Below, piece after piece: positions 1 through 61,537 of a stretch of 61,537 bases of DNA. How positions within the stretch are numbered: position 1 is the stretch's first letter; the number at the start of each line of letters is the position of its first letter. This DNA is from Amoebophrya sp. A120 (lineage: Eukaryota; Protista; Dinoflagellata): the NCBI GenBank assembly GCA_905178155.1, contig CAJINV010000015.1:824390-885926 (forward strand). The letters are read 5' to 3'. A program made the position numbers and the translations under genes. Under the pieces are notes generated by a model. It was not told where the DNA came from and searched no databases. It worked only from the letters and a program-made list of their open reading frames with translations.

Positions 1-962
1 GGGGATTCTGAAAAGCAACCTCGCTGCGCGCGCAGCGCGCGGAGAAAATTTTTCAAAGGGCCGACGGGGGTGGGGGCGCGCCACATGTGTGGGGAATGCC
101 GAGAAGCAACCGCGCCGCGCGCGCAGCGCGCGGAGAAAAATTTTGCAAGCGGCAAACGAAGGCGGGGGCGCGCCCCATGTGTGGGGGGCCCTAAGAAGCA
201 ACCTCGCCGCGCGCGCAGCGCGCGGGGGAAATTTTTTCGAAAAGCAGGCCACGCAACCAAGCGGACGCGCGCGGCTTTGGGTGCAGACGATCCGAGCCGA
301 CATACTTCGCGGCCAAGAAGACGGCAACGGTAGCAATGCCGCGCTCGCAACGCGCGGAGCAAATTTTTCAAGGGGCAGATGGAGATGGGGGCGCCCCCCA
401 TGCGTGGGCAATGCTGAGAAGCAACCTCGCTGCGCGCGCAGCGCGCGGAGGAAATTTCCAAAGGGCAGACGGGGGTGGGGGCGCGCCACATGTGCTGGGA
501 ACGTTTGGAAGCAACCTCGCCGCGCGAGCAGCGCGCGGAGAGAATTTTTCAAGCGACAGGCGAAGGTGGGGGGCGCGCCCCATGTGTAGGGAACGCGAAG
601 AAGCAATCTCGCCGCGCGCGCAGCGCGCGGAGAAAATTTTCCAAGCGGCAGACGGAGGTAGGTGCGCGCCCCATGTGTGGGGAGCGCTGACAAGACACCT
701 CGCTGCGCGCGCAGCGCGCGGAGAAAATTTTTGCGACTGACAAGCGGGCCACGCGGCCAGGCGGGGCCGCGCATTGTGTGCAGAAGAACCGCACCCACAT
801 ACTCGGCGGCCAAGACGAAGGCCGAGGCAGGAAACTCGCGCGCGCAGCACGCGGAGAAAATTTTTCAAGCGACAGACGGAGATTGGGGCGCGCCCCATGT
901 GCAGAGACGCTGAGAAACAACCTCGCCGCGCGCGCGGCGCGCGCGCGGAGAAAATTTTTCGC
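1..962. repeat. GC-rich satellite, ~90-92 bp unit, ~10 diverged copies (two longer ~135 bp variants)
   Basis: Core GCAACCTCGCYGCGCGCGCAGCGCGCGGAGAAAATTTTT...GGGGCGCGCCCCATGTGT recurs at ~16, 106, 198, 333, 421, 511, 603, 695, 830 and 917. The overlapping ORFs are repeat translations. Confidence 0.9.
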
Positions 963-2622
963 GCATTCTTCTCGATTTTTCTCAAAGCACCCGACTGGTT
1001 TTTTCTACAGTGGGAGCCCGGTTTGATTTTTTCTAGATGCTTTGTGATTTTTTCTACCGTATTTTTTTTTTCTCGACATTTCATTCACGCCAATAATGAA
1101 AAATACCAGAATTTATAAACTACAAGGTAGTACTGGAGGCCATCGATGGGACGGGTAAACTACACTCAGAAACGGGAAAATGTACCATCTTGCAACAAGC
1201 ACCACTTACTTATTTTCACAGGAGGACGCATGCATTGTCAGAAAGTCAGAAACAGAACTAAGACAAGGTGGCGTGAAAACAAAAAAAAATTCCTGCTTGA
1301 AGGTCATTCATTCTCATTTTTTTCGCTCGGGAAAAAAGCTGAGTAGTTGTAAGGAGCTATTATATTTTTTCTACACAAAAAGGCAAAGTGCCCTGTTTGG
1401 GTGTCTCGTTCTTTTAGCAGGAGGGAGACCACACAACCACGGACCTGGCGCGCCGCAGTAGTGGAGATAAACGTGATGAAGATGTTGCTTCGTCTACTTT
1501 TCGTGATATTACCGCTCATCACTTTCAAACTTTTCTCTTCGTCTTCAGCCGCTCATCAGAATTCAAATTCATTAGCATTCGCTCAAATAACAAATGACAT
1601 CCACTCATTCAGCCACGTTCTCAGTCACGCGTCTCTCACAATAACAAGCGACCTCTCTCGTGGTAGAGCCAACCCGCATCGATGCGGTCTGGGTCTCACG
1701 TCTACAACCTGGGTGGAACTTATCAATCTAATCTTCATTTGTTTGTTCGTCGACCGAAAATCAACACTTGATACTGGCGCTGCAGCTTCTACACCTTTCA
1801 ACCACACTGCGTCCTTGTTTTTTAGAGAAACAGGTCCACATCGCCCACTTCCAACCGGTGCGATTACAAGTCGCCTACTTGTTTCAGCATCTAGTTCTAA
1901 GTCTAACCTTTACAAGTCTATTGTACCAATAATTTCAATATCCGAAGACCATCATGACAGCAGGGTAAGTAGCAGCAACAGCGTTGATTGTGGTCGACCA
2001 CAAAATAGCAATTTCAATTGTTATTTTTTACAAAGGGCAGCTTGAAGATGTTCCGTGGCTTGCTTACTTTGCTATTCCTATTTCCTCGATGTAGTGCGAG
2101 AACAAAACGTAGTCGTGAACGCGATAGAATTGCTCGTAACGATAATTCACGACACAAAACTCGTATCCTTTTGATGTACATTTTGGTGGCAGTAAGTTGA
2201 AGCACAAGCTAGCAAGTTAGTAGCAGAGCATCCGTCGGCTTTCTCGTCTGTCAGGGCGAGCACCACACGAAACAGAATGACAATGAAATCAACTAAACTA
2301 CAGGAAATAGAGGTCTATAGATACTCTAGGTGGAGGTTGCGACGTGAGTCGCAAATAGAAGGCAAAAGCGGCTTAAAAACTGATAAAGAATAATTTGTAC
2401 ATTTGTTTTCTGGAAACCACTTTGTCATGATATTTCTGTCCTTTTCAAGTTTTACACAAGATGCGACGTCGTGGATCCGTGAAAAGAGTAAAGAGATCAT
2501 GCTCCCCGGAATTTCTGAATGGCACTGCCCGTGCTGGTTCTGTTGATACCTTCATTCGAAACTTCCCCCGCCTTAGCACCTGCCACCTTTAACAACTTAA
2601 GCAAGCATGCGTCTGCTTCTCT

Positions 2623-3742
2623 TTACAGCTTGGACGCCCATTAGATATAGGGGCGGTGAATTTCGAGTGATTTTAGAGGTGGCATAGAATCGTGGGGCCG
2701 GTCTTTCGGGTGGTTATGGTTCGCGGAGCAAGGGCTAGCACAAATAGAGGCAATGGCGACACGGGGCTCGTCACCACGGCGCCCTCGCATTGATTGCAAT
2801 CCCCGTCCCGGCAACGCCCAACCTACCACATTTCTCCGCGTCTTTTTTCGCGAAGCAAGTCTTTTGGTGGTTTCATGAGTTTCTCCCTTCCTTCTTAATA
2901 GCTCAGCTTCAGCGTTTTAATTTTGGACAACAAAATCGCAAAAAAACGGCACTGCCATCGGGAAAAGCTTGCATTTAAACATCATTCCCCATGGTATGAT
3001 GAGGATGCTTTTTTTGGTAAAAATCGCCGATGCGTAGTGCCGTGCTGTTTGGCGCCAAAAAACAGCTTAAAAGCACCCCCTTTCCCGATGGTATGCTGCG
3101 ATCGGTGAATTTAGCGGTGAATTTAGTTTCGGGCTGCCGGTGAATTTAGGAAATGGGGTCCGGTGAATTTAGCTTCTCCGCACCTAATTCTGGACTCAAA
3201 GCCGCCACAAAACCAACGCCCATTTTGCTACTCATTTCTAAATTCACCGGAGTCGAAAAACCCAAGCCAGAACAATCGTCTGAAATTTGCACAGGAAAGT
3301 GCCAACCTTTTGGAACATGCACGCACAAATACGAAAGGAACAAAATAGCAGGACGGAATAAGCTCTCACGGGGAATTAAAGTGGTGCCGTTTGCCGAAGC
3401 AAAAGGCGCCTGATAGATTCGGCCCCCAGGGTCCGGCCAACCATCCAAAGCACTTAGAAAACAAGGGGGGCCGCGCGAAGCTACTTCGCAGCCCATCGGG
3501 CTAGGGGCAGGGCACGGGCGGCGCAGCTATATATCGCGGCGCCCCGCCACGCATTTTTTGCTTGAAAACTTCCACCACTGCCGGAAATCTTTTGGAGCTT
3601 ACGTTGCTCGGGTTTTTCGATCAAGTGAGCGTCGACTTTTCCCCGAAGAAATATGTGCAGCGCCACTCATCAAATTCTCGAAGACCCCTAAAAATCACCG
3701 GAAATTCACCGCGCAGATATCTAATGGCCATCCAAGCTGTAA
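2623..3742. mobile_element. Non-autonomous TIR DNA transposon, 1120 bp, 8-bp TSD (hAT-like)
   Basis: ~58-bp imperfect TIR TTACAGCTTGGAYG.CCATTAGATAT...GCGGTGAATTTC. Perfect TSD GCTTCTCT at 2615-2622 and 3743-3750. Internal CGGTGAATTT repeats. No transposase ORF. Confidence 0.85.
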
Positions 3743-5114
3743 GCTTCTCTGAAAGCAGCAGCCTGCGCTTCAAAAGCGAGCTAGCTACAGAAGATGGTCT
3801 TGGAAAAATAACGTATTTTAGGGTTGACACAAGAAAATTGGGTTCACAATCAAAAAAAGTTGGTTGAGTTTGTGGTTCACACGAGCGGAATTATACGAAA
3901 GGTATTGATTTCTGACACGACGAGGCTTCTCTCCTCGCATGATCCTCACCTCTCCAATGCGCACAATAAGTTCATCAAATTACAATGTGTCACATTGATC
4001 CGGCGGGAACCATGATAAGCGCGCTCTTTTTGCAGCGAGCCAAGAAATGCAACTTTCTTGTAAAAACTCTACTGTAAAAGTACTTACGCGCAGTGGACAA
4101 CTAGTCTACGGCTCAGCTATAGTTCGTGTTGTAAAAGTCTGTGACAACTACATCCCCGCTAATATCGATTAGCAGCCACGTACCAACCCCCGTTCATATT
4201 CATACCACTGCTCCTTGCTAGCCGGGAGTTGAAATACTAGACATGGCACATCAAAATTTTGTTTGAAACCCTCTTTCAGTTACCGGTAAGACTGTAGCCG
4301 TAGCGCAGCTTGTTGTTGATTTCGATTTGGTGATTATAAAAATTATTTTGGTGTTGAAAGCTGTGAGTATCATCGTGAAGAAGAGTGAAGATCGTAATTA
4401 CGTTTAAAAATCTCAGTTCAGAGCGGAATGGAGCTGGAGTCGACATTCCGACTTCTACTTGTTAGTCTACTCTGCCATTAATATGGTCGTACTAACCACC
4501 AGAAGATTTTTTCTTGTGCTAGCACACCAGGGACAAGTTCTTGTAGCTGTAGACCTCCTCGCTTTTTGTTCCAGCAGGCCAATATACTGTCTCCTTCAAG
4601 AAGTTGTTCTTGAATTACCACCACATTGGGGCGCAATGCGTAGCCAGAACTAGTATCAGGAAATAGCATGCGACCATATTTTAGCCAGAAATAAGATTCG
4701 CGCATGGAAAAGCTACTTCTGCTTCCGACTTGCCGTCGGTAGTTGTGATCATTATTTTCATACGATAAGATAACGTGACCAGCCTGTAGAAGTAGAAGAA
4801 TTTTGTGTTTGTGTTACTGAAAAAGTTAAGCTCAGGTGTAAAAGAGTCATCTGATGAAGTTCTGAGTTTCTTCTATCAGCATTGCCTGCCGCGAATAATT
4901 TTCTTGTGATAAGACATAACCTAGTAGCGAATATTGAAGACTTCTCTCGCTCTATTACGTGGATGTAAAAGTAAAATCAACGGTAAGAAATATTGAATCA
5001 TTGCTATTGAAAACTAAAACTACCCTGTGGATCTTAACCACTCAAAGTCGTCCTCTCTGATTGGTGAGTATACGCTTTCTGGAGGTTCGCCACCGCCCCT
5101 GACGGACGTGTCCG

Positions 5115-8100
5115 CTAGTTCTCCTGGCGAGGAGCACCTGCTTGATCTACCACCACGTCTGTTTTATCAGCACCACACGCCGCACTCGCGGAGGACGATT
5201 CGTTTTTCGACCCGGCAACTACACCCGTGATGGCCTTGGTCGGAATGTAATTCGGGTTCCTCATGGCAGCCGCCCTTCCTTCCGGATATCAACACAAGCA
5301 AAAGCGTTAGCGTTAACGATTTTTACAGATTGCAGTCATGCATCACGAACATACATGCTATGCATTACAAATGCTGGCACCTTTTTAGATGCATTGCGGC
5401 AATGCATCTAAAAAGGTGCTGAATTTGTGATGCGGCAATGCCGCATTACAAATTCCGTTAACGTTAACACGTTTTCCTGTGATACCGGATACAGGTAAAT
5501 CATGCTTGGATCACGTCGATTCGTTGGCACGCTGGAGTCCCTTTGCGCGACGAAATTCTGCACATCGATGCGCCACGTCTCGAATTGTTTCCTGGTTTGG
5601 AAGTATTTTCTCAGCCTTCATCGCATTTTTTAACTCCAAGTAGTTCAAAACAATGCATATTCAAGTCAAGCTCATACCACAAAAGGAAGCAATGCACTTG
5701 TCACACAAAGCAGCAATGATCCAATGAAGTAACTCTACTTTCGTAAAAATACTTGAAGAATCTCCTCGAGTCGCCCTTTTTCATCAGTGGCGTTCCGTAT
5801 GGAAGCGTCAGGATCGAAATCGTCAAAGTTGAAATGATTTGTCATGCATAAAGTGCAAGACATGAAGCGCCTGTCTTGCCGGGATGGCAAGGGAGGCAGA
5901 TTACAAGCCTAATTAGGGTTTGGGATAGAGCTGCTAACGGAGCATGACAAAAGCAGTCAGTCTTCTGTGCCCGAACAACATGACAAATTGGATTCCGGTG
6001 CTCCATCAAACATTTGTCATGCGCCGCCTAGAAATTGGGCTTCCAACTGGTATCGATTTTATGCATCACAAGTTATTTCAACTTTGACGATTTCAATCCT
6101 GACACTTCCATATTCCTGGCCGGTCCGGTATTTCGAATTCCTGTCCGACGGCGACTCCTGACTGCGCTCTCTGCTCTTCACACAGCTCGCACAATATGCA
6201 ATACAAATTTGTTCTTGCCGTGTGCGACGTACAAAATGCATGTTGACATACTTCTGACTGTATGTAACAAGGAGCTTTGACATGCTGGATAGCTATAGCA
6301 ATGGCTGGATAGCTATACAAGTAGATGAAGACCACGAGTTTACTTGTCATACAAAGTGGTCGGTATTTTTTGTACATGCATCTCCGGCAATAAATTTCCA
6401 TTGGATACACAGCCGCTTGTAGAAGTTTGTCTGCTTGAAAGCACCGACTTCACCGTATCAAAATGAAAAATCCCCCCTCCCCATATCAAAACGGAAATTT
6501 GTGATGCTGATTTGTGGCCACAAATCAGCTTTGTATAGCGGAGAGGAATGGCGGCCAGATCCCCAGGCTAGGTAGGGGCTTATGTGTCTAGTTGTTCAGC
6601 ATGGCAAACGGCTCCCCTTTAGGCCTAACAGCATGAGAAATCGCTTCCATAATGGGGCGGAAGCTTCTGCCCTTGTCTTCTTGCAAGACAGATGTGATTT
6701 GTGGCCTCAAATCCGCAACACAAATTTTCGGAAACATACCTTTTCAATATGGGGAGGGGGGATTTTTCCTCTCAATACACCGGCATACCGCTCCAACTGT
6801 TTTTCTGGATCCAGGGACGCGGTCAGGTTGCTACTGGTCGTCATCGTGCTTTGCGCGTCATCTGGTGTCGTGGGATTTTAGCATGGTGGAGAAAAAAATC
6901 GTACTGACTTTGTCATGTGGAAATGCAAATGAAAAACTGAAAGTGAAAATCTTTTGTCATGTATACCATCCAGCGCAAGGTCTCGCTGCGCAATGGCATC
7001 CCTCCTGTGGTTCCGCTCCGGTCCGCCGTGCATGGTTCTGTTAGTTTGTGTTTGTGGGAATATTTGCCATGCGATACTGCAAGATAAGACGACGGCGCAG
7101 TTTTTCTTGTCATGCAAACCGAACCATGCTCGCTTCTGATTCTGAAGCGCTAGCGTGCCAGCATGAGAAAAAAACTGAAACCAGAAGCTGCTGTCTATAC
7201 TTTGTCTTTTTCTTGCTGGGTTTCTCTAAGACCAAGGACTCAAAAGACGCTGCGTCAGAAGCGGTGGTTGTTCGGTGCCGCTTGGAACCTTGATTCGCAC
7301 TATCGTGGACAAGCAGGCCGCCGATGAACTGATATTGATATTTTCGTGGCCATAGTTTTTTCTTTTTTTCCATAACTCGTGCTTTCATAGTGACCGAGAG
7401 GTAACTAGGAACTCAGAACAGAACTTCCTTTTCATTGTATGTATCTGTTCTTTGGACAATATCTAAATCTCCGTGCTGCATTTGCATGCGTTACGACTAC
7501 ATCAACTGTGCATGCATGCATGAGTCTTCTCCTGACTTAAGATCTTCCGGACATTTTGGAACTTACGGCACCAGAACAAAACAAAGTAAACATCATGCGC
7601 ACAAAAAAAACGAACACTTGGCAGAGCAAAAATTTCAATTTTTTTACCTCCGCGCCCTCCCGTATCGTCGGCGGCACACTGGTTTGTGAAACCATGGGAT
7701 CCATGAAGATGAAAGGCTGTTGCATTCCGGATGATGGCCTCGCTGGCGGAGCAAACATCGGCGGTCCCGGTCGATGACCGTTTAGTTGATTCGCCATCGG
7801 CGCGGCTCCTGCAGCTGCTCCGGAAGAGGTGGCAGAAGAGCTTGCGCAAGACGCGCTGGACGAGCACGAGAAATCAGTTCCCAGTCGTGAAGAAGATGCC
7901 ATTGCTCCTGCGCCCCCGACCTGTTCGGAGGTTGAGGAGGTAGTGCTGGATATGGTTTATCAAATGCAAATATGTCTGGTGTTTTGTCTGGAAGCAAGAC
8001 CTTGGCACAGCACAGCCACAGGGAAAACTTTTTGAAGAAAGAAAAGTAAAAGAGAACTACGTAGATACGCATGTAGAGAGAGATTGAAAGCATGCTATAA

Positions 8101-11100
8101 TGTCCACCGGTGGAACTGACTACTATTACTACTTGTGCTTGCACTTGCGCAACATTACATACAAATTGGGTGCAGTGAACTTCTGCCCACGGGGTCCCGC
8201 AGGCTCTACCAAGTTGCTACGCTGGCCAAAGCGCTAGGCACCTGGGAGCCTGTGGGTGCTCGCGCAGTAGTGTCATGGCCGTGCGAATAGCACACCGTGG
8301 GTGCATGCTCACTACTATTCGCTGACACTACTACCGTTCATGACCCTCTCCCCAAATGCGCATTCGAAAATAGTTAAGCTAAGAACTATCACAGCGCTCG
8401 AGTAAGGAAAAGGATCGTTACGAGCAAGAGCTTAATTAAAATAGATCAATGATTTTATACGGAAAATTTTTTTGTGACATGGAACACATGGGAAAACCTG
8501 CGTGACAAGTCTTGCAATGTTCCAGACCCAGACATACTTGCAATGCGTATGGTTTTGTTACTCACCATGCTCGAAGACAGGTTTTTGTTCTGGTCCATTA
8601 CAAGACTCGCTAACGCCGCGGTGGTGAGCTTGTTGGTTTCTGACGAGACGGATGATTGGTGTTCCACTTGGTAAGGACCCGCCTGAGAGACTACAGCATC
8701 ATGACCTCCTCCCGAAGTTGTGCCGGAGTTGCATTGGTCTTCCGTTCCCTCTTTCAGCTTCTTTTTCTGCGCCCAGACTGGGTGGAGCCTGTTCTCTTCC
8801 GCAGGTCTTGCTGCTGCGGCGGTGGTCGTGTTCTTCTGGTTCTCCTCCTCGGGATGCTGTTGAACTTCTAGGTCCGTGGACAACAGCGGCACTTTCGTAT
8901 TGAAATTCACAGGAGGGGCACAAGAAATACCTGCCGCACCACCAGCACCCAAAGCCGGAAATTCGTTTTCACTTTTAATATCCACGGGTGGTTTCTGGAT
9001 CATTTCCGGCTTTAATTCCTCCGTGATCTTTTCCCCGGTCGCCGCGAGCCGCAGTTTCAGCTCGTTCTCGTCCGTTTTTCGTAAATACTGCTCACACTCC
9101 CGCTGAAACACCGACCCGGGCGTTGCCAGCGCGGACACGGCCTGGTGCAGATTTGGTGGCATGAAGATGGGTTGGTCGCTGTCAAAGGTCGCAATGTCGA
9201 AATCAGGCGGGATCCAGATCTTTTCGTTGTTCAGCGCGATCAGAACCCCATCGCCGGTTTTTCGGGCGGTGAGCAGGGCCTTCTTCATTTCCTGTCTCAC
9301 TTCGTGCGGGATGAAAACCTGGTTGTGGAAAAGCGGATTGAGCTCGCCGGTTTCCTTATTTTCTGGCATCGCTGAACAAGAGGAAATAGAGGAACAGTTG
9401 CTCTGGTTCAAGAGACTGTGGTTGTAGCAGCTGCTGCTCGCGTTACTGCTGGCTCCAGAGATGTCAGAAGAAGCAGCTGCCCCCTTACGCTTCATTTTTC
9501 TTCCTCTTCGCGACGAAGATTCGACTGATTGCGGACCGGAAGAACAAGAACCTCCGGGGAAATTCTGGTCATTCGGGAAAAACATCATACCTCCTGGCGC
9601 ATTGTTTACTCCCAGTAACTGGTCGAAAGAGAGGAGGCTGCTGTCAACGCCACTTGCAGTGCCATTGTTTATTCCCCAGTGCGAAGTAGATCCTGCGCCG
9701 TTCTGTGGCCAGTTGAAACTGAAATTCTCCACGGAGTTGTTGTCAGATGCACCCCCAAACCCGGAAATAGAGGAGCAGTTGTCGCTGCCGTTTTCAAGGG
9801 AGCTGATATCAAACATGTCGTCAATTTCCGAATTGTTGCTGTTCACCGTGTTTTGCCGTCGAAGATCAGCTGCCCCAGCACCGTTAGGATCCTGATCTCC
9901 TCCGGCCGTATTCGTGCTGCTGGTGTCGCGGCCTCCGGGATTGATACTATCACTCGGCAGCGGGATCAGCTGCCCGGCCGCGATAAGGGCCGCGAGATCC
10001 TCGGGGCTTTGCTCAACTGCGGGTCTGTCGGCGCTACAAGAAGTGGACAACTTCATTTCCACATCTATGCTGTCAGCTGGCGGCGGTGGCGTTTTGCTGA
10101 GTGAGGAACTAGAATTCATGCCAGTTGCAGTGCTATCGCATGCAGCTCCTGCACCCGGCTGCTGCATAGAGCCCCCTGGAGGCCCTGCTCCGAACTCTGA
10201 ACTGGTACTAGTATTGTGATCCACCGCACTGACGGGCGTAACCGTGGTCATTGTCGTCGTGTGGTTTGCGGTCGGCATCTTATGCAATGCAAAAGCATCG
10301 TACTCGTAGTATTAATCGCAGATATGCATTACAAATACAAATCTCAACCCAAAAGTAAAACAGCATAACAAATCCTATTTCTCATGCTGAGCACATTTGC
10401 ATTGCAATTTATACTAGGAGACCACTACGATGTTTTTGCAAATCATACATCTGCAGGTCCAACAAGTTTTCCATGCGCAGCCCGTTGCTCGCGCCCGGGC
10501 ACCCGTTGAAGGAAAAGTCGTTTTCTTCCTTGAATAGAGACAGAGACTCGGAAGATGACATGAAGGATTTCTGCAACAGATTTTCTTTCCCGACGGTTTT
10601 GTTAAAAAACTCGCTGATTGGCTTGTTCAGATCCGCGTCTATTATCGTGGAAAAACTCGTGTCAAAAACGCCAGCCGGAAGCGGGTTGTTCTGACCTTGC
10701 TGGAGGTCGTACTGCTGATGGCCGTTCGTACTAGCGCTAAAGGCCTGCTCGTTGCTGTTGTGCGAAGGAGCGTTATTATTGTTGCTCATCCCCGCAGCAC
10801 TACTACTGGGTGAAGCAACTAGTCTCCCGAAGTTCCGCATCATCTTGTGATGCTCGATTTTTTGCGCGATCAAGTCCGGCCCGCCGCCGACAATGTCTTG
10901 CACTACCTCCGGGGGCAGTGTGTGAAACGTCGCCGGCTGGACGTGGACGTACAGCTGCTGTTGACCGGTTCCCGAGGAAAAATCTGCTCCTCCAGGTCCG
11001 CCCTTGCATGGATTTTCGCCTTTCTTGCCCGCGGCCCCTTTGCTCGATTTGGATTTTCCCTTGCCCTTCACAGCTTGTTTCCCAGCAGCACCGTCATGTT

Positions 11101-13850
11101 GACTACTCGCGGCTGCAATCGCGGTAGAAGAGGCAAAGTCATTACCGCCTTTGCCCTTTGACTGCGACCCTTGCTTTGCTTGCTTTGTCCCCTGTTTGTA
11201 CCCCTTGCTGTACCCCGCGGCTTTGCTCCAAAACAGGAGCTGCTGATCTGGCGGTATGGCCATAGAAGCACCGTCGCCTCTCGCAAACATAACCTGCTGC
11301 TGCTTGTTCCCCTTCTGCTGCTGCCGCTCCACGAAAGCGAAAGCTTCTTCGATCGCGCTCGTTGTTTCATGATCCACAGATGGTGTTCCGGCGTTGTTCA
11401 TGCTGTGAGGACCAGCGGGTGGGTTTTTTGGCCTGCGCCTGCCCCGCTTTTTCGCTTTCTTGCCAATCGGGTCTTGTTGTCCTGAAATGTTCATCATTTC
11501 AGAATCACCTGGCTCTACTTGAGATGTCGTTTCGTTTCGATCGTTTTGTTCGTCTTGTTGATCTCTTGACGAACCCAGGCTGATATCATCGTCGTCTTCC
11601 TCTCCCGCTTCGCTCGTGTGGTCCAGGGAAAGGTCTTCGACGTCTTGTATGTTGTCATCTACGAGGACAGGAGCGCTCTGCTCAGCAACCCCGTTCTGTT
11701 GGTGTTGCAGTTGCTTATCCACTACGGCGCCGTTCTGCAGCTGCTCAGCCTGTAGTTTATTTCCTCGTGCCCGCTCGGCTTCGGGCACGGCCCCTGCTAC
11801 CTTTTTCTTTTCCTTCGAAGCTGTGGTGGAGGAAGACGAGGAAGAGCTGCTGGACGATGTGGTCTTGACTAGCGAATGTTGCAACATTGCTTTGTCAACT
11901 ACATCAGGGTCCACTTCCTCGTGCTCCTTGTTTACTTCCGCTCCTGCACTAGTCCTTGACAACGCTGACAAACTGCTTGCCGGTGGCCGTGCGGTGCTTG
12001 TCTTTGATGTGTTCAACATCTCGGTTTTTGATCTACTTACCGGCTGGTCTTCACGTGGTCGAACAAGCTGCAAAGAACCGACACTACTTGTCGTCTTTCC
12101 GTTCATCGACGCAGCATCCGCCGCCCCTGCAACTGCGCTGCCATTCGACCTAGCGTTATTCATTGCCGCAGAGGACGAGCTGCTAGAAGACGACGAACTT
12201 CCGCCATTTTGCCGCTGCTTTGACGCAGCTGAAGCTACCACCTGGTGCAAGGTTCCTGCTTTGTTCGCACTGCTATTCGCTTGCTCCTGCTCCACATCCG
12301 AAGTGGATGAGGTTTTGTTATCCCGGTCCCTGACAAAGTCCGGCGACGCCTGAAGCAGCTGAATCCGCGTGGAAACCCGCTTTTTTCGCTCCATGCCAGA
12401 TGTTTTTGCATCTGGACGCTGGGCGCAATCAGGGCCGTCCTCTTTGGCTTTCGCGACGGCGACTACACCGTTTGCGGTCAGAGACGCAGTGCCAGCTCGC
12501 GATTTCCTTGCGACGCCGGATTTTCGTGCGGCCGCAACTTGCGCAGAGGCGGGCTCATCTGATGTTTTGAAGTGGTTTTGCCATGCGATATTGCTTCTAC
12601 TGCATCATATTGTCATTTTTCATTGAAATGAATCGACGCCATACTTTAATCATTAATTTTGGACTTGTTCGGACGCTAACACGACATGACTCTCGCATCC
12701 TTTACCTCCTCCCACCCCCGAATTCATATTCAAATCGGACGCCGCGCCGCCCCCTGCTGCCACCACTTCTGTCACGGAATCCTTCCTCTGCCGTTTTTTC
12801 ATCGGCCGGAGGAGCTTCTTACCCGTAACCTTGTCTTCCCCGAAGCACTCGAGCCGCTCCTGGGAACAGGCGTACTGGGGATTTTCGGTGCAGAGGGAAG
12901 AGAAGTCCGCGTTTGTGGTCGGTGGTCGGGCTTCGTCTTGTTGCCGTATTTTTGCGGGGAGGCCCTGAGGTAATTGAATTTTTGGACGTTTCATTTTTTT
13001 CCTGACGTGAATCGATGCACACGATGGATGTGTGTCACTATCTGTACGCATAGCCAGCCAGAGCTATGTCTAGATGAGTGCTATGGTACCATTTGTGCCG
13101 CCCCACTATTTGAATTATTCTCCGCTTCCGCAATTTCCTTCTTTCGCATTTTGACGGCCATCTTCAGCCTCTTCATCGGCTTCATCTCCCCATGCCCCGC
13201 TGACCCGTTGCTCGCCCCTGGATCCAGGCTCTTCAGAGCCTGCTGCATGCTCCGCTGCGAGTTTTCCACTTCGGACAAGGGCGCGTTTTGGTACGAATGG
13301 TCATCCGGGCGGATAAGGGGTGCACCAGCACGGAGGTGCTTTTTCGTAGTTTTGTTTCCCGACAGAGCATATGCTACGCAAAAGTATCGCATTCGCAATT
13401 ACAGATCTGCATGACAAATTGCCTTCCTAAGCATACGCTAAAAGTAAAACAGAATTACAAATTCCATCTATCATGCCAAGCACATGTGTAATGCAATCTG
13501 TACTAGTACAGTACGATACTTTTGCATTGCATAGAACACCGTTGTTATTGTTGTCACTTGACGTGCTGTCATCCTCATCGTCTTCGCTAAAGTCGTATGA
13601 AAGTGCACAACTCCCCCTCCCCCTCATTTGAATGCAAAATCCCAAATCCAGCTGCTGCCTTGTAGCACTGTTTGCATGACAAATCCTGGAAGCCCAAAGA
13701 GCACTACAATCCAGTGCAAATTTGTCACGCAAAACCGACGCTCTTGCGGATGCTTGTATTGCCGTTCATACTATACAAATGAGGGGGAGGGAGAGTTGTG
13801 CATTGTCATAAGTCGGCCCAGCGCCGACCGCGAACGGGGACAGCCGTCAT
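5115..13850 (-). CDS. Multi-exon hypothetical low-complexity (S/G/Q/N-rich) protein; 8 introners plus short conventional introns
   Basis: Starts MTAVPVRGRRWADFSEDDED at 13850. Removing elements at 13596, 13370, 10281 and 7958 joins frames (e.g. DLQ-MPTAN, NKT-ISSTTS). The 3' block 6880-5115 joins across elements 6456, 6195, 5798 and 5287 to stop TAG at 5115-5117. Links at 12600-13090 and 6880-7647 are unresolved, so this could be two genes. Confidence 0.65.
5287..5484. mobile_element. Introner family F (198 nt), non-canonical intron
   Basis: TAT..ATA ends, TIR containing CGTTAACG, DR CCGGA/CCGGA. Excision gives YLYP-EGRA in frame. Confidence 0.85.
5798..6112. mobile_element. Introner family E (315 nt)
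   Basis: ~38-bp TIR TATGGAAGYGTCAGGATYGAAATCGTCAAAGTTGAAAT, DR TTCCG/TTCCT. Confidence 0.9.
6195..6407. mobile_element. Introner family I (213 nt, diverged)
   Basis: TATGCAATACAAATTT..AAATTTCCATTGGATA, DR CACAA/CACAG. Frame KRL-CELCEE restored. Confidence 0.75.
6456..6777. mobile_element. Introner family D (322 nt)
   Basis: TIR containing GAAAAATCCCCCCTCCCCATAT, DR CACCG/CACCG. Confidence 0.9.
7958..8549. mobile_element. Introner family C, expanded to 592 nt by internal cargo
   Basis: TIR TATCAAATGCAAATATGTCTGG / CCAGACATACTTGCAATGCGTA, DR TGGTT/TGGTT. Excision joins ORF 8455-10287 to ORF 7537-7902 in frame. Confidence 0.8.
8168..8346. ncRNA. Candidate structured RNA (three-way junction) nested in an introner; family unknown
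   Basis: Closing stem GGGT..TGAAC/GTTCA..ACCC. Arm 1 CCCAC/GTGGG + AGGCTC/GAGCCT. Arm 2 GTAGTGTCA/TGACACTAC + GCGAATAG/CTATTCGC. Folded by eye only. Confidence 0.35.
10281..10447. mobile_element. Introner family A (167 nt)
   Basis: TIR TATGCAATGCAAAAGCATCGTA, DR CATCT/CATCT. Joins ORFs 10409-12394 and 8455-10287 in frame. Confidence 0.9.
13370..13533. mobile_element. Introner family A (164 nt)
   Basis: TIR ..GCAAAAGTATCG, DR GAGCA/GAACA. Frame restored. Confidence 0.85.
13596..13810. mobile_element. Introner family B (215 nt)
   Basis: ~35-bp TIR TATGA..GTGCACAACTCYCYCTCCCCCTCATTTG, DR AGTCG/AGTCG. Frame WAD-FSEDD restored. Confidence 0.9.
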
Positions 13851-14951
13851 TTTGAAAAATTCGGGTTTTGCTCACAGGACAAATTTTGTCTCGGATTAGA
13901 AACGAGGGTATTTGTATTTACACACACAGAGGAAAGCAAAAGTAGACGAAGTGTATTTCTAATCGGGTAGCAGATTTTTTCTTCTTCTAGAAATCTTCCA
14001 ACAGGATGTCGCTTTTCATTCGTGGGGCGGTACGTGCGTAATATTTGCGCCGTTTCTTTCTTGTTTATCGGGGCAGCAAGTCTCGACGTCGTGTCACACT
14101 AAAAAGTCAAACACACATCGCCTTTTTGGGAAAATAAATGAACTTGCGCGAAATCTATCAGAAATTCGAATGAGGTTGATGTACTAAAAACGCTGAACAC
14201 ACTGACTTGCTGCATCAACGGCCTAGCTACTAACTGGCAAAAAAAGTCAACATACCATCACAAGAATCTAAACAACATCAGCAGACAGACACAGACTAGA
14301 GAGTAAAAACAAATTAGTGGTTTTCTATCTTGCACCAAGTTGTGAAACATAGATCGACCTATACGAATGAAAATGAATCCATGAGTGACATCAATGACAT
14401 TGTAAATCGAAAAGGTGGATGAAAAGCAGCTTTGGCGCCGTAATTTGATCGAGTATGTGAGTATCGCTAGTGCAGTTAGCAGCACGAAAGAAACACGAAC
14501 GACGAAGAGTCCGTCTCAAAACTCTAGCTCCTCTCGCCCCCCTCTTGCCAGAGTTTCTCTCCAAGATAGAATAACGCGAACTCGCTCAATTTGTTCATCT
14601 TCATTGTTTTTCTATTTTTTCATTTTGTGCACCACTCAGAGCACAATTTCAATTCATGGCGCTCCAGCACTTCTCCACAAATAGACGAGAGATAGAATAT
14701 TGCTGCAGGCAGCGCTGAACACGACCAGCCGATGCTCATCAGTATTAAGGGGTCAGCAAGAGTTCGCGTTCTCATTGATCAACATCACGTCTATAGAGCC
14801 GCATGATGGTGGACAGGCTTTGTCCAACTATTACAGAAGCAAGCTAAGCATGTTGTACTACACAAAGACAACATCGACTCTGACACACGAAGGAACATGT
14901 TCTGTCTCTGTCTTGTTTTTTCAACAGAGCTCTTAGACGTCGTACCCCTCT

Positions 14952-17042
14952 TCACCGGTAATCGCGATCTCGCTTTCTCGCCTTTCGCACAGCGGATCGA
15001 GATGACACGGCTAAACCAGGACGAGCAGTTGGGCCGGGGCGGGTAGAAAGATCGTCCTCGCGTTGGCGTGCCGCTGACGAAGTAGAGAATCCTGCTGCCC
15101 TGCTGGTGCTATGATCCAGCTGCTGGCTGTGGCTCGACAAAGCAAAATTAGGAAGGCCCGTATCAAGCGCAGCCGATGATGCCCCAGGCCGAGAATCAAC
15201 ATCTCCTCGCATGTCGAACCGCCGCGGCCTGCTCCGCCTACGGGACCTTCTCGAAGTCGAAGATGAAGAAGTAGCCCCCGCCCTGGACGTCGGCTCTTCT
15301 TCTTGCGAAATAAATGTCCTCGAATCTACTGGCGCCATCCTTGGCGACACCGGCGGTGACGCTGACTGTGGCGATGGCGATCCAGAGGCAGAGGGTGACG
15401 AAGAGGAACCACCGTCGTCGCCCGCAAGGATCTGTAAGGATGAGGGGGTAGACAGTTTTCTCCCTCTCGAGGAAGAGGAGGTGCTGCGCCGAGATAGGGT
15501 CGTCGTGCCGAGACTGGAATCATCCGTCGCAGCGGTCCCAGTTCTCACAACATGCCGCGGACGAAGATCGATGGGCTCGCCACCATTGTGGAACACGAAC
15601 ATGTTGCCGGAGCTCGAGCTGCTGGTGCCCGTTGATGTACTAGCTGGCGTGGTTTGATGCCTTTGCTGGTGTGGCGCACCAGATGAAGTGCTGATATGTT
15701 GACTCGTCATTGGCAAGAAGAGACTAGAACTGCTGCGTCCGGTGGCGGAGTTACCACTTCCAACACTTTGGCTGATGTGTCTATTCTGCGGCATCTTCGA
15801 AGAGCTCGCTGCCGAAGCAGAGGAAGACGAAGATGACGCTCCGGAGCCTGATCCTGACCAAGGAGCAATAGGAGCGCCACTACTCCCACTGTCATTGAAA
15901 GCGTCGAGCCTCGGTGAAGACACAGCACCATGATCCACCCGGCCTTGGTTCTGGCCAAACTTGAAGGAAAATGGCGTGAATGATGTCGAGGAACTGAAAG
16001 TTGCAGGGCTAGCTGCTTCAGTGGCAGATGAGAAAGTAGAAACACCAGAACGTACTTGTGCCTCACGGTCTCGCACATCATCAACCCTTCGCGCTTCCCT
16101 CCCGTTTTGCTTTCCAGAGAAAGCGGAAACGTCAGAATCGCGTCTATCCCCTGTGGCGGAGGATGAACAGGAATCCGAATCTTCCGAGCCACTACTGATA
16201 GCCTCCTCGTCGTTATGATTTTCGAAAAATTCCAAGGCCCGCGCCGCTGCTTTCGCGTTTTTCGGAATCTGAAACCACGGATTTTGAAGGTTCTGTCTTC
16301 CGACTGGTACATCAACATCTTCAAAGGTGCCCGCCGAAATTGTGCTTGTTCCAATGGGCTGCTTGCTCCTTTCTTGTGCGGGTCGTTTTCCGTTCCGAGG
16401 AGCTCCTTCTGTCGTGCGATGACTTTCTTGTAGTTGCCCAGCTTCAGCAAAATGCTCCTCCAGGAAGGGAACGTCCTTGATTTTCTTGAAAAATCTCGCA
16501 AAGCTCTTGTTGGAGTCCACGTGATCAACTTCACCCCCATTACCCGACGCAGCTCCTGAATGGGACCGAAGAAAAATTTTTCGCATCTTCTTCTTCAGCA
16601 AACCGTACAAGAACGGTAGATTCAAAGCCTCCCGATTTTCGAAGTCCTCGTAGCGAACGCGCATTTTTTCCCGGTCTAGTTGCAGTCTTCGGAGATGTTT
16701 CTTCTTCATGTCAACTTGTCTTGCATTCATCATCTCCCCAGCACCAGCTTCGGCGCCTTCGTTTATTTTTGGCGGAGATGAGGAGGAAGAGGACGAAGAT
16801 GACGAAGCTGCTCCTGCACCTGCTCGTCCACCTGGAATCGTCGCTGCATTAGGCATTTTGGAAATCGAAAGGAGCTTTTCATGAATCAGCACCATCCACT
16901 CCGCCTCGGTTTGGTCGACTAGTTCGAAGTATTTTTCGAACAAGGTTTGTACCGCGTTCCGGATTTTTTCCTCTTGGTTGACGAGGGTTTCGATCTGTTG
17001 GAGTTCACCGGAGAGAACGGAGAGACGCTGTTCCATGGTCAT
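14952..17042 (-). CDS. Hypothetical 696-aa protein; N-terminal coiled-coil-like region, long Ser-rich disordered tail
   Basis: Single uninterrupted ORF with ATG start, same strand and composition as neighbouring genes. Confidence 0.75.
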   Translation of the reverse strand: MTMEQRLSVLSGELQQIETLVNQEEKIRNAVQTLFEKYFELVDQTEAEWMVLIHEKLLSISKMPNAATIPGGRAGAGAASSSSSSSSSSPPKINEGAEAGAGEMMNARQVDMKKKHLRRLQLDREKMRVRYEDFENREALNLPFLYGLLKKKMRKIFLRSHSGAASGNGGEVDHVDSNKSFARFFKKIKDVPFLEEHFAEAGQLQESHRTTEGAPRNGKRPAQERSKQPIGTSTISAGTFEDVDVPVGRQNLQNPWFQIPKNAKAAARALEFFENHNDEEAISSGSEDSDSCSSSATGDRRDSDVSAFSGKQNGREARRVDDVRDREAQVRSGVSTFSSATEAASPATFSSSTSFTPFSFKFGQNQGRVDHGAVSSPRLDAFNDSGSSGAPIAPWSGSGSGASSSSSSASAASSSKMPQNRHISQSVGSGNSATGRSSSSLFLPMTSQHISTSSGAPHQQRHQTTPASTSTGTSSSSSGNMFVFHNGGEPIDLRPRHVVRTGTAATDDSSLGTTTLSRRSTSSSSRGRKLSTPSSLQILAGDDGGSSSSPSASGSPSPQSASPPVSPRMAPVDSRTFISQEEEPTSRAGATSSSSTSRRSRRRSRPRRFDMRGDVDSRPGASSAALDTGLPNFALSSHSQQLDHSTSRAAGFSTSSAARQREDDLSTRPGPTARPGLAVSSRSAVRKARKRDRDYR

Positions 17043-17153
17043 GTATTAGATCATAATCTCGCTGTCCCCCGGTCGGTTCATCAATATTATACGATTTGCG
17101 CTTGCAATTCTTCCTCGATGCGCATCCACATGCACAACACCTTGCACGAGAGA

Positions 17154-17214
17154 TGCATGTCGCCCTAAGCGGAATCGTCTGCTTGCATGTCGCCCTAAGC
17201 GGAATCGTCTGCTT
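17154..17214. repeat. Exact 30-bp tandem duplication
   Basis: TGCATGTCGCCCTAAGCGGAATCGTCTGCT x2. Confidence 0.9.
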
Positions 17215-17575
17215 TAGTCGTCTACATCAAAGGCAAATGAAGAAGACCAAATCCAAGACCACTGATACATACGAATTAAATTCAAATGAAATAGATAACA
17301 GAAAAGAAATAGATTTCGATTAGAAGTACTTATGACCCCTGTCGTGCCGTCTAAAAAGAATTCGTATAGCAATTTTTTTTATGCATGGAAGATTTGGACT
17401 CTCTCAATCAGAAACAAAAGCACGCACTGCTGCAGAACGATACATAGATGCTGACTCCACATGGAACTCCAAAGAGATCGATCTCCACTACTTAGGTGGG
17501 GGGCTACGCGACCGCAAAAGAGGCCACCAAATGCCCTGGCGCCACTCACCGTGGGCGGCCTCACCTGGATTCTTC

Positions 17576-18674
17576 TAATTGAACAGAGGGCAGGGGGCTG
17601 GCTCTCAGTTTCAGTTTCACCGAAATGAACCGGCGGCGGGCGCGCGCGCGCGGGCGAAATCAAAAGGCCAAGCAAACTGACGCCATTAAGTGACTTCCGG
17701 GCACCCACGCACCCACGCAGGGCGCTCGGGCGGCGCCGAGGGCCGTTTGCAATACGCCAGACGCGCCACCCCATACACACCCGCGCGCTGGCACAGACAG
17801 GGGGCTGCAACGAATCTCCCTCCGAAACCTCCGCCGGCCTTGCAAGGCGCGGGGGAGGGCGGAGCCTGCGCGCCCACACACTCCACCGACTCACACAGAA
17901 AAAGGCCGGCCGCCGTGCATCGCGCCGGCCGCTGCGTGCCTGCCCTGCAAAGAAAACCAAAAGAAACAGAGGCCCCCCGGCCCGGCACAACCGGGGGGCG
18001 CTCCGCCCGATCGAAACAAGGCCGCGGCCGCCCGGGCATGGCACGCGGCCGCTTGGCGCTTGCTTCCCTGGCAGCTCCGCCCGGCGGACGGAAACAGGGG
18101 CCCGAGACCAGGACGGGCCCCGTCTACTATGAACGCAAGGCACCGCGGCGGCTGATTAGTCTCGCTCTCGCGGTTCCAACTCCGGCATGCTTCCTGCGCG
18201 CGCCTGGCCATTGTGCGCAGGGCAGGCAGTCCCTGCGCTTGCCTCCCTCCTGCAAGGCTGCGGGCTGCCTGCGAAACTGCGCCGGCCGGGCGGGCCCGTC
18301 GCGTCGCGGGCCGGCGGGCGGACCGACGGCCGCAGCGCTTCGATCGGCACACGCCCAAAGCGAGCCAGCCCGCCGGCCAATCAAATGCCCCGGCGCCCCG
18401 CCAGGAGGGTCATGAGCTGCTCCGGTGAACGTCCTTGGCCGGGGCGTCCCCGCGTGCGCTCGTTGAAGGCGCAGACAAGCCCGCCACCCGCAAAGGGGTG
18501 CGCCAGGTTCCCGCCCAACCTTCCCCGGGGGCGGGGCTGCTCGTGCTCCAAACAGGGGCACAACGGCGCGCGGCTCGCTTCGCCCGCACTTTCTAGGGCC
18601 CGGCCCGCCGCGCGGGGCGCCTGGCCGACCGCACCGGCTACCCAGCTAGCCACTGGCCCCGTCTGACGCAATTA
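17576..18674. mobile_element. GC-rich island, possible degenerate TIR element (~1.1 kb)
   Basis: Sharp GC shift. Ends TAATTGAACAGAGGGGCAGGGGGCTGGCT vs revcomp TAATTGCGTCAGACGGGGCCAGTGGCTAGCT. No clear TSD other than TA. Confidence 0.45.
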
Positions 18675-19553
18675 CTTAAGCTCTGCTTTTGCGTGGCCGT
18701 TTGAATTCGAATCGGTCACCTCTGACGAACACGCATGCTCATAACTTGAGAGAAAAGGAAAACCTCGAAGCGTCCTGTCTTGCCTAACAGAAGCCGTTCT
18801 GGTGTTCCTCTTGTGCGTCTCATGAAACGGAAAAAACCAGCAAGCTGCGCGGTTCTATGCCGCGCGCTGGTTCATCATTCATCTTCATGACGCGTTGAAA
18901 ACTAATATATCCTCTATGCTTGTGCTTGATTAAGTAGTAGATCAACAAGACGCAACGCGTCTCTGTCTTTGTTTCATTTATTTTCGTATCTTCATCCATC
19001 CAGCAAATATTTCGGAGTATTCACGAGTTCATCATCTTCTGAAGGAGCAGCAGCATTCTCGTATCTACTAACACAAGCTCTGCGGCATGTTGACGTCGAG
19101 GCCGCGGCAATAATTCAAGATATTGATATTCGTATTACGTTTAGTGGGAGCGCATTTACATGTAGCAGCCGACGTCTGCGTGTTGTGCAAAAAAAAAGCA
19201 AAATTTGACGTTGTTCGTCCTTGAAATATTATCGCACTTTCATAGCGCCACCTGCGCGATGAGTCGACGGACGCGCCGTGTGTAGTAAATGTAGTGATAT
19301 GTCTATGCCTTTCATGAAGTAAGTGTAACTGCATGAAGAACGCAGATAATTTTTGAGCTCTGCACTATCTGCTGCATGCGCTCGGAAGATAAAGTCAAAA
19401 TAGATTTTTCAGATGGTTCTTAGAACAGACCACTACACCAGAATGCTACTGTCGCGATGTTCAGAACCAGACGACCAATAATTTCTTCCTCATCTACCCC
19501 CGCTCACAACATTCGTCCTACTTTTTCGTTTTCCACATCACCCGAACACCACC

Positions 19554-22500
19554 TCACAGCCCCTCCTCGTCCTCCTCCACCATTGCGTCGGGGATGATTC
19601 CGAACCTGCAGTTGACCAAAACAAAGGGAAAAACCAGCTTATCCCGACTGGAGTCGTACACGCCCCGCACCCGGTCGGCGTCCGTCATCAAAAAACCCGT
19701 TTCTGCCTCTGATAACGGCATCCAGTGGTGGCCTCGCTGCAGCTTGTTGCGCATGCGCTGTCGCTTCAGCATGCGGGCGTTGGTGTCAGTGGTAGCGGTA
19801 GGTGGTGGAGGGGGGATGGCAGTTGTAGCATTCATCCCAGCCGTTTGCGGAGTGGGGGACGAGGAAGCCGAAGCTGCGTGCTGTTGTGCAAATGATCCTC
19901 CTGCAGCTCCGCCTGCTGAAAGATAGTTGTTCTGATGCAGCTCTACCACCTTACTGCTCGATGACATCAAGTACACTGGGTAGGGTTCTGCTTCGAACGC
20001 CGTGACTTGGCTGTCGTGGTTGGAAAATTTCAGGTCCTTCGGGATGTTATGCATTGCAAAAGTATCGTACTAGTATAAATTGCAATACAAATTGACTCAG
20101 CATTACAAATTGAATTTGTAATGCGGATTTGCCTTTAGAAAAAGATTTGTAACGCATGAAAGCAATTAGTACGAGTACGATGCTTTTGCACAGGATAGAT
20201 GTTCACCAGTTTCGCGATCGAGTCGCGAATCTTGACTGCGTTTGAGGAGACAAGGCCTGCTCCGGTAGAGGAAGAGGGGTGATTGACGTTCTTGTTCCCC
20301 AGGTTGATGTAGTTCGATGTTTCTTCAGCAGAAGAAAAATCCTCAGCATCCTCGACCCCAGAGGAGTTGTCTTCGCGCACTGTGACAAACCGAGAGGATG
20401 TTGCGGTGGTCTTGTTCGTTCTTGTTCCGGCGCAAGATGGTCTCGAGGACGAGACCTCAGCTGCGGCATTTATTTTCCCTGTGGTTTTCTTTCGGGGTGA
20501 AGTGTGTGGAGGAGCGGAGCGGTCGTCGTACTGAGATCCTGTTACATCAAGTGCACTTCCTCCATGAGCTCGACCAGTTGCTGTGCCACCTGTTGAACTA
20601 GTCCCTAGCAGGAGTGAGCTGCACTTCTTCAGCTTATCCCTGGGCACATTCTTCCCCCCTGTCCACAGCAGGTTGCTGATGAACACCAAGCACTCCGGCA
20701 GGTCGTTCGCACAGGACACCGCCCTGACCGCCGTCGTCGGCACGTTCTCCTTCATAATTGCGTGTCGCCACAAGCCCCTGATCGTTCCCACGTGGTTCAA
20801 GCTGTGTAAACCACCAATCGCAAACACGAACGCGCGACTCGCGAAAACGGTCTGCATGAGAGAGAGCAACAATTTGGACAAATTATTCGTGATATGCAAT
20901 TGCACATTTTTCAGCAGCAACTCCAACTCCGCGGCGCATTCGCTGATCCGCTGCTCCAGAATCGTCGCCTGTGGGGTGCCATTCGCCGCGGAGTATAAGC
21001 TGTGTCTGCAAACGAGGGTCTTCAGTAATTCCTGCTGTTCCGGCGTACCGGAGTTCATTTCCGCCTCCGCCTTCCAAAAATTCGCGTTTCCCTGGGAGTA
21101 TCCCAATATGAAATGCAAAAGCATCGTACTAGTATAAATCGCATGAAAAATTCCCGCAGCATGACGAATAAAATTTGTAATGCGGATTTCCCTTAAGAAA
21201 AAGATTTGTAATGCATGACTGCGATTACTACGAGTACGATACTTTTGCAATGCATACCCAACCAGGCCCAGCAGTGCTTCCGGTTTCGGAGCGGTTTCAG
21301 CTGCGTCTGACGCTCGATCTCGCTGCCGCTTTCTAGTAGTGTTGTGTGGTCTTCGTGTAATTGATGTTCTTCATCAGGCGTGCTCCTGTAGTTCTCGTTC
21401 AGCGACAGTGCAGCGGATGATGTGTCTGTGTCAGTGGCATTAACATTATTCCCGTCTCCCGCTCGTTCTTCTTGCCGCAAGTGCGCCACAATCGCTTTCT
21501 GAATCTGCGACGAGTTGTACTCTAAGTGCCGCGCGGTTCCGGTGTCCGCCCGGACAATTTTACAGCCGAATTCTTGCATCAACCGCGCGAAGGTGCTCTC
21601 CATCTCCTTTCCCTCTGCCCCCTCGGTAATGACACCCATGGCAGTGATCAGGGAAAAGTGCTGCAGATCGCAGTTTTTGTTCGTGTTCTTCTTCTTCGCT
21701 GTTTCGTTTCCAATTTCAAACCCGTACAACAGAAAGCTCAGTGGGTCGGCCTGCATGGCTATTCTGTCCTCCTCGTAGAAATAGGTGACATGGATGATAT
21801 CGAAGAGCAGACACAGGAGACCACTGGTGCCGATTTTATTGGAAGAGGATGGTGCTTGTGACAGCAAAGCTTCCAGATTTGACGAACTGTTTTTCGTGGT
21901 CGTCCTCGTTGATGCGTTATGCTGCTCCATCGCCGCTTTTGCGTTGTCAACGTACTCGAAGAACTGCTTATACCACTTTGCTGCAAAAGAGCCACCTCCT
22001 TCCGACTGTACTGCTGGTCCCTTCGGATCCTTATCCTCTCTGGAAGCTCCCGCTGGCAGTGCTGAAGCCGATGCCGGTGTCGTGGGTGGTCCTGTTAATG
22101 CTCGTCCGCGAGGTTCTTCACTCTTCCGAGAATTATCCGCCTCAAGAACGTCACCCCTATTCAACGTCACTTGCGTCACGAGCCATATGGAAGTGTCAGA
22201 ATCGAAATCGACAAAACAAAATCGATGCCAGTTAGAGCCTCAGTTTCCAAGTGCCGCATGAGAAATTTCGGGAGCACCCAAATCCAGTCTCTCATGCTGT
22301 TTGGGCAAAGAAGACTGCTCCTGTCATGCTACTCGGGCAGCACATTGCTTAGCCCTAAACAGGCTTGCAATCGGCCCCATTTGCCTGTTCCCCAATACAG
22401 GCCTTGCGTGCCCTACATTTTATGCATTACAAATTTTTCGACTTTGTCGTTTTCGATTCTGACACTCCCATAAGCCACTGCCTAACCGTTTCCACGTTTT

Positions 22501-25500
22501 CCAACACATTTTTCGCGGTGATGAAAACCACCAGAGCCTCGTAGTTCCGTTCGTAGATATGCATTGCAAAAGTATCGTACTAGTATAAATCGCAATACAA
22601 ATTTTTCCAGAAGGAAAAATGGAATTTGTAATGCTGATTTCGCTAAGAAACAAGATTTGTCATGCATGATTGCCATTAGTACGACTACGATACTTTTGCA
22701 CGGGATAGTAGAAGTCTTTGAGCCATGTGTGCTTGAAAAGCAGGGACTTGTCGAGTTTGATCAATCTCCTGCAATTGCTAAAGGCGAGGGAGTAGGCCTG
22801 CAGGACGGCGTCGCGCTGCTCGGAGGCGAAAACAGCGATGTCTGCTCTCGTAAAAATCTCCTTCAACCACTTGCATCCCAGCTCGTCCGCCCTCGCGATG
22901 GACTCTTTCGTCGTCGCAATGAGCGATTTGCTTTGCTGCGTGGAGAGCTGCTGAGCTGGTGCTGGTGCTGGCTGCGAGACCTCCGACGTCTTTGGTCGTT
23001 GATTTTTAAGTCCAACAGCTGCAAGTTCTTCTGCTCCGGGTACGACTACTACGCCACGAGATGAAGAACCCTTCGCCACCGTGAGCCACTGTTTCACGTG
23101 CAAGTACTCATCGGATATCCTGTGCAAAAGTATCGTGCTCGTACTCGTAGTAATTGCAGTCATGCATTACAAATTTTTTTCCTGAGGTAAATCCACATGA
23201 CAAATTTTAATTTTATTTCTCATGCTGAGGAAATTGGTAATGCATTTATACGAGTACGATACTTCTTTTGCACAGCATATCGGATTCGTCGATCAAGTTT
23301 GTCGCAAGGTCGTAAATATGGATCTGTCAGGATCGAAATCGTCAAAGTTGAAATGATTTGCCATGCATAAAATGCAGCCCACAAAGTGCCTGTCTTGCAG
23401 AGTAGGCAAGTGAGGCAGATTGTAAGCATGTTGAGGGGTAGAAACTGAGGCGCTCAAGTAGCATGACAAAAGGCGTCTTCCTTACCCAAACAGCATGACA
23501 AACTGGATTTCGGTTCCACCCAAATTTGTCATGCGCCACTTGGAAAATGGATTTCGAGCGGCATCCATTTTATGCATGACAAATTATTTCAACTCTGACG
23601 ATTTCGATCCTGACGCTTCCATAGTAAATCGCCTCGTAGTAGCTCCGTCTTTGGTACCTGCCCCCCGCCATGAAATCAATCCGTCTCGGAATGTAGTCGA
23701 TTTGGAGAATTTTGGACATAATTCGTTGAAAAGAATTCGTGGATTTCGTGGTTGATGTTGTGTGGTCTCCTGAATGGAACAATGTTCCGTTGTAGTTGTT
23801 CACTGCCGTTGTTGTTCCAAATCCTCCTGCTCCATGTTGACCACCACTGCTTTCCGCAACTCGAAAGCAATCCTGCGGCGCGTCGAGCAATCGCATCAAC
23901 AAGCCCGCGAGAATCCGTTGACTGCCGTTGACGCTCAGCTCGTAAAACACCCCTCTTGTGAAAATCTTCGGCTGGTTCTCTAGTAATTCGGTGAGTGATT
24001 TCAACGCCCTTTGCCCGAAATGCCCAATCTCTGCGTCGGAGAGAATCGCCCGCAACAACCCCGCCATGTCAGCAGGGCCAAGTAGTGAGGTCCCAAGGAG
24101 CGCTTGGACTTCTTTATCAAATGCAAAAATGTCTGGGTCTGGAAGAGTGGTCATGCTGTTTTTGCATGACGCGCAAGGTCTGGTATGGAAGCTCTAGCAT
24201 CACAGGTTTCGAGAAGCTTCCGCAATGCCGAATCCGCATGACAAATCTCCAATTTTGGTCACAGAAAGTGGGCAGCTTTTGCTACCTATGCATGAGAGAT
24301 TTTTCTGTGTTCTGAAATGCGCATCACAAGTTTGTATTCTTCCAGACCCAGACATATTTGCAATCCATATTCCTGCTGTTGCTGCAGTTTCATCGCAGAG
24401 AGCGTGGCTCTTGCGCTGTCTTCGTCTGAGTCCGAATTTATGGAAGCTGTTGTGGTCTTACTAAAGTTGTTCGGTGCTGTTGCTGTGGTATTCGTATTCT
24501 GCGCCGCGGCACCACCAAGATTCATCTGCATCTGCGCGTAGTTGAAGTCATTAGGATGAGCAAGTATTTCACTGGTCTTACTCCGCGCCAAGGTGTCTCC
24601 GAGCAAAAACGCGATCCCGTGCGTTTGCGGCAGCAATGAGTTACCCCCGATGTCGTCCACGATAGTGGTGAGGGTTTGCTTTAAGTGAATGATGTAGGAC
24701 AATTTGTGTGTGTCTTCGCTATTCAACTGAAGCTTTTTCGCGAAGCCATTCTCAACTAAATACGCGAGCTGCGCCCGGGTAAAGTACGGTGCGGCAAGGA
24801 TGGCGGTGTGAAGTTTAGCAGAGCAAGAACTCGCTGGTGGTGAATTGTGTAGGGATTGCTTGTTTTTATCCGCAATCGACGCTACAGCCTCGTACATCTT
24901 AGCCGCTGTCGGCAACAGTCTCTCGACCTCCGCTACCCCTGAAGATTCATAGTTTTTTACAAAGCCCGTTGCACCTGTCGCGGCATATGTTGATCCAGTA
25001 GCACAACCAGGTTGCTGATGCGTCGGCGCGGCAAAGTAGTTGTCCAATTTCAACCTCGGTAGAGGTTTCGGCGACACAAATTTGTCGAGAATTTTCAAGC
25101 CCTGCTCGATTTCTTGGAAATGGTTCTGAAACCATTTTGGGTAAAGTCGCTGCAAAATTTTCTTCGCAATCGTTAAATCCAACCCCTCCGCACGGATGAA
25201 TTTTGTAACGAAGGTTGAGATCTCGGCTTTGTATTGCTGCTTCACGACAGCGCCTGTGGTTTTTTTCTTGGTTTTTGTCGTTGCTGGCGTCGCTGCTGGG
25301 GTCGCTGCTAGTACCACGTCCACACCGGTCGTTTCATCTTGCAAAAATTCGTAATCCGCGTACAGAATCGCGAACACAAAGTCCGTATGCATTGCAAAAG
25401 TATCGCACTCGTTCTACTAATTGCGTTTATGCAATACAAATTTTCATCCCAAGGTAAAACAGCATTACAAACTCCCTTTGTCATGCTGAGCAAATTTGTA

Positions 25501-28500
25501 ATGCGTTTACTACTAGTACGATGCTTTTGCGTTTCCTAGTCCGCCAAATTTTTCGCGGGGATCAAATCTGACGGCTTTTGCACGTTCAATTCGTCCAGAA
25601 TGCGTACTGTTTTCTGCACGTGCTCGAACACATCCACCATCGCTTCAAAAAGCCGGCTGCTGCCCAGAATGCCGAGAATCGTGAAAAGCCCGGCGATGAT
25701 GCCGTCGTACTTCAGCCAGTTGAGAACCACCTGCCAAGGCAGGTCGATCTTGGTGGCGGCCGTGGGCGACGAAGCAGTTGAAAAACGTTGCATCCTTCCA
25801 AGAAGCGTCGCGATTCGGTCCTTTTGGTACTCCTGGAGATAGAGGTACTTCAACGGGGAGGACCAGGCGAGATTTTGTAAGTCTTGGAAAAGCTGCAGGT
25901 TAGCAACTGCGGTGTCGTCTTCTGCAGTTTGTTCGGTTTTAATTTTATTCATTCCAACATCAACACCACTGCTGCTCTTAGTCGCAGCAGCAGAAGTCGC
26001 GATTGCGAGCTCGCGCAAGACTGCCGCTGTGGATTTTTTCATCAGTATAATCTCCTGTTGCACCTGACCGTGTCCACTGCCGTCCAGGTCGGTGCTACTT
26101 TTCATCAAACCTACCGACGTATTCGCTTGAAAATCGCTGACGGGGTTGTAGAAGCTCTGTGCCCCGAACAACCCACTGCTGCTGGAACTGCTTTCGGAAG
26201 ATGATGTTCTGAAAGACGCGTGCTGTTTTTGACCGTCGTCCCCAACAGCCCCTAGACCGCGGAGCAACTGACCCTGCGCTGCTTGGAAGTACCGCTCGCC
26301 TGTCGTTTTACTAGCGTTTGTTGGGTCGTCATGCTCTTTCCCTGCAGCGCCAGCACCACCGACGCCGGTCGCACTACTTTGATCGTAGAATTCCCAGGGC
26401 AAAAACCGCTCGACCGATAATTTCCCGGCGCTGCTCAAATGAGAAATCAGCTCGCCTCGGCCGAAAAATGTCGGCAGGAGATTCACGGCCATTTGCTCTT
26501 TTGCGGAATAGAGAATCAATCCACCCCGACGGGAAACCGGGAGAGGTTGACAGTTCATTTGGGTGACCGAGTCGTGCTCTACAGTTGAGAACCTACTTGC
26601 ACTGGAAGTCGCACTCGTTTCACGCCGGAGGAGGGTCGAAGAGCCAGCGCCTGAGAGTGTTCCTTCTCCAACTTTTTGTTTGTTTCGTCCCTCGTCCGGG
26701 AGTAGCAAATGCGACTCAGGGGACATCATCCGTTTCATGTGCCTTTTACTTCTCCGTGGCTCGGCTTTCGTTGTTGATGTTGTGCCGTGTGTTGACAGTT
26801 CAATTTCAGTGCCATCTACAGCTCCGTTGAAGTTCCGCAACACAAGTTCTCTGGACCCCTGTCGACTACTGTTAACCGAGGAAAGGCCGGCGGCACTGCT
26901 GCTGTCTTGGTCGAGTTGACCATTATGCTCTGGATCGTTAACGTTATACTCCTCATCTTCATCATCCCAAGAGACATCAGTACTATCCCCGTAGTTGCTA
27001 GTAGTTGAGGAGAAATTTCCATCGTCCTCGTCATTCCTGTACGACGCAGAACGGCTGGCGCGGGTGACGGTAAAACCCTCGTGGCCCGGAAAATTATCAT
27101 CCGGGTCTGGTGGCCGTAGCCGCTGCTTCCTCGGCGACCTACTGCTCGAATTACCGTCTCCGTCGTTGCTAACTGTTTGTTGACTGCCGCCCTTTTTGCT
27201 GCCATGCAAAACCGTGCTCCCAGGGAAGAAAATTTTCTGCAGCACCAGGATGAAATCGATGTTCGTTTTCTGCTTTTGCAAGTCCACAACTTTCACTATG
27301 GGACTCTCAATTGTTACATTCTCAACTGTTACTGTTACATGAATTTGTCATGCAAGAAGAGCAAAAGTCAAAGGGGGACAATTGCGCCTCTAGCATTACA
27401 AATTCCGCACAGATTTAAATGCTGTTTAGCCCTCCGGGAATTTGTCATGCGAAGTCGCTTTACCCTGTGGATGTTGATGTTGCTGCTGGTTGATTTTGCA
27501 TGACAAATCGTGTAACAGTTGAGAATGTAACGTTTGAGAACGCCATATTCACCTTCTGTGTCGTGGGTTTGAAGCTGTCCGTTGGGAGCATCACCATCTC
27601 TGAGAAATCGGCCGTCGTGTAGATATTTTCTGATTGTTCTTCCCCGTTCAACGCTGTGCTGTGACCTTCTGGTTGCCGATTGTTCTGTTGATGATGCGAC
27701 GAGCCTTCCTTTCTCAGATTCCACTTCAGCTTGAAAAGAATAGGATTGATGTTGTTCAGATATTCGTCGGTGCTTTTGGTTTGTTCAGCCGTGACAGGTC
27801 CAGCTCCAGCGCCAGACGTAGAGTTCTTGTGCAAATCGCCCAAAACAGCGTCCAAAACCTCGATGTCGATTTGTGTGGGCTTTTGCTTTCTGTAGGGCGT
27901 CGTGGGCGTTGTCGTGGCTGTGCTCTGGTTCTCGTTTAATATTTCTTCGCCGTGGTTTCGGTTTGTCTCTACTTCGGTGTTAGTTTTTCCTTTCTGCTCC
28001 GCAGTCATCTCCACTCCTGCTGAACCGTTCCCATCCTCATCCTCCTCGCCGAAAAACCTAGCGGCAAACTCCGCTTTCCTCCTTTCAAAATCAGCAGCGA
28101 TAGATGATAATGAGGAAGCTGATGAAGTGGCTGGTGATCCCCCTGCTCCGTGCTTTGCATTTGAAGCGCCGTCACGTGGTCCTCGACTTCCTGTTCCCGT
28201 ACCAGCCAAGCTCTCCACAGCCCCCGATGGTGGCTTCGTGCCAGCGCCGTCTAGGTATATTACAATGAAAAATGCCCCCACCCCCGAACTTGAAAGAATT
28301 TGTATTGCAAACCTTTCCAAATGAAACATTCGCCCTCTTGCATGTATCAGCATCACAGATTTCCGATTGTGAATAGCAAAAATTTGTATTGCAAATGCAA
28401 AAGATCCCAGCAAGAGCGATGCTTGTCATGCAAGCGATGCGAAGCACGACTAGACTCTGCATCAGAAAGATTCATACTCCTTTCATGCATGACAAAAAGT

Positions 28501-31500
28501 TTTCATTTGGAAACTTCGCATCACAAATTTTTGCAACTTTGGGGGTGGGGGGCACTTTTCACTGTAATAAGGTAGAGTAGTCGTCTTGATGCCCCCCCGA
28601 AGGAGACAAAGGCCTCCTGGAGTGTGATAGACGCTTATCAAACTAAAAAGCGATAACGTTAACGGAATTTGTGATGCAGTAACGCATCATAAAAGGTACC
28701 CAAATTTGTATTGCGTGGCATGCATTGAAGGCAAAATTTGTAATGCATTCTGCCATCTGTGAAAACCGTTAACGTTAACACTTTTTTGCTTGATAACGCT
28801 TTCGTGCCGTTCATATAGGCGATTGTGATCATGTCGGTGTCTTCCTCTTCGGTCGGGGTTGGCTCTCGCACCGCAGTTGCCGCAGATCGCGTTTCTTCTT
28901 CATGGTTCATCTGCACCTGCGATTTCACGACAGACTCCTCTGGTTCTGGCTCTGTAGTTTCTTGGTCGGCTTTGCCTGCTGTGGAAGCATTTCTATTCGG
29001 ACCCCGATACCTCAAAACATTTGCCAGGCCACTGCTCATTTCGTACTCCTCTCCACCACTCTTGGAAGGTGAAGGGATGAAAGGACCGCTGTGTGGTACC
29101 CCACGACTAGCATCTGCCCCTCCTGCACGAAATGAAGAACCGGCGGCTGTTCTCTGAAAACTTTTCCTTTTGTTGAAGTTTTTCGACAGCAGGGTGGCCA
29201 AAAACCGCGCGTCTATCTTTCCACAGACGTGCGTTTGGATCTTTTGGCCCAAATTCAAGTCAAACTCCGGGATTTCCAGCGCCTCAGTGATCGGGGTCAC
29301 GCCGAACAGCTCAAAGTTGAAACCTTGACTGCTCTGCTCGCTCTTTGTTGAACTTGCATTGCCACCAGCAGAGCCCGAAGATGAAGTAGTCCTTCCACCG
29401 GCATTCGTTACCACCTCCCAGCAGACTGCGCCTCCGGTGAGGACGCTGTTGTCGTGCGTAGTTCCTGCTGGAGTTGAACTTGTTGTAGTTGTATAGGTGG
29501 AAGTTGTTCCAGCAGCCCCGCCTCCGCCTCCTCCGGTAGTCTCGTCCCCGACGTAGTTTGCTGAATCTTTGTAATCCACCGAAGTTCCGAATACACAAAC
29601 ATCCACCGGCTCGGTCGCATATCCTGTGCAAAAGCATCGTACTCGTAGTAATCGCGTTTTATGCATTAAATCTCTTGCTCAAGGTGAATCAGCATTACAA
29701 ATTCAATATGTAATGCTGGGCTAATTTGTAATGCAATTTATACTAGTACGATGCTTTTGCATTGCATATCGCAAGTTCAAAAACGGAGGTTCCGTTGTCC
29801 ACTTTCAAATCCGATAAAATCAACTTCTCCACTATCCACAGTAAATTTCCCGCACGCGTACAAATGCGGTCTCTGCATGACAAAACTTGGCTTCGATCCT
29901 AGTTTAGCATGACAAGTTTTACGCTCAAAATTGGTAGAATTTGTGATGCATTTTGTACATGTACGGGAAATTTGTATTGCATATCCACCTTGAACTCCGC
30001 GTTCAAGAAATCCGGAATGCGCAGGAAGTTCTTCGAATTGCTCCCACTTCCAAATTTCCACACGTTCTTCGTTTCGTACTGAAGGTTTTCGATCGAAATC
30101 GACCGCATTCTCGTCGCGAACTCAAACTTCCCCACCATGTCATCCCGGTAGTATTTCAAACGGATCTCAGGATGTTGTAGGTGTAGGTGCTGTTGTTGAG
30201 AGAAAGGAAAGCTGTTGTTCTGCTTGTTGGCGCTGTTTTGGTGTTGGTGTTGTGTCGACGTCGTCGTGTGTGAAAATTTTATCTTTTCCGTCCGCAACTT
30301 AAACCTGTTCGTCAAGTCGAGTTTCACGGCGATGCAGAGATTCTTCAGCAAATCGACCATTTTCGTCTTCTCTTCCAGTAGTTTTTTCTTTCTTCTCAAC
30401 CGTTGTTGCACGTACTTCTGCAGCAAATGCTTGTCCTCGGGGTCGATGGTAAAGCTAAAATTTTTTGATGTAGCTTGTGATCCCGGCCCTCCACGCGCAC
30501 CTAGCAAGCTCGTCGTAGAGGTCGGGGTTGGCGTCGGGCTACTGAACTTCTGCCGTAATGCCGCCGGGTTGTTTGCGCCACTGGATGACTGCCCTGGATG
30601 CGGGATTTGCAATTGCAACTCGTCTTGCTGTAAGTGGCCACTGTTGTTGATTTTTTCGATCATGTACTTCTCTACCATTTGTTGCAAAAGTCGCGCGTGC
30701 GTCCGGAGATAGATCTCGTCGGAGTTCGAAGTTGATGTGACGGAATTCGAATTGAAATTGTTCGATCTTGTGTTTCTCATGTTTTCCTCCTCTGGAGCAG
30801 GAGGTGCCCCGCCAGAGGCACTACCTGCCCGCCCGCCTGAGGCTGCAATCATCGAGGTATGAGACGACACTCCGCTTGCCAGGCGTCCGCCGTTGCTGGT
30901 GGAAAATAATCCAGCAGTCGTCCCGTCTTCTACCGTTGTAGCTGCTGCAGTGGTTGGCATCATCCCTAAGTTTTTCATGCCCATTTTCTTGTTCCCTCGT
31001 CCCGAAGCTCCCTGCTGTTTCAAAAACCGCTCAGCGTCATCGTATCGTAAGGAAAAATCCCCCCTCCCCATATCGATAAGGCACGCCTCAGAAAATTTGT
31101 CATGCTGATTTGTGACCACAAATCGCATCTGTGATGCAAGAAAGCAGCGCCACAGTCTTTGCCCCATTATGCAGGTGGTTTGTAATGCTGTTGGTCCTGC
31201 GGCATAGACGTTCCTCATGCTAAGTGCCTAGGGTAGCCCCTCTGTGCATGGGCATGATGTGGGCACGCAGTCCTCTACTGCAAGACAAATCTGATTTGTG
31301 TACGCAAATCCAGCATCAGACATTTCGTTTCGATGTGGGGAGGGGGGATTTTTGCTTCTGATACATCCGTTTCAAAATTCTCGGCCATCAGTTTCGCGTA
31401 TCCTGTGCAAAAGTATCGCACCCGTAGTAATTGTAATTCCAATCATGTATTACAAATTTCTCTCTTAAGGACAATCAGCATTACAAATTTTCTTTCTCAT

Positions 31501-34205
31501 GCTGAGAAAATTTGTCATGCGACTTGTACTAGTACGTTACTTTTGCAATGCATATCGCGAGCCAGCCAACCACTTCCGCGAGGCATTCCCGGACGGGAAC
31601 AGTGGGGTGGGAGATCCACATAGTGTTGGAAGGTGATGATGGGTTATTTGTCATGCTAGGTCGCGATTCCAAGGGTGTAGTAGAGCAGCTTCGTCCATTT
31701 CGCTGATTTTTTGCAGATGGTTTCTCTACAGCTGCAGCACCAGAGATCAACCTCTGTTCATCGATTTCAAACCGTTGCAAGTGTAGGAAAAACTTGTTTT
31801 CATCGTGTAACCGTTCTCCAGCACAAGAACTTTTTGGTGCACCAGATGAACCACTTCCGCTTGCGCTTGGTGGTGCTCCTGAGATCATTCTTGAAGACGT
31901 CGACGAAGCGTCTCCTCCTTCCAACTCCACCACTACCTTCCCCAACTGCGGTCTGGGCGGATCGATTTTGACGTGGACGCAACTGTTGTCCGGTAAATGC
32001 AAGAAAACGTCAGATTGCTCGGGGAGATGGAGATTTGCGGAAAATTTCATGTCGTATCTTTTCACCATGTACAAAACCTTCTCGAGCAACTCTCGCACCG
32101 GCACCTTGGCTAAGTCCAGTCGGTTGATCAAACTTTTGGTAGCAAGTTGCGGCTCGGATGCGGATGTCGCGACATTCGCATTATTTCCATATGCGAAGGT
32201 GGAAGTTTGACCGTGCGGTCCACTGAAACCCCCACCACCGCCACCGCCCTTTCCCATCATCAACTCCTGTACTTCGCTTCTCCGTACGAATTCCGTCAGA
32301 TGTCCCGAATCTAAGAATGGCACCACCCCACCTGGAAGTTGCACGGAATAGAACGGAATGGGAATCACGCCGAAAATCCACAGCCACCCGGAGAAGTGGG
32401 GAGCGAGGGGGACGTAGATTTTGGTCGTTTTGAGAATTTCGACATTGTGGTAATTGTATATGAAATGGTACAGGAACCGGGGGATAAACAACCCGTAGTA
32501 GGAGAGGGTCTTGATTTCCACTTTTGTCAATTTCACTGAGACGAACAGCTCGAGAAATTGAATCGTCCGGAAGAGCAGCTCCCAAAGCAGGTAGTTGAAA
32601 AATCGACGGAAAAGAAAGGTCGTGGCAGCACAGGACGAACTGGAAGTGCTTGTGGTGGGTCTTGATGTAGCTGCCCCGCCCACTGAAGCGCGCGTCGAGG
32701 CGGGAGATGGTGATGGTGAACTTGTTCCAGCTCCGGGAGAATTCATCATCGGACTTCCACTTCTAGAAAACTTGTTTGCATTGACATTTCGACGTCCTCT
32801 GCCGCTGCTTTTCAAAATGGTTCTCAGATCCTTCAAAACCGAGTGAATGTTCCGGACGAAGACGCTCTCAAACTGGATCAAAACCGATTTTAGTTCCCGA
32901 TCTTTGATTTTCAGCTTCACCGCCGCCGAGCCTGAATCGCTTGAGCTGACGTCGACTCGGAAACAATTTGGTTTCGTTGTGGTGGAGGAAGATGTGGTAG
33001 ACGATCTCGCGCTCGCCGGGGCGGGTATGCTTTTCTTACTCGTAATGGAAGGGGCCGCGACACCAGCTCCCTCCTGTTTCTGACCGTCGACGTCTTGTTC
33101 CACCCCGTCGCTACTTCCGTAGTTGTGAACTGTCGTCCCTAAACTCGCCACAGACACGGGCAGCGCGTAGCTTCCGCGCGCTAACCTGGCGGTAACTTCC
33201 AGCTCGCAGGGGTCATTCCCGAGCAAATGCGGTAGGTCGGGGAGCTGCTGGATTTTGATCCTCCTCAGCATGTGCATTAAGGAGAACTTCTCCGGAATCT
33301 CCCGCCCGGGGTGGAACGAGACCTCGAAAGAATTGAAAAAGGGATCTGTAGTTCATATGTTTGAACAATAAAGAACTAAAAAACGCAAAGTACACACAAA
33401 GCGTCGTATCTTCGTCGAATATGATTCCATCATCTATATCAACCCTGCCAAGTCCAGTCGAGTATGATGTTGATGTCAAAAGAAGTAAAAATCCTACCTT
33501 CATTTTTTTCCGCCATCCTTTGTTTCTCTTCCTCTCTTTCTCCAAAATCAGCAGCGCTTGCTTCCGGCGCGCCTCCACGAAGCTCGTCTTGTAGAAGTAG
33601 TACAGAAAGGTGAGCACAACAATGTGACTCAAGAGCGACACCCAGAGCTCGATGAAGGACTTCAAATAGAGCGGGTCGGCGTTGTAAATGATGAAAAATT
33701 TTTCGTAACAGTAGAACACGCTAGTCGGTAGGTGGTCGAACAAGAGCAAGTCGACCTGGTAGGTGAGGGACAGGTAAAACTCCTGGAGGTTGGAAAGCTG
33801 CAGGAGATTGTTGTAGTAGGGACCACCCGGCGAGTATCCACAAAAAAAAACCCATCCCCGTCCAATTTGTCATGCAAAACATGCATAAGCTGCAGTGTTT
33901 GTCGTGTTTGTCATGCAAAGAAAGGATGGGAATAGGTGTTTTTATGTCCTGGATAGCGAGGGAATTATGGTCGCCGTCGCGCTATCCCTATCCCCGTAGT
34001 CGAAAACATAGCTCGCGGCCAATGAAGCTGCGCTTCTTCTAGAAGCGGCTGTCGACGAGCTTGTCGTGGTGGTGGTGGTTTCAAAGTGTTGAACTAGAGT
34101 CTTCGTGGCACTACCTCCGTTGCTGGTGGTGCTGTAGTTTCCTTCGCCGCCGGAGTTGCTGTCGTTCTCCGACGAGAAGAAAAGACGGGCCAGGAGCCAG
34201 CGCAT
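19554..34205 (-). CDS. Giant hypothetical protein (~3,700 aa) with N-terminal hydrophobic segment; 16 introners plus at least one other intron
   Basis: All 16 introner excisions keep frame (e.g. VN-IPKD, WL-GYSQ, DF-YERN, QE-VQAL, LAD-FVFA, QKV-KVVD, FKV-EKLI, WLA-KLMA, IPS-PGGP). The exact junction of the intron at ~33346-33497 is unresolved. Confidence 0.8.
20048..20197. mobile_element. Introner family A (150 nt)
   Basis: TIR TGCAAAAGYATCGTACT, DR GATGT/GATGT. Confidence 0.92.
21107..21256. mobile_element. Introner family A (150 nt)
   Basis: Family A TIR, DR CCCAA/CCCAA. Confidence 0.92.
22186..22472. mobile_element. Introner family E (287 nt, opposite orientation to other E copies)
   Basis: TIR TATGGRAGTGTCAGAATCGAAA, DR AGCCA/AGCCA. 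Confidence 0.92.
22558..22707. mobile_element. Introner family A (150 nt)
   Basis: Family A TIR, DR GTAGA/GTAGA. Confidence 0.92.
23116..23279. mobile_element. Introner family A (164 nt, reverse orientation)
   Basis: Begins TATCCTGTGCAAAAG, DR TCGGA/TCGGA. Confidence 0.9.
23317..23623. mobile_element. Introner family E (307 nt)
   Basis: Family E TIR, DR GTAAA/GTAAA. Confidence 0.92.
24115..24369. mobile_element. Introner family C (255 nt)
   Basis: TIR TGCAAAWATGTCTGGGTCTGGAAGA, DR TTCTT/TTCCT. Confidence 0.9.
25386..25538. mobile_element. Introner family A (153 nt)
   Basis: Family A TIR (right end CTA), DR GTCCG/GTCCG. Excision removes an in-frame TAG. Confidence 0.9.
27297..27547. mobile_element. 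Introner family G (251 nt)
   Basis: TIR TATGG..TCTCAA..GTTACATTCTCAACTGTTAC, DR TTCAC/TTCAC. Confidence 0.92.
28258..28569. mobile_element. Introner family H (312 nt)
   Basis: TIR TATTACARTGAAAARTGCCCCC.ACCCCC, DR AGGTA/AGGTA. Confidence 0.9.
28636..28795. mobile_element. Introner family F (160 nt, opposite orientation to the 5287 copy)
   Basis: TIR containing TAACGTTAACGG, DR ACGCT/ACGCT. Confidence 0.9.
29620..29768. mobile_element. Introner family A (149 nt, reverse orientation)
   Basis: Family A TIR, DR TCGCA/TCGCA. Confidence 0.92.
29833..29983. mobile_element. Introner family I (151 nt)
   Basis: TIR ..AAATTTCCCGYACRYGTACAAA, DR TCCAC/TCCAC. Confidence 0.88.
31043..31363. mobile_element. 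Introner family D (321 nt)
   Basis: Family D TIR, DR CATCG/CATCC. Confidence 0.9.
31399..31554. mobile_element. Introner family A (156 nt, reverse orientation)
   Basis: Family A TIR, DR TCGCG/TCGCG. Confidence 0.9.
33835..33955. mobile_element. Introner family J (121 nt)
   Basis: TATCCA..TGGATA ends, DR GCGAG/GCGAG. Related to the 59087 copy. Confidence 0.85.
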
Positions 34206-35319
34206 GCTATCTGATATGCGTGTTTTTCTACATTTTCATTTTCATGTTGTTCATGCTCATCATCATCTTCATGCGTCTCTTGCTAGTAGTAGATACGTCG
34301 AGGCTTTCTGTAACATGCTCTGTGTCCGATTGTAGCCGAGAACTGTGGCCGCCGCTGCTGTGAGCCTACCCGCGCCTTGGCCTTCCTTCTCAGAGGGGGC
34401 GAAAATAGATGTACTACTAGATTGAAGATTTGACTAGGCAGGACAATCCTCAATTGAATCCGGATCTTGTTTGGTGTTGAGATGTGAAGGCCAACGATGT
34501 TGGTAAAAATTGCTTCGATTTCAACAGTGGCCGTGTATGTAGTAACTTCGGGACGACTACATCAGCAATGCTTGTTACATGCACTGCTTCAGAAAAAGTA
34601 CCGGACGAATAATCACAACGAGTAAGTACAACTGAACAAGATACCGGAGGAAAACAAGAAACGCATGACCTCCGCTCGGGGCTCGATGAAGGACAAACTG
34701 AAACTGAAAACGTTCATTCGTACAGGAGGGTAAGGACGCAATCGCGTTTTTGTATTCTTTGACCTAGATGCTGATGCATCGACATGTATGTCAAGAATGA
34801 ACGATGTAGCTGTCAGAATGAATAAGGAAGCGAACAATTAAAGAAGTATGCCTAGGAAAAAATGATACATATATAAAAAATGCAATGAAACGCGTAAAGC
34901 GATGCCACTGCGCCGAAGCCGATCGCTTCAAGTGATACTGTAGAAGTCGAGAGGATAACAAAGAGTAAAGCTGGTCGCTAGAAAAATTAAAAAGTCAGAG
35001 TAACTTGAATGTGAGAGTCATAAAAGCAAAATCGAAAAATCAAAGAAAATCAGTGGCTCGTCATCTCGTCCTGAAAAAAAATTTACAACGTCAACCTACT
35101 GGCTGACCTACTGTACTGCGTCGTCTGGTGAAATTAGTTCTTAAAAGGAAATTCTTTACAACCCTAGCGGTAGTCGTAGTGTCTCATCCGATTCATTAGC
35201 ACTTAAAACCGGCCCTGCTAATTACTTAACATCATCTTCAAAGCGGAAAGGATTATTTCTTGATGACGCAAATTTCACTTCGCGAATACTTAATCGAACT
35301 TGCACGAAACGGGATGCTA

Positions 35320-38300
35320 CTAAGGTCGGCTGCCGGGCATTGCTAGCGGAGTTCCTTCACCGCTACCTCCACTACTACCACTCCTCTGAACCGGCCGCCC
35401 CCGGTTTCCTTCCGGGTTTCCCCAAATCACGTTTTTCTTCCCACCGTTCACCCAGTTCTGCGCCCGATCGCACTGAAAAAACTGCGTTTTTTTCTTCCTC
35501 TCCGCAGAAACTTTCTCTTGTTCCTGTTTTTTAATCGTCGCCGCTTCCTCTCTCTCTTTCCTCTGCGCGGCTTGTGCTTCGGTCTCTTCAGCCTTCCCGG
35601 CGTCCCTGGTGTGCCTGCCCTCCTTCTGCTTCTGGTCTTGTTTTATCTTCCCTTTCTCGCTCTTGTTGGGGACCTTCTTGCCTCCTTTTTCACCACCTTC
35701 ACCCGCTTGGACTTCGCCGGCCTGCTCGGGTCCCGTAGTTTCGGCTGCGGCTTCTACGCGCAGCTCCTCAGAGAACAACTCGCATTTCCACTTGTCTTTT
35801 TCTGGTGCTCCCTCCTCTCGCTCCAGCAGTACTGATCCGTACTTGCACGTCGGGTTCTCCAGACACAACTCGTGGCACTTCGCGGGGGGCGACGCTCCTG
35901 TCGTTCCGCTCATTTGAAGCGCCTTCCGCTTTTCCAAATCAACTTGATACTTCATCTCACGGTCCGAGCCCTCGCTAGCAAGTTGCACAACCGAAATCGG
36001 TTCGCAGAACCCAGCCTGCATGAAGAAAAACCGGATAAACATCTGACTAATGTGCTTTTCGATGACCTGTTCGAACCCGAGAACTTCCCGCTCCCTGCGG
36101 GTTTCACGCGTACCTCCTCGTCGAAGTTCGGTATCCCCCAGCGTTGCGGCCGCGCGCCAGTCGCCGATGGTGGTATGCAGTTCGAACGAACCCGGGTCGG
36201 CAAAGAACATTTCTGAATCTACGCCGGCAGGGGCCGCCGACTGCTCATCGAGCTGCGTGACTTTGACTAACACCCCTTCCGCAATTTTTTCCATGGTGCG
36301 GAGGTGAAGCAGTTCTAGACCGTAGGCCAGTTGGTGAAATTCGATTTGTCCACTGTTGCCGTGCGGGTCGAGGCCCGCACCCGCTGCTGCCCGGGCGGCT
36401 AACTGGGTCGGACTTTCTAGCAATCTTGTCGCTCGTCCTTGTTGGGGAGCTGCCAGTGCTGGTGTTGGGCTGGATTCTGATGTTGCTCTTCCGGGAGCTG
36501 CAGGGGGACTACGTACTGAGTTTGTTCCCCGTCGCGGCGTTTGTGAAGGTGAGGCGCTCTGCTCAACAAATGAGGACGCCAGCATATTTCTAGTAGCACT
36601 GTCGAGTGCAACATCCTGTTGTAGTTGTTCGTGCTCCCCCTGCTCCCGATCATATTGTCCTCCTCCTTCTTGTACTTGTTGCTCCCCTGCTGCACCAGGT
36701 GCAGCCTCTGCGTGTTGACTTGCTGCTCGTCCCGTGGGCGAGGCACCACCAGGACGACTTGCGCTCGAATCGGTTTTTTCACCCACTTTGACATCACCGA
36801 AAGTGAGATGCCCCACCACATGTGGATAGTCGTCGTCACCATTTTGCCTGATTCTCAGCCCGCGTCGACCGGGACCAGGAGCAAAAGGATCTGGAGAAGG
36901 TGGGGCTGAAAAATCCGCCATACGCTTACTATGTCCGGTCCATGGCTCGCCTGACCCCGCCGCCGAACTCGCCGCACCACCAACAGCTCCCCGCCCCGGA
37001 GAGAGGCGGAGCCCGGGCGATTCGAGGCGGAACGCAACTACGGACGGTTCCTTTCCCGTGAGAGTCTCCAGACCTTGACGGACGTGGGCGGCAAACCCAA
37101 ACCCATTCTCATCATCTACAACATCTTCGCTCATTTCTACATCTGCCGTGGAGGGGGTGTCAGCAGCAACCCCAGCCTGCCCCCGCGATTCGGCCTCCCC
37201 TTCGGCACCAGCAGCTTCAGCTTCTTCAGCATAATCGTTTACTCGACACCCACCAGTCAGGAAATCTTGATCTTCCCCTAAACACCCCATGTCGACATCA
37301 CCCCCTCCCTGCAAAATTTGTTGCTGTGGGTCAAACTGAAACTCGGGCCCAGCGAGTTGGTCCTCAACCGCTTTGAATTCCTCCTCCCCATCACGGTCGG
37401 CAGGAAAAATTTCCTGCGCACCTGCATGCAGCTCGGGCGCACGCAGGTCCTCCTCGGAGCTTTGCACCGGAGCAAACACCCAATTGCAAAGCTCGTAGTC
37501 GTAGATAGGACCACGCGAATCTTGTTCGACGCCCCCATCTACTCCGTCGAAGTTCATAAATCTCACTCTGCTGAACTTTTCGCAAAACTGCTGGAAGTCC
37601 GCTTCAATCCGCCGCACGTTCTGGGCCTTTTTGTTCTGAAACAGCTCGACGACAGACCGGTTGAGCCGAGGGAACATGACTTTGTGTGTGCCGTGTTTTT
37701 TCAGCCAAGATTTCGCGTTTTCGATATAATCGTCTTTGCTCATGTTTGGCGGCGGGGAGTGCTTCCAGAAACTGTTGGTGATTTTGGCCAAAAACATCTA
37801 TAAAGGTGGAAAAACAAAAATTTCTTTCCTCGCGACGAGGTGGACCCCGTACCGTACGAATAATAAACACGCGAAGTTCATCGGCATGTAGCAAACTTTT
37901 TTTCTACGACGAAAGACAGAGGAGTAGAAGTGAGTGGCAAGGACACTAACTACTGCGCGACATTGGAATTGCCGAAGCCCAGGAGGCAGAGCCTTCAATC
38001 ATGCATGACAAAGTTGTGACAGGAACAGCAAAAGCATCCGGCTAGAAAAGTCTTCAGCATCACATGTTTCCATCTGAGTAAGTCGCAGTTGTACGGTAGC
38101 GTCGCAGGGGAATAACGTTTTTTCCCCCTGATATCTTCTCTTCCGTCAGTGCCAATCGCTGTACACGACTGGCCGACCGCCAAAGCCGCTCCGGGCTGCC
38201 ATATTGATTTTTCAGTGAGTCATCAATGGCGTACCCAATCCGGGCCAAATCGTCCCGCGAAAAGCCCTGTTTGTACGGGTTGTTGTCAAGGTCGTCTGGT

Positions 38301-41300
38301 CTCGCGAACTGTCCGGAATCGGCTTTGTTGATCATGGGGTATTTCTTAAGTTTCGGCTTCGGTTTGCCCTTTGCAGGTGCCGTCATCGGGTACTTCTCAT
38401 CCTCGGATCGCCCATAAACGCCGAACATGATTTCGTGGTACCCGGGAATGCTGTCCACATACTCCCGAAGGGACGTTAAGAGATTGTGTTTTTTCTCGCG
38501 CAAAGGCAAAAGCGAAGTACTAGCATCTCCTTGCTTATTTGTATTTTTCCCGTGGCTGTACACTTCCCACCCCAGCTCGTCAATTTTGGTGGTTCCCATG
38601 TCCACGATGCCGTCGTTCAGAGAGATCCCGGGCCGCGAAGCCTCTACCGCAGAGGCGATGACCACGCGGCTCGCTGCCTGCTGCGTCACGGTCGGCGTGG
38701 CTGCCGTTCTGGTTTCGACGTCGCAGAGCTGCGAGTACGATTTGACGAACTGGATGGCGCGGCGATCGAGTTTGTTGCGAATGAAATTCTTGTTCATTTG
38801 TTGCCAGTCGCTGACTTTTTTGCTGGCTTCTTGAAGCGGCCCCCCACTCAACTGGGCCTCCAGGCCGTTCAGCTCCATCAGCATGCTCGACTGGAGATGC
38901 ACCTCGTCTTTCATGCGCAGCTCCAAAGCAGTAGACAGCGAGGTCGCGAGCGCGCGTACGGTCGAAACGGACACGCTCTCCGCCGCAAGGTCTTGGAAGG
39001 TTTTGGTCGCCGTCATGGGGTAACCTAGGCTATTCAAAGTAGCTTCCAACTCGGAGTCCAGTTTTCTGTACTTCGAACAAGCGCGCTTGAGAAGCGTCCA
39101 GTCGTCTGATGTTCTTCCCTTGTTTTTGCCTTTACCCTTTGGCTTTGCAGCTTTGGGCGCGGCCGGACCAGGCTCGTCCTCCTGTTTCTCGGTGGCTGGG
39201 ACATCGGCCCACATTGTCGTGAATTCGTCCCGCCGGTCTGTTTCGAACTTCAGTAACTTCTTCATGATGCCGTTGCGCAGTTCTTCCAGCGCGGCGCCCG
39301 CGCTTTGGTCCCCGTTAATTTCCTTCAAGTTGGCCTCGAGGACCTTTTTCTCCCCTGCAACTTCCAAGTAGCGCGTCGCAGATTTCTGGTCTTCTTCGGT
39401 CGGAAGTTTGTTTGCTTGTTGCAAGTAACGACTCTCCTGGACACATCCGTCATTGGTGACTCCCTCTTCTGCCGAAGAACAGTCCCTCCCCTCCGCCGGC
39501 CCCCCGAAAATTCGCCAAGATGTTTGCCGCTTCAACGGCTCCAGCGCTTTGCAGAGCCAGGTGGGGTCGGAGATTTGATGGTGCTTTTCTTGACCGTGAG
39601 CTGCACTAGGCGCCGTCGTGCCCTCCGGTCGTGGCAGTACTGTCGGGACGAAAAACAGCTGGTCCAGAAGGAAAAACGCCCGTTGCAGCGCAAAGTACCA
39701 GAACCGGTTCAGGAACACAAATTGCTTGCCTACAGGGGTCGCCGGGTCATGGAGTTGCACTTTCTTGAACTTGAGCCCATCCCCCGTTTCGGTGAAGCGA
39801 ATCATGCGGTCGGCACCGCCGGAACCCAATTCGTCCATCGAGACGACTTTGTGCCCGATCAAGGCAAAAGGCTCCAGCATCCCGGACCGCATGCCCATGT
39901 GGACCAAATCGCCGCAACGTTCGCGAAGCACGTCCAAAACCTGAATTTGCTGGACGCGGGAGAACTGCATCGGCATAATTTGGTCGGATTCCCACCACTT
40001 CAGCGCGTTTAAGACGAAGATGCTGGAGGATTTTTTTTGCGCCAGCGGGCCTGCTTGTTCTGCTTCAGGTGCTTTGATTCCGAACTGGTCATTGTACCAA
40101 CGCGTTTGCATTTCTGTCAAAAAGTTTTCCAACTCTTTCTGTTCGTCTTCAACAACAAAAGTGTCGCCGACCAATACCACAGCGTCCACGCGCGGCAGCT
40201 CCGCGGCCAGTTCGATCAACTGCTGCACCCCAATCCGGGACGAATCGTGCTCCACGTGTGCGGCTTTGTGGCTGGCGGCGCGGCCGTCGCGGACGAAAAT
40301 GACCAGCACGCTTGAGTTTCGGAGGTGTTGGTTGGCCAGGTGGAAGTGCCAGTGGTGCAAAGCGTGGAAGTAGCGGACCACGGCCTCTCGCTCTTGCTTT
40401 CGCTCTTGGTCGGAAGGAGGTGGAGTAGTTCGCTCAGCAGGATCCGTGTTAGAACAAACAAACGGATAATCATCGAGAACCTTTTTCAGTTCGATCGCAC
40501 CGTCGGCCAGAAGTTTGTCCAGGCGTTCCCCCATTTTCTCCTCGAAATCCTCCGTGTTGGCCGGCCCATCGGCCGGAGGTGTCACAGGTTTGATACCAGG
40601 AAACAACAGTCTCTGGCAGTGCCGATTCGCCACCGACTTCGGTGGCCGAAAATTTGGCACGGCCCAGATCTTACTCCACAGATCGGCGCGCAAAGGACGT
40701 CGTGCTGGCGCCCCAGCTGGAGGGCTCAGCTGCTGCTGTGTAGTTTGCAGCAGCTGCCCGGGCCGAGGGTCGCTGATCTTCCACATGGTCTTTAGCCGGT
40801 CGTAAAGCGCCTCGCTGTCGCCCAGGTAGGTCACCGCCAGGCGCTGCGTGCCGAAGTGGACCTTCATCACCTTTGCGGAAGCTGCAGCTCCCGGGCCTTC
40901 GTCGTTGTGGTTTAGAAACTCGGCGTTGATCTGGCTGATCAGGTTGGTTTGCGCAGTAGATGAGAGTCTGGAGAGCCCGGCACTTTGGGAGTTGCCCATG
41001 ACGTTTGTGCGCTTCCGGATCAAATCGTCATCCGCGAAAGTGACGGCAGACATGGGAGTTTGGAGCATGTAGTTGGGAGTTTTCGACACTGTGCCTGCAG
41101 TGCCGGGGGTGCGGTGAGGAGCTCGACTTCCGCCAGAAAAAGGGGCTTGCGGAGATGGAGAAGATGAACCTGGTACAGCTAATAAACCGCGACGTTTTAT
41201 TTGTTGTTGAGGCGTGCGCGGAGACAGCGGAGGTGCTGCCAACGAAGAAGAAGCACCCCCTGCTGCTCCTCCACCGCGAGGCGTAGTGCTTCCGTCTCCT

Positions 41301-44189
41301 CCCTGTGCCGCTTGTGCTCCTGGTGCAACATCACTTCCTACACCAGCAACATCTTCCGCTTGAAGCGCCGCGGCACTTCCACCGCCAAAACCCGCCGCGA
41401 CCGCGATCGTTGTTCCTTCCCGCAAGTCCTGTTGAAACGCCTCCGTGATCATTTGCACATTCCTATTGAGAAGAAAACCCCCCCCTCCCCATATTGAACA
41501 GGTAGGTTTCCGAAAATTTGCGTTGGTGATTTGAGGGCACAAATCCCATTTGTCTTGCAAGAAGACAAGGGCAGAGGCTTCCTCCCCATTATGGAGTCGA
41601 TTTGTCATGCTGTTGGGCCTAGAGGGGAGTCGTTTGCCATGCTGAACAACTAGACCCATGGCGCGCCCCTACGTAGCCTCGGGATCTGGCCGCAATGCCT
41701 CTCTGCAATACAAAGCTAAATTTGTGTACACAAATCCAGCATGAGAAATTCCGTTTTGATATGGGGAGGGGGGATTTTTCCTTTCCATAATTCCACAGCG
41801 TTTTGTCCACCCCAGCCGCTGCATCCGTGAACTGTAAGATGAAGCTATCGTAAAGAAAAATCCCCCCTCCCCATATTGAAAGCGCATCCGTCTGAAAATT
41901 TGCGATGCACATTTGTGACCTCAAATCTTGTCTGTCTTGCAAGAAGGCAAGTCCAGAGGGCCCCCTGCATTTTGCAGGCGGTTTGTGATGTTGTTGGTCT
42001 TCGAGCATACACGTTTGTCATGCTAGGCGCCTACGTCAAAACCTCTCGGCCGAGGCTTGACATACGCCCGCAGTCCTTTACTGCAAGACAAATCTGATTT
42101 GTGTACGGAAATCCAGCATCAGAAACTTCGTTTCGATATGGGGAGGGGGGAGTTTTCCTCTTGATAGAAGCGGTCCCGGAGCGGGTGGCTCAGCAGGTAG
42201 GTCGCAATGCCCGTCCACGTGTCGCCGGACTGAATCAACGAAAGTTCCTGCACGTACAACTGCCGTGCGAGCATGTGGGCGGGCAGCGTCACCTTCACAG
42301 CGACCTGCCGCACGTCGCGGAAGTCGGAGAACAGGTCGAGGAAAAAGAGGACCTCGAACTCCTGCGGTCTCACCAGCCCGAGGTGTTGGTCGGGGGAGAA
42401 ATGGTCGGCTAAGTTGTTGTAGGACCGAGAATGAAGATCAACCTGCATACTTCCCAAGCTCGCGTCGGCCTGGCCAATGATGTAGCCAAGCTTTCCGTGT
42501 GGTAGGCAAACGATGTGAAAGGCTAAAACGCTGACTTGCAAACACAGCTTTTTCTTGTCAACTTCCTTGCTAAGATCCAAGCCAACGACGTCGGTGTGCT
42601 GGAAGGTCTTCGTTTCGCGGGACAGGCCTCTTGGATCGGTTTTCGCGTTGTGTTGCATTGCACTCTGGAAATTGCTGATGTGCGGAAGCAGGATATTCAG
42701 TGCGTAAGTAGCCTGATCTCCCACATTTTCATCTTCAATGCGCCTGTCGCTGGCAATTTCTTCTAGCCCCGCCCGCGTGTCATACAGCCCAGCTAGCATT
42801 TCAACTTGCTCTGGTAGGGGCCTTGTGGACGACTTGGAGAACGAAGTTGCTGCCTCATGAGCATGTCCTAGAAGAACAGGGGGCATGGATGACGTTCTTG
42901 AGCCACCACGACCGATACCAACTACATCTTGTTGTTCTTGCTCCGCGCCGTCTTGCTCTCCATCTTCGACTTGTCCAAAGAGGTTGCGCGGTAGTGGTGC
43001 TGGAAAAGGAGGACGAAGACGAGGACCTCCTTCATCATCATCGGGAGAACGTGGAAGCGTCCTGCTGGATCGTATCGCCGAGGACGTCCCGCCACTTCGT
43101 CGGGGAGAACGACCACGAGTTGGGGTTCCTGAATCTGCCTCGAGGAAGTTCGATTCCAACACGTAGTTCTCATGTAGTACCGCAGTAGAGGGAGGTTCTG
43201 GTGCGCCGCCGCCAACATGATCAGTTGTAGCTCTTGAGCCATGAAGATGATCTCCATCCTCTTCCGCGGCTTGCTCAGCACCGAGAGGAGCTACAACATG
43301 ACCATCATGGTACTTCTGTTGACTGATGTGCTCGCCGGAGGAATCAATCTGCATGGCTGACGCTCCTGGAGCCACCACCGGTACTTCTCGACCACGTCCT
43401 CCACCTTTTTGTAGAGATACATCAACTTTTGCATTTGTATTTGATTTTGATTTTGAAGTAAACTAAAACAATAAAAATAAAAAAGCTACTTATATTTTTT
43501 ATGAGTTTTGCATTTAGATCGTGACTTCCGCGGACAAGTTTTTGTCTTGCTCCAACAGACCGAGAAGCGCGCGGATGAGAGTTAATAGTACCCGTCGCCG
43601 CTGCTCCTCCTAAAGGGGGGCTCTGACCGTGATTCTTGGTGTCCGCAGGTAACAAAGCCGTCGATGTAGTAGATGACCTCCGCGCGGGGGCCGCTGCCAC
43701 TGGGATGCTGATCAGGCTTTGCTTCGGGTAGAAGTTGTAACCTGCTTGTGCCCCAGCTGCCACACGACGAGCAGGGGGAACAGCATCGTCAAGGGCGCCA
43801 GCGTCATGTTTGGCCTCAACGTCATCTTCTTCCGTGCCTGTTGTACTTGTCGAGCCGGGCAATAGGGTTCCGTCAGCACCAGCCGTACTGTCCTGCGGAA
43901 AATCTTCATGCTGATGAGTTCTCGTCGTGGTCCCTTCTTCCGCTGGTTGTACTTCGTGTTCGTCCACCGGCACTTCGTCTCGGCGCTGCATGAACTTCGT
44001 GTTCCTTCTCTTCGTGGTCCCCGGTTGGCTCCAAGCGTGAACATTAACCGGAACAAGGAGTACTACACTGCTGAGCGTGCTGAACAAAAAGAAGCTGGTC
44101 TTTGTCGTGGCAAGCTGCACCAGACGAGTGGTGCCCGCACCAGCCGCGCCGCCGGTCCTACCGCAGCAACCTCCGCCACGCTGGCTCAT
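35320..44189 (-). CDS. Putative secreted protein, ~2,600 aa, with a GT-B-like segment and a C-terminal PAN/apple-like Cys pattern
   Basis: ORFs 43422-44192, 42119-43378, 38060-41659 and 35320-37797 join in frame via a GT-AG intron (43426-43489) and introners 41846, 41464 and 37799; spliced length 7809 nt. Signal-like FFLFSTLSSVVLLVPVNVHA-WS near the N-terminus. Confidence 0.75.
37799..38133. mobile_element. Introner family K (335 nt, diverged)
   Basis: TAT..ATA ends, imperfect TIR containing GCGACG..TACCGTAC, DR ACATC/TCTTC. Frame restored. Confidence 0.7.
41464..41789. mobile_element. Introner family D (326 nt)
   Basis: Family D TIR, DR ATTCC/ATTCC. Confidence 0.92.
41846..42166. mobile_element. 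Introner family D (321 nt)
   Basis: Family D TIR, DR GAAGC/GAAGC. Confidence 0.92.
43426..43489 (-). other. Canonical 64-nt AT-rich GT-AG intron
   Basis: Minus strand ATA A|GTAGC...TGCAAAAG|TT GAT. The phase-1 join restores frame. Confidence 0.7.
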
Positions 44190-45307
44190 CACGGTAGTCG
44201 TTTAAGGTGAAGATGAGGCTGACCTCCCGAAGGTGGGACGAACCTCTACTGCGATAGTTAGATAGAGGGAGTTGCAGCTCGAGAAGCCGTACTTTTCAAG
44301 CTGTTTATCTGGCGAATTTTTGATGTGCTGATCCAACAGTTCTTGTAGTTGCACTGTTTACTGTCAAAAGTTTTACTTATTTACGCGCTCAAATTTACAA
44401 TTATCTGAACGGTGGGGTTTCCTTTGGTGAAAGAGAGGTGAAAAAGCAAGGGGTCGCTTTGTTCTGTTTTTTTTTTTGTGCCAAAAAAGAAGTTTGCAAT
44501 GTCGTCACAACTTGTTTCAACAAGTAAGAACTGTTGACGCACGTCGTCGGCCGGTGCCTTGACGACGACAGCTATTGGACGTCGTGGTACGAAGTAATTT
44601 TCTTTTTCAAAGGGAGCACTTTTTGCACCACAAAACTAGGATGAACGACAGCAGACAATAGACTACCGAGAGCAGACGATAGTTGTGAACGAACGACAGA
44701 ATTTGATATGAAAAATCGCTGGTTGCTTAAGGCATGGAATGTTGCACGAAGTTCTATGTATGTACCTTCTCCTTTCAAACCGAACATTTTTGCGCAAACG
44801 GACGATGCTGGTGACACACGACAGAACCTTCAAGAACCCGATTTTTTGTGAAGAGGTACTAGGTATTAATAGTACGAGAGCAGGAGCAGACCGACAATTA
44901 TAATAGTACAGGAGGGGAGCCATGAGCATGACGACACAGCAAAGAGATGAAAATCCGAAACGTAAATAGGTACCGAATACACTGTAGGTTGTCAAGATAC
45001 AAGAGCCGAGACTGTTCCTGTTGCTTGAGATGCGGGTCTAGATGATACACGAAAAGCAATCAGGATGCACTGGCGGGCTTGGGGGTATGAATGATTTAGT
45101 CTACAATTACTGGCACAGAGAAGGCGCCTCGCTTTCGTTGAGGAGGAAAAAGCTGCTCTGAGGCAAAAAAGACATATAGGAGTACAGTCCGTCGTGTCGG
45201 TGTTAACGAGGATCTACTCCGTGTCAGCGACATTTTTTCTTCGGTATATTTCATCTTCCACAACAAAACGACATTGTCATTGTTGATGTGAAACTTTGAA
45301 TATTGGG

Positions 45308-45757
45308 TACAGGTTATCGACGCTTTCTCGGAAGTAGCAAGACAGATTTAGACTTAGTGTAGAAACTTTACTTTTGGAGGTACAGGTTTTTTTGTGTCAG
45401 TGACGCTGCAAACAAAGCTAAAACAACACCGCTTGGGTACAGGTTGAGATGATGAAGATGAAGTACAACTACCTCAACGCGAAAATTAATATCGTTTGGG
45501 TACAGGAGATTGTGAAACATCAAACAGGCTAGGTGTGTTTTCAAACAGCAAGCTGCTGTTAAGATTGGAATTTTTTACAGGTGTGTTGGAGACGAGAGGG
45601 CATAAAATTGGTAGAAGGCGTGACATTGCTTATTTGTCAAGAAGCTAATTTTACAGGTTTGGTCTTGGTAGGTTGAGACCACAGTGAAGATACTTCATCA
45701 AGATTTGATGATACAGGGTGATATCAGAGAGTAGAGCGTTGTAAGAGTGAGGTACAG
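45308..45757. promoter_or_regulatory. Periodic TACAGG (minus strand CCTGTA) motif array
   Basis: TACAGG at 45308, 45381, 45438, 45501, 45576, 45652 and 45712, plus TACAG at 45753. Spacers are unrelated; spacing 57-76 nt. Confidence 0.6.
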
Positions 45758-46206
45758 ATTCTTCGAGAAAATATTTTGCAATTGTAGACGTAAATTACAA
45801 CAAATAAAGGTCAAGATCGGTACGTCGAAACGCCTAGACAAATTTCGATCATAACAAATAGAGTCGATGTGAAATCATTTTTTCTATAATAATTGCAAAA
45901 CTACTTTTGCAGCAAGACAAATGGCGCGCATCAATTTTTTCCACGAGTTGTAGCGGATTGATTCATCATGCCGAATCCGCAAGACAGAAACGGCCTGTTA
46001 TGCAGATTCCACAAGTCACCAAATTTCCACTTTACTCAAACCCGCCCTTGTTGCGGTACGCGTACTTCTCCGGGTCGGGGTATGGATTGCAACTCGCTGA
46101 TTCTTGTTCTGGACTTTGTAGTCATGCGAAATAAACACGGATCAGAAACAGAATACCAACTTCTCATGCGCCATGACAAAGACTGAACAACAAGAACTCG
46201 GTAATA

Positions 46207-48450
46207 TTACTTAGTTTCTGTTTCATAAAAACCCGTCCGGTCTGCTATGAGATTCTCAAACGTTACACTCTCAACTGTTGCATGATTTGTCACGCAAAAC
46301 TAGCACTATCATCTACACGATCAAGCTGCTCTGCATGACAAATTCTGGACGAATGGCCAATTAGGCTGATAATCTGTGCCAAATCTGTCATGCAAGACGC
46401 GCCATGCCCCCTCTTCATTTTTCCCATTCTTGCATCACAAATCCATGTAACAGTTGAGAATGTAACATTTGAGAGCGCCATATCTGCCCAGCGCGGCGTC
46501 GAAGACGGAGAGTTTTCCTTCCCGGAGTATGAAAGGAAAGCGAGAAGTTTGTAATGCTGAGGCAGAAGTAGGACAGAGAGTTTGTCTTTTTTGTCATGCG
46601 TACAACGCAGGAGCTGAAAGCTTGTCATGCCAGCCTCGCAATACAAATTTATTTTTTCTCGTCTCTTTTCATAAACCGCTTCATGTAGGGGTCGGTGAAG
46701 GACCACTTGTTTTTGTACTTTTCCACCATGTCCAAGCTTATGGAACCGGAAAATTTCTTTGTCATGCGGAATGATCATGACAGCACGCATTGCAACTCAT
46801 ATAAACAAGTTTGTAATGCAGAGATACCATATGCAAGCATAAGCAACGTGTGCGTTATTTCCCCCATGACAAATCCAAATCGCTTGCATTTATTTCCTCT
46901 TTGTTCTTTGTCATGCGAGAAAGAACCCATGATGACACGAGTCGCAACTACTGAAGATACGACTTTGTAATGCAGGGACACCATATGAATGCAAGGCGCG
47001 TTTGCGTTTCCCGCATGACAAATCATTTTACTCTTCCTACTATCGAACTCGGACTCGTACTCCGGCGGTTTCATCGTGCGCGGATCCGCGTGGGCGGAGT
47101 GCTGATTTGATCAGATTTGATGTCATGCATCCAGCACAAGGATGAAAAATCATATCTGTCATGCACGCCTCTGCATGAGGAACAAAAACAAAATCAACTT
47201 TTATACCGTCTGACTCTTGTAGTACTCGTCCTTGGGACCCAGGTCGTCGCGCTTGTAGGTGTCAATGTCCCGAATCTTCGTGTTGGAATCGATCATTTCC
47301 TTGGCTATCAAATGCAAAAATGTCTGGGTCTGGATGGTTCTTTCCAGGTTTGTCATGCATGTTTTGCATGACCCATCCCATCATGCCTGTGATGCATAAC
47401 CTGGCATCACTGATTTTTAGAGGGTGAGGGATTCCTGATGCCTATTCTGCATGAGAAATGCCCTCCCCTTGTACAACAAACTGGACTTCCTTTGCTCCTC
47501 ATGCAATACAGATTTTTTTCGAATATAATTCGAAGACAACATCACAAGTTACAATCTTCCAGACCCAGACACTTCTGCATTTGATATTGGCGGCAAATTC
47601 ACCATACCCGGAGTTTGTCGTCGTGAGGAGTATGCATACGGAGATTTTCTTCTTTCTATCATGCCGTTCTTGACGCGCATCACAAATAGACACGACTTCA
47701 TGTTCATTTTCTTGGAATGGGTGCTCTGCATGACAAACCCGGTCTGCGTCTGAGATGCATCAGCAGACATGCTATGTCGAGTTGAAAAAGAAAATCTCTG
47801 TTCATCCATAAACGTCGAAGCGGCTTTCCCAGGCAAGGAGTACAACTTCCGCACACGGTAGTCGTGCTGAAACTGCTTGTCCATCCTGATTTGTCATGCA
47901 ATTTTGCAATGATAGAGTATGCCTGTCATGCTCCCACGCATGAGAAATAAGAGAAACATCATTCATTGCGAAACGATTTAGTGTTGCATCAGTTTTACCT
48001 ATAATTTGCCATGCATTTTTCCAGCGCAAACAGCACCATCACCACATCAATAACCTTACCGTTTGTCTACCCAGGGACCGACCAGCGTGTGTCCGCTGTA
48101 AATCGCCTTTTATCCTGAGTAAAAACGTACCCACACCAGAGTCAGGATGGGGATTTTGCAACACAAACCTAGGAGTTTTGTGAGTCACGCATGACAAGTT
48201 GCACTCTGCAGTGTAGTGCAGGTTAGCAAGTGCAGCCGCGTCACAGATTCATCTGCTCATCCTGTTCACAGCATCACAAATTCCAAAACACGATTGGCAA
48301 TGGCTCTCGTGGGGATACGCATTACAAGTCTTCCTGTCTTTGCAAATCTGCATTACAACTCTGGTGTGGGTACGTTTTTACTCAGGATACCTTTTTCAGC
48401 TTCATCTGCGTGTCAGTCAGCTTCGCAGGCTCCTGTGCTTGGTTCGGCAT
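46207..48450 (-). CDS. Small multi-exon protein resembling NWE-motif ciliary microtubule inner proteins
   Basis: Spliced N-terminus MPNQAQEPAKLTDTQMKLKKAIYSGHTLVGPWVDKR resembles YSxxTLxGNWxExR. Later exons TTTNSGYGEFAAKEMID..., ...WADRTGFYETETK*. Several internal junctions are unresolved. Confidence 0.55.
46246..46482. mobile_element. Introner family G (237 nt, reverse orientation)
   Basis: Family G TIR, DR TCTGC/TCTGC. Confidence 0.9.
46528..46673. mobile_element. Introner family M (146 nt), DR decayed
   Basis: TIR TATGAAAGGAAAGCGAGAA / TTCTCGTCTCTTTTCATA. Flanks CGGAG/AACCG do not match. Confidence 0.6.
47306..47586. mobile_element. Introner family C (281 nt)
   Basis: TIR TATCAAATGCARAARTGTCTGGGTCTGGA, DR TTGGC/TTGGC. 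Confidence 0.92.
48111..48389. mobile_element. Introner family L (279 nt)
   Basis: Perfect 32-bp TIR TATCCTGAGTAAAAACGTACCCACACCAGAGT, DR CCTTT/CCTTT. The only copy that can be read as GT-AG. Confidence 0.93.
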
Positions 48451-49242
48451 CTTTGCTGACTTCTTGCCGTGGGGGCGTGAAAAACTTATGCGGACTTAGA
48501 TGTAGACTGGAAGTAAGTTCCAACGGACTCAGACAGCAGGTTCCTTGAACCTCACAGACCTAATAATCAGCAATCAAGGTGCAGATACGCGTGATGATCT
48601 TTTACGCGATGGGTGTGTTGAATCGTTTTTTTCCCTTTTCCTTCAGAGAGAGCAATCTAGTGTAATCGTAATTTCTCCTGATTGCGACCGCTTTGGCTTT
48701 TGTTTTCGTGAACCTGCTCAACGATATAGCATCTATTGCTTGCAAGACTCTTAGTCGCTCCCTTCTATATCAACTCTCGATAAAATTGCAACGAAAACGA
48801 ACCCGAACTGTTCATCTCGTTGTACTTCTCTCTACTGGACGACTCCACCAAGCACAAAACGACGCTTGTTCGCGCTTGCAATATACAGAATGTGGATGCC
48901 AAGAAGAAACGATCCGGCTCTAGTAGTTTTTCTAAAGCGAAAACGACGGCGCTGACGAGGGAGACACCGACGAGCGGAGAGCGATCTGGCATAAATCCTA
49001 GCTCGAACAACGCGAACACTTGCACCCTCGTTACTCATTCGATTATGATTGCAGCACGACCACGATCCTTCTAATTGCTTTTTCTTTTGCCTCCACCGCT
49101 TTCCGAGTATGAGTAAAAAAGAGTACCACAACCAAGCAGGAACAAATTCATACAACTGCTGGTCTTGTTCGTCTTCGTGAAGGTGAACGTGTGTCAATCA
49201 AAATAATCCAGGCAGCAGCTGTGCGTTTTACTTCTACTTACA

Positions 49243-49668
49243 TCAATCCCTCAGCATCGAGCAGCAGCCGCACTTCTTCCCCTGGTACTGAAAAACGTGC
49301 ACGTCAATCACATGCCCGGACTCCAATCTCAAACTATGCGTCCCGTGCATCGCGCGAGCCACGCTGATGTCGCACCATTTCAACACAATGGCCTGGTCAA
49401 AAACGGTCGCATTTTCCTCAAACTCGACAATGATGCCGTTGGTCTGCTGTCTTTGACCTCCACCACTGGAGGGTGATGAAGTTGCGCCGTTGCTGGCAAC
49501 TACAGCACCGACTGCTGCGTCGAACTGCATCTGTGGTATGGATCCGGGTATCGGGAAAGCGGTGTTTTTGGCAATGTCTTCCAGTTTCGCAACCACCGCC
49601 TCGGGGCTGAGAATCGTCGGGATTGGCCGCACGACCGTGTACAGGGGGTCGTTCTTCAGGGGACGCAT
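49243..49668 (-). CDS. Hypothetical 141-aa protein with Cys-rich C-terminus (KKCGCC)
   Basis: Intronless ATG ORF with coding-like composition, same strand as the cluster. Confidence 0.6.
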   Translation of the reverse strand: MRPLKNDPLYTVVRPIPTILSPEAVVAKLEDIAKNTAFPIPGSIPQMQFDAAVGAVVASNGATSSPSSGGGQRQQTNGIIVEFEENATVFDQAIVLKWCDISVARAMHGTHSLRLESGHVIDVHVFQYQGKKCGCCSMLRD

Positions 49669-50675
49669 GATGGATTATGGGAGAGTGATAAATGTTTTTG
49701 CTAGTACGGTATTATCTTCAGCTTCGGGCGGTGGTGCTGGACCAAGAATTAATATTTACACGATAACGCGAGGACGGAAAAAAAAGTAGTAAGTATCTAC
49801 CTCGAATGACTGGGTGGCACTAACAGTTGTGAAAGGGAATCACGGGCAAAAGGGGGCGGCCCCGGCCTTAGACTCTAAAAAATCTCTCATTTTGTCAAAT
49901 GCTTTTGTTTTTACATGAGCAGCCGGCACAAGCAAATACAACGAGCTTCAGAACTTTCCTGTTGTTCCTTGTAGAGCTTTGACAACTTTTTTCTTCTTGT
50001 TGCTGCTGCTGGTGGCTATAAACATCAATCCCTGGTGTGCCAATTACCGATGAGAACGAGAGTAGCACCGAGGCAGTACAAGCGAATCCCGACGCGTCCG
50101 AGTCTCGGATAGTACATGACTGTGGCAACACCGGTAACGGAGTCGAATTGGTAGACGTGTCTGAGGACCGACGGCAACTGTTGAAACCGAAACAAAGTAG
50201 AGCCGGCGCCGGGCCCGGGGTGCTGGCACACAACATTTGCAGCGCAGCAGGCTGCAGAACTACATACTATACCTAAATGTAGTACATTCTCGCAGCAATG
50301 AACCAAGCACCGACAGGGACATCGCCGCGCTCTTCTACACATCGGTCCAATAATGTCGTGTTTGCAATTTTCGTTTTTTTCGTTCGAAAGGAAAGAGTTG
50401 GTGGATTTGGTGCGTTGCAGAGGTTGTACCAAGGTGTTCACGTTGTTGTTTTGATGATGATGTCGCGTATAAATTCTCAAATCAGGATTTCAATTTAGTA
50501 AAGTTGAAGATCACGAAAGAGGACATCAGCCAGGGCACAATTGGCGTCGCGTCCTTTTCGACTCCACAACGAAATTCAATTTCTTGCACGCCTTGCTCAA
50601 CCTGAACCTTTTTTGCTTATCGTGCGAGTTTTTCATCTTTCTGTTCCTACTGATATAACAGCCCATCTCGCCATT

Positions 50676-52469
50676 CTACCGTCGTTTCCGCACCGCCGTC
50701 TTCTTTCCTCCCTGAGCTGCGCGCAACTTCTGCAATTTCACAGACGCTTTGTTCGTCTTCGCACTTTTATTCCCCTTGTTCAACGCCTCTTCTTTCTCTT
50801 TCTTACACGTTAACTTGAACAGCTCACTCGCCTTCTGCGGGCAAATCTCGCGCCTCACAGTGAAGTCCTGCTTTTTGAAGATCGATTTATTGGTTCCACT
50901 ACCTCCGCCCCGAATTTTCCGCAACAGCTTTTCCGCACGGGAGGTCTTCGCAGGACCAGAAGTACTACTACTAGGCGCTTGAGCTGTCGCCAATGCCGTC
51001 GCAGTGCCCGCAGTAGTACCAGCAGCAGCGGATGAGAAAATCGACTTCATCGGTCCTCCAGCACCTCCTGGTGCTGTTCCTGCTGAAGAGAAAATGCTCC
51101 CCGGCGCAGGCGTCGTGAAAATAGAAGCGGTTGCATTTCCTGTGCTGGACGAAGGGTTCGACTTCATCAAAAAACCATTCGCACTACTAGCACTGGTAGC
51201 CCCCGGTGTTTTCCCCTCCAAGACGAATTCCTTCAACTCCTTTTCAAATTCCTCCAATTGCGCAAAGGACGCTTTAAACATGGTGTTCCCGGCGTTCTTA
51301 TGCATTGCAAAAGTATCGTACTAGTATAAATTGCATTACAAATTGACTTAGCATTACAAATTAAATTTGTAATGCTGATTTACCTTGAAAAATAAATTTG
51401 TAATGCAGAAATGCAATTACTACGAGTACGATACTTTTGCAGAGGATAGTTCTCCTTCACCTTCAGCCTCGCGGTTTTCGCCAGTTTGCAGTGGTTGACG
51501 AGAAATTCGGCGCACTTCTTCTGCATCTCCGGGTGACGGACCCAGCCGAACCGCAGGGACGCCTGCCGCTGCCGTTGGTCGAGCAACTGCAAGGTCATTT
51601 CCGCCCCATTGTACCCCACATCCAGGAGCTGATTTTTGCTGGTTGTATTTGGTTTATTTCCAATTGCAGCCGTAGTGCTGCGGCCCCCACCACCAAACAT
51701 GAAAGACAGCGCATCGCTCGGTGTTGGTTGTGCTGTTGCGGTACCATTTGCATTTGTTGCACTTGCTCCTCCTCCTGGAGCAGCTTTACTGGTCTTTGTT
51801 CCGCTTGGTGCGCCCGTCTCCTTGGCGTGCTTCTTGCCCTCCGACAAGTCTTGGCAAACCGCCTGCGTTATGGAGTTCTCAAGCGTTACATTCTCCTCTG
51901 TTACATGAATTTGTCATGCAAAACTACCATCATCATCCACAAGATCAAGCTGCTTCGCATGACAAATTTGCGAAGGGCTACACACCACCTAAATCTGTGC
52001 GGGATTGGTAATGCAATTTTTGCAATCTTCCTCCTTTGGCTTTTGCCATTCTTGCATTACAGATTCATGTAACAGTTGAGAATGTAACGTTTGAGAACAC
52101 CATATGCGTCAGATCGCTGTTCCGAAACTGCTCGCCTAATTTCTTCTTGTTGGAAGAGGTGGCAGTTGAGTTTTTGCTTTGCTTCCCTTTTATATTCGTG
52201 ACAGAGGAAGAGGAGGTCTTCTTCTTATTTGTAGTCCCCTTGGAGGTCGTGGCTCCAACGGTTGCTCCGGTCGTGGAAGAAGATTTGTTATTCATCATCT
52301 TCATTTTCTTGGTTCCACCACCCGCGGCGGCTCGTCCAGCTCCGGGCGCTGCCATGGATAAACCTGCTTTTGGCAATTTTTCAATGAACTTTTGTAGTCG
52401 GAGAAAGTGGTACTGCTTCTGGTCGCTCAACTTGTTGTATTTACTTCTTACTTCTTCCGGTGACAACAT
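50676..52469 (-). CDS. Hypothetical Lys-rich basic protein (~465 aa), 2 introners
   Basis: ORFs 52065-52472, 51380-51847 and 50676-51305 join in frame (DLT-QAVC, KEN-AGN); spliced length 1398 nt. Confidence 0.8.
51299..51448. mobile_element. Introner family A (150 nt)
   Basis: Family A TIR, DR GTTCT/GTTCT. Confidence 0.92.
51869..52104. mobile_element. Introner family G (236 nt, reverse orientation)
   Basis: Family G TIR, DR TGCGT/TGCGT. Confidence 0.92.
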
Positions 52470-52835
52470 CAAGTGCGACCATTAATTTTCCAGCTCAAAA
52501 TGATGTACTAGCTACAAGAAGAACTTCGTTCATCAACATCAAGTGCAACTGCAACTTTCCGGCTCAATATTTCAATTTCTCAAGTTCTTTAAAGCGTACT
52601 CGCCTACTAGCGCTAGCCTGGTCCTGGACGAGATGAAAAACAACATAAGAAGTACTTAGTATAGGTATGAAATTTTGCACGACAAAGTGGAGCAAAACTA
52701 CGAGCACCGGTAACCATGATGGGCTGCATATTAGAAGATAAGCGGAACGGAACATAATTTCATGAAGATCTTCATACATAGGATTTACAAGATTACAGAT
52801 CAATGCGATCGCCATTTGTTCGCATGATTGGCCGC

Positions 52836-54100
52836 TCAGGCTGCCGGCCCCGGGCAAGCTACCCGGTTTGAAATTGGTGTAAAACAGCACTAATCTAAAA
52901 GCGGGAGGGGGGCAAAAGAAGCGCGCCAAAGTGCCGGCGCGAATGGCCAGGGGGAAGGCGCGGCGCGCGGTCCAAACAGACAGGGGGCGAGCACAGGCAT
53001 TGGCCGCGGGCCCGCGAGGACAGCAAAGGCCGCAGGCCTGTGGGCCCATCGCGCCCCCGGCTTCTGCGCCAGATCACGAAGCGGAAACAGGACCCGGCAA
53101 AGGAATGGGAAAAACCAAGCCCCCCACGGGGCCCTGTCTACAATATGCAACACAGGGGGCGGCGTTGGCATAACACAAACCGGAAACCAAGCACAAACCT
53201 TGCCGAAGATCAAACGAAACCACTGCAAGTGGCCCGTAGGCTGCGCCAAAAAGGCCTACACCCTAAAAATTCCGCCCAAAAACAAAAACCCTGGGCCACC
53301 CCGGTTGCTTGGCAACCCACACCCAAAACATTGCGACTTTTGCGCTTTCCCCAAATTGGGTCTCCACTGTGCTTATTGTGTTAATTTGTGGTGTAAATTT
53401 TGTTTAGTTTGTGGTTTAATTTTGCATTAAAATTTGCATTAATTTATGGGGGGCGCGATTTCCCTCATGTTTCGCCTTGTTTTGAAATTAATGCAAATTT
53501 TATTGCAATTTTTATTGCATAGATTATTGCAAAAATTATTGCAGAGGTCAGGCCGCGGGATCATGCGAAAAAAGTCGCAAGTCCTGCCGCCCCCTCTGCA
53601 AAAACCCTCGACCCCCATTGGCTCACAAGAGCGCCGCTACCAAACAAAGGCCGCGCGCTTGGCCGGGGTCGGCTCCCAATGTCTCGGCGGGCGACGTCCT
53701 ACCCCCTGAAGCCCCGGGGGAAGAGCCGCGGCAAAATCAGGCCCCCGGGCCGAGCAACACGACCACGAAAACACCGCCCGAGAAGCAACCCGACAAGGCC
53801 CGCCCCCGGCGAGAAGCCGGGGAATTTCGGCACGGCACAGGGAAGGGCTGCACCCTCGCAATGGGCACTCACAGAACCCAAACGCGGCACCCGCGGGCCA
53901 CACACCAAAAGAGCAGGGCCCCCGGGCAAAGTTTCCCCCCCCCGCGGACTCCGCGCGACGCGCTTCGGGAATTCCGGCAAAGCCAACCCCTGACCAGCCA
54001 ATGCCCAAAACCAACGAGACGAAACCCGACCCAGCTTTTACATTAGTGCTTTTTTACGCTGAGTTTATTGGCCCGAATTTGCCCGGGGCTGGCTGGCTGA
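52836..54100. mobile_element. Non-autonomous GC-rich TIR transposon, 1265 bp
   Basis: ~70-bp imperfect TIR TCAGSCWGCCRGCCCCGGGCAA...AGCACTAATSTAAAAGC. GGCCGC duplicated at 52830-52835 and 54101-54106. Absent from the paralogous site near 56290. Confidence 0.88.
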
Positions 54101-54724
54101 GGCCGCGGGCCCCAAGAAGGTCCGTCGATCATCTTGTAGTTGTCCCGAGTGTATTACAATTCAGATCCTCATCTTGACGATTCAGCTTCTCCTATGTATG
54201 CATATACACTTAGCATTCGTATCCATGAAGATTTATCAGATTGGTAGTTCCGTCGTGTGCAGCATTTATTTTCACCATTTGGAACTAGGTCCGCTGTCTA
54301 GATGAACATCCATAGAATTCAACAACGATCGTTTCAGTAGGGCTCCTAGGGTCATGCTCATGGCCCTTCATTCTGGGTCCATGAAGAGCGAGGGCGAGGA
54401 ATTGGAAGATGAGAGGAACCTCCCACGTCTTTTGTTTCCTTTTACCCACAGCTGCTTGGATTCATCAAATCTGTACAGTTCGTACAACGTGAGCTCCTAG
54501 TACATACACAACAGCATTCTGCTCATGCTATTCGCATTCTATTTTGTTCTGTCGTGGACGAGTTGCAGCTTACGATTAGGTTAATAGTGTGCTGCTGCAT
54601 CAAATCTTAACATTCATCAAAAACTTCTGCAAAGATGGACCAACTGGAGGTCGATTCAGGAGTTCATCTACCGTGTGGGAACTTGTCGTCGTGGTCCACA
54701 AAGCCACCAACTCGAACTCCCACT

Positions 54725-54991
54725 TATCAAGTGCAAAAATGTCTGGCTCTGGAAAAGTGTAAACTTGTCATGCAGATTCTCCATGACCCATGAGGTGTGG
54801 AATGCGGGGCTTAGCCTGACAGACTCTGCGGGGTCTCTTCCATGCCTATCCTGCATGAGAAACTGCCTTCCATCTTGGTCAAAAGTGGACAGCTTTGGGC
54901 ACTCATGCAACACAGATTTTTGCATGCTTCAGAATTACCATGACAAGTTGCAACCTTCCAGAACCAGACCCAGACATATTTGCATTTGATA
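54725..54991. mobile_element. Introner family C (267 nt) in a duplicated 3'-UTR-like segment
   Basis: Family C TIR, flanks CCACT/CACT. Absent from the paralogous site near 56880. Confidence 0.8.
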
Positions 54992-55138
54992 CACTCTAGC
55001 TCTTACATCTCATACTCATCCCGCCTTTCCATTCCGTTATGGGTACTGCTTCCATCCCGCCTTTCCAATCCGTAGTCGGAGAAAGTGGTACTGCTTCTGG
55101 TCGCTCAACTTGTTGTATTTACTTCTTACTTCTTCCCG

Positions 55139-55445
55139 TATGGAAGTGTCAGAATCGAAATTAACAAAATCGAAATAATTTGCGATGCATAAAATGTAGG
55201 GCACTGGAGGCCTGTATTGGGGAGCAGGCAAATGAGACCGATTGTAGGCCTGTTTAGGGGTATACAATGTGCTGCCAGAGTAGCATGACAGGAGGACTCT
55301 ACTTTGCTGAAATAGCATGACAGACTGGATTTGAGTGCTCCCAAAATTTGCCACGCGCCAATTGGAAACTGAGGCTCCAACTGACATCGATTTTGTGCAT
55401 CGCAAATTTTTCGACTTTGTCAATTTCGATTCTGACACTTCCATA
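55139..55445. mobile_element. Introner family E (307 nt), close paralog of the 59918 copy
   Basis: Family E TIR, DR TCCCG/GCCCG. Confidence 0.9.
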
Positions 55446-55486
55446 GCCCGCCCGAAAATTGTAGAGGCGAAGGCTCGCGAGCTTTT

Positions 55487-55775
55487 TATCCTGTGCAAAA
55501 GTGTCGCACTCGTATTGCAATCATGCATTAGAGTGGGGTAACAAACCTCCTGCAGGTAGTTGCCGGCCAACTTCTCATCCACCCGGCCGGGTGGATGAGA
55601 AGTTGGCTTGGTTGGCGTGTCCGCGTCACCCGCCCACCCGGCTCCGTCCAAAAAAAAATTTGTAATACAAATTTTTTTCTGAAGCTAAATTCGCATATAC
55701 AAATTTTATTTCTCATGCTGAGGAAATTCGTAATGCTAATGCATTTATACGAGTACGATACTTTTGCAGTGCATA
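55487..55775. mobile_element. Introner family A (289 nt) with a nested ~135-nt insert
   Basis: Family A TIR, DR CTTTT/CTTTT. The insert carries a 42-bp perfect palindrome at 55566-55607. Confidence 0.85.
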
Positions 55776-56887
55776 CTTTTTCGCCGGGGACAACTTCAGT
55801 AGGAAGCTGGGAACGGGGTCGCCGGACTTCGAAAGCCAGCACCCGCCACTCTTCAGCTGGAAGTTTGCGATACTCGGAGAAAGTGGTACTGCTTCTGCTC
55901 GCTCAACTTGTTGTATTTACTTCTTACTTCTTCCGGTGACAACTTTCGCTTTCCAGTGCAACTTTCGCTTTCCAGCTAAAAATGTAGTATGAAACTTCGT
56001 TCATCAACATCAAATGCTGCAACTTTCCAGTTCAAAATTTTTCAAGCCGTTGTGAACTTGCCTACTTGCACTTGCCTGATCCTGGACATGGAAAAACAAC
56101 ATAGACATGAATAAATTTTTGCACGACAAAGTGGATCAAAACGAGCACCGGTAACCATTATGGGCTGCATATTTTAGAAGATAAACGGAAAGGAACATCA
56201 TAATTTCATGAAGGTCTTCTTCTTCGTAGGATTTACGTACAAGATTATGATTACAGATCAATGCGATGGTCATTTGTTCGCATGATTGGCGGGCCCAGAG
56301 ACGGTCCATCGATTATCTTGTCCCGAATTATATCACAAGCAATTCAGATCCTCGTATTTCCTATGTGTTGTACTAATGGCATTCTTATCCACCATGAAGA
56401 TTGTTTGTTGATCCAGCATCATTTAAGTGCATTTATTTTCACCAGTGAGTTGGAACAACTACGTCCGCTTTATTCGAGATGAACATCGATGGAGTGCAAC
56501 GCTCATCATTTCATCAGTAGGGTCACGGCCCGTCGTTCTTCTAATCTAGGCTCAACATAACGAGCAAGGGTGAGGAACAGGATCATGAAAGGAAGCCACG
56601 TCCTTTGTTTCTTTTTGCTTTTATTTTCGCGCTTGTTCCCAATCATGATCATTTTTTAAAGTTGTTCATACACTTCTTGCTTTATCAAATGCTTATTGTT
56701 CCGTCGTGGAGTAGATGTTTTTGTTTCAGTAGGTAACTGTGCTGCTTCAAAATCAGATTCATCAGAAATTACAAATCAGATGGAGGCTCACGACCAGGAC
56801 GTCGATTCATAGCACCGACGTGTAGGACTAGGAACTTTTCGTCCGCAGGACCAACAACTCGAAGATGAACAACTCCACCTCCACTTC

Positions 56888-59800
56888 TCACATCTCATAC
56901 TCATCCCGCCTTTCCATTCCGCCGCGGGGAAGCTGATCCATGGATAGCTTTCGGTCTTCTTGTCCACCTCCGTCGCCATAGAAGGAAGATGCTGATGAAG
57001 TTCCAGCTTCCTCCTTCCCGACTCCGGATAATTGTTCTCTCGCACTTGCACTTGGTGGGCCACCTTTTCCTTTGGATTTTGTTCCACCTTTCATCGACGC
57101 TTTAGTATTGGTCTTTCCCTGCTCGTTGTCGCGATCTTCATCAACTCGTCGCGACCGTCGTCCAGCTTGTGGCTCTTGATTCACGACAGTTGCAGGAACA
57201 GCCGTGGAGCTGCTCGCCGTGTTGTTCGCTTTTTGCTGAGAAGAGAGCGAAGATGGTGGTCCTCCTGGTCGCGCTAACGGTGTTCCTGATGTTGTTCCGT
57301 CTCGACTTCCACCTTGCTTGTTTATTTTACCTTCCTCCAGTGCGCGATCTTGTTCCGAAAGAGCTCTACTTCTGCGACTGGGAACGAGGGCGTCGATCTG
57401 CAGATCGAAGACTTGCAGCACGTGCCCCGCTCCAGCGCCCAAGCGGAATTCTAATGCCACGTTTTCGGTGGTCCCTTTCGCTCCGAGCTTGTTCAAAAAG
57501 TTGAGACTCCCAGTGCTGACGCCGTTGGGGTCTGTGTGCGGCATCCATCCGTCGCACCCCGTGATGACGTGGACCTGCCGCTCTCGGGTTTTCGGCGCAG
57601 GCTCGATGCGGACCAGGTTATTGGAGTAGATACCATCGGCATCGTAAGAAAAAAGTGCTACACTTACACCTTTCTCATGCAAGAGCGGCAACACAGACAA
57701 CCTTTCTCATGCAGGAAATGCTTAGGAGCCTCGTTTCCTTCCTGTTTTCTCTTATGATCTTCGCGTTACAAGTTTTCTCTGCCACGCAGAGAAAATTTGT
57801 GATGCGGAAACTCCAACAAGTGTGTAACTGTATATACTTTTTTCTCATGATAATCGGCTGTCATGCGCTTGATCTGCAAGGATCCCTTGGATTCGCCCCA
57901 TCCCTGGTCTTTCCAATCGATATACACGCGGATGGCGACCACCTTCTGCGTGTAAGAAAACGTGGTTACGTTATGGGACTCTCAAATGTTACATTCTCAA
58001 CTGTTACATGAGTTTGTAATGCTAGAAGAGCAAAAGTCAAAGGGGGAGGGTTGCGCCTCTAGCATTACAAATTCCGCACAGATTTCAATGCTGTTTAGCC
58101 CTTCGGGAATTTGGCATGCGAAGTCGCTTCACAATGTGAATCGAATGATGATGTTAGTTTTGCATGACAAATCGTGTAACAGTTGAGAATGTAACGCTTG
58201 AGAACGCCATATACGTACTGCAAGAGGTCGAAATCGTCGGAAAACGGGGGTCCGTTCCGGTTATGGCGTTCTCAAACGTTACATTCTCAACTGTTCCATG
58301 GATTTGTAATGCAAGAACAGCAACAGCAAAAGTGGCAATATTGCAGCTTTCGCATCACAGATTTGCCGCAGATTATCATGCTGCTTGGCCCTTCGAAAAT
58401 TTGTCACGCTAAGCACCTTGATCAAGTGGATGCTGATAGCAGTTTTGCATGACAAATCCGTGTAACAGTTGAGAATGTAACAGTTGAGATGAACGCCATA
58501 CCGGTACAACGGTGCTTGCGACCAGCGGAATATCTCATGGGTGTACTTAGAGGCCTCGTACAGGTCTTCCTTGTTGGCCACACCTGACGTGCTTAGAAGA
58601 TCGGCGGCCACATCTTCTAGAACTTGAATCCCACAGACCGCTATTTGCTCCGTCGTCGCCTGGCCTAGGCGGCTTTATCAAATGCAAAAATGTCTGGGTC
58701 TGGGAGAACTTGTGATGCTGTCTCTGGATTCGAAAAAGATTTGTATTGCATGACCAGTAAGAGGAGTAGATTTTGTGCTCCGCGGAAATGGCATTTGTCA
58801 TGCGGAATAGGCATGAGGAAGCGCTCTAAAAATCTGTGATGCTACGGCATGCATCACAGACATCATGGGTCATGGAAAATATGCATGACAAATCTAGATT
58901 TTGTTGTTGAAATCTTCCAGACCCAGGCATTTTTACAGTTGATAGGCTTTGGTCCCAGGCAATCCGGACACTCTCCGCCTGGTTGAGGGAAGGTATTTCG
59001 GTCAGGGGAATGTCTACAAAGCGGTAGTTATCGTCGTACAAATTCTCCAACGGGCCGGGTACTCGATTGCTCTCACTGGGATCCAGTATTGCCTGAAAAT
59101 TAACCATCCCCATCCACTTTTTGCATGACAGACACAGAATTTTATACATGTTTTGCATGACAAATTGGATGGGGATGGTTAATTTTCAGGGAATATCCAG
59201 GCTGCCAACCTGATGACCCGTGCCGACCATGTATCAAAATGAAAAACCCCCCCTCCCCATATCGAAACGAGATCTGTGATGCTGGATTTGCGCACACGCA
59301 TCAGATTTGTCTTGCTGAAGGGGACGGCAGGCCTACGTCAAGCCTGAGTAGAGAGGTTTTGGCGTAGGCGCTTAGCATGAGAAACGTCCGCGCTTTGGGC
59401 CAAACCGCATTACAAACCGCCTCCATAATGCGGCGGAGCCTGTGGAGTTGCCGTCTTGCAAGACAGAGATGATATGTGGTCGCAAATCAGCATTGCAAAT
59501 TTTCTGCGACGTACTTACCTTTTCGATATGGGGAGGGGGGATTTTTCCTTACGATACCAGGCACGGCGCGCTCCCCACACCCGACCCCGCCGCGCAAATC
59601 TGCACTATGGGAAGATTCTCAAACGTTACATCCTCAAACAATAATGCAAGAATGGCAAAAGTGAAAGGAGGAAGACGAAGATTTTTTTTGCGCCTTTTGC
59701 ATTACAGATTTCATCGGACGGATAATTCTAGTGCTATTTAGCGCGTCGAGAAGTTGTCATGCGAAGAAGGATTGATGTAGTTGATCGTGTGAAGAGTGAT

Positions 59801-60264
59801 AGTGCTTTATTTGCATGACAAATCATGTAAGAACGGTTGAGAATGTAAGAACGTTTGAGAACGCCATATCCACGTAAGCATTCTTGTACCACAGGGACTT
59901 GACCGGTTCGACGCCCGTATGGAAGTGTCAGAATCGAAATTGACAAAATCAAAATAATTTGTGAAGCATAAAATGCAGGGCACTGGAGGCATGTATTGGG
60001 GAGCAGGCAAATGAGACCGATTGTAAGCCTGTTTAGGGAATGCAATGTGCTGCCAGAGTAGCATGACAGGAGCACTCTACTTTGCTGAAGTAGCATGACA
60101 GACTGGATTTGGATGCTCCCAAAATTTGTCATGCACCACTTGGAAACTGAGGCTCCAACTGACATCGATTTTGTGCATCACAAATTTTTCGACTTTGTGA
60201 ATTTCGATTCTGACACTTCCATAGCCCGCCCGAAAATTGTAGAGGCGAAGGCTCGCGAGCTTTT
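56888..60264 (-). CDS. Multi-exon hypothetical protein with a WKDQGWGxxKG...GAGAGH domain; 5' end missing or disrupted
   Basis: Seven introner excisions give a continuous frame KLASLRLYNFRAG-VEPVKSLWYKNAYV-..-SLD-PSES..WDQS-RLG..LYR-NGPP..LQYV-TTFSYTQKVVAIRVYIDWKDQGWGESKG. The junction at 57660-57860 is unresolved. Confidence 0.7.
57972..58211. mobile_element. Introner family G (240 nt)
   Basis: Family G TIR, DR TACGT/TACGT. Confidence 0.92.
58262..58500. mobile_element. Introner family G (239 nt)
   Basis: Family G TIR, DR CCGGT/CCGGT. Confidence 0.92.
58676..58944. mobile_element. Introner family C (269 nt)
   Basis: Family C TIR, DR GGCTT/GGCTT. Confidence 0.9.
59087..59195. mobile_element. 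Introner family J (109 nt)
   Basis: 30-bp TIR TATTSCCTGAAAATTAACCATCCCCATCCA (1 mismatch), DR TCCAG/TCCAG. Confidence 0.92.
59232..59556. mobile_element. Introner family D (325 nt)
   Basis: Family D TIR, DR CCATG/CCAGG. Confidence 0.9.
59606..59868. mobile_element. Introner family G (263 nt)
   Basis: Family G TIR, DR TGCAC/TCCAC. Confidence 0.88.
59918..60223. mobile_element. Introner family E (306 nt)
   Basis: Family E TIR, DR GCCCG/GCCCG. Confidence 0.92.
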
Positions 60265-60315
60265 TATGCATTGCAAATATGTCTGGGTCTGGAAGAATGC
60301 AACTTGTCATGCTGA
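60265..60315. mobile_element. Introner family C, single end (truncated)
   Basis: TATGCATTGCAAATATGTCTGGGTCTGGAAG with no partner TIR in the window. Confidence 0.7.
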
Positions 60316-60428
60316 TATGGCCCGGACAACTCGTGATTTGAAAAAACGTTGTTTTTTTTAAATATAGCTACTTCGGCGATCCTTCTGCTACGCCTGAGGC
60401 AAATAGTTACTTTTGGCCCCCCTTGGGG

Positions 60429-61247
60429 TAGCTACTGATGGAGGTAGGTAAGCTAGCTATCTGATGAACTTGAAGAACTTGCGACGGCCGAGAGTCATCA
60501 CGATTGTCAGGAGCAAGCGGCGCCATCGCGCATCCGTTCCCCTAAGCATCGCCTTGCCAGATTTTGAGCGGTCGGAAGATCGCGCCCTCATTACAAGTCA
60601 GCAAGTTGGAGGGACAGGCTCAATTTGAAGAATAGATTTGCATTACAAGTTCGCGACGACTTGCCCTCCCGATGTGGGCTGGTTGGGGGCCCTATAGGGA
60701 TATCCCTTACAGGGAACATAAAGGGATATATGGATTTTCGGGCGAAGGCAGGGATGAGACAGGGGGATCATTCAGGCGGATCATGATCCCCCCTGATGAT
60801 CTCCTCAGAAACGCGGCAAGGAAAAATCAGCATAGCGCGCAGGCTAGCTTCAAAGGGGGGGATCGAAACAGGGGATCTCTATCCCTTCCAAATCGAGGCG
60901 GGTTTGAAGGGATCGCCAGGGGACATCATGGGGTGGGATCATAGGTTGGGGGGTGAACTATCCCCCCCCCGGAGGGGTAAACCATCCCCCTGGCAGGAAA
61001 AATAGTCAAGACATGCACCATCCGGGAACGCGTCACACAGGTTTCCGCATCCGGGCGCGATGATTATCTCCCCCGCCTTCGGGCGGGCCATGCACGCGGC
61101 GCGATTAGTGATCGCGAGCGCCTTCAAGTGGAAGGGCGCCCGCTTCAGCTTCGCCTGGTTTTCGGCAGTACAACGGCAACAGCCGGAGCCGGAGACCCTT
61201 CTTCTAGTTTATTAGCCAGCTACATTATCTATCTAGTTTAGTAGCTA
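60429..61247. mobile_element. Degenerate TIR element, 819 bp, TAG..CTA ends (hAT-like)
   Basis: ~47-bp imperfect TIR TAGCTACT..TAGRTAA..TAGCT..TRATRAACTWGAAG. Flanks CCTTGGGG/CCTTGAGC (6/8). Confidence 0.6.
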
Positions 61248-61324
61248 CCTTGAGCTAGATACTGGATACGTAAACACTTTAGGGGCGGGCAGAGGTTAGT
61301 TCGGGTCTTTAAACTTTGAAAAAA

Positions 61325-61386
61325 GACTTTTCTCCTTTGATATCACGTGATATCACGTGATATCACAGGACCAAAGGAGAAAAGTC
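61325..61386. repeat. 15-bp perfect inverted repeat around a 28-bp palindrome
   Basis: GACTTTTCTCCTTTG / CAAAGGAGAAAAGTC. Inner TGATATCACGTGATATCACGTGATATCA at 61338-61365. Confidence 0.85.
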
Positions 61387-61433
61387 GATTGCGCTGCTGA
61401 TATCACAACATGTGTGATATTTAGAAAAAAGCA

Positions 61434-61537
61434 AAAACAGAAGGAATTGATGCTAAAACAGAAGGAATTGACGCTAAAACAGAAGGAATTGATGCTAAAA
61501 CAGAAGGAATTGATGCTAAAGCAGAAGGATTTGATGC
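61434..61537. repeat. 21-bp minisatellite, ~5 copies, runs off the window end
   Basis: Unit AAAACAGAAGGAATTGATGCT. Confidence 0.92.

Follow-up and report, generated by a model that had tools for sequence, protein, structure and literature searches.

The introners of Amoebophrya sp. A120, a marine parasite of algae whose unusual introns were already known, were analysed in a 61,537-nt stretch of its genome (the window), in which one register, 5'-N|TAT...ATA|NNNN-3', fits every junction tested: on the transcript, the intron begins 1 nt before TAT and stops 4 nt after ATA (1+4). On balance, we favour the reading that these introners are short TAT...ATA transposon copies removed at 1+4 by an altered U2-type spliceosome, an enzyme that we infer. 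The class itself is not new, having been published by Farhat 2021 (PMC7789003), where A120 introners have an inverted-repeat motif of TAT, 7 nt and AAA, direct repeats of 3-5 nt, a hairpin and many families. For A120, the same paper put non-canonical introns at ~65% and found 83 out of 89 spliceosomal proteins, together with U2, U4, U5 and U6, but no U1. The original prediction had linked the elements to Amoebophrya introners, rightly, as the window is from strain A120 itself; a protein named Amoebophrya sp. A120 matches exon 56891-57631 at 100% identity.

A total of 46 introner elements and one truncated copy were counted, where ~44 copies had been predicted: 42 with terminal inverted repeats (TIRs) between 5287 and 60223, and a further four without a direct repeat (46081, 46528, 46739 and 47631), which were revealed by RNA joints. 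Element length ranged from 109 to 592 bp (median 238; sum 10,854 bp). Instead of the ~13 families predicted, 16-19 groups were obtained at 60-65% interior identity, a number that varies with the threshold, with six multi-copy families. The TIR consists of TAT, seven variable bases and then As (A at positions 11-14 in 65-81 of 92 ends); T occupies position 1 in 91, A position 2 in all 92 and T position 3 in 89 of these ends. The prediction had correctly named TAT and ATA termini with GTA (8549) and CTA (25538) as exceptions, to which CAT (57640) and CTA (47039) are now added. Across all 46 elements the 5-nt direct repeat was exact in 33, had one mismatch in eight and was slight or lacking in five, so that 41 of 46 match at four or more of five positions and carry the border repeat published for A120 (3-5 nt; PMC7789003). 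Among the 42 TIR elements the figures were 33 exact, eight with one mismatch and one shifted; all 42 left copies were distinct, as expected from the predicted lack of a common sequence, though exactness extended to only 33 of the 42. The combination of TAT..ATA ends, an exact repeat and at least 9 of 14 TIR matches was observed 29 times; in 30 dinucleotide shuffles serving as the chance control, the mean was 0.13 and the maximum 1. All genes of the window lie on one strand, and insertions were found in both orientations with a 5-bp target duplication. Similarly, in 132 metagenome loci an exact 5-nt repeat flanked 239 of 366 TAT..ATA hairpins, versus 4, 0, 0 and 0 for repeats of 3, 4, 6 and 7 nt. 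No autonomous copy was found in the window or these loci, only three longer candidates.

Contigs from one study, their RNA nature being the tool's guess, skipped the introners exactly at 14 junctions among the joints listed, which bears out the removal from RNA that the prediction had proposed to check. One joint, 52456|55447, was re-read as 55134|55447 because its 30-nt side is duplicated. The prediction had also raised excision from DNA; the elements were kept in the DNA-like contigs of a single run (X1), which run through element borders and through the whole of each of the four repeat-less introns with 0 differences at a depth of 44-48. Removing an element with one repeat copy (length plus 5 nt) restored the frame as predicted: 15 elements fell within one open frame of 3535 codons and further open frames took in 8, 2, 2, 2 and 2, whilst 43 of the 46 elements, if kept, would shift the frame or put stops in all three frames. 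In the metagenome loci, removal of length plus 5 nt opened a frame resembling coding sequence in 171 of 350 cases, versus 47-62 for other lengths. Annotated protein P0002 maps across 13850-5118 with no unmatched residue, its gene holding eight introners and five GT-AG introns together. The predicted coexistence with ordinary GT-AG introns held, both kinds occurring in the same transcripts; the intron it cited, at 43426-43489, has GT-AG ends and is consistent with the frame, with no RNA junction among the joints listed. Intron phases were even (9, 9 and 12).

Table 1. Introners and GT-AG introns of the window (DR, direct repeat; motif, GCATnACAAAT; single, single copy in window)
Position	Feature	Strand	Evidence
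5287-5484	introner, single, DR CCGGA	-	skipped in P0002
5591-5752 (+/-1 nt)	GT-AG intron	-	P0002 mapping
5798-6112	introner family C (~305 bp), one DR mismatch	-	P0002
6195-6407	introner, single, one DR mismatch, start TAT+motif	-	P0002
6456-6777	introner family D (~322 bp)	-	P0002
6862-6966 (+/-1 nt)	GT-AG intron	-	P0002 mapping
7037-7200 (+/-1 nt)	GT-AG intron	-	P0002 mapping
7329-7647 (+/-1 nt)	GT-AG intron	-	P0002 mapping
7958-8549	introner, family-E ends, long interior, coding 5' end TAC	-	P0002
10281-10447	introner family A (~150 bp)	-	P0002
12965-13089 (+/-1 nt)	GT-AG intron	-	P0002 mapping
13370-13533	introner family A, one DR mismatch, upstream DR copy kept in protein	-	P0002
13596-13810	introner, single	-	P0002
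20048-20197	introner family A	-	frame of 3535-codon ORF
21107-21256	introner family A	-	frame after removal
22186-22472	introner family C	-	frame after removal
22558-22707	introner family A	-	frame after removal
23116-23279	introner family A	-	frame after removal
23317-23623	introner family C	-	frame after removal
24115-24369	introner family E (~265 bp), one DR mismatch	-	frame after removal
25386-25538	introner family A, coding 5' end TAG	-	frame after removal
27297-27547	introner family B (~240 bp)	-	frame after removal
28258-28569	introner, single	-	frame after removal
28636-28795	introner, single	-	frame after removal
29620-29768	introner family A	-	frame after removal
29833-29983	introner family A (distant)	-	frame after removal
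31043-31363	introner family D, one DR mismatch	-	frame after removal
31399-31554	introner family A	-	frame after removal
33835-33955	introner family F (~115 bp), motif copies sense only	-	frame after removal
41464-41789	introner family D	-	frame after removal
41846-42166	introner family D	-	frame after removal
43426-43489	ordinary GT-AG intron	-	frame-consistent
46077-46228	DR-less non-slidable intron (element 46081-46227), TT..CC at 1+4	-	RNA joint
46246-46482	introner family B, AT..AG at 1+4	-	RNA joint
46524-46674	DR-less non-slidable intron (element 46528-46673), TT..CC at 1+4	-	RNA joint
46735-47040	DR-less non-slidable intron (element 46739-47039), GT..CT at 1+4	-	RNA joint
47102-47206	ordinary GT-AG intron, same transcript as introners, motif in sense	-	RNA joint
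47306-47586	introner family E	-	RNA joint
47627-47811	DR-less intron (element 47631-47810), 1-nt slidable, TT..CC at 1+4, motif antisense only	-	RNA joint
47886-48059	ordinary GT-AG intron, end motif+CAG	-	RNA joint
48111-48389	introner, GT..AG at 1+4, motif antisense only	-	RNA joint
51299-51448	introner family A	-	RNA joint in 4/4 runs
51869-52104	introner family B	-	RNA joint in 4/4 runs
54725-54991	introner family E, shifted DR, 0+5 or 1+4 only	-	RNA joint
55139-55445	introner family C, DR mismatch, 0+5 excluded	-	RNA joint
55487-55775	introner, single, GT..AA at 1+4	-	RNA joint
57640-57852	introner, coding 3' end ATG	-	RNA joint; annotated protein P0001
57972-58211	introner family B	-	RNA joint; P0001
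58262-58500	introner family B	-	P0001
58676-58944	introner family E	-	P0001
59087-59195	introner family F, motif antisense only	-	P0001
59232-59556	introner family D, DR mismatch, cut at 0-3 compatible with annotated Leu	-	P0001
59606-59868	introner family B, DR mismatch, only cut at 0-1 compatible with annotated Glu	-	P0001
59918-60223	introner family C	-	P0001
60265-60317	truncated copy, one family-E end	.

Three non-slidable introns, all in one gene, permit a single cut each, and in all three this is 1+4. Another two RNA joints permit 0+5 or 1+4 only, one rules out 0+5 and the remaining eight of the 14 are compatible with 1+4, as are the annotated proteins at three mismatched direct repeats. 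Among 53 mismatched-repeat copies in the metagenome loci, codon likelihood is likewise highest at 1+4, the best register in 82% of bootstraps, although this is a weak test (sign tests p 0.08). The prediction that sliding on the coding strand yields GT-AG only for copy 48111 was correct, and it does so at 1+4 only; copy 54725 would need a cut excluded by RNA. Slides to GA-AG or AT-AG are available for 41464, 10281 and 46246. The direct repeat is dispensable for removal and plays no part in it; the introns lacking one are skipped at the same register.

At 1+4, donors over the 46 elements are AT (14), GT (12), CT (11) and TT (9), such that T is found at +2 in all 46 and G at +1 in 12, whilst the AG acceptor of U2-type introns is present in only two of the 46. 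The +1 base and the last four intron bases are free and A at +3 is nearly invariant; all eight GT-AG introns listed begin GTA, having +2 and +3 in common with the introners. U+2 was unchanged in 10 oriented variant ends from the metagenome loci and four from the window. These common bases and this constancy, together with the spliceosomal proteins and snRNAs reported for A120, favour a spliceosome. Since U+2 is invariant, TAT supplies the core of an ordinary GTA donor, and AG is unused. However, U+2 and A+3 also form part of the transposon's termini, so transposition rather than splicing may account for how constant they are in young copies. Selection by splicing at these two positions can be read from the four repeat-less introns and the 14 variant ends only.

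The original prediction held that the terminal hairpin, not splice-site nucleotides, positions the cut. Removal was indeed exact, at the RNA level and relative to the element ends, with no AG or G+1 needed, but U+2 is invariant, A+3 nearly so, and no stem joining the two ends is predicted for spliced intron 46077-46228 (z -0.5; pairing probability 0.05), so a role for the hairpin alone is too strong a claim. Folding otherwise predicted an end-to-end hairpin in 45 of 46 elements (absent in 46081), with z of -3.5 to -15.3 in all 42 repeat-bearing copies and -2.6 to -4.1 in three of the four repeat-less copies.

Nearly all element groups have the motif GCATnACAAAT in common, with 192 hits in the 10.9 kb of elements versus 28 in the 50.7 kb remainder of the window, scored with a matrix trained on these same elements. 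It was enriched 10-fold in the metagenome loci, being present in 353 of 366 elements there, and is retained in all four repeat-less introns and five of nine other introns examined. Its distance to the element end is periodic at 10.55 nt in the window (p 0.0014) and 9.9 nt in the metagenome loci (p 0.009), two data sets that share families. The motif, which lies roughly in helical phase with the ends, is likely a DNA-binding site. A role as branch point was rejected, the motif being absent in sense from three spliced copies, and no branch point was identified in the introners.

Under the favoured reading, a DDE-type transposase reading GCATnACAAAT would insert the elements, and because their ends are inverted repeats, either orientation would present N-UAU as the core of a donor, with AUA close to the 3' end. 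U1 pairing and AG recognition would both give way to pairing between the two ends, which is extensive in young copies but as short as 4 bp in an old one, and the acceptor would be measured 4 nt from the base of the end-to-end stem. The 1 and 4 nt of the register add up to the 5 bp duplicated on insertion, so splicing would leave no scar at any new insertion, irrespective of the sequence at the target.

A possible, if doubtful, alternative is a separate structure-guided endonuclease and RNA ligase of the same register, cutting at the stem base with 1-nt and 4-nt overhangs and then joining the exons, a mechanism proposed for the non-conventional introns of Euglena and diplonemids. The strong hairpins of all 42 repeat-bearing copies and their presence in three of four repeat-less ones, the dispensability of G+1 and AG, and the U1 not found in A120 (Farhat) would suit such enzymes, as would Euglena, which uses a comparable code, 5'-N3CDG...CH'G N5-6|R (PMC12501133), in structurally similar introns reported to form circles and read as non-spliceosomal. 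However, 46077-46228 is efficiently skipped without a predicted terminal stem, the fourth end position is unpaired in 13 of 46 elements, three related copies (their splicing deduced from frame only) end ACA, which breaks the middle TAT/ATA pair, and the 5' cut lies exactly where a GT donor would. It is rather unlikely that the transposon's end-recognition code has become a splicing code, in which a protein bound to the TAT ends and helically phased GCATnACAAAT sites marks each insertion on DNA or nascent RNA and directs the 1+4 cut; neither U1 nor AG would then take part, perhaps no lariat would form, and an insertion at any target and in either orientation would be an intron that leaves no scar. 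Also unlikely is an intron marked on the DNA, or by a transposon-end-binding protein on these sites and ends, which recruits a cutter during transcription; the motif's occurrence in nearly all elements, its working in either orientation, its periodic distance to the ends and its retention in the four repeat-less introns would be expected, but a transposase binding site accounts for the same pattern, no protein was identified, four GT-AG introns lack the motif and the spacing between motif copies had no clear period with one copy per family.

The internally eliminated sequences (IESs) of ciliates have TA-bounded ends and a transposon origin, which the elements recall, and the DNA came from one run; excision from DNA at some life stage is nonetheless very unlikely, as that run keeps the elements, where absence from expressed DNA marks an IES, and so does the published assembly. 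A hairpin with a short direct repeat is the usual signature of reverse-transcriptase template switching. That the junctions are such artefacts is hardly credible, given that the four repeat-less introns are skipped at the same register, that so many elements would break the protein if kept and that, in every run with coverage, the main contig is one that skips the element.

The present introners agree with those published for A120 (PMC7789003) in strain, TAT inverted repeat, direct repeats, hairpin, families and non-GT-AG removal. There, splice positions relative to the hairpin were variable or unknown (Fig. 3 legend; 1-5 nt in the Fig. S23 legend) with no clear signature, whereas here the register is single, the repeat dispensable and the families linked by an internal motif. 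Among the nine top non-canonical pairs that Table S4 of that paper gives for each strain, every one begins NT in A120 and TT in A25. The fixed register, dispensable repeat, invariant U+2 and phased shared motif were not found in the published literature searched. Introns of Euglena (PMC12501133) and hemistasiid diplonemids (PMC12621601) likewise combine short terminal pairing, a fixed offset, free terminal bases and coexistence with GT-AG introns, and slidable junctions mask their code as here; unlike them, the A120 donor keeps the spliceosomal U+2 and A+3, the signature is N1-TAT...ATA-N4, and the purine following the Euglena acceptor is no rule (26/46). In Fritillaria borealis, as summarised in PMC11282704, MITE-derived introns have TIRs and TSDs, lack GT-AG and are ascribed to an adapted U2 spliceosome; they prefer AG-AC and AG-AT ends, whereas both terminal positions are free in A120. 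The introners of Micromonas, Aureococcus, Symbiodinium and Polarella are non-autonomous TIR transposons, and one target duplication goes with them when they are spliced (PMC11282704; 10.1101/2020.10.14.339549); they carry or co-opt GT/GC/GA and AG and therefore depend on target sequence, whilst here the target is unconstrained, with even phases. IS3EU/GingerRoot DNA transposons share the TA..TA termini but usually duplicate 6 bp (PMC10045372), a length found in 0 of the 366 elements of the metagenome loci as opposed to 239 with 5 bp; no transposase was found in the window or loci to set beside their IS3-like DDE enzyme.

Farhat 2021 (PMC7789003) left splicing in this organism as broad motif variability with unknown borders. 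If true, one rule, N|TAT...ATA|N4, would unite tens of thousands of seemingly motif-less introns, explain why any insertion is harmless, repair gene prediction in this lineage and give exact positions for lariat, circle and mutation tests. It would also provide an alveolate parallel to the Euglena code, and the shared, phased motif suggests that a single protein mobilises every family, which the original paper had doubted.

A search for inverted ends bordered by repeats identified 42 elements that begin with TAT and end with ATA, or depart from this by one base, and four more without a direct repeat (46081, 46528, 46739 and 47631, named by start coordinate) were recovered via RNA joints. The direct repeats are 5 nt in length, exact in 33 of the 42 and all different in sequence; 29 such structures were counted in the window, against 0.13 in shuffled sequence. 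By interior identity the elements form 16-19 groups, six of them multi-copy, with both insertion orientations present, and excising each element plus 5 nt yields long open frames, the longest spanning 3535 codons across 15 elements. The original prediction of TAT/ATA ends, flanking repeats and restored frames was borne out, with small additions, and the elements have inserted with a 5-bp duplication. They are real and known in kind: Farhat et al. 2021 (PMC7789003), in the text accessible to us, describe for the same strain an inverted repeat motif that runs from TAT over seven variable bases into As, bordered by repeats of 3-5 nt, and report splice positions that vary, or are not known, in relation to the hairpin; the element class was therefore already established. 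Families of A120 have also been placed among TIR elements whose sites are mostly non-canonical (PMC12130899, accessible text), and other Amoebophrya have been shown to be canonical (PMC12005148, accessible text).

Six of the eleven sequencing runs listed were examined: X1, X3-X6 and X9, the last a run of raw reads of which four aligned. In the sequencing run X1, which is DNA-like and may be the source of the published assembly, genes, introns and intergenic DNA were covered evenly at ~48, and contigs extended without a break over the element borders and spanned each of the four repeat-less introns. Runs X3-X6, from one study, are predicted to be RNA, although no record states this; they cover exons, and among the joints listed they skip two GT-AG introns and at least 14 elements (one of these 14 joints fell against a duplicated stretch and was reassigned on re-reading). 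Among the joints listed, 14 elements are supported by an RNA joint, 14 more by an annotated protein and 18 by frame alone; annotated proteins named Amoebophrya sp. A120, recovered by two exon searches, skip 8/8 elements in each of two regions (see table). Together, the RNA joints, the proteins and the retention in DNA argue against DNA-level loss in the sampled stage and against template switching. Excision of the elements from DNA is accordingly very improbable, as DNA-like contigs retain what RNA-like contigs skip, and that the junctions are template-switching artefacts is scarcely credible, given RNA joints at four elements without a direct repeat.

Features recorded in and around the element-bearing genes (window coordinates, except for the last row)
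Position	Feature	Observation
2622-3743	Different TIR element, intergenic	53-bp TIR, 6-bp repeat CTTCTC; longest frame 126 codons; no Pfam match
5287-13596	Element-bearing region	8/8 elements skipped by annotated proteins
6905-6966; 7038-7077	Provisional GT-AG introns	Corrected by mapping of annotated protein P0002
12560-12705	Intron implied by P0002	144 nt, ends neither GT-AG nor TAT..ATA, probably an annotation offset; a 147-nt GT-AG intron here would change one residue only
19557-33352	Open reading frame, 3535 codons or longer	15 introners
46077-46228; 46524-46674; 47627-47811	Three unrelated repeat-less introns	TTATG start and CATAC(T/C)CC end in common
46229-46241	Microexon of 13 nt, flanked on both sides by non-canonical introns	Correctly included in 4/4 runs
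52836-54100	GC-rich repeat	Short TIR, 6-bp repeat; X1 depth 250-350 vs ~48; without RNA cover
54400-56000; 59918-60317	Duplicated gene pieces	55139-55486 vs 59918-60264: 328/347 aligned bases identical
55776-55871	Exon for residues 746-777 of annotated protein P0001	Downstream of remainder; residues 1-745 outside the window
55873	Loose RNA end
57640-59918	Element-bearing region	8/8 elements skipped by annotated proteins
60265	Truncated element copy
505-1608 of metagenome locus L002	1.1-kb TAT..ATA element	5-bp repeat, GC-rich interior; no evident transposase frame by frame inspection

Every gene model in the window is on the minus strand. Pfam searches gave one weak match among 19 proteins (PAN_4, in P0001) and none in seven scanned exons of the 3535-codon gene, for which no homologue was found among proteins of up to 2985 aa; Rfam gave no match. 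The patchwork of duplicated pieces represents a rearrangement, a paralogue or a misassembly. Two different elements, one of them truncated, follow an identical 41-nt exon end, at 55487 and at 60265, and in several young-family copies from metagenome loci (L035, L073, L076 and L115) the repeats are largely mismatched; element bodies may have been swapped at old sites through recombination.

Removal from RNA is exact and follows a fixed register, for which the repeat, G+1 and AG are all dispensable. Among the 14 listed joints, all from one study, three introns, all in one gene, permit a single cut on the transcript strand, 1 nt before TAT/TAG and 4 nt after ATA (1+4); two others permit either this or the alternative 0+5 cut, one rules out 0+5, and the remainder are compatible with 1+4. 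The sole GT-AG element copy is GT-AG at 1+4 only, and the same register is consistent with annotated residues at three mismatched repeats. Donors at 1+4 comprise AT (14), GT (12), CT (11) and TT (9), so that the first base is free, whilst an AG acceptor occurs in only 2 of 46 elements. The accessible Table S4 of Farhat et al. (PMC7789003) lists an NT donor in 9/9 of the top non-canonical A120 pairs, and exclusively TT among the top A25 non-canonical donors, the A25 inverted repeat starting TTA; an xTA donor core may thus be common to A25 as well, its +1 base coming from the element. The shared ends of the three repeat-less introns are possibly a preferred signal.

The 132 metagenome loci, retrieved from a related assembly by a metagenome scan, were selected via one family's end and are biased for that reason. 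An exact 5-nt repeat flanks 239 of their 366 elements, and exact repeats of 4, 6 or 7 nt flank none; excision of length+5 opens the frame in 171/350, against 47-62 for other lengths. Strand was confident for 170 elements, and for the 53 of these with mismatched repeats codon likelihood was highest at 1+4, a ranking reproduced in 82% of bootstrap samples, with sign tests giving p about 0.08. None of the 132 loci is orthologous to the window, hence there were no empty sites for comparison.

Strong folding was predicted in 42/42 repeat-bearing copies (z -3.5 to -15.3, 12 shuffles each) and moderate folding in three of the four old, repeat-less elements, the fourth, 46081, having no predicted fold though it is skipped in RNA. 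Among 14 oriented variant ends (five further variants lacking a strand call were left out), U+2 was unchanged in all; position +4 was altered in six cases, +3 in one and the 3' ATA in seven, with the middle pair broken in three of the seven; all eight GT-AG introns listed start GTA. The fold-less 46081, the invariant U+2 and the GTA donors suggest that the ends serve both as stem and as sequence, and the variant ends and GTA starts that TAT corresponds to donor positions +2 to +4. The proposal that a hairpin rather than splice-site dinucleotides positions excision consequently held for G+1 and AG, which are dispensable, but not for U+2, nor for 46081.

The elements share an internal motif, GCATnACAAAT, at about four per element in both orientations; GCATGAC occurs 61 times in elements vs 3 in exon of twice the length, and the motif is 10-fold enriched in the metagenome loci. 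With one copy taken per family, its distance to the end at which it points is periodic at about one helical turn (10.55 nt in the window, p 0.0014; 9.9 nt in the loci, p 0.009, with families overlapping those of the window); a helical period between copies, or for those in the opposite direction, facing away from the end, was unsupported per family. The motif is not a required branch point, because a sense copy is absent from the spliced 59087, 47631 and 48111. We take it to be a site at which a protein, probably the transposase, binds DNA; it persists in the repeat-less introns and in 5/9 other introns.

On balance, it is somewhat probable that an altered U2-type spliceosome removes these introns, in which case N-UAU would be taken as donor and the acceptor would be placed 4 nt beyond the paired AUA; the A120 spliceosome is reported to lack U1 (PMC7789003, accessible text). 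Excision by a nuclease and ligase is an unlikely explanation, though one to be taken seriously, and marking of the intron on DNA or by protein is improbable. The closest working analogue is the Euglena code N3CDG...CH'G N5-6 (PMC12501133); diplonemid introns (PMC12621601), Fritillaria and classical introners (PMC11282704; for the latter also 10.1101/2020.10.14.339549) were likewise compared, and the element ends were set beside those of IS3EU/GingerRoot (PMC10045372), each from the accessible part of the source. No published statement of the fixed register or motif was found, though part of it may be contained in Figs 3 and S19-S25 of Farhat et al., in Roy et al. 2023 or in papers behind subscription; the accessible portion of the 2020 preprint of Roy et al. 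(10.1101/2020.10.14.339549) does not mention Amoebophrya. With a fixed 1+4 register and a motif common to the families, how these introns are spliced becomes directly testable.

What the first reader, a model, noticed from the sequence alone, without database searches (positions are those of the whole stretch)
5362..60312. One internal motif, GCAT[GTC]ACAAA / TTTGT[ACG]ATGC, shared by otherwise unrelated introner families
Seen in families with different TIRs and bodies: F 5362, B 13674, A 20100, E 23461, C 24236, G 27393, H 28487, I 29875, D 31096, J 33866, K 38003 and L 48271. It usually occurs several times per element and in both orientations, and is scarce by eye in long exons and in the large intergenic TIR elements. 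Inference: a common protein-binding site, either for a shared transposase or for a splicing factor that marks these introns. Presence on both strands would let an element work whichever way it inserts.
Basis: partly seen in the sequence, partly recalled or inferred. Interest (0 to 1): 0.82.

Follow-up and report, generated by a model that had tools for sequence, protein, structure and literature searches.

The report
Phased motif marks parasite's transposon introns
Almost every transposon-derived intron in this stretch of a marine parasite's DNA carries several regularly spaced copies of one 10-base motif, kept even in old spliced introns that have lost their insertion scars, so it is likely the binding site of a host protein that would mark these unusual introns for removal.

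Summary
The motif is real: 81 exact matches against 0.62 expected. The window is Amoebophrya (A120-type introners: TAT…ATA ends, 5-bp target duplication). A weight matrix finds about 20 copies/kb in 39 young elements of 12 families, against 0.25/kb in exons and 0.39/kb between genes.

Three new points:
(1) Copies sit on a ~16.5-bp lattice (gaps ~16, 31-33, 47-50), P 0.013-0.021 after merging related families.
(2) Six RNA-confirmed old introns with randomised target duplications keep 19 copies/kb (20 found, 8 or fewer expected under neutral decay), which favours host selection over a transposase-only site.
(3) No RNA polarity is required: 15 of 90 elements in coding frames carry one orientation only, pointing to double-stranded recognition.

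Best reading (0.45): a host DNA-binding protein coats these introns and helps splice them. The protein, and any role in splicing, are untested. Families are not all unrelated. Side result: all 14 RNA-mapped introns fit 1 base + TAT…ATA + 4 bases.

The parts
5287..5484 (.). family F element, 4 motif copies
   Evidence: TIR+5-bp TSD; PWM
5798..6112 (.). family E element, 5 copies
6456..6777 (.). family D element, 5 copies
10281..10447 (-). family A element, 5 copies
13370..13533 (-). family A element, 4 copies
13596..13810 (-). family B element, 2 copies
20048..20197 (-). family A introner, spliced out with one TSD, 5 copies
21107..21256 (-). family A introner, spliced out with one TSD, 5 copies
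22186..22472 (-). family E element, 4 copies; bridged by an RNA contig together with 22558-22707
22558..22707 (-). family A element, 4 copies
23116..23279 (-). family A element, 4 copies
23317..23623 (-). family E element, 6 copies (145+,177+,209-,258+ show the lattice)
24115..24369 (-). family C introner, spliced, antisense copies only (4)
25386..25535 (-). family A element (one end reads CTA; added by eye), 5 copies
27297..27547 (-). family G element, 4 copies about 48-57 apart
28258..28569 (-). family H element, 7 non-overlapping copies
28636..28795 (-). family F element, 3 copies
29620..29768 (-). family A element, 4 copies
29833..29983 (-). family I element (related to A), 4 copies at 32/33/31 spacing
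31043..31363 (-). family D element, 6 copies
31399..31554 (-). family A element, 5 copies
33835..33955 (-). family J element, 2 copies, sense only
37799..38133 (-). old element K (TSD 3/5), only 2 copies; inferred intron joining two ORFs
41464..41789 (-). family D element, 5 copies
41846..42166 (-). family D element, 6 copies
46077..46228 (-). old non-canonical intron o1 (T+TAT…ATA+CCCC), TSD 0/5, 1 copy
46246..46482 (-). family G introner, spliced, next to a 12-nt microexon, 4 copies
46524..46674 (-). old non-canonical intron o2, TSD 1/5, 4 copies
46735..47040 (-). old intron o3 (GT donor, ATA+AGCT end), TSD 0/5, 7 copies
47102..47206 (-). old intron o4, now GT-AG, TSD 1/5, 2 copies
47306..47586 (-). 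family C introner, spliced, 5 copies
47627..47811 (-). old non-canonical intron o5, TSD 1/5, 2 exact antisense copies only
47886..48059 (-). old intron o6, now GT-AG, TSD 2/5, 4 copies
48111..48389 (-). family L introner, spliced, 6 antisense copies (gaps 31,49,33,48,31)
51299..51448 (-). family A introner, spliced, 5 copies
51869..52104 (-). family G introner, spliced, 4 copies
54725..54991 (.). family C element, 4 copies
55139..55445 (-). family E element, 5 copies; a loose RNA end reads across its empty site
55487..55775 (.). A-type ends with an unrelated middle (M), 4-5 copies
57972..58211 (-). family G element, 4 copies
58262..58500 (-). family G element, 4 copies
58676..58944 (-). family C element, 6-7 copies
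59087..59195 (-). family J element, 2 copies 32 apart, antisense only
59232..59556 (-). family D element, 6 copies
59606..59868 (-). family G element, 3 copies
59918..60223 (-). family E element, 5 copies

Best explanation
The motif is a conserved, regularly spaced 10-base signal inside Amoebophrya's spliced transposon-derived introns, and it is likely the binding site of one host protein that would read it as double-stranded DNA, pack along the element in ~16.5-bp steps and mark it for splicing. Shown: the elements leave the RNA exactly (1 base + TAT…ATA + 4 bases); nearly all carry the motif about once per 40-75 bp; the copies are phased; old introns keep them; either RNA polarity suffices. 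Inferred: a protein binds; it binds DNA rather than RNA; it acts on splicing, plausibly co-transcriptionally and in place of the U1 snRNA that was not detected in this genus; insertions that carry the array are tolerated in genes, which is why families with different TIRs all have it. The same protein may also help the elements move.
For: Enrichment 81 against 0.62; PWM>=8 density 19.9/kb in young elements, 19.2/kb in six old introns, 0.25/kb in exons, 0.39/kb intergenic, with the PWM trained on young elements only. Splicing seen in contigs of runs X3, X4, X6, X7; the nine joins of one gene give an open 177-codon frame. The old introns match their would-be TSD at 5 of 30 positions and have no family among 211 elements. 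Simulated neutral decay leaves 8.3 hits at d=0.2, 5.2 at d=0.3 and 0.4 at d=1, against 20 seen. Motif columns differ from family consensus at 0.123 against 0.255 for the body; position 5 varies like the body but is A in only 16 of 642. Best period 16.5: P=0.001 over 24 groups, 0.021 over 18 merged groups, 0.013 for the window alone; spacers differ between families; 5 of 12 gaps in non-family clusters are 32-34. Polarity: 8 antisense-only and 7 sense-only among 90 coding-frame elements; 12 sense and 8 antisense copies in old introns; only 354 of 798 copies are predicted to pair in register with another copy. Inner TIRs are family-specific while the motif is shared. U1 not detected in A25/A120 (PMC7789003 section 10).
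Against: No protein, binding or splicing assay. The old-intron test rests on six introns of one gene, chosen after its motif cluster was seen; two other old elements hold only 2 copies in 335 bp and 2 in 592 bp (splicing not checked). Three inferred GT-AG introns have no hit at PWM>=5, so the motif is not needed for all splicing. A strong copy at 45912 stays in the 3' UTR of the RNA, so it is not sufficient. Within-family conservation does not separate transposition from splicing: body divergence is the same in copies with 5, 4 or <=3 TSD matches. The intronic-versus-intergenic comparison failed for want of cases (1 non-coding element of 129). There is no 10.5-bp helical peak (0.09), which a simple DNA-face model would predict. 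Some families are related, so part of the lattice may be inherited. TSD loss may be sped up by selection on splice sites. All RNA evidence is from contigs of one sample whose RNA status the tool guessed.
Confidence: 0.45

Rival explanations
1. The motif is an internal binding site for one shared transposase or transposition cofactor that mobilises all families, and it has no role once a copy is fixed.
For: All families share TAT…ATA ends and a 5-bp TSD. Orientation-free, phased sites suit a DNA-bound complex; first outward copies cluster at 31-33 and 40-43 bp from the ends. Precedent: Lemi1 proteins bind subterminal repeats of the Emigrant MITE cooperatively (PMC1636448, abstract only).
Against: Old introns with randomised TSDs, three of six without a detectable TIR, keep full motif density. 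Copies fill the whole element rather than its ends. No transposase among 6 window ORFs or 64 locus ORFs, but only about 250 kb were seen.
Confidence: 0.2
2. The motif is read in the pre-mRNA, as a duplex between opposite copies or by RNA-binding factors or a guide RNA, and acts as a splicing enhancer or branch region.
For: It is confined to introns. About 45% of copies are predicted to pair with another copy, and position 5 agrees in 115 of 177 such pairs (0.65 against 0.36, inflated by the folding itself). The TNAC core resembles a branch-point consensus (recalled). 16.5 equals 1.5 turns of an A-form helix (recalled).
Against: Spliced introns exist with antisense copies only and 15 of 90 elements have a single polarity. 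There is no fixed distance to the 3' splice site. A, the base a normal U2 pairing would favour before the branch A (recalled), is the excluded one.
Confidence: 0.17
3. A host DNA-binding protein binds the array for a chromatin or transcription purpose (elongation through hairpin-forming inserts, or silencing of the elements), and the TAT…ATA stem alone directs splicing.
For: Same data as the best explanation: host-level retention, no polarity. Splice sites are fixed by the ends in all 14 mapped introns.
Against: The motif is nearly absent from the large intergenic TIR elements and other intergenic DNA (6 hits in 15,257 bp), where a silencing mark would be expected as well.
Confidence: 0.15
4. 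The motif is a relic of one ancestral element or tandem repeat and is decaying neutrally.
For: A-I and N-P are clearly related, G-B and D-E/H weakly; all families share terminal features.
Against: Motif columns are half as variable as the body; density stays at 17-19/kb across divergence quartiles; old introns exceed neutral expectation; after masking, 2 of 78 family pairs align; spacers are unlike each other.
Confidence: 0.03

Closest known systems
Amoebophrya A120 introner elements (Farhat et al. 2021, PMC7789003)
   Same: Ends TAT + 7 variable bases + AAA-type, short direct repeats, non-canonical splice sites, many families, RNA-supported removal, co-oriented genes.
   Different: The main-text sections read (10, 11, 12, 16; 12 of 17 term passages) and the supplement text searched report no shared internal motif, no spacing rule and no fixed splice register ('intron border position remains unknown'). 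Figures 3, 4, S19 and S25 could not be seen and may show the motif.
MITEs with subterminal transposase sites (Emigrant/Lemi1, PMC1636448; En/Spm TnpA and hAT subterminal repeats, recalled)
   Same: Short motif repeated in direct and inverted orientation inside a non-autonomous TIR element.
   Different: Here one motif spans families with different inner TIRs, fills the whole element, follows a ~16.5-bp lattice and persists in old host introns.
Euglenid nonconventional introns (review PMC11282704, passages)
   Same: TIR-derived pairing joins the ends; conserved triplets sit a fixed few bases inside the splice sites (+4..6/-8..-6 there; +2..4/-7..-5 here).
   Different: No repeated internal motif is mentioned in the passages read.
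TIR-flanked A120 elements with integrase-like ORFs (Gozashti et al. 2025, PMC12130899, passages)
   Same: Same lineage; a 5-bp TSD would suit an integrase-type enzyme (recalled).
   Different: No such ORF-bearing element was found here; the text has 0 hits for 'subterminal' and 'internal motif'.

Membership tests
Amoebophrya A120-type introner | Terminal inverted repeats starting TAT, mostly TAT-N7-AAA | tested here: met
   TAT columns differ at 3 of 786 positions; families E and G depart from the AAA part
Amoebophrya A120-type introner | Short direct repeat (TSD) at the boundaries | tested here: met
   5-bp TSD perfect in 107 of 156 family members, one mismatch in 36
Amoebophrya A120-type introner | Removed from RNA | tested here: met
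   14 introns mapped from contigs of one sample
Amoebophrya A120-type introner | Repeated in families across the genome | tested here: met
   same families in 172 further elements from JACKZZ01-type loci; summed contig depth over elements in run X1 is hundreds to thousands of times the flank depth
Amoebophrya A120-type introner | Host is Amoebophrya A120 | tested here: inconclusive
   nearest named relative of a protein from the sister assembly is Amoebophrya sp. A25 at 53%; strain inferred from TIR pattern only
Subterminal transposase-binding repeat of a MITE | Confined near the ends | tested here: not met
   copies run through the whole element
Subterminal transposase-binding repeat of a MITE | Bound by a cognate transposase | not testable with these tools
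   no transposase found in ORFs scanned
Subterminal transposase-binding repeat of a MITE | Decays once the copy is immobile | tested here: not met
   20 hits in 1,043 bp of six TSD-randomised introns; two other old elements are motif-poor
Spliceosomal branch-point sequence | One RNA polarity in every intron | tested here: not met
   antisense-only spliced introns
Spliceosomal branch-point sequence | Narrow distance to the 3' splice site | tested here: not met
   positions vary widely among the 14 introns
Spliceosomal branch-point sequence | Complementary to U2 snRNA | not testable with these tools
   A120 U2 is shown only as a figure (S14); Rfam finds nothing in the window

The most novel reading that the evidence does not exclude
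Amoebophrya defines most of its introns by a DNA-level code: a phased array of one protein on the gene, possibly a domesticated transposase domain, tells the splicing machinery where to cut in place of U1, so any mobile element carrying the array becomes an instant intron in either orientation.
Probability: 0.3. Interest if true: 0.93.

Novelty: new variant of a known kind. Interest (0 to 1): 0.74.

Why it matters
How Amoebophrya removes tens of thousands of introns that lack GT-AG, with no U1 detected, is an open question (PMC7789003). A shared internal site with a spacing rule, plus a fixed splice register, gives a defined bait for pull-down and concrete genome-wide predictions. If the site is read on DNA, intron identity would be written at the DNA level, and it would explain why so many different transposon families could become harmless introns in one lineage.

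Tried and rejected
No whole genome is held for the window, so no genome-wide count was possible; the sister assembly's records could not be opened by handle. No RNA holder was listed on record; raw RNA run X9 laid only 86 partial reads and was not used. IMG/VR: the paired-motif scan gave 123+ loci with no sign of the 31-33 spacing, read as chance; two TIR patterns gave 0. No Pfam family in 6 window ORFs, no homologue for one window ORF, no Rfam match. A tandem-repeat origin of the lattice was rejected because spacers are unlike each other. 10.5-bp helical phasing was not seen. Intronic versus intergenic decay could not be tested. The TSD<=3 class was contaminated by cross-family hits and was redone. 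Programmed DNA elimination was rejected: X1 contigs run from unique flanks into the elements, while the other runs also skip GT-AG introns. Likeness of the core to ApiAP2 (TGCATGCA) or paired-domain sites is recalled and untested; one search was seen as a listing only. The exact-motif literature search listed 30 of 185 papers, none on this subject by title.
Full report
1. Observation. All twelve cited coordinates hold the motif. GCATBACAAA occurs 81 times (39 on +, 42 on -) against a mean of 0.62 and a maximum of 3 in 100 dinucleotide shuffles. A search for TAT…ATA inverted repeats with a 5-bp duplication gave 40 candidates. I dropped 3 (two internal or nested, and the long 7958-8549) and added 2 (25386-25535 by eye, 54725-54991), leaving 39 elements in 12 families. 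They cover 9,059 bp and hold 69 of 82 GCATNACAAA. A weight matrix trained on these young elements gives, at score >=8, 180 hits in 9,059 bp, 4 in 16,147 bp of long exons and 6 in 15,257 bp of intergenic DNA.

2. Organism and extra data. The ends match the description of Amoebophrya A120 introners (PMC7789003 section 11). All 39 window elements have BLAST matches in the fetched loci (72-94%). A protein from that assembly has Amoebophrya sp. A25 as its nearest named relative at 53%, so the window is Amoebophrya, likely A120-type. These loci gave 172 more elements, with 0 in 15 shuffled loci. Elements holding the anchor pair were excluded from all later statistics. Two families absent from the window (N, P) also carry the motif; across 13 families, 94-100% of members have at least one copy, at one per 38-74 bp. 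One of four singletons has none.

3. These elements are spliced. Contigs of runs X3 and X4 lack 20043-20197, 21102-21256 and 24110-24369, that is element plus one TSD. At 45.8-52.6 kb, four runs of one sample share 10 of 11 listed joints (the eleventh, in X4 only and inside an element, was set aside). One gene has nine introns, including two around a 12-nt microexon, and the joins give an open 177-codon frame. Three of the nine are young elements; six are old. All 14 mapped introns fit one register: 1 base + TAT…ATA + 4 bases. Three old introns fix it without ambiguity, and two that are now GT-AG keep it. The runs' RNA status is the tool's guess, but they skip GT-AG introns as well, while X1 contigs run into the elements.

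4. Are the families unrelated? After masking the motifs, 2 of 78 family pairs align by BLAST. Profiles show A-I and N-P clearly related and G-B and D-E/H weakly so. Deep common descent is therefore not excluded.

5. Selection on the motif. Within 11 family alignments, motif columns differ from consensus at 0.123, the body at 0.255 and TIR positions 11-30 at 0.098. Position 5 varies like the body (0.28) but is A in 16 of 642. Density stays at 17-19/kb across divergence quartiles. This does not tell transposition from splicing, because body divergence does not rise with TSD mismatch (107, 36 and 13 of 156 members with 5, 4 and <=3 matches) and so mostly predates insertion. The discriminating evidence is the six old introns. 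Their TSDs match at 5 of 30 positions, three have no detectable TIR, and none belongs to a family among 211 elements, yet they hold 20 hits in 1,043 bp. Simulated neutral decay of young elements leaves 8.3 hits at d=0.2, 5.2 at d=0.3 and 0.4 at d=1. Against this: the six are in one gene, chosen after its cluster was seen; old elements 37799-38133 and 7958-8549 hold only 2 hits each; three inferred GT-AG introns hold none and a fourth holds one; and a strong copy at 45912 stays in the 3' UTR.

6. Spacing. In the window alone, one random member per group, consecutive gaps of 31-33 average 15.9 against 2.7 under random placement (0 of 2000), 47-50 average 7.9 against 2.2 (P 0.003), and 19-30 are depleted (4.1 against 12.9); 15-18 are not enriched. 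Those bins were chosen after inspection, so I used a periodogram tested against the null maximum over all periods. The best period is 16.5, with P=0.001 for 24 groups, 0.021 for 18 groups after merging relatives and 0.013 for the window's 14 groups. There is no peak at 10.5. Spacers differ between families. In ten non-family clusters of the sister assembly, 5 of 12 gaps are 32-34.

7. DNA or RNA. Of 90 non-anchor elements in open frames, 74 carry both polarities, 8 antisense only, 7 sense only and 1 none. Spliced introns 24110-24369, 48106-48389 and 47627-47811 are antisense-only at score >=9. Old introns keep 12 sense and 8 antisense copies. About 45% of copies are predicted to pair with another copy. 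A single-stranded RNA signal or branch point is thus unlikely, and double-stranded recognition, most simply on DNA, fits best. This step is inference.

8. Mechanism. Most likely (0.45) a host protein binds the motif on DNA, packs along the element in ~16.5-bp steps and helps the splicing machinery cut at the TAT…ATA stem. U1 was not detected in this genus (PMC7789003 section 10). Only array-bearing insertions would be tolerated in genes, so all successful families have it. Rivals: transposition-only site (0.2), RNA-level signal (0.17), other host chromatin or transcription role (0.15), neutral relic (0.03). No transposase was found in 6 window ORFs or 64 locus ORFs.

9. Literature. PMC7789003: abstract, sections 10, 11, 12 and 16, 12 of 17 term passages, supplement part 2 of 5, and a term search of the supplement with 0 hits for GCAT, ACAAA and 'internal'; its figures were not visible and may show the motif. 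PMC12130899, PMC9860276 and PMC11282704: passages only. PMC1636448: abstract. Searches were seen as listings and showed no report of this motif; subscription journals are largely outside the library. The scan's earlier notes returned two single-family intron cores in other genomes and nothing for this genome; they did not change my reading.

10. Verdict. The finding is real and richer than first described. The introners are known; the pan-family phased motif, its retention in old introns and the fixed splice register appear new. New variant of a known kind, interest 0.74.

Noticed in passing
window 46077-48389 and other mapped introns: Fixed splice register: intron = 1 base + TAT…ATA + 4 bases in 14 of 14 mapped introns (3 unambiguous); old introns appear to drift to GT and AG in the same register, two ending AAATCAG and two ending ATACTCC.
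   Followed up: yes
window 46229-46240: 12-nt microexon between two introner-type introns, kept in all four runs.
   Followed up: partly
window 45900-48450 (-): 177-codon gene with nine introns, all introner-type; its protein was not identified.
   Followed up: partly
window 20051, 22561, 25389, 51302: One TIR variant of family A is itself TAT plus a one-mismatch motif, in register with the published TAT-N7-AAA pattern.
   Followed up: partly
window 34211-34296 and about 12559-12644 (-): Inferred GT-AG introns that begin GTAT; the first also ends ATA+TCAG, like matured introners.
   Followed up: partly
window 7958-8549: Family C-type ends with a perfect TSD around a 592-bp, motif-poor middle; a GTGAGT donor lies just outside one end.
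   Followed up: partly
window 46735-47040: Old intron looks by eye like an internal tandem duplication of about 150 bp.
   Followed up: no
window 1-960: GC-rich tandem array with a unit of about 91 bp.
   Followed up: no
window 2627-3740 and 60427-61249: Large intergenic inverted-repeat elements with ends unlike TAT…ATA and almost no motif; GC-rich blocks also at about 17.5-18.7 kb and 52.8-54.1 kb.
   Followed up: no
window 52380-52900, 54990-56400, 59914-60300: Recently duplicated and shuffled gene fragments, including a 93% identical pair that spans a family E element; RNA loose ends map to the 55-kb copies.
   Followed up: partly
window 61440-61537: Short tandem repeat of 20 bp at the window end.
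   Followed up: no
L201:5335-5377: Inferred GT-AG intron in the sister assembly with two antisense copies 32 apart.
   Followed up: no

Follow-up and report, generated by a model that had tools for sequence, protein, structure and literature searches.

Amoebophrya sp. A120 carries 29,850 introner elements, which make up 17% of its assembly, end in TAT-N7-AAA, are bordered by direct repeats of 3-5 nt and are spliced inside the repeat, four bases upstream of the 5' end (PMC7789003, accessible part). These elements have been assigned to diverse TIR transposons (PMC12130899, accessible part), and a linker preference of introners in general has been reported in what is accessible of PMC9860276 and its preprint. 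Different elements at one position are known from other systems, here as described in the accessible parts of the papers. Carrot Stowaway MITEs show different elements at one position in 292 of 18,518 sites, mostly involving families with similar ends (PMC6881990). Parallel gains account for 43 of 90 new introns in Daphnia pulex (PMC4202315), three cases of parallel gain concern fungal introner-like elements (PMC4457414), and cases of parallel intron gain in Micromonas were called suggestive (PMC4540971). In targeted transposition of P elements, a new element lands precisely where an older one was inserted, either in tandem with it or as its replacement (PMC3887531).

We analyzed a stretch of A120 DNA of 61,537 nt, called the window below, in which two different element ends, of families termed A and C, are found at one homologous nucleotide in two copies of a gene region. 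The carrot case is alike in that different non-autonomous TIR families occupy exactly one homologous position and similar ends are favoured; there, the elements are alleles in different plants and make no introns, whereas here both states are present in one genome and the elements are introns (PMC6881990, accessible text). The Daphnia, fungal and Micromonas cases share with this locus the presence of unrelated introns at a homologous position (PMC4202315, PMC4457414, PMC4540971, each from its accessible part). The Daphnia introns are not transposon families, whereas two recognisable TIR families meet here at one base (PMC4202315), and the fungal introns are matched to ordinary introns of other species within a 15-bp window, whereas here the exact base is shared (PMC4457414). 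Targeted P-element transposition works between elements with identical ends, in contrast to A and C, which have 10 of their first 13 bases in common, and prior occupancy of the site is hypothetical here (PMC3887531). The accessible part of the published A120 account describes neither same-site different-family pairs between duplicates nor a spacing rule (PMC7789003), and a literature search limited to openly accessible text found no report of such pairs or of the spacing given below in Amoebophrya. The pair is genuine and represents one example of a type of event already known, in an introner system that is itself known.

The exon at 56888-57643, the last of its gene, is a 100% match to P0001, an Amoebophrya sp. 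A120 protein encoded on a contig of 2,136,109 bp; P0002, matched by the gene at 50679-52469, comes from a contig of equal length. The window contains 41 paired introners, which cover 16% of its length, compared to 17% of the assembly (PMC7789003, accessible part). Their ends are inverted (TAT...ATA) and flanked by 5-bp target duplications, 32 of which are perfect and 8 carry one mismatch, the last element having a 4-bp repeat. Family letters (A to H) are labels of a preliminary description and of the present analysis, not published names; paired copies in the window number 11 for family A and 5 for family C. Summed over the A and C ends, short-read contig depth reaches hundreds to thousands of times the single-copy level, indicating repetition genome-wide. 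TAT followed by seven variable bases and at least three A is present both in the A element at 55487 and in the C end at 60265; family E begins with TAT and has no A run at the expected place. The terminal inverted repeats match at 20 of 25 bases in the A element at 55487 and at 24 of 25 in both E copies, and the element at 60265 has no second end in the window. The organism is that of the published introners, whose inverted repeats starting with TAT and direct repeats spanning the exon boundary recur in the A and E elements and may do so in the element at 60265 (PMC7789003, accessible part). The features of the locus are as follows, with the strand where one was assigned.

50679-52469, minus strand: gene G1, identified by protein match (P0002, 465 aa, unnamed)
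52394-55036: duplicate block X, homologous to Y, with the 5' end of G1, intergenic DNA and the 3' end of G2
52836-54100: 1.27-kb insertion with terminal inverted repeats, multi-copy (depth several times single-copy), in X only
54725-54991: family C introner in the G2 3' region, in X only
55037-55071: junction filler, a templated insertion in which short pieces of both flanks are copied, from sequence
55072-55136, minus strand: extra copy of segment S, identical to 52394-52458, in place of about 3 kb of G2
55139-55445: E introner of the duplicate copy, flanked by TCCCG and GCCCG
55446-55486, minus strand: 41-nt stretch of the duplicate copy, a 36-nt exon plus target duplications
55487-55775: complete family A introner with CTTTT on both sides and about 130 nt of filler near 55530-55660
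55776-55873, minus strand: next upstream G2 exon, a fragment, with P0001 residues 746-777 unchanged
55871-56921: duplicate block Y, homologous to X, with a third S copy, intergenic DNA and the true 3' end of G2
56888-60264, minus strand: 3' part of G2 (P0001 residues about 777-1232), with seven paired introners and one other intron
59918-60223: E introner of the intact gene, GCCCG on both sides
60224-60264, minus strand: 41-nt stretch of the intact gene, KLASLRLYNFRAG, an exact match to the duplicate
60265-60316: family C terminus of about 50 nt with no partner end in the window
60317-61537: rest of the intron of the intact gene (Y intron) in the window, with a low-copy repeat and a 21-nt tandem repeat, running past the window

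The identity of the two 41-nt stretches, noted in the preliminary description, is exact and forms part of a 68-nt exact match composed of 24 nt of E, the 41 nt and TAT; in both copies this match runs through CTTTT and stops three bases (TAT) into the adjoining element. What had been called a 41-nt exon is indeed an identical stretch, but it holds both 5-bp target duplications, and the exon itself is 36 nt under the splice rule that reproduces P0001. An identity over 41 nt has a probability of 0.04 at 7.5% divergence; at the divergence of about 6-7% it is unremarkable and expected for coding DNA. The E element common to both copies, also noted earlier, is one inherited insertion: 55139-55445 and 59918-60223 align with 287 identities, 19 mismatches and 1 gap over 306 aligned bases, and the pair is far closer than it is to the three other E copies of the window, which are only about 77-89% alike to it. 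The E copy at 55139 has a foreign left flank, where TCCCG replaces GCCCG as a target repeat with one mismatch.

On the other side of the exon, the visible ends at the shared nucleotide are A and C, different from base 4 on. The A element at 55487 is typical of its family at both ends, and the foreign DNA inside it terminates in an inverted copy of its own flank. From base 4 on, the end at 60265 is typical of family C; it matches other C ends over about 48-52 nt and then gives way to unrelated DNA. A second C end was not found after 60265 within the window (to 61537). The earlier statement that different families follow CTTTT directly was right for the A element and for the C-type end, but C is represented by this terminus only. 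At the three visible ends, no trace of the other family was detected beyond the shared TAT...TGCAAA. The remainder of the Y intron contains inverted arms (60427-60477 and 61199-61249). Inner foreign DNA in the A element and in the element at 60265 represents two of the three such cases noticed in the window. At 7958-8549, a long C-ended element has an unrelated interior and a perfect target duplication. Recombination within the common A/C terminus of the A element was considered and rejected, as its two ends differ at bases 4, 6 and 7.

P0001 (1232 aa, unnamed) has a single Pfam match, PAN_4, with an E value of 4e-5, below the curated cut-off, and five ORFs of the window gave nothing above the cut-off in Pfam. 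The P0001 frame is regained once the seven paired elements between 57972 and 60223 are taken out. A splice rule that retains base 1 of the left repeat and the four final bases of the right repeat yields P0001 at both imperfect repeats (NAYVEIC and APCLVGTG); this rule, derived from the window, agrees with the published splice point four bases upstream of the 5' end, so that splicing occurs four bases into the repeat in both (PMC7789003, accessible part). Upstream of the 41 nt, P0001 continues with IANFQLKSGGCWLSKSGDPVPSFLLKLSPAKK and then with 745 more residues outside the window; the C end at 60265 is thus one end of an intron in the intact gene that measures at least 1.27 kb and has its far end beyond the window. 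The gene model of P0001, GSA120T00014246001, joins across both this intron and E, and the protein reads ...PAKKLASL... across the Y intron, which is compatible with a CTTTT-like repeat at its far end. A contig end as the reason for the missing C partner was rejected, as P0001 lies on the 2.14-Mb contig with its first 745 residues outside the window. The same 32 residues, IANFQLKSGGCWLSKSGDPVPSFLLKLSPAKK, are also encoded at 55776-55871, on the far side of A. Hence the 55-kb copy (55135-55873) is a piece of G2 in which the intron at the same codon pair is filled by A, and the intron position is homologous by protein too, P0001 placing it at this codon pair in both copies. The notion of paralogous exons needs qualifying, as this copy is a 739-bp gene fragment whose spliced form has stops in all three frames, and not a working paralog. 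That the two copies are an internal domain repeat of one gene was likewise rejected, the 55-kb copy being located downstream of the G2 stop and without a frame. A protein search for relatives of G2 gave only P0001 itself. In metagenome contigs, 59 pattern matches were obtained, none of which was confirmed, and a 27-nt piece of the exon had no exact counterpart; neither search yielded a copy with an empty site.

The fragment belongs to a rearranged duplication. The first codons of G1 (segment S, 52394-52469, encoding MLSPEEVRSKY...) are present three times, at 52394, 55072 and 55874, and the S copy in block Y has lost its start codon. Blocks X and Y align in two parts with 376 of 429 (88%) and 427 of 555 (77%) aligned bases identical and with many indels. 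The likeness of the copies is 95-100% in coding parts, including a TAA/TGA stop swap, 94% in E and 77-88% in intergenic DNA, a gradient which suggests that both copies were intact while diverging and were reduced later. Local gains after the split are the C introner at 54725 and the 1.27-kb insertion, both in X only. Between the stop region and E of the duplicate, 3 kb of G2 are absent and are replaced by 35 nt of filler from both flanks and 65 nt equal to the G1 start. Filler copied from flanks is typical of template-switch or polymerase-theta repair.

An assembly artefact, in which one exon-element junction or the whole duplicate would be a misjoin or a second haplotype, has to be considered since the region is packed with high-copy ends. 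In addition, no contig piece spans the exon-A or the exon-C junction among the 24 listed of more than 35,000. Against this, depth was equal in the two blocks: 44 and 42 in X-only stretches compared to 41 and 47 in Y-only stretches for run X1, and 22 and 37 compared to 25 and 24 for run X2. As both copies are at full single-copy depth, two alternative haplotypes were rejected. Short-read contigs of X1 and X2 end at 52423 and others begin at 56892, the positions expected from a 31-mer graph in which 55037-55870 is present, whereas a graph lacking this segment predicts 52452 and 56890; one contig end is two bases off (56921 observed, 56919 predicted). These runs may come from the sample of the window assembly itself and are then not fully independent of it. 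The target duplication of the A element is also perfect, the P0001 sequence runs on across the Y intron, and the published assembly was examined for chimeric joins with Nanopore reads (PMC7789003, accessible part). Combined, these results make an artefact very improbable.

The preliminary description had raised the possibility of a strongly targeted site. No target-sequence motif was found across 39 sites (maximum information 0.19 bits, reached by 69% of shuffles), and targeting by a sequence motif was rejected, there being no consensus. The target is a free 5-mer, unlike that of the carrot Stowaway MITEs, which is TA. A preference by position near existing elements is supported, which leaves that part of the suggestion standing. 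None of the 41 gaps between neighbouring elements of the window is shorter than 35 nt. Leaving out the four gaps that belong to this case or to the rearranged fragment, 37 remain, and 13 of these measure 35-85 nt, compared to a mean of 1.5 and a maximum of 8 in 100,000 draws under a uniform null, this range having been picked after the gaps had been seen and in one window only. Among the 15 gaps of up to 300 nt, the clustering at 35-85 nt has a binomial P of about 1e-8. The absence of gaps below 35 nt may result from selection against tiny exons, but such selection does not account for the peak at 35-85 nt. From the observed gap density, two independent gains beside E would fall on the same base with a chance of about 0.02.

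Our favoured reading, to which we give a probability of about 0.45, is that the copies split with this site still empty and that each of them then gained its own element. The G1-G2 region would first have existed as two intact, diverging copies. A shared transposase or a chromatin context set by the neighbouring E would have placed A in X and a C-ended element in Y, at CTTTT. The element in Y would be long, or would later have acquired foreign DNA, and would terminate outside the window in a C end followed by CTTTT. Template-switch repair would later have reduced X to the 739-bp fragment. In favour of parallel insertion are the perfect CTTTT duplication of A, as in the majority of the paired elements, the purity of the three visible ends in family type and the gains that X received after the split. 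The spacing brings the same-base coincidence to about 0.02, the element at 7958-8549 provides a long C-ended example with a perfect duplication, the protein sequence is in keeping with a CTTTT-like repeat where the Y intron ends, and the carrot sites are a precedent (PMC6881990, accessible part). Parallel insertion nevertheless assumes a complete C element whose far end lies beyond the window, and no empty-site copy emerged from the protein or metagenome-contig searches. It also requires a coincidence of about 2% on top of two gains beside E, and the 35-85 nt zone on which this figure depends is post hoc. The inner foreign DNA of both elements hints at repeated break repair here, which suits its rivals.

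One rival holds that A predates the duplication and is still present in the intact gene, C having inserted into the CTTTT duplication of A (C-CTTTT-A), possibly followed by an inner deletion that left a hybrid with one C end and one A end. A single new insertion at this base would then suffice, and A would be free to be old; the Y intron, at 1.27 kb or more, is long and of composite make-up, and in Drosophila targeted transposition the target element was kept in tandem in 32 of 34 cases (PMC3887531, accessible part). The lack of gaps below 35 nt among the 41 suggests exclusion near ends, although the gaps are too few to gauge stacking at one base, and all other element ends detected by motif are paired within their own family, with the exception of 60265; we regard such stacking as unlikely. 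The preliminary description had also proposed replacement or re-insertion. A transposase common to the families would have excised an ancestral element from one copy, and the other family would have refilled the site through gap repair from an ectopic donor or through precise loss followed by re-insertion. This is possible: the terminal bases common to A and C mean that one transposase may serve both, filler DNA in both elements points to break repair at the site, and P elements provide a precedent for precise replacement, seen in 2 of 34 targeted insertions (PMC3887531, accessible part). However, neither family was seen to have left a remnant at the visible ends of the other, the junction falls inside TAT, the terminal homology is short for homology-directed repair with no hybrid terminus seen, and loss plus re-insertion takes one event more than parallel gain, so that replacement appears quite unlikely. 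A wider reading, which we hold to be unlikely, is that Amoebophrya introners choose their place by distance, 35-85 nt away from an element already present, and are able to take over an occupied intron site, with families replacing each other while intron positions persist and sequences turn over. This pair would then be such a replacement, with both of its states preserved in sister copies of the same genome.

The sharing of an intron position is usually read as common ancestry, and two transposon families making an intron at one base of sister copies would be a counter-example. Together with a spacing rule that favours same-base coincidences, such a case offers a direct way to measure the homoplasy of position sharing over about 30,000 introners (PMC7789003, accessible part). 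Should the far end of the Y intron show replacement or stacking, this would reveal how A120 introners move. As one case whose far end lies beyond the window, the finding is modest, and the spacing rule is the more useful lead.

Finally, the duplicate fragment seems to be transcribed, with E spliced out. The evidence is the length of one contig from run X3, a run that is RNA by guess, no run found to contain the sequence being on record as RNA: this contig starts at 58501 and is 457 nt long, the length predicted if the duplicate is transcribed with E spliced, compared to 456 if only unspliced E competes.

The splice register of the introners was fixed by two copies with imperfect target duplications (59232-59556 and 59606-59868). 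In both cases, the spliced product keeps four bases of the upstream repeat and one base of the downstream repeat; therefore, every intron has the form N-TAT...ATA-NNNN. Throughout the window, adjacent introners are separated by at least 35 nt, and 13 of the 37 introner-introner gaps cluster between 35 and 85 nt, a range picked post hoc in a single window. This clustering results in strings of exons 30-60 nt long. No target motif was found at the introner sites of the window.

The broken duplicate of gene G2 (54431-55940) seems to be transcribed. A contig from X3, a run presumed to be RNA, covers 54431-54719 at a depth of 89, compared to 8-10 for the intact gene, and 43 letters of this contig map elsewhere, as expected if the adjacent family C introner (54725-54991) was spliced. 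The broken duplicate carries no reading frame. P0001, the product of intact G2, is rich in cysteine, with a weak PAN_4 match within its N-terminal half, and no homolog of P0001 was found; we infer that it is possibly a surface or adhesion protein.

The filler (55530-55660) of the family A introner at 55487 contains a perfect 42-nt palindrome (55566-55607) and terminates in an inverted copy of its right flank. Other elements and repeats of the window are as follows.

Elements and repeats in the window
1-960 (window start), degenerate 91-nt tandem array
7958-8549, 592-bp element with C-type ends and a TGGTT duplication that is perfect; its interior is not related to other family C copies
52836-54100, GC-rich element of 1.27 kb, whose inverted ends consist of two parts and whose flanking repeat resembles GGCCGC
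61431-61537 (window end), 21-nt tandem repeat

The GC-rich element at 52836-54100 is multi-copy as judged by depth and is unlike the TAT introners. Short introns at 46500-47200 and 47650-48020 carry TTTGTCATGC / GCATGACAAA motifs and lack TAT ends; they perhaps represent an older or different introner class. The segment 17440-18680 is GC-rich, differs from flanking DNA and is possibly another inserted element.
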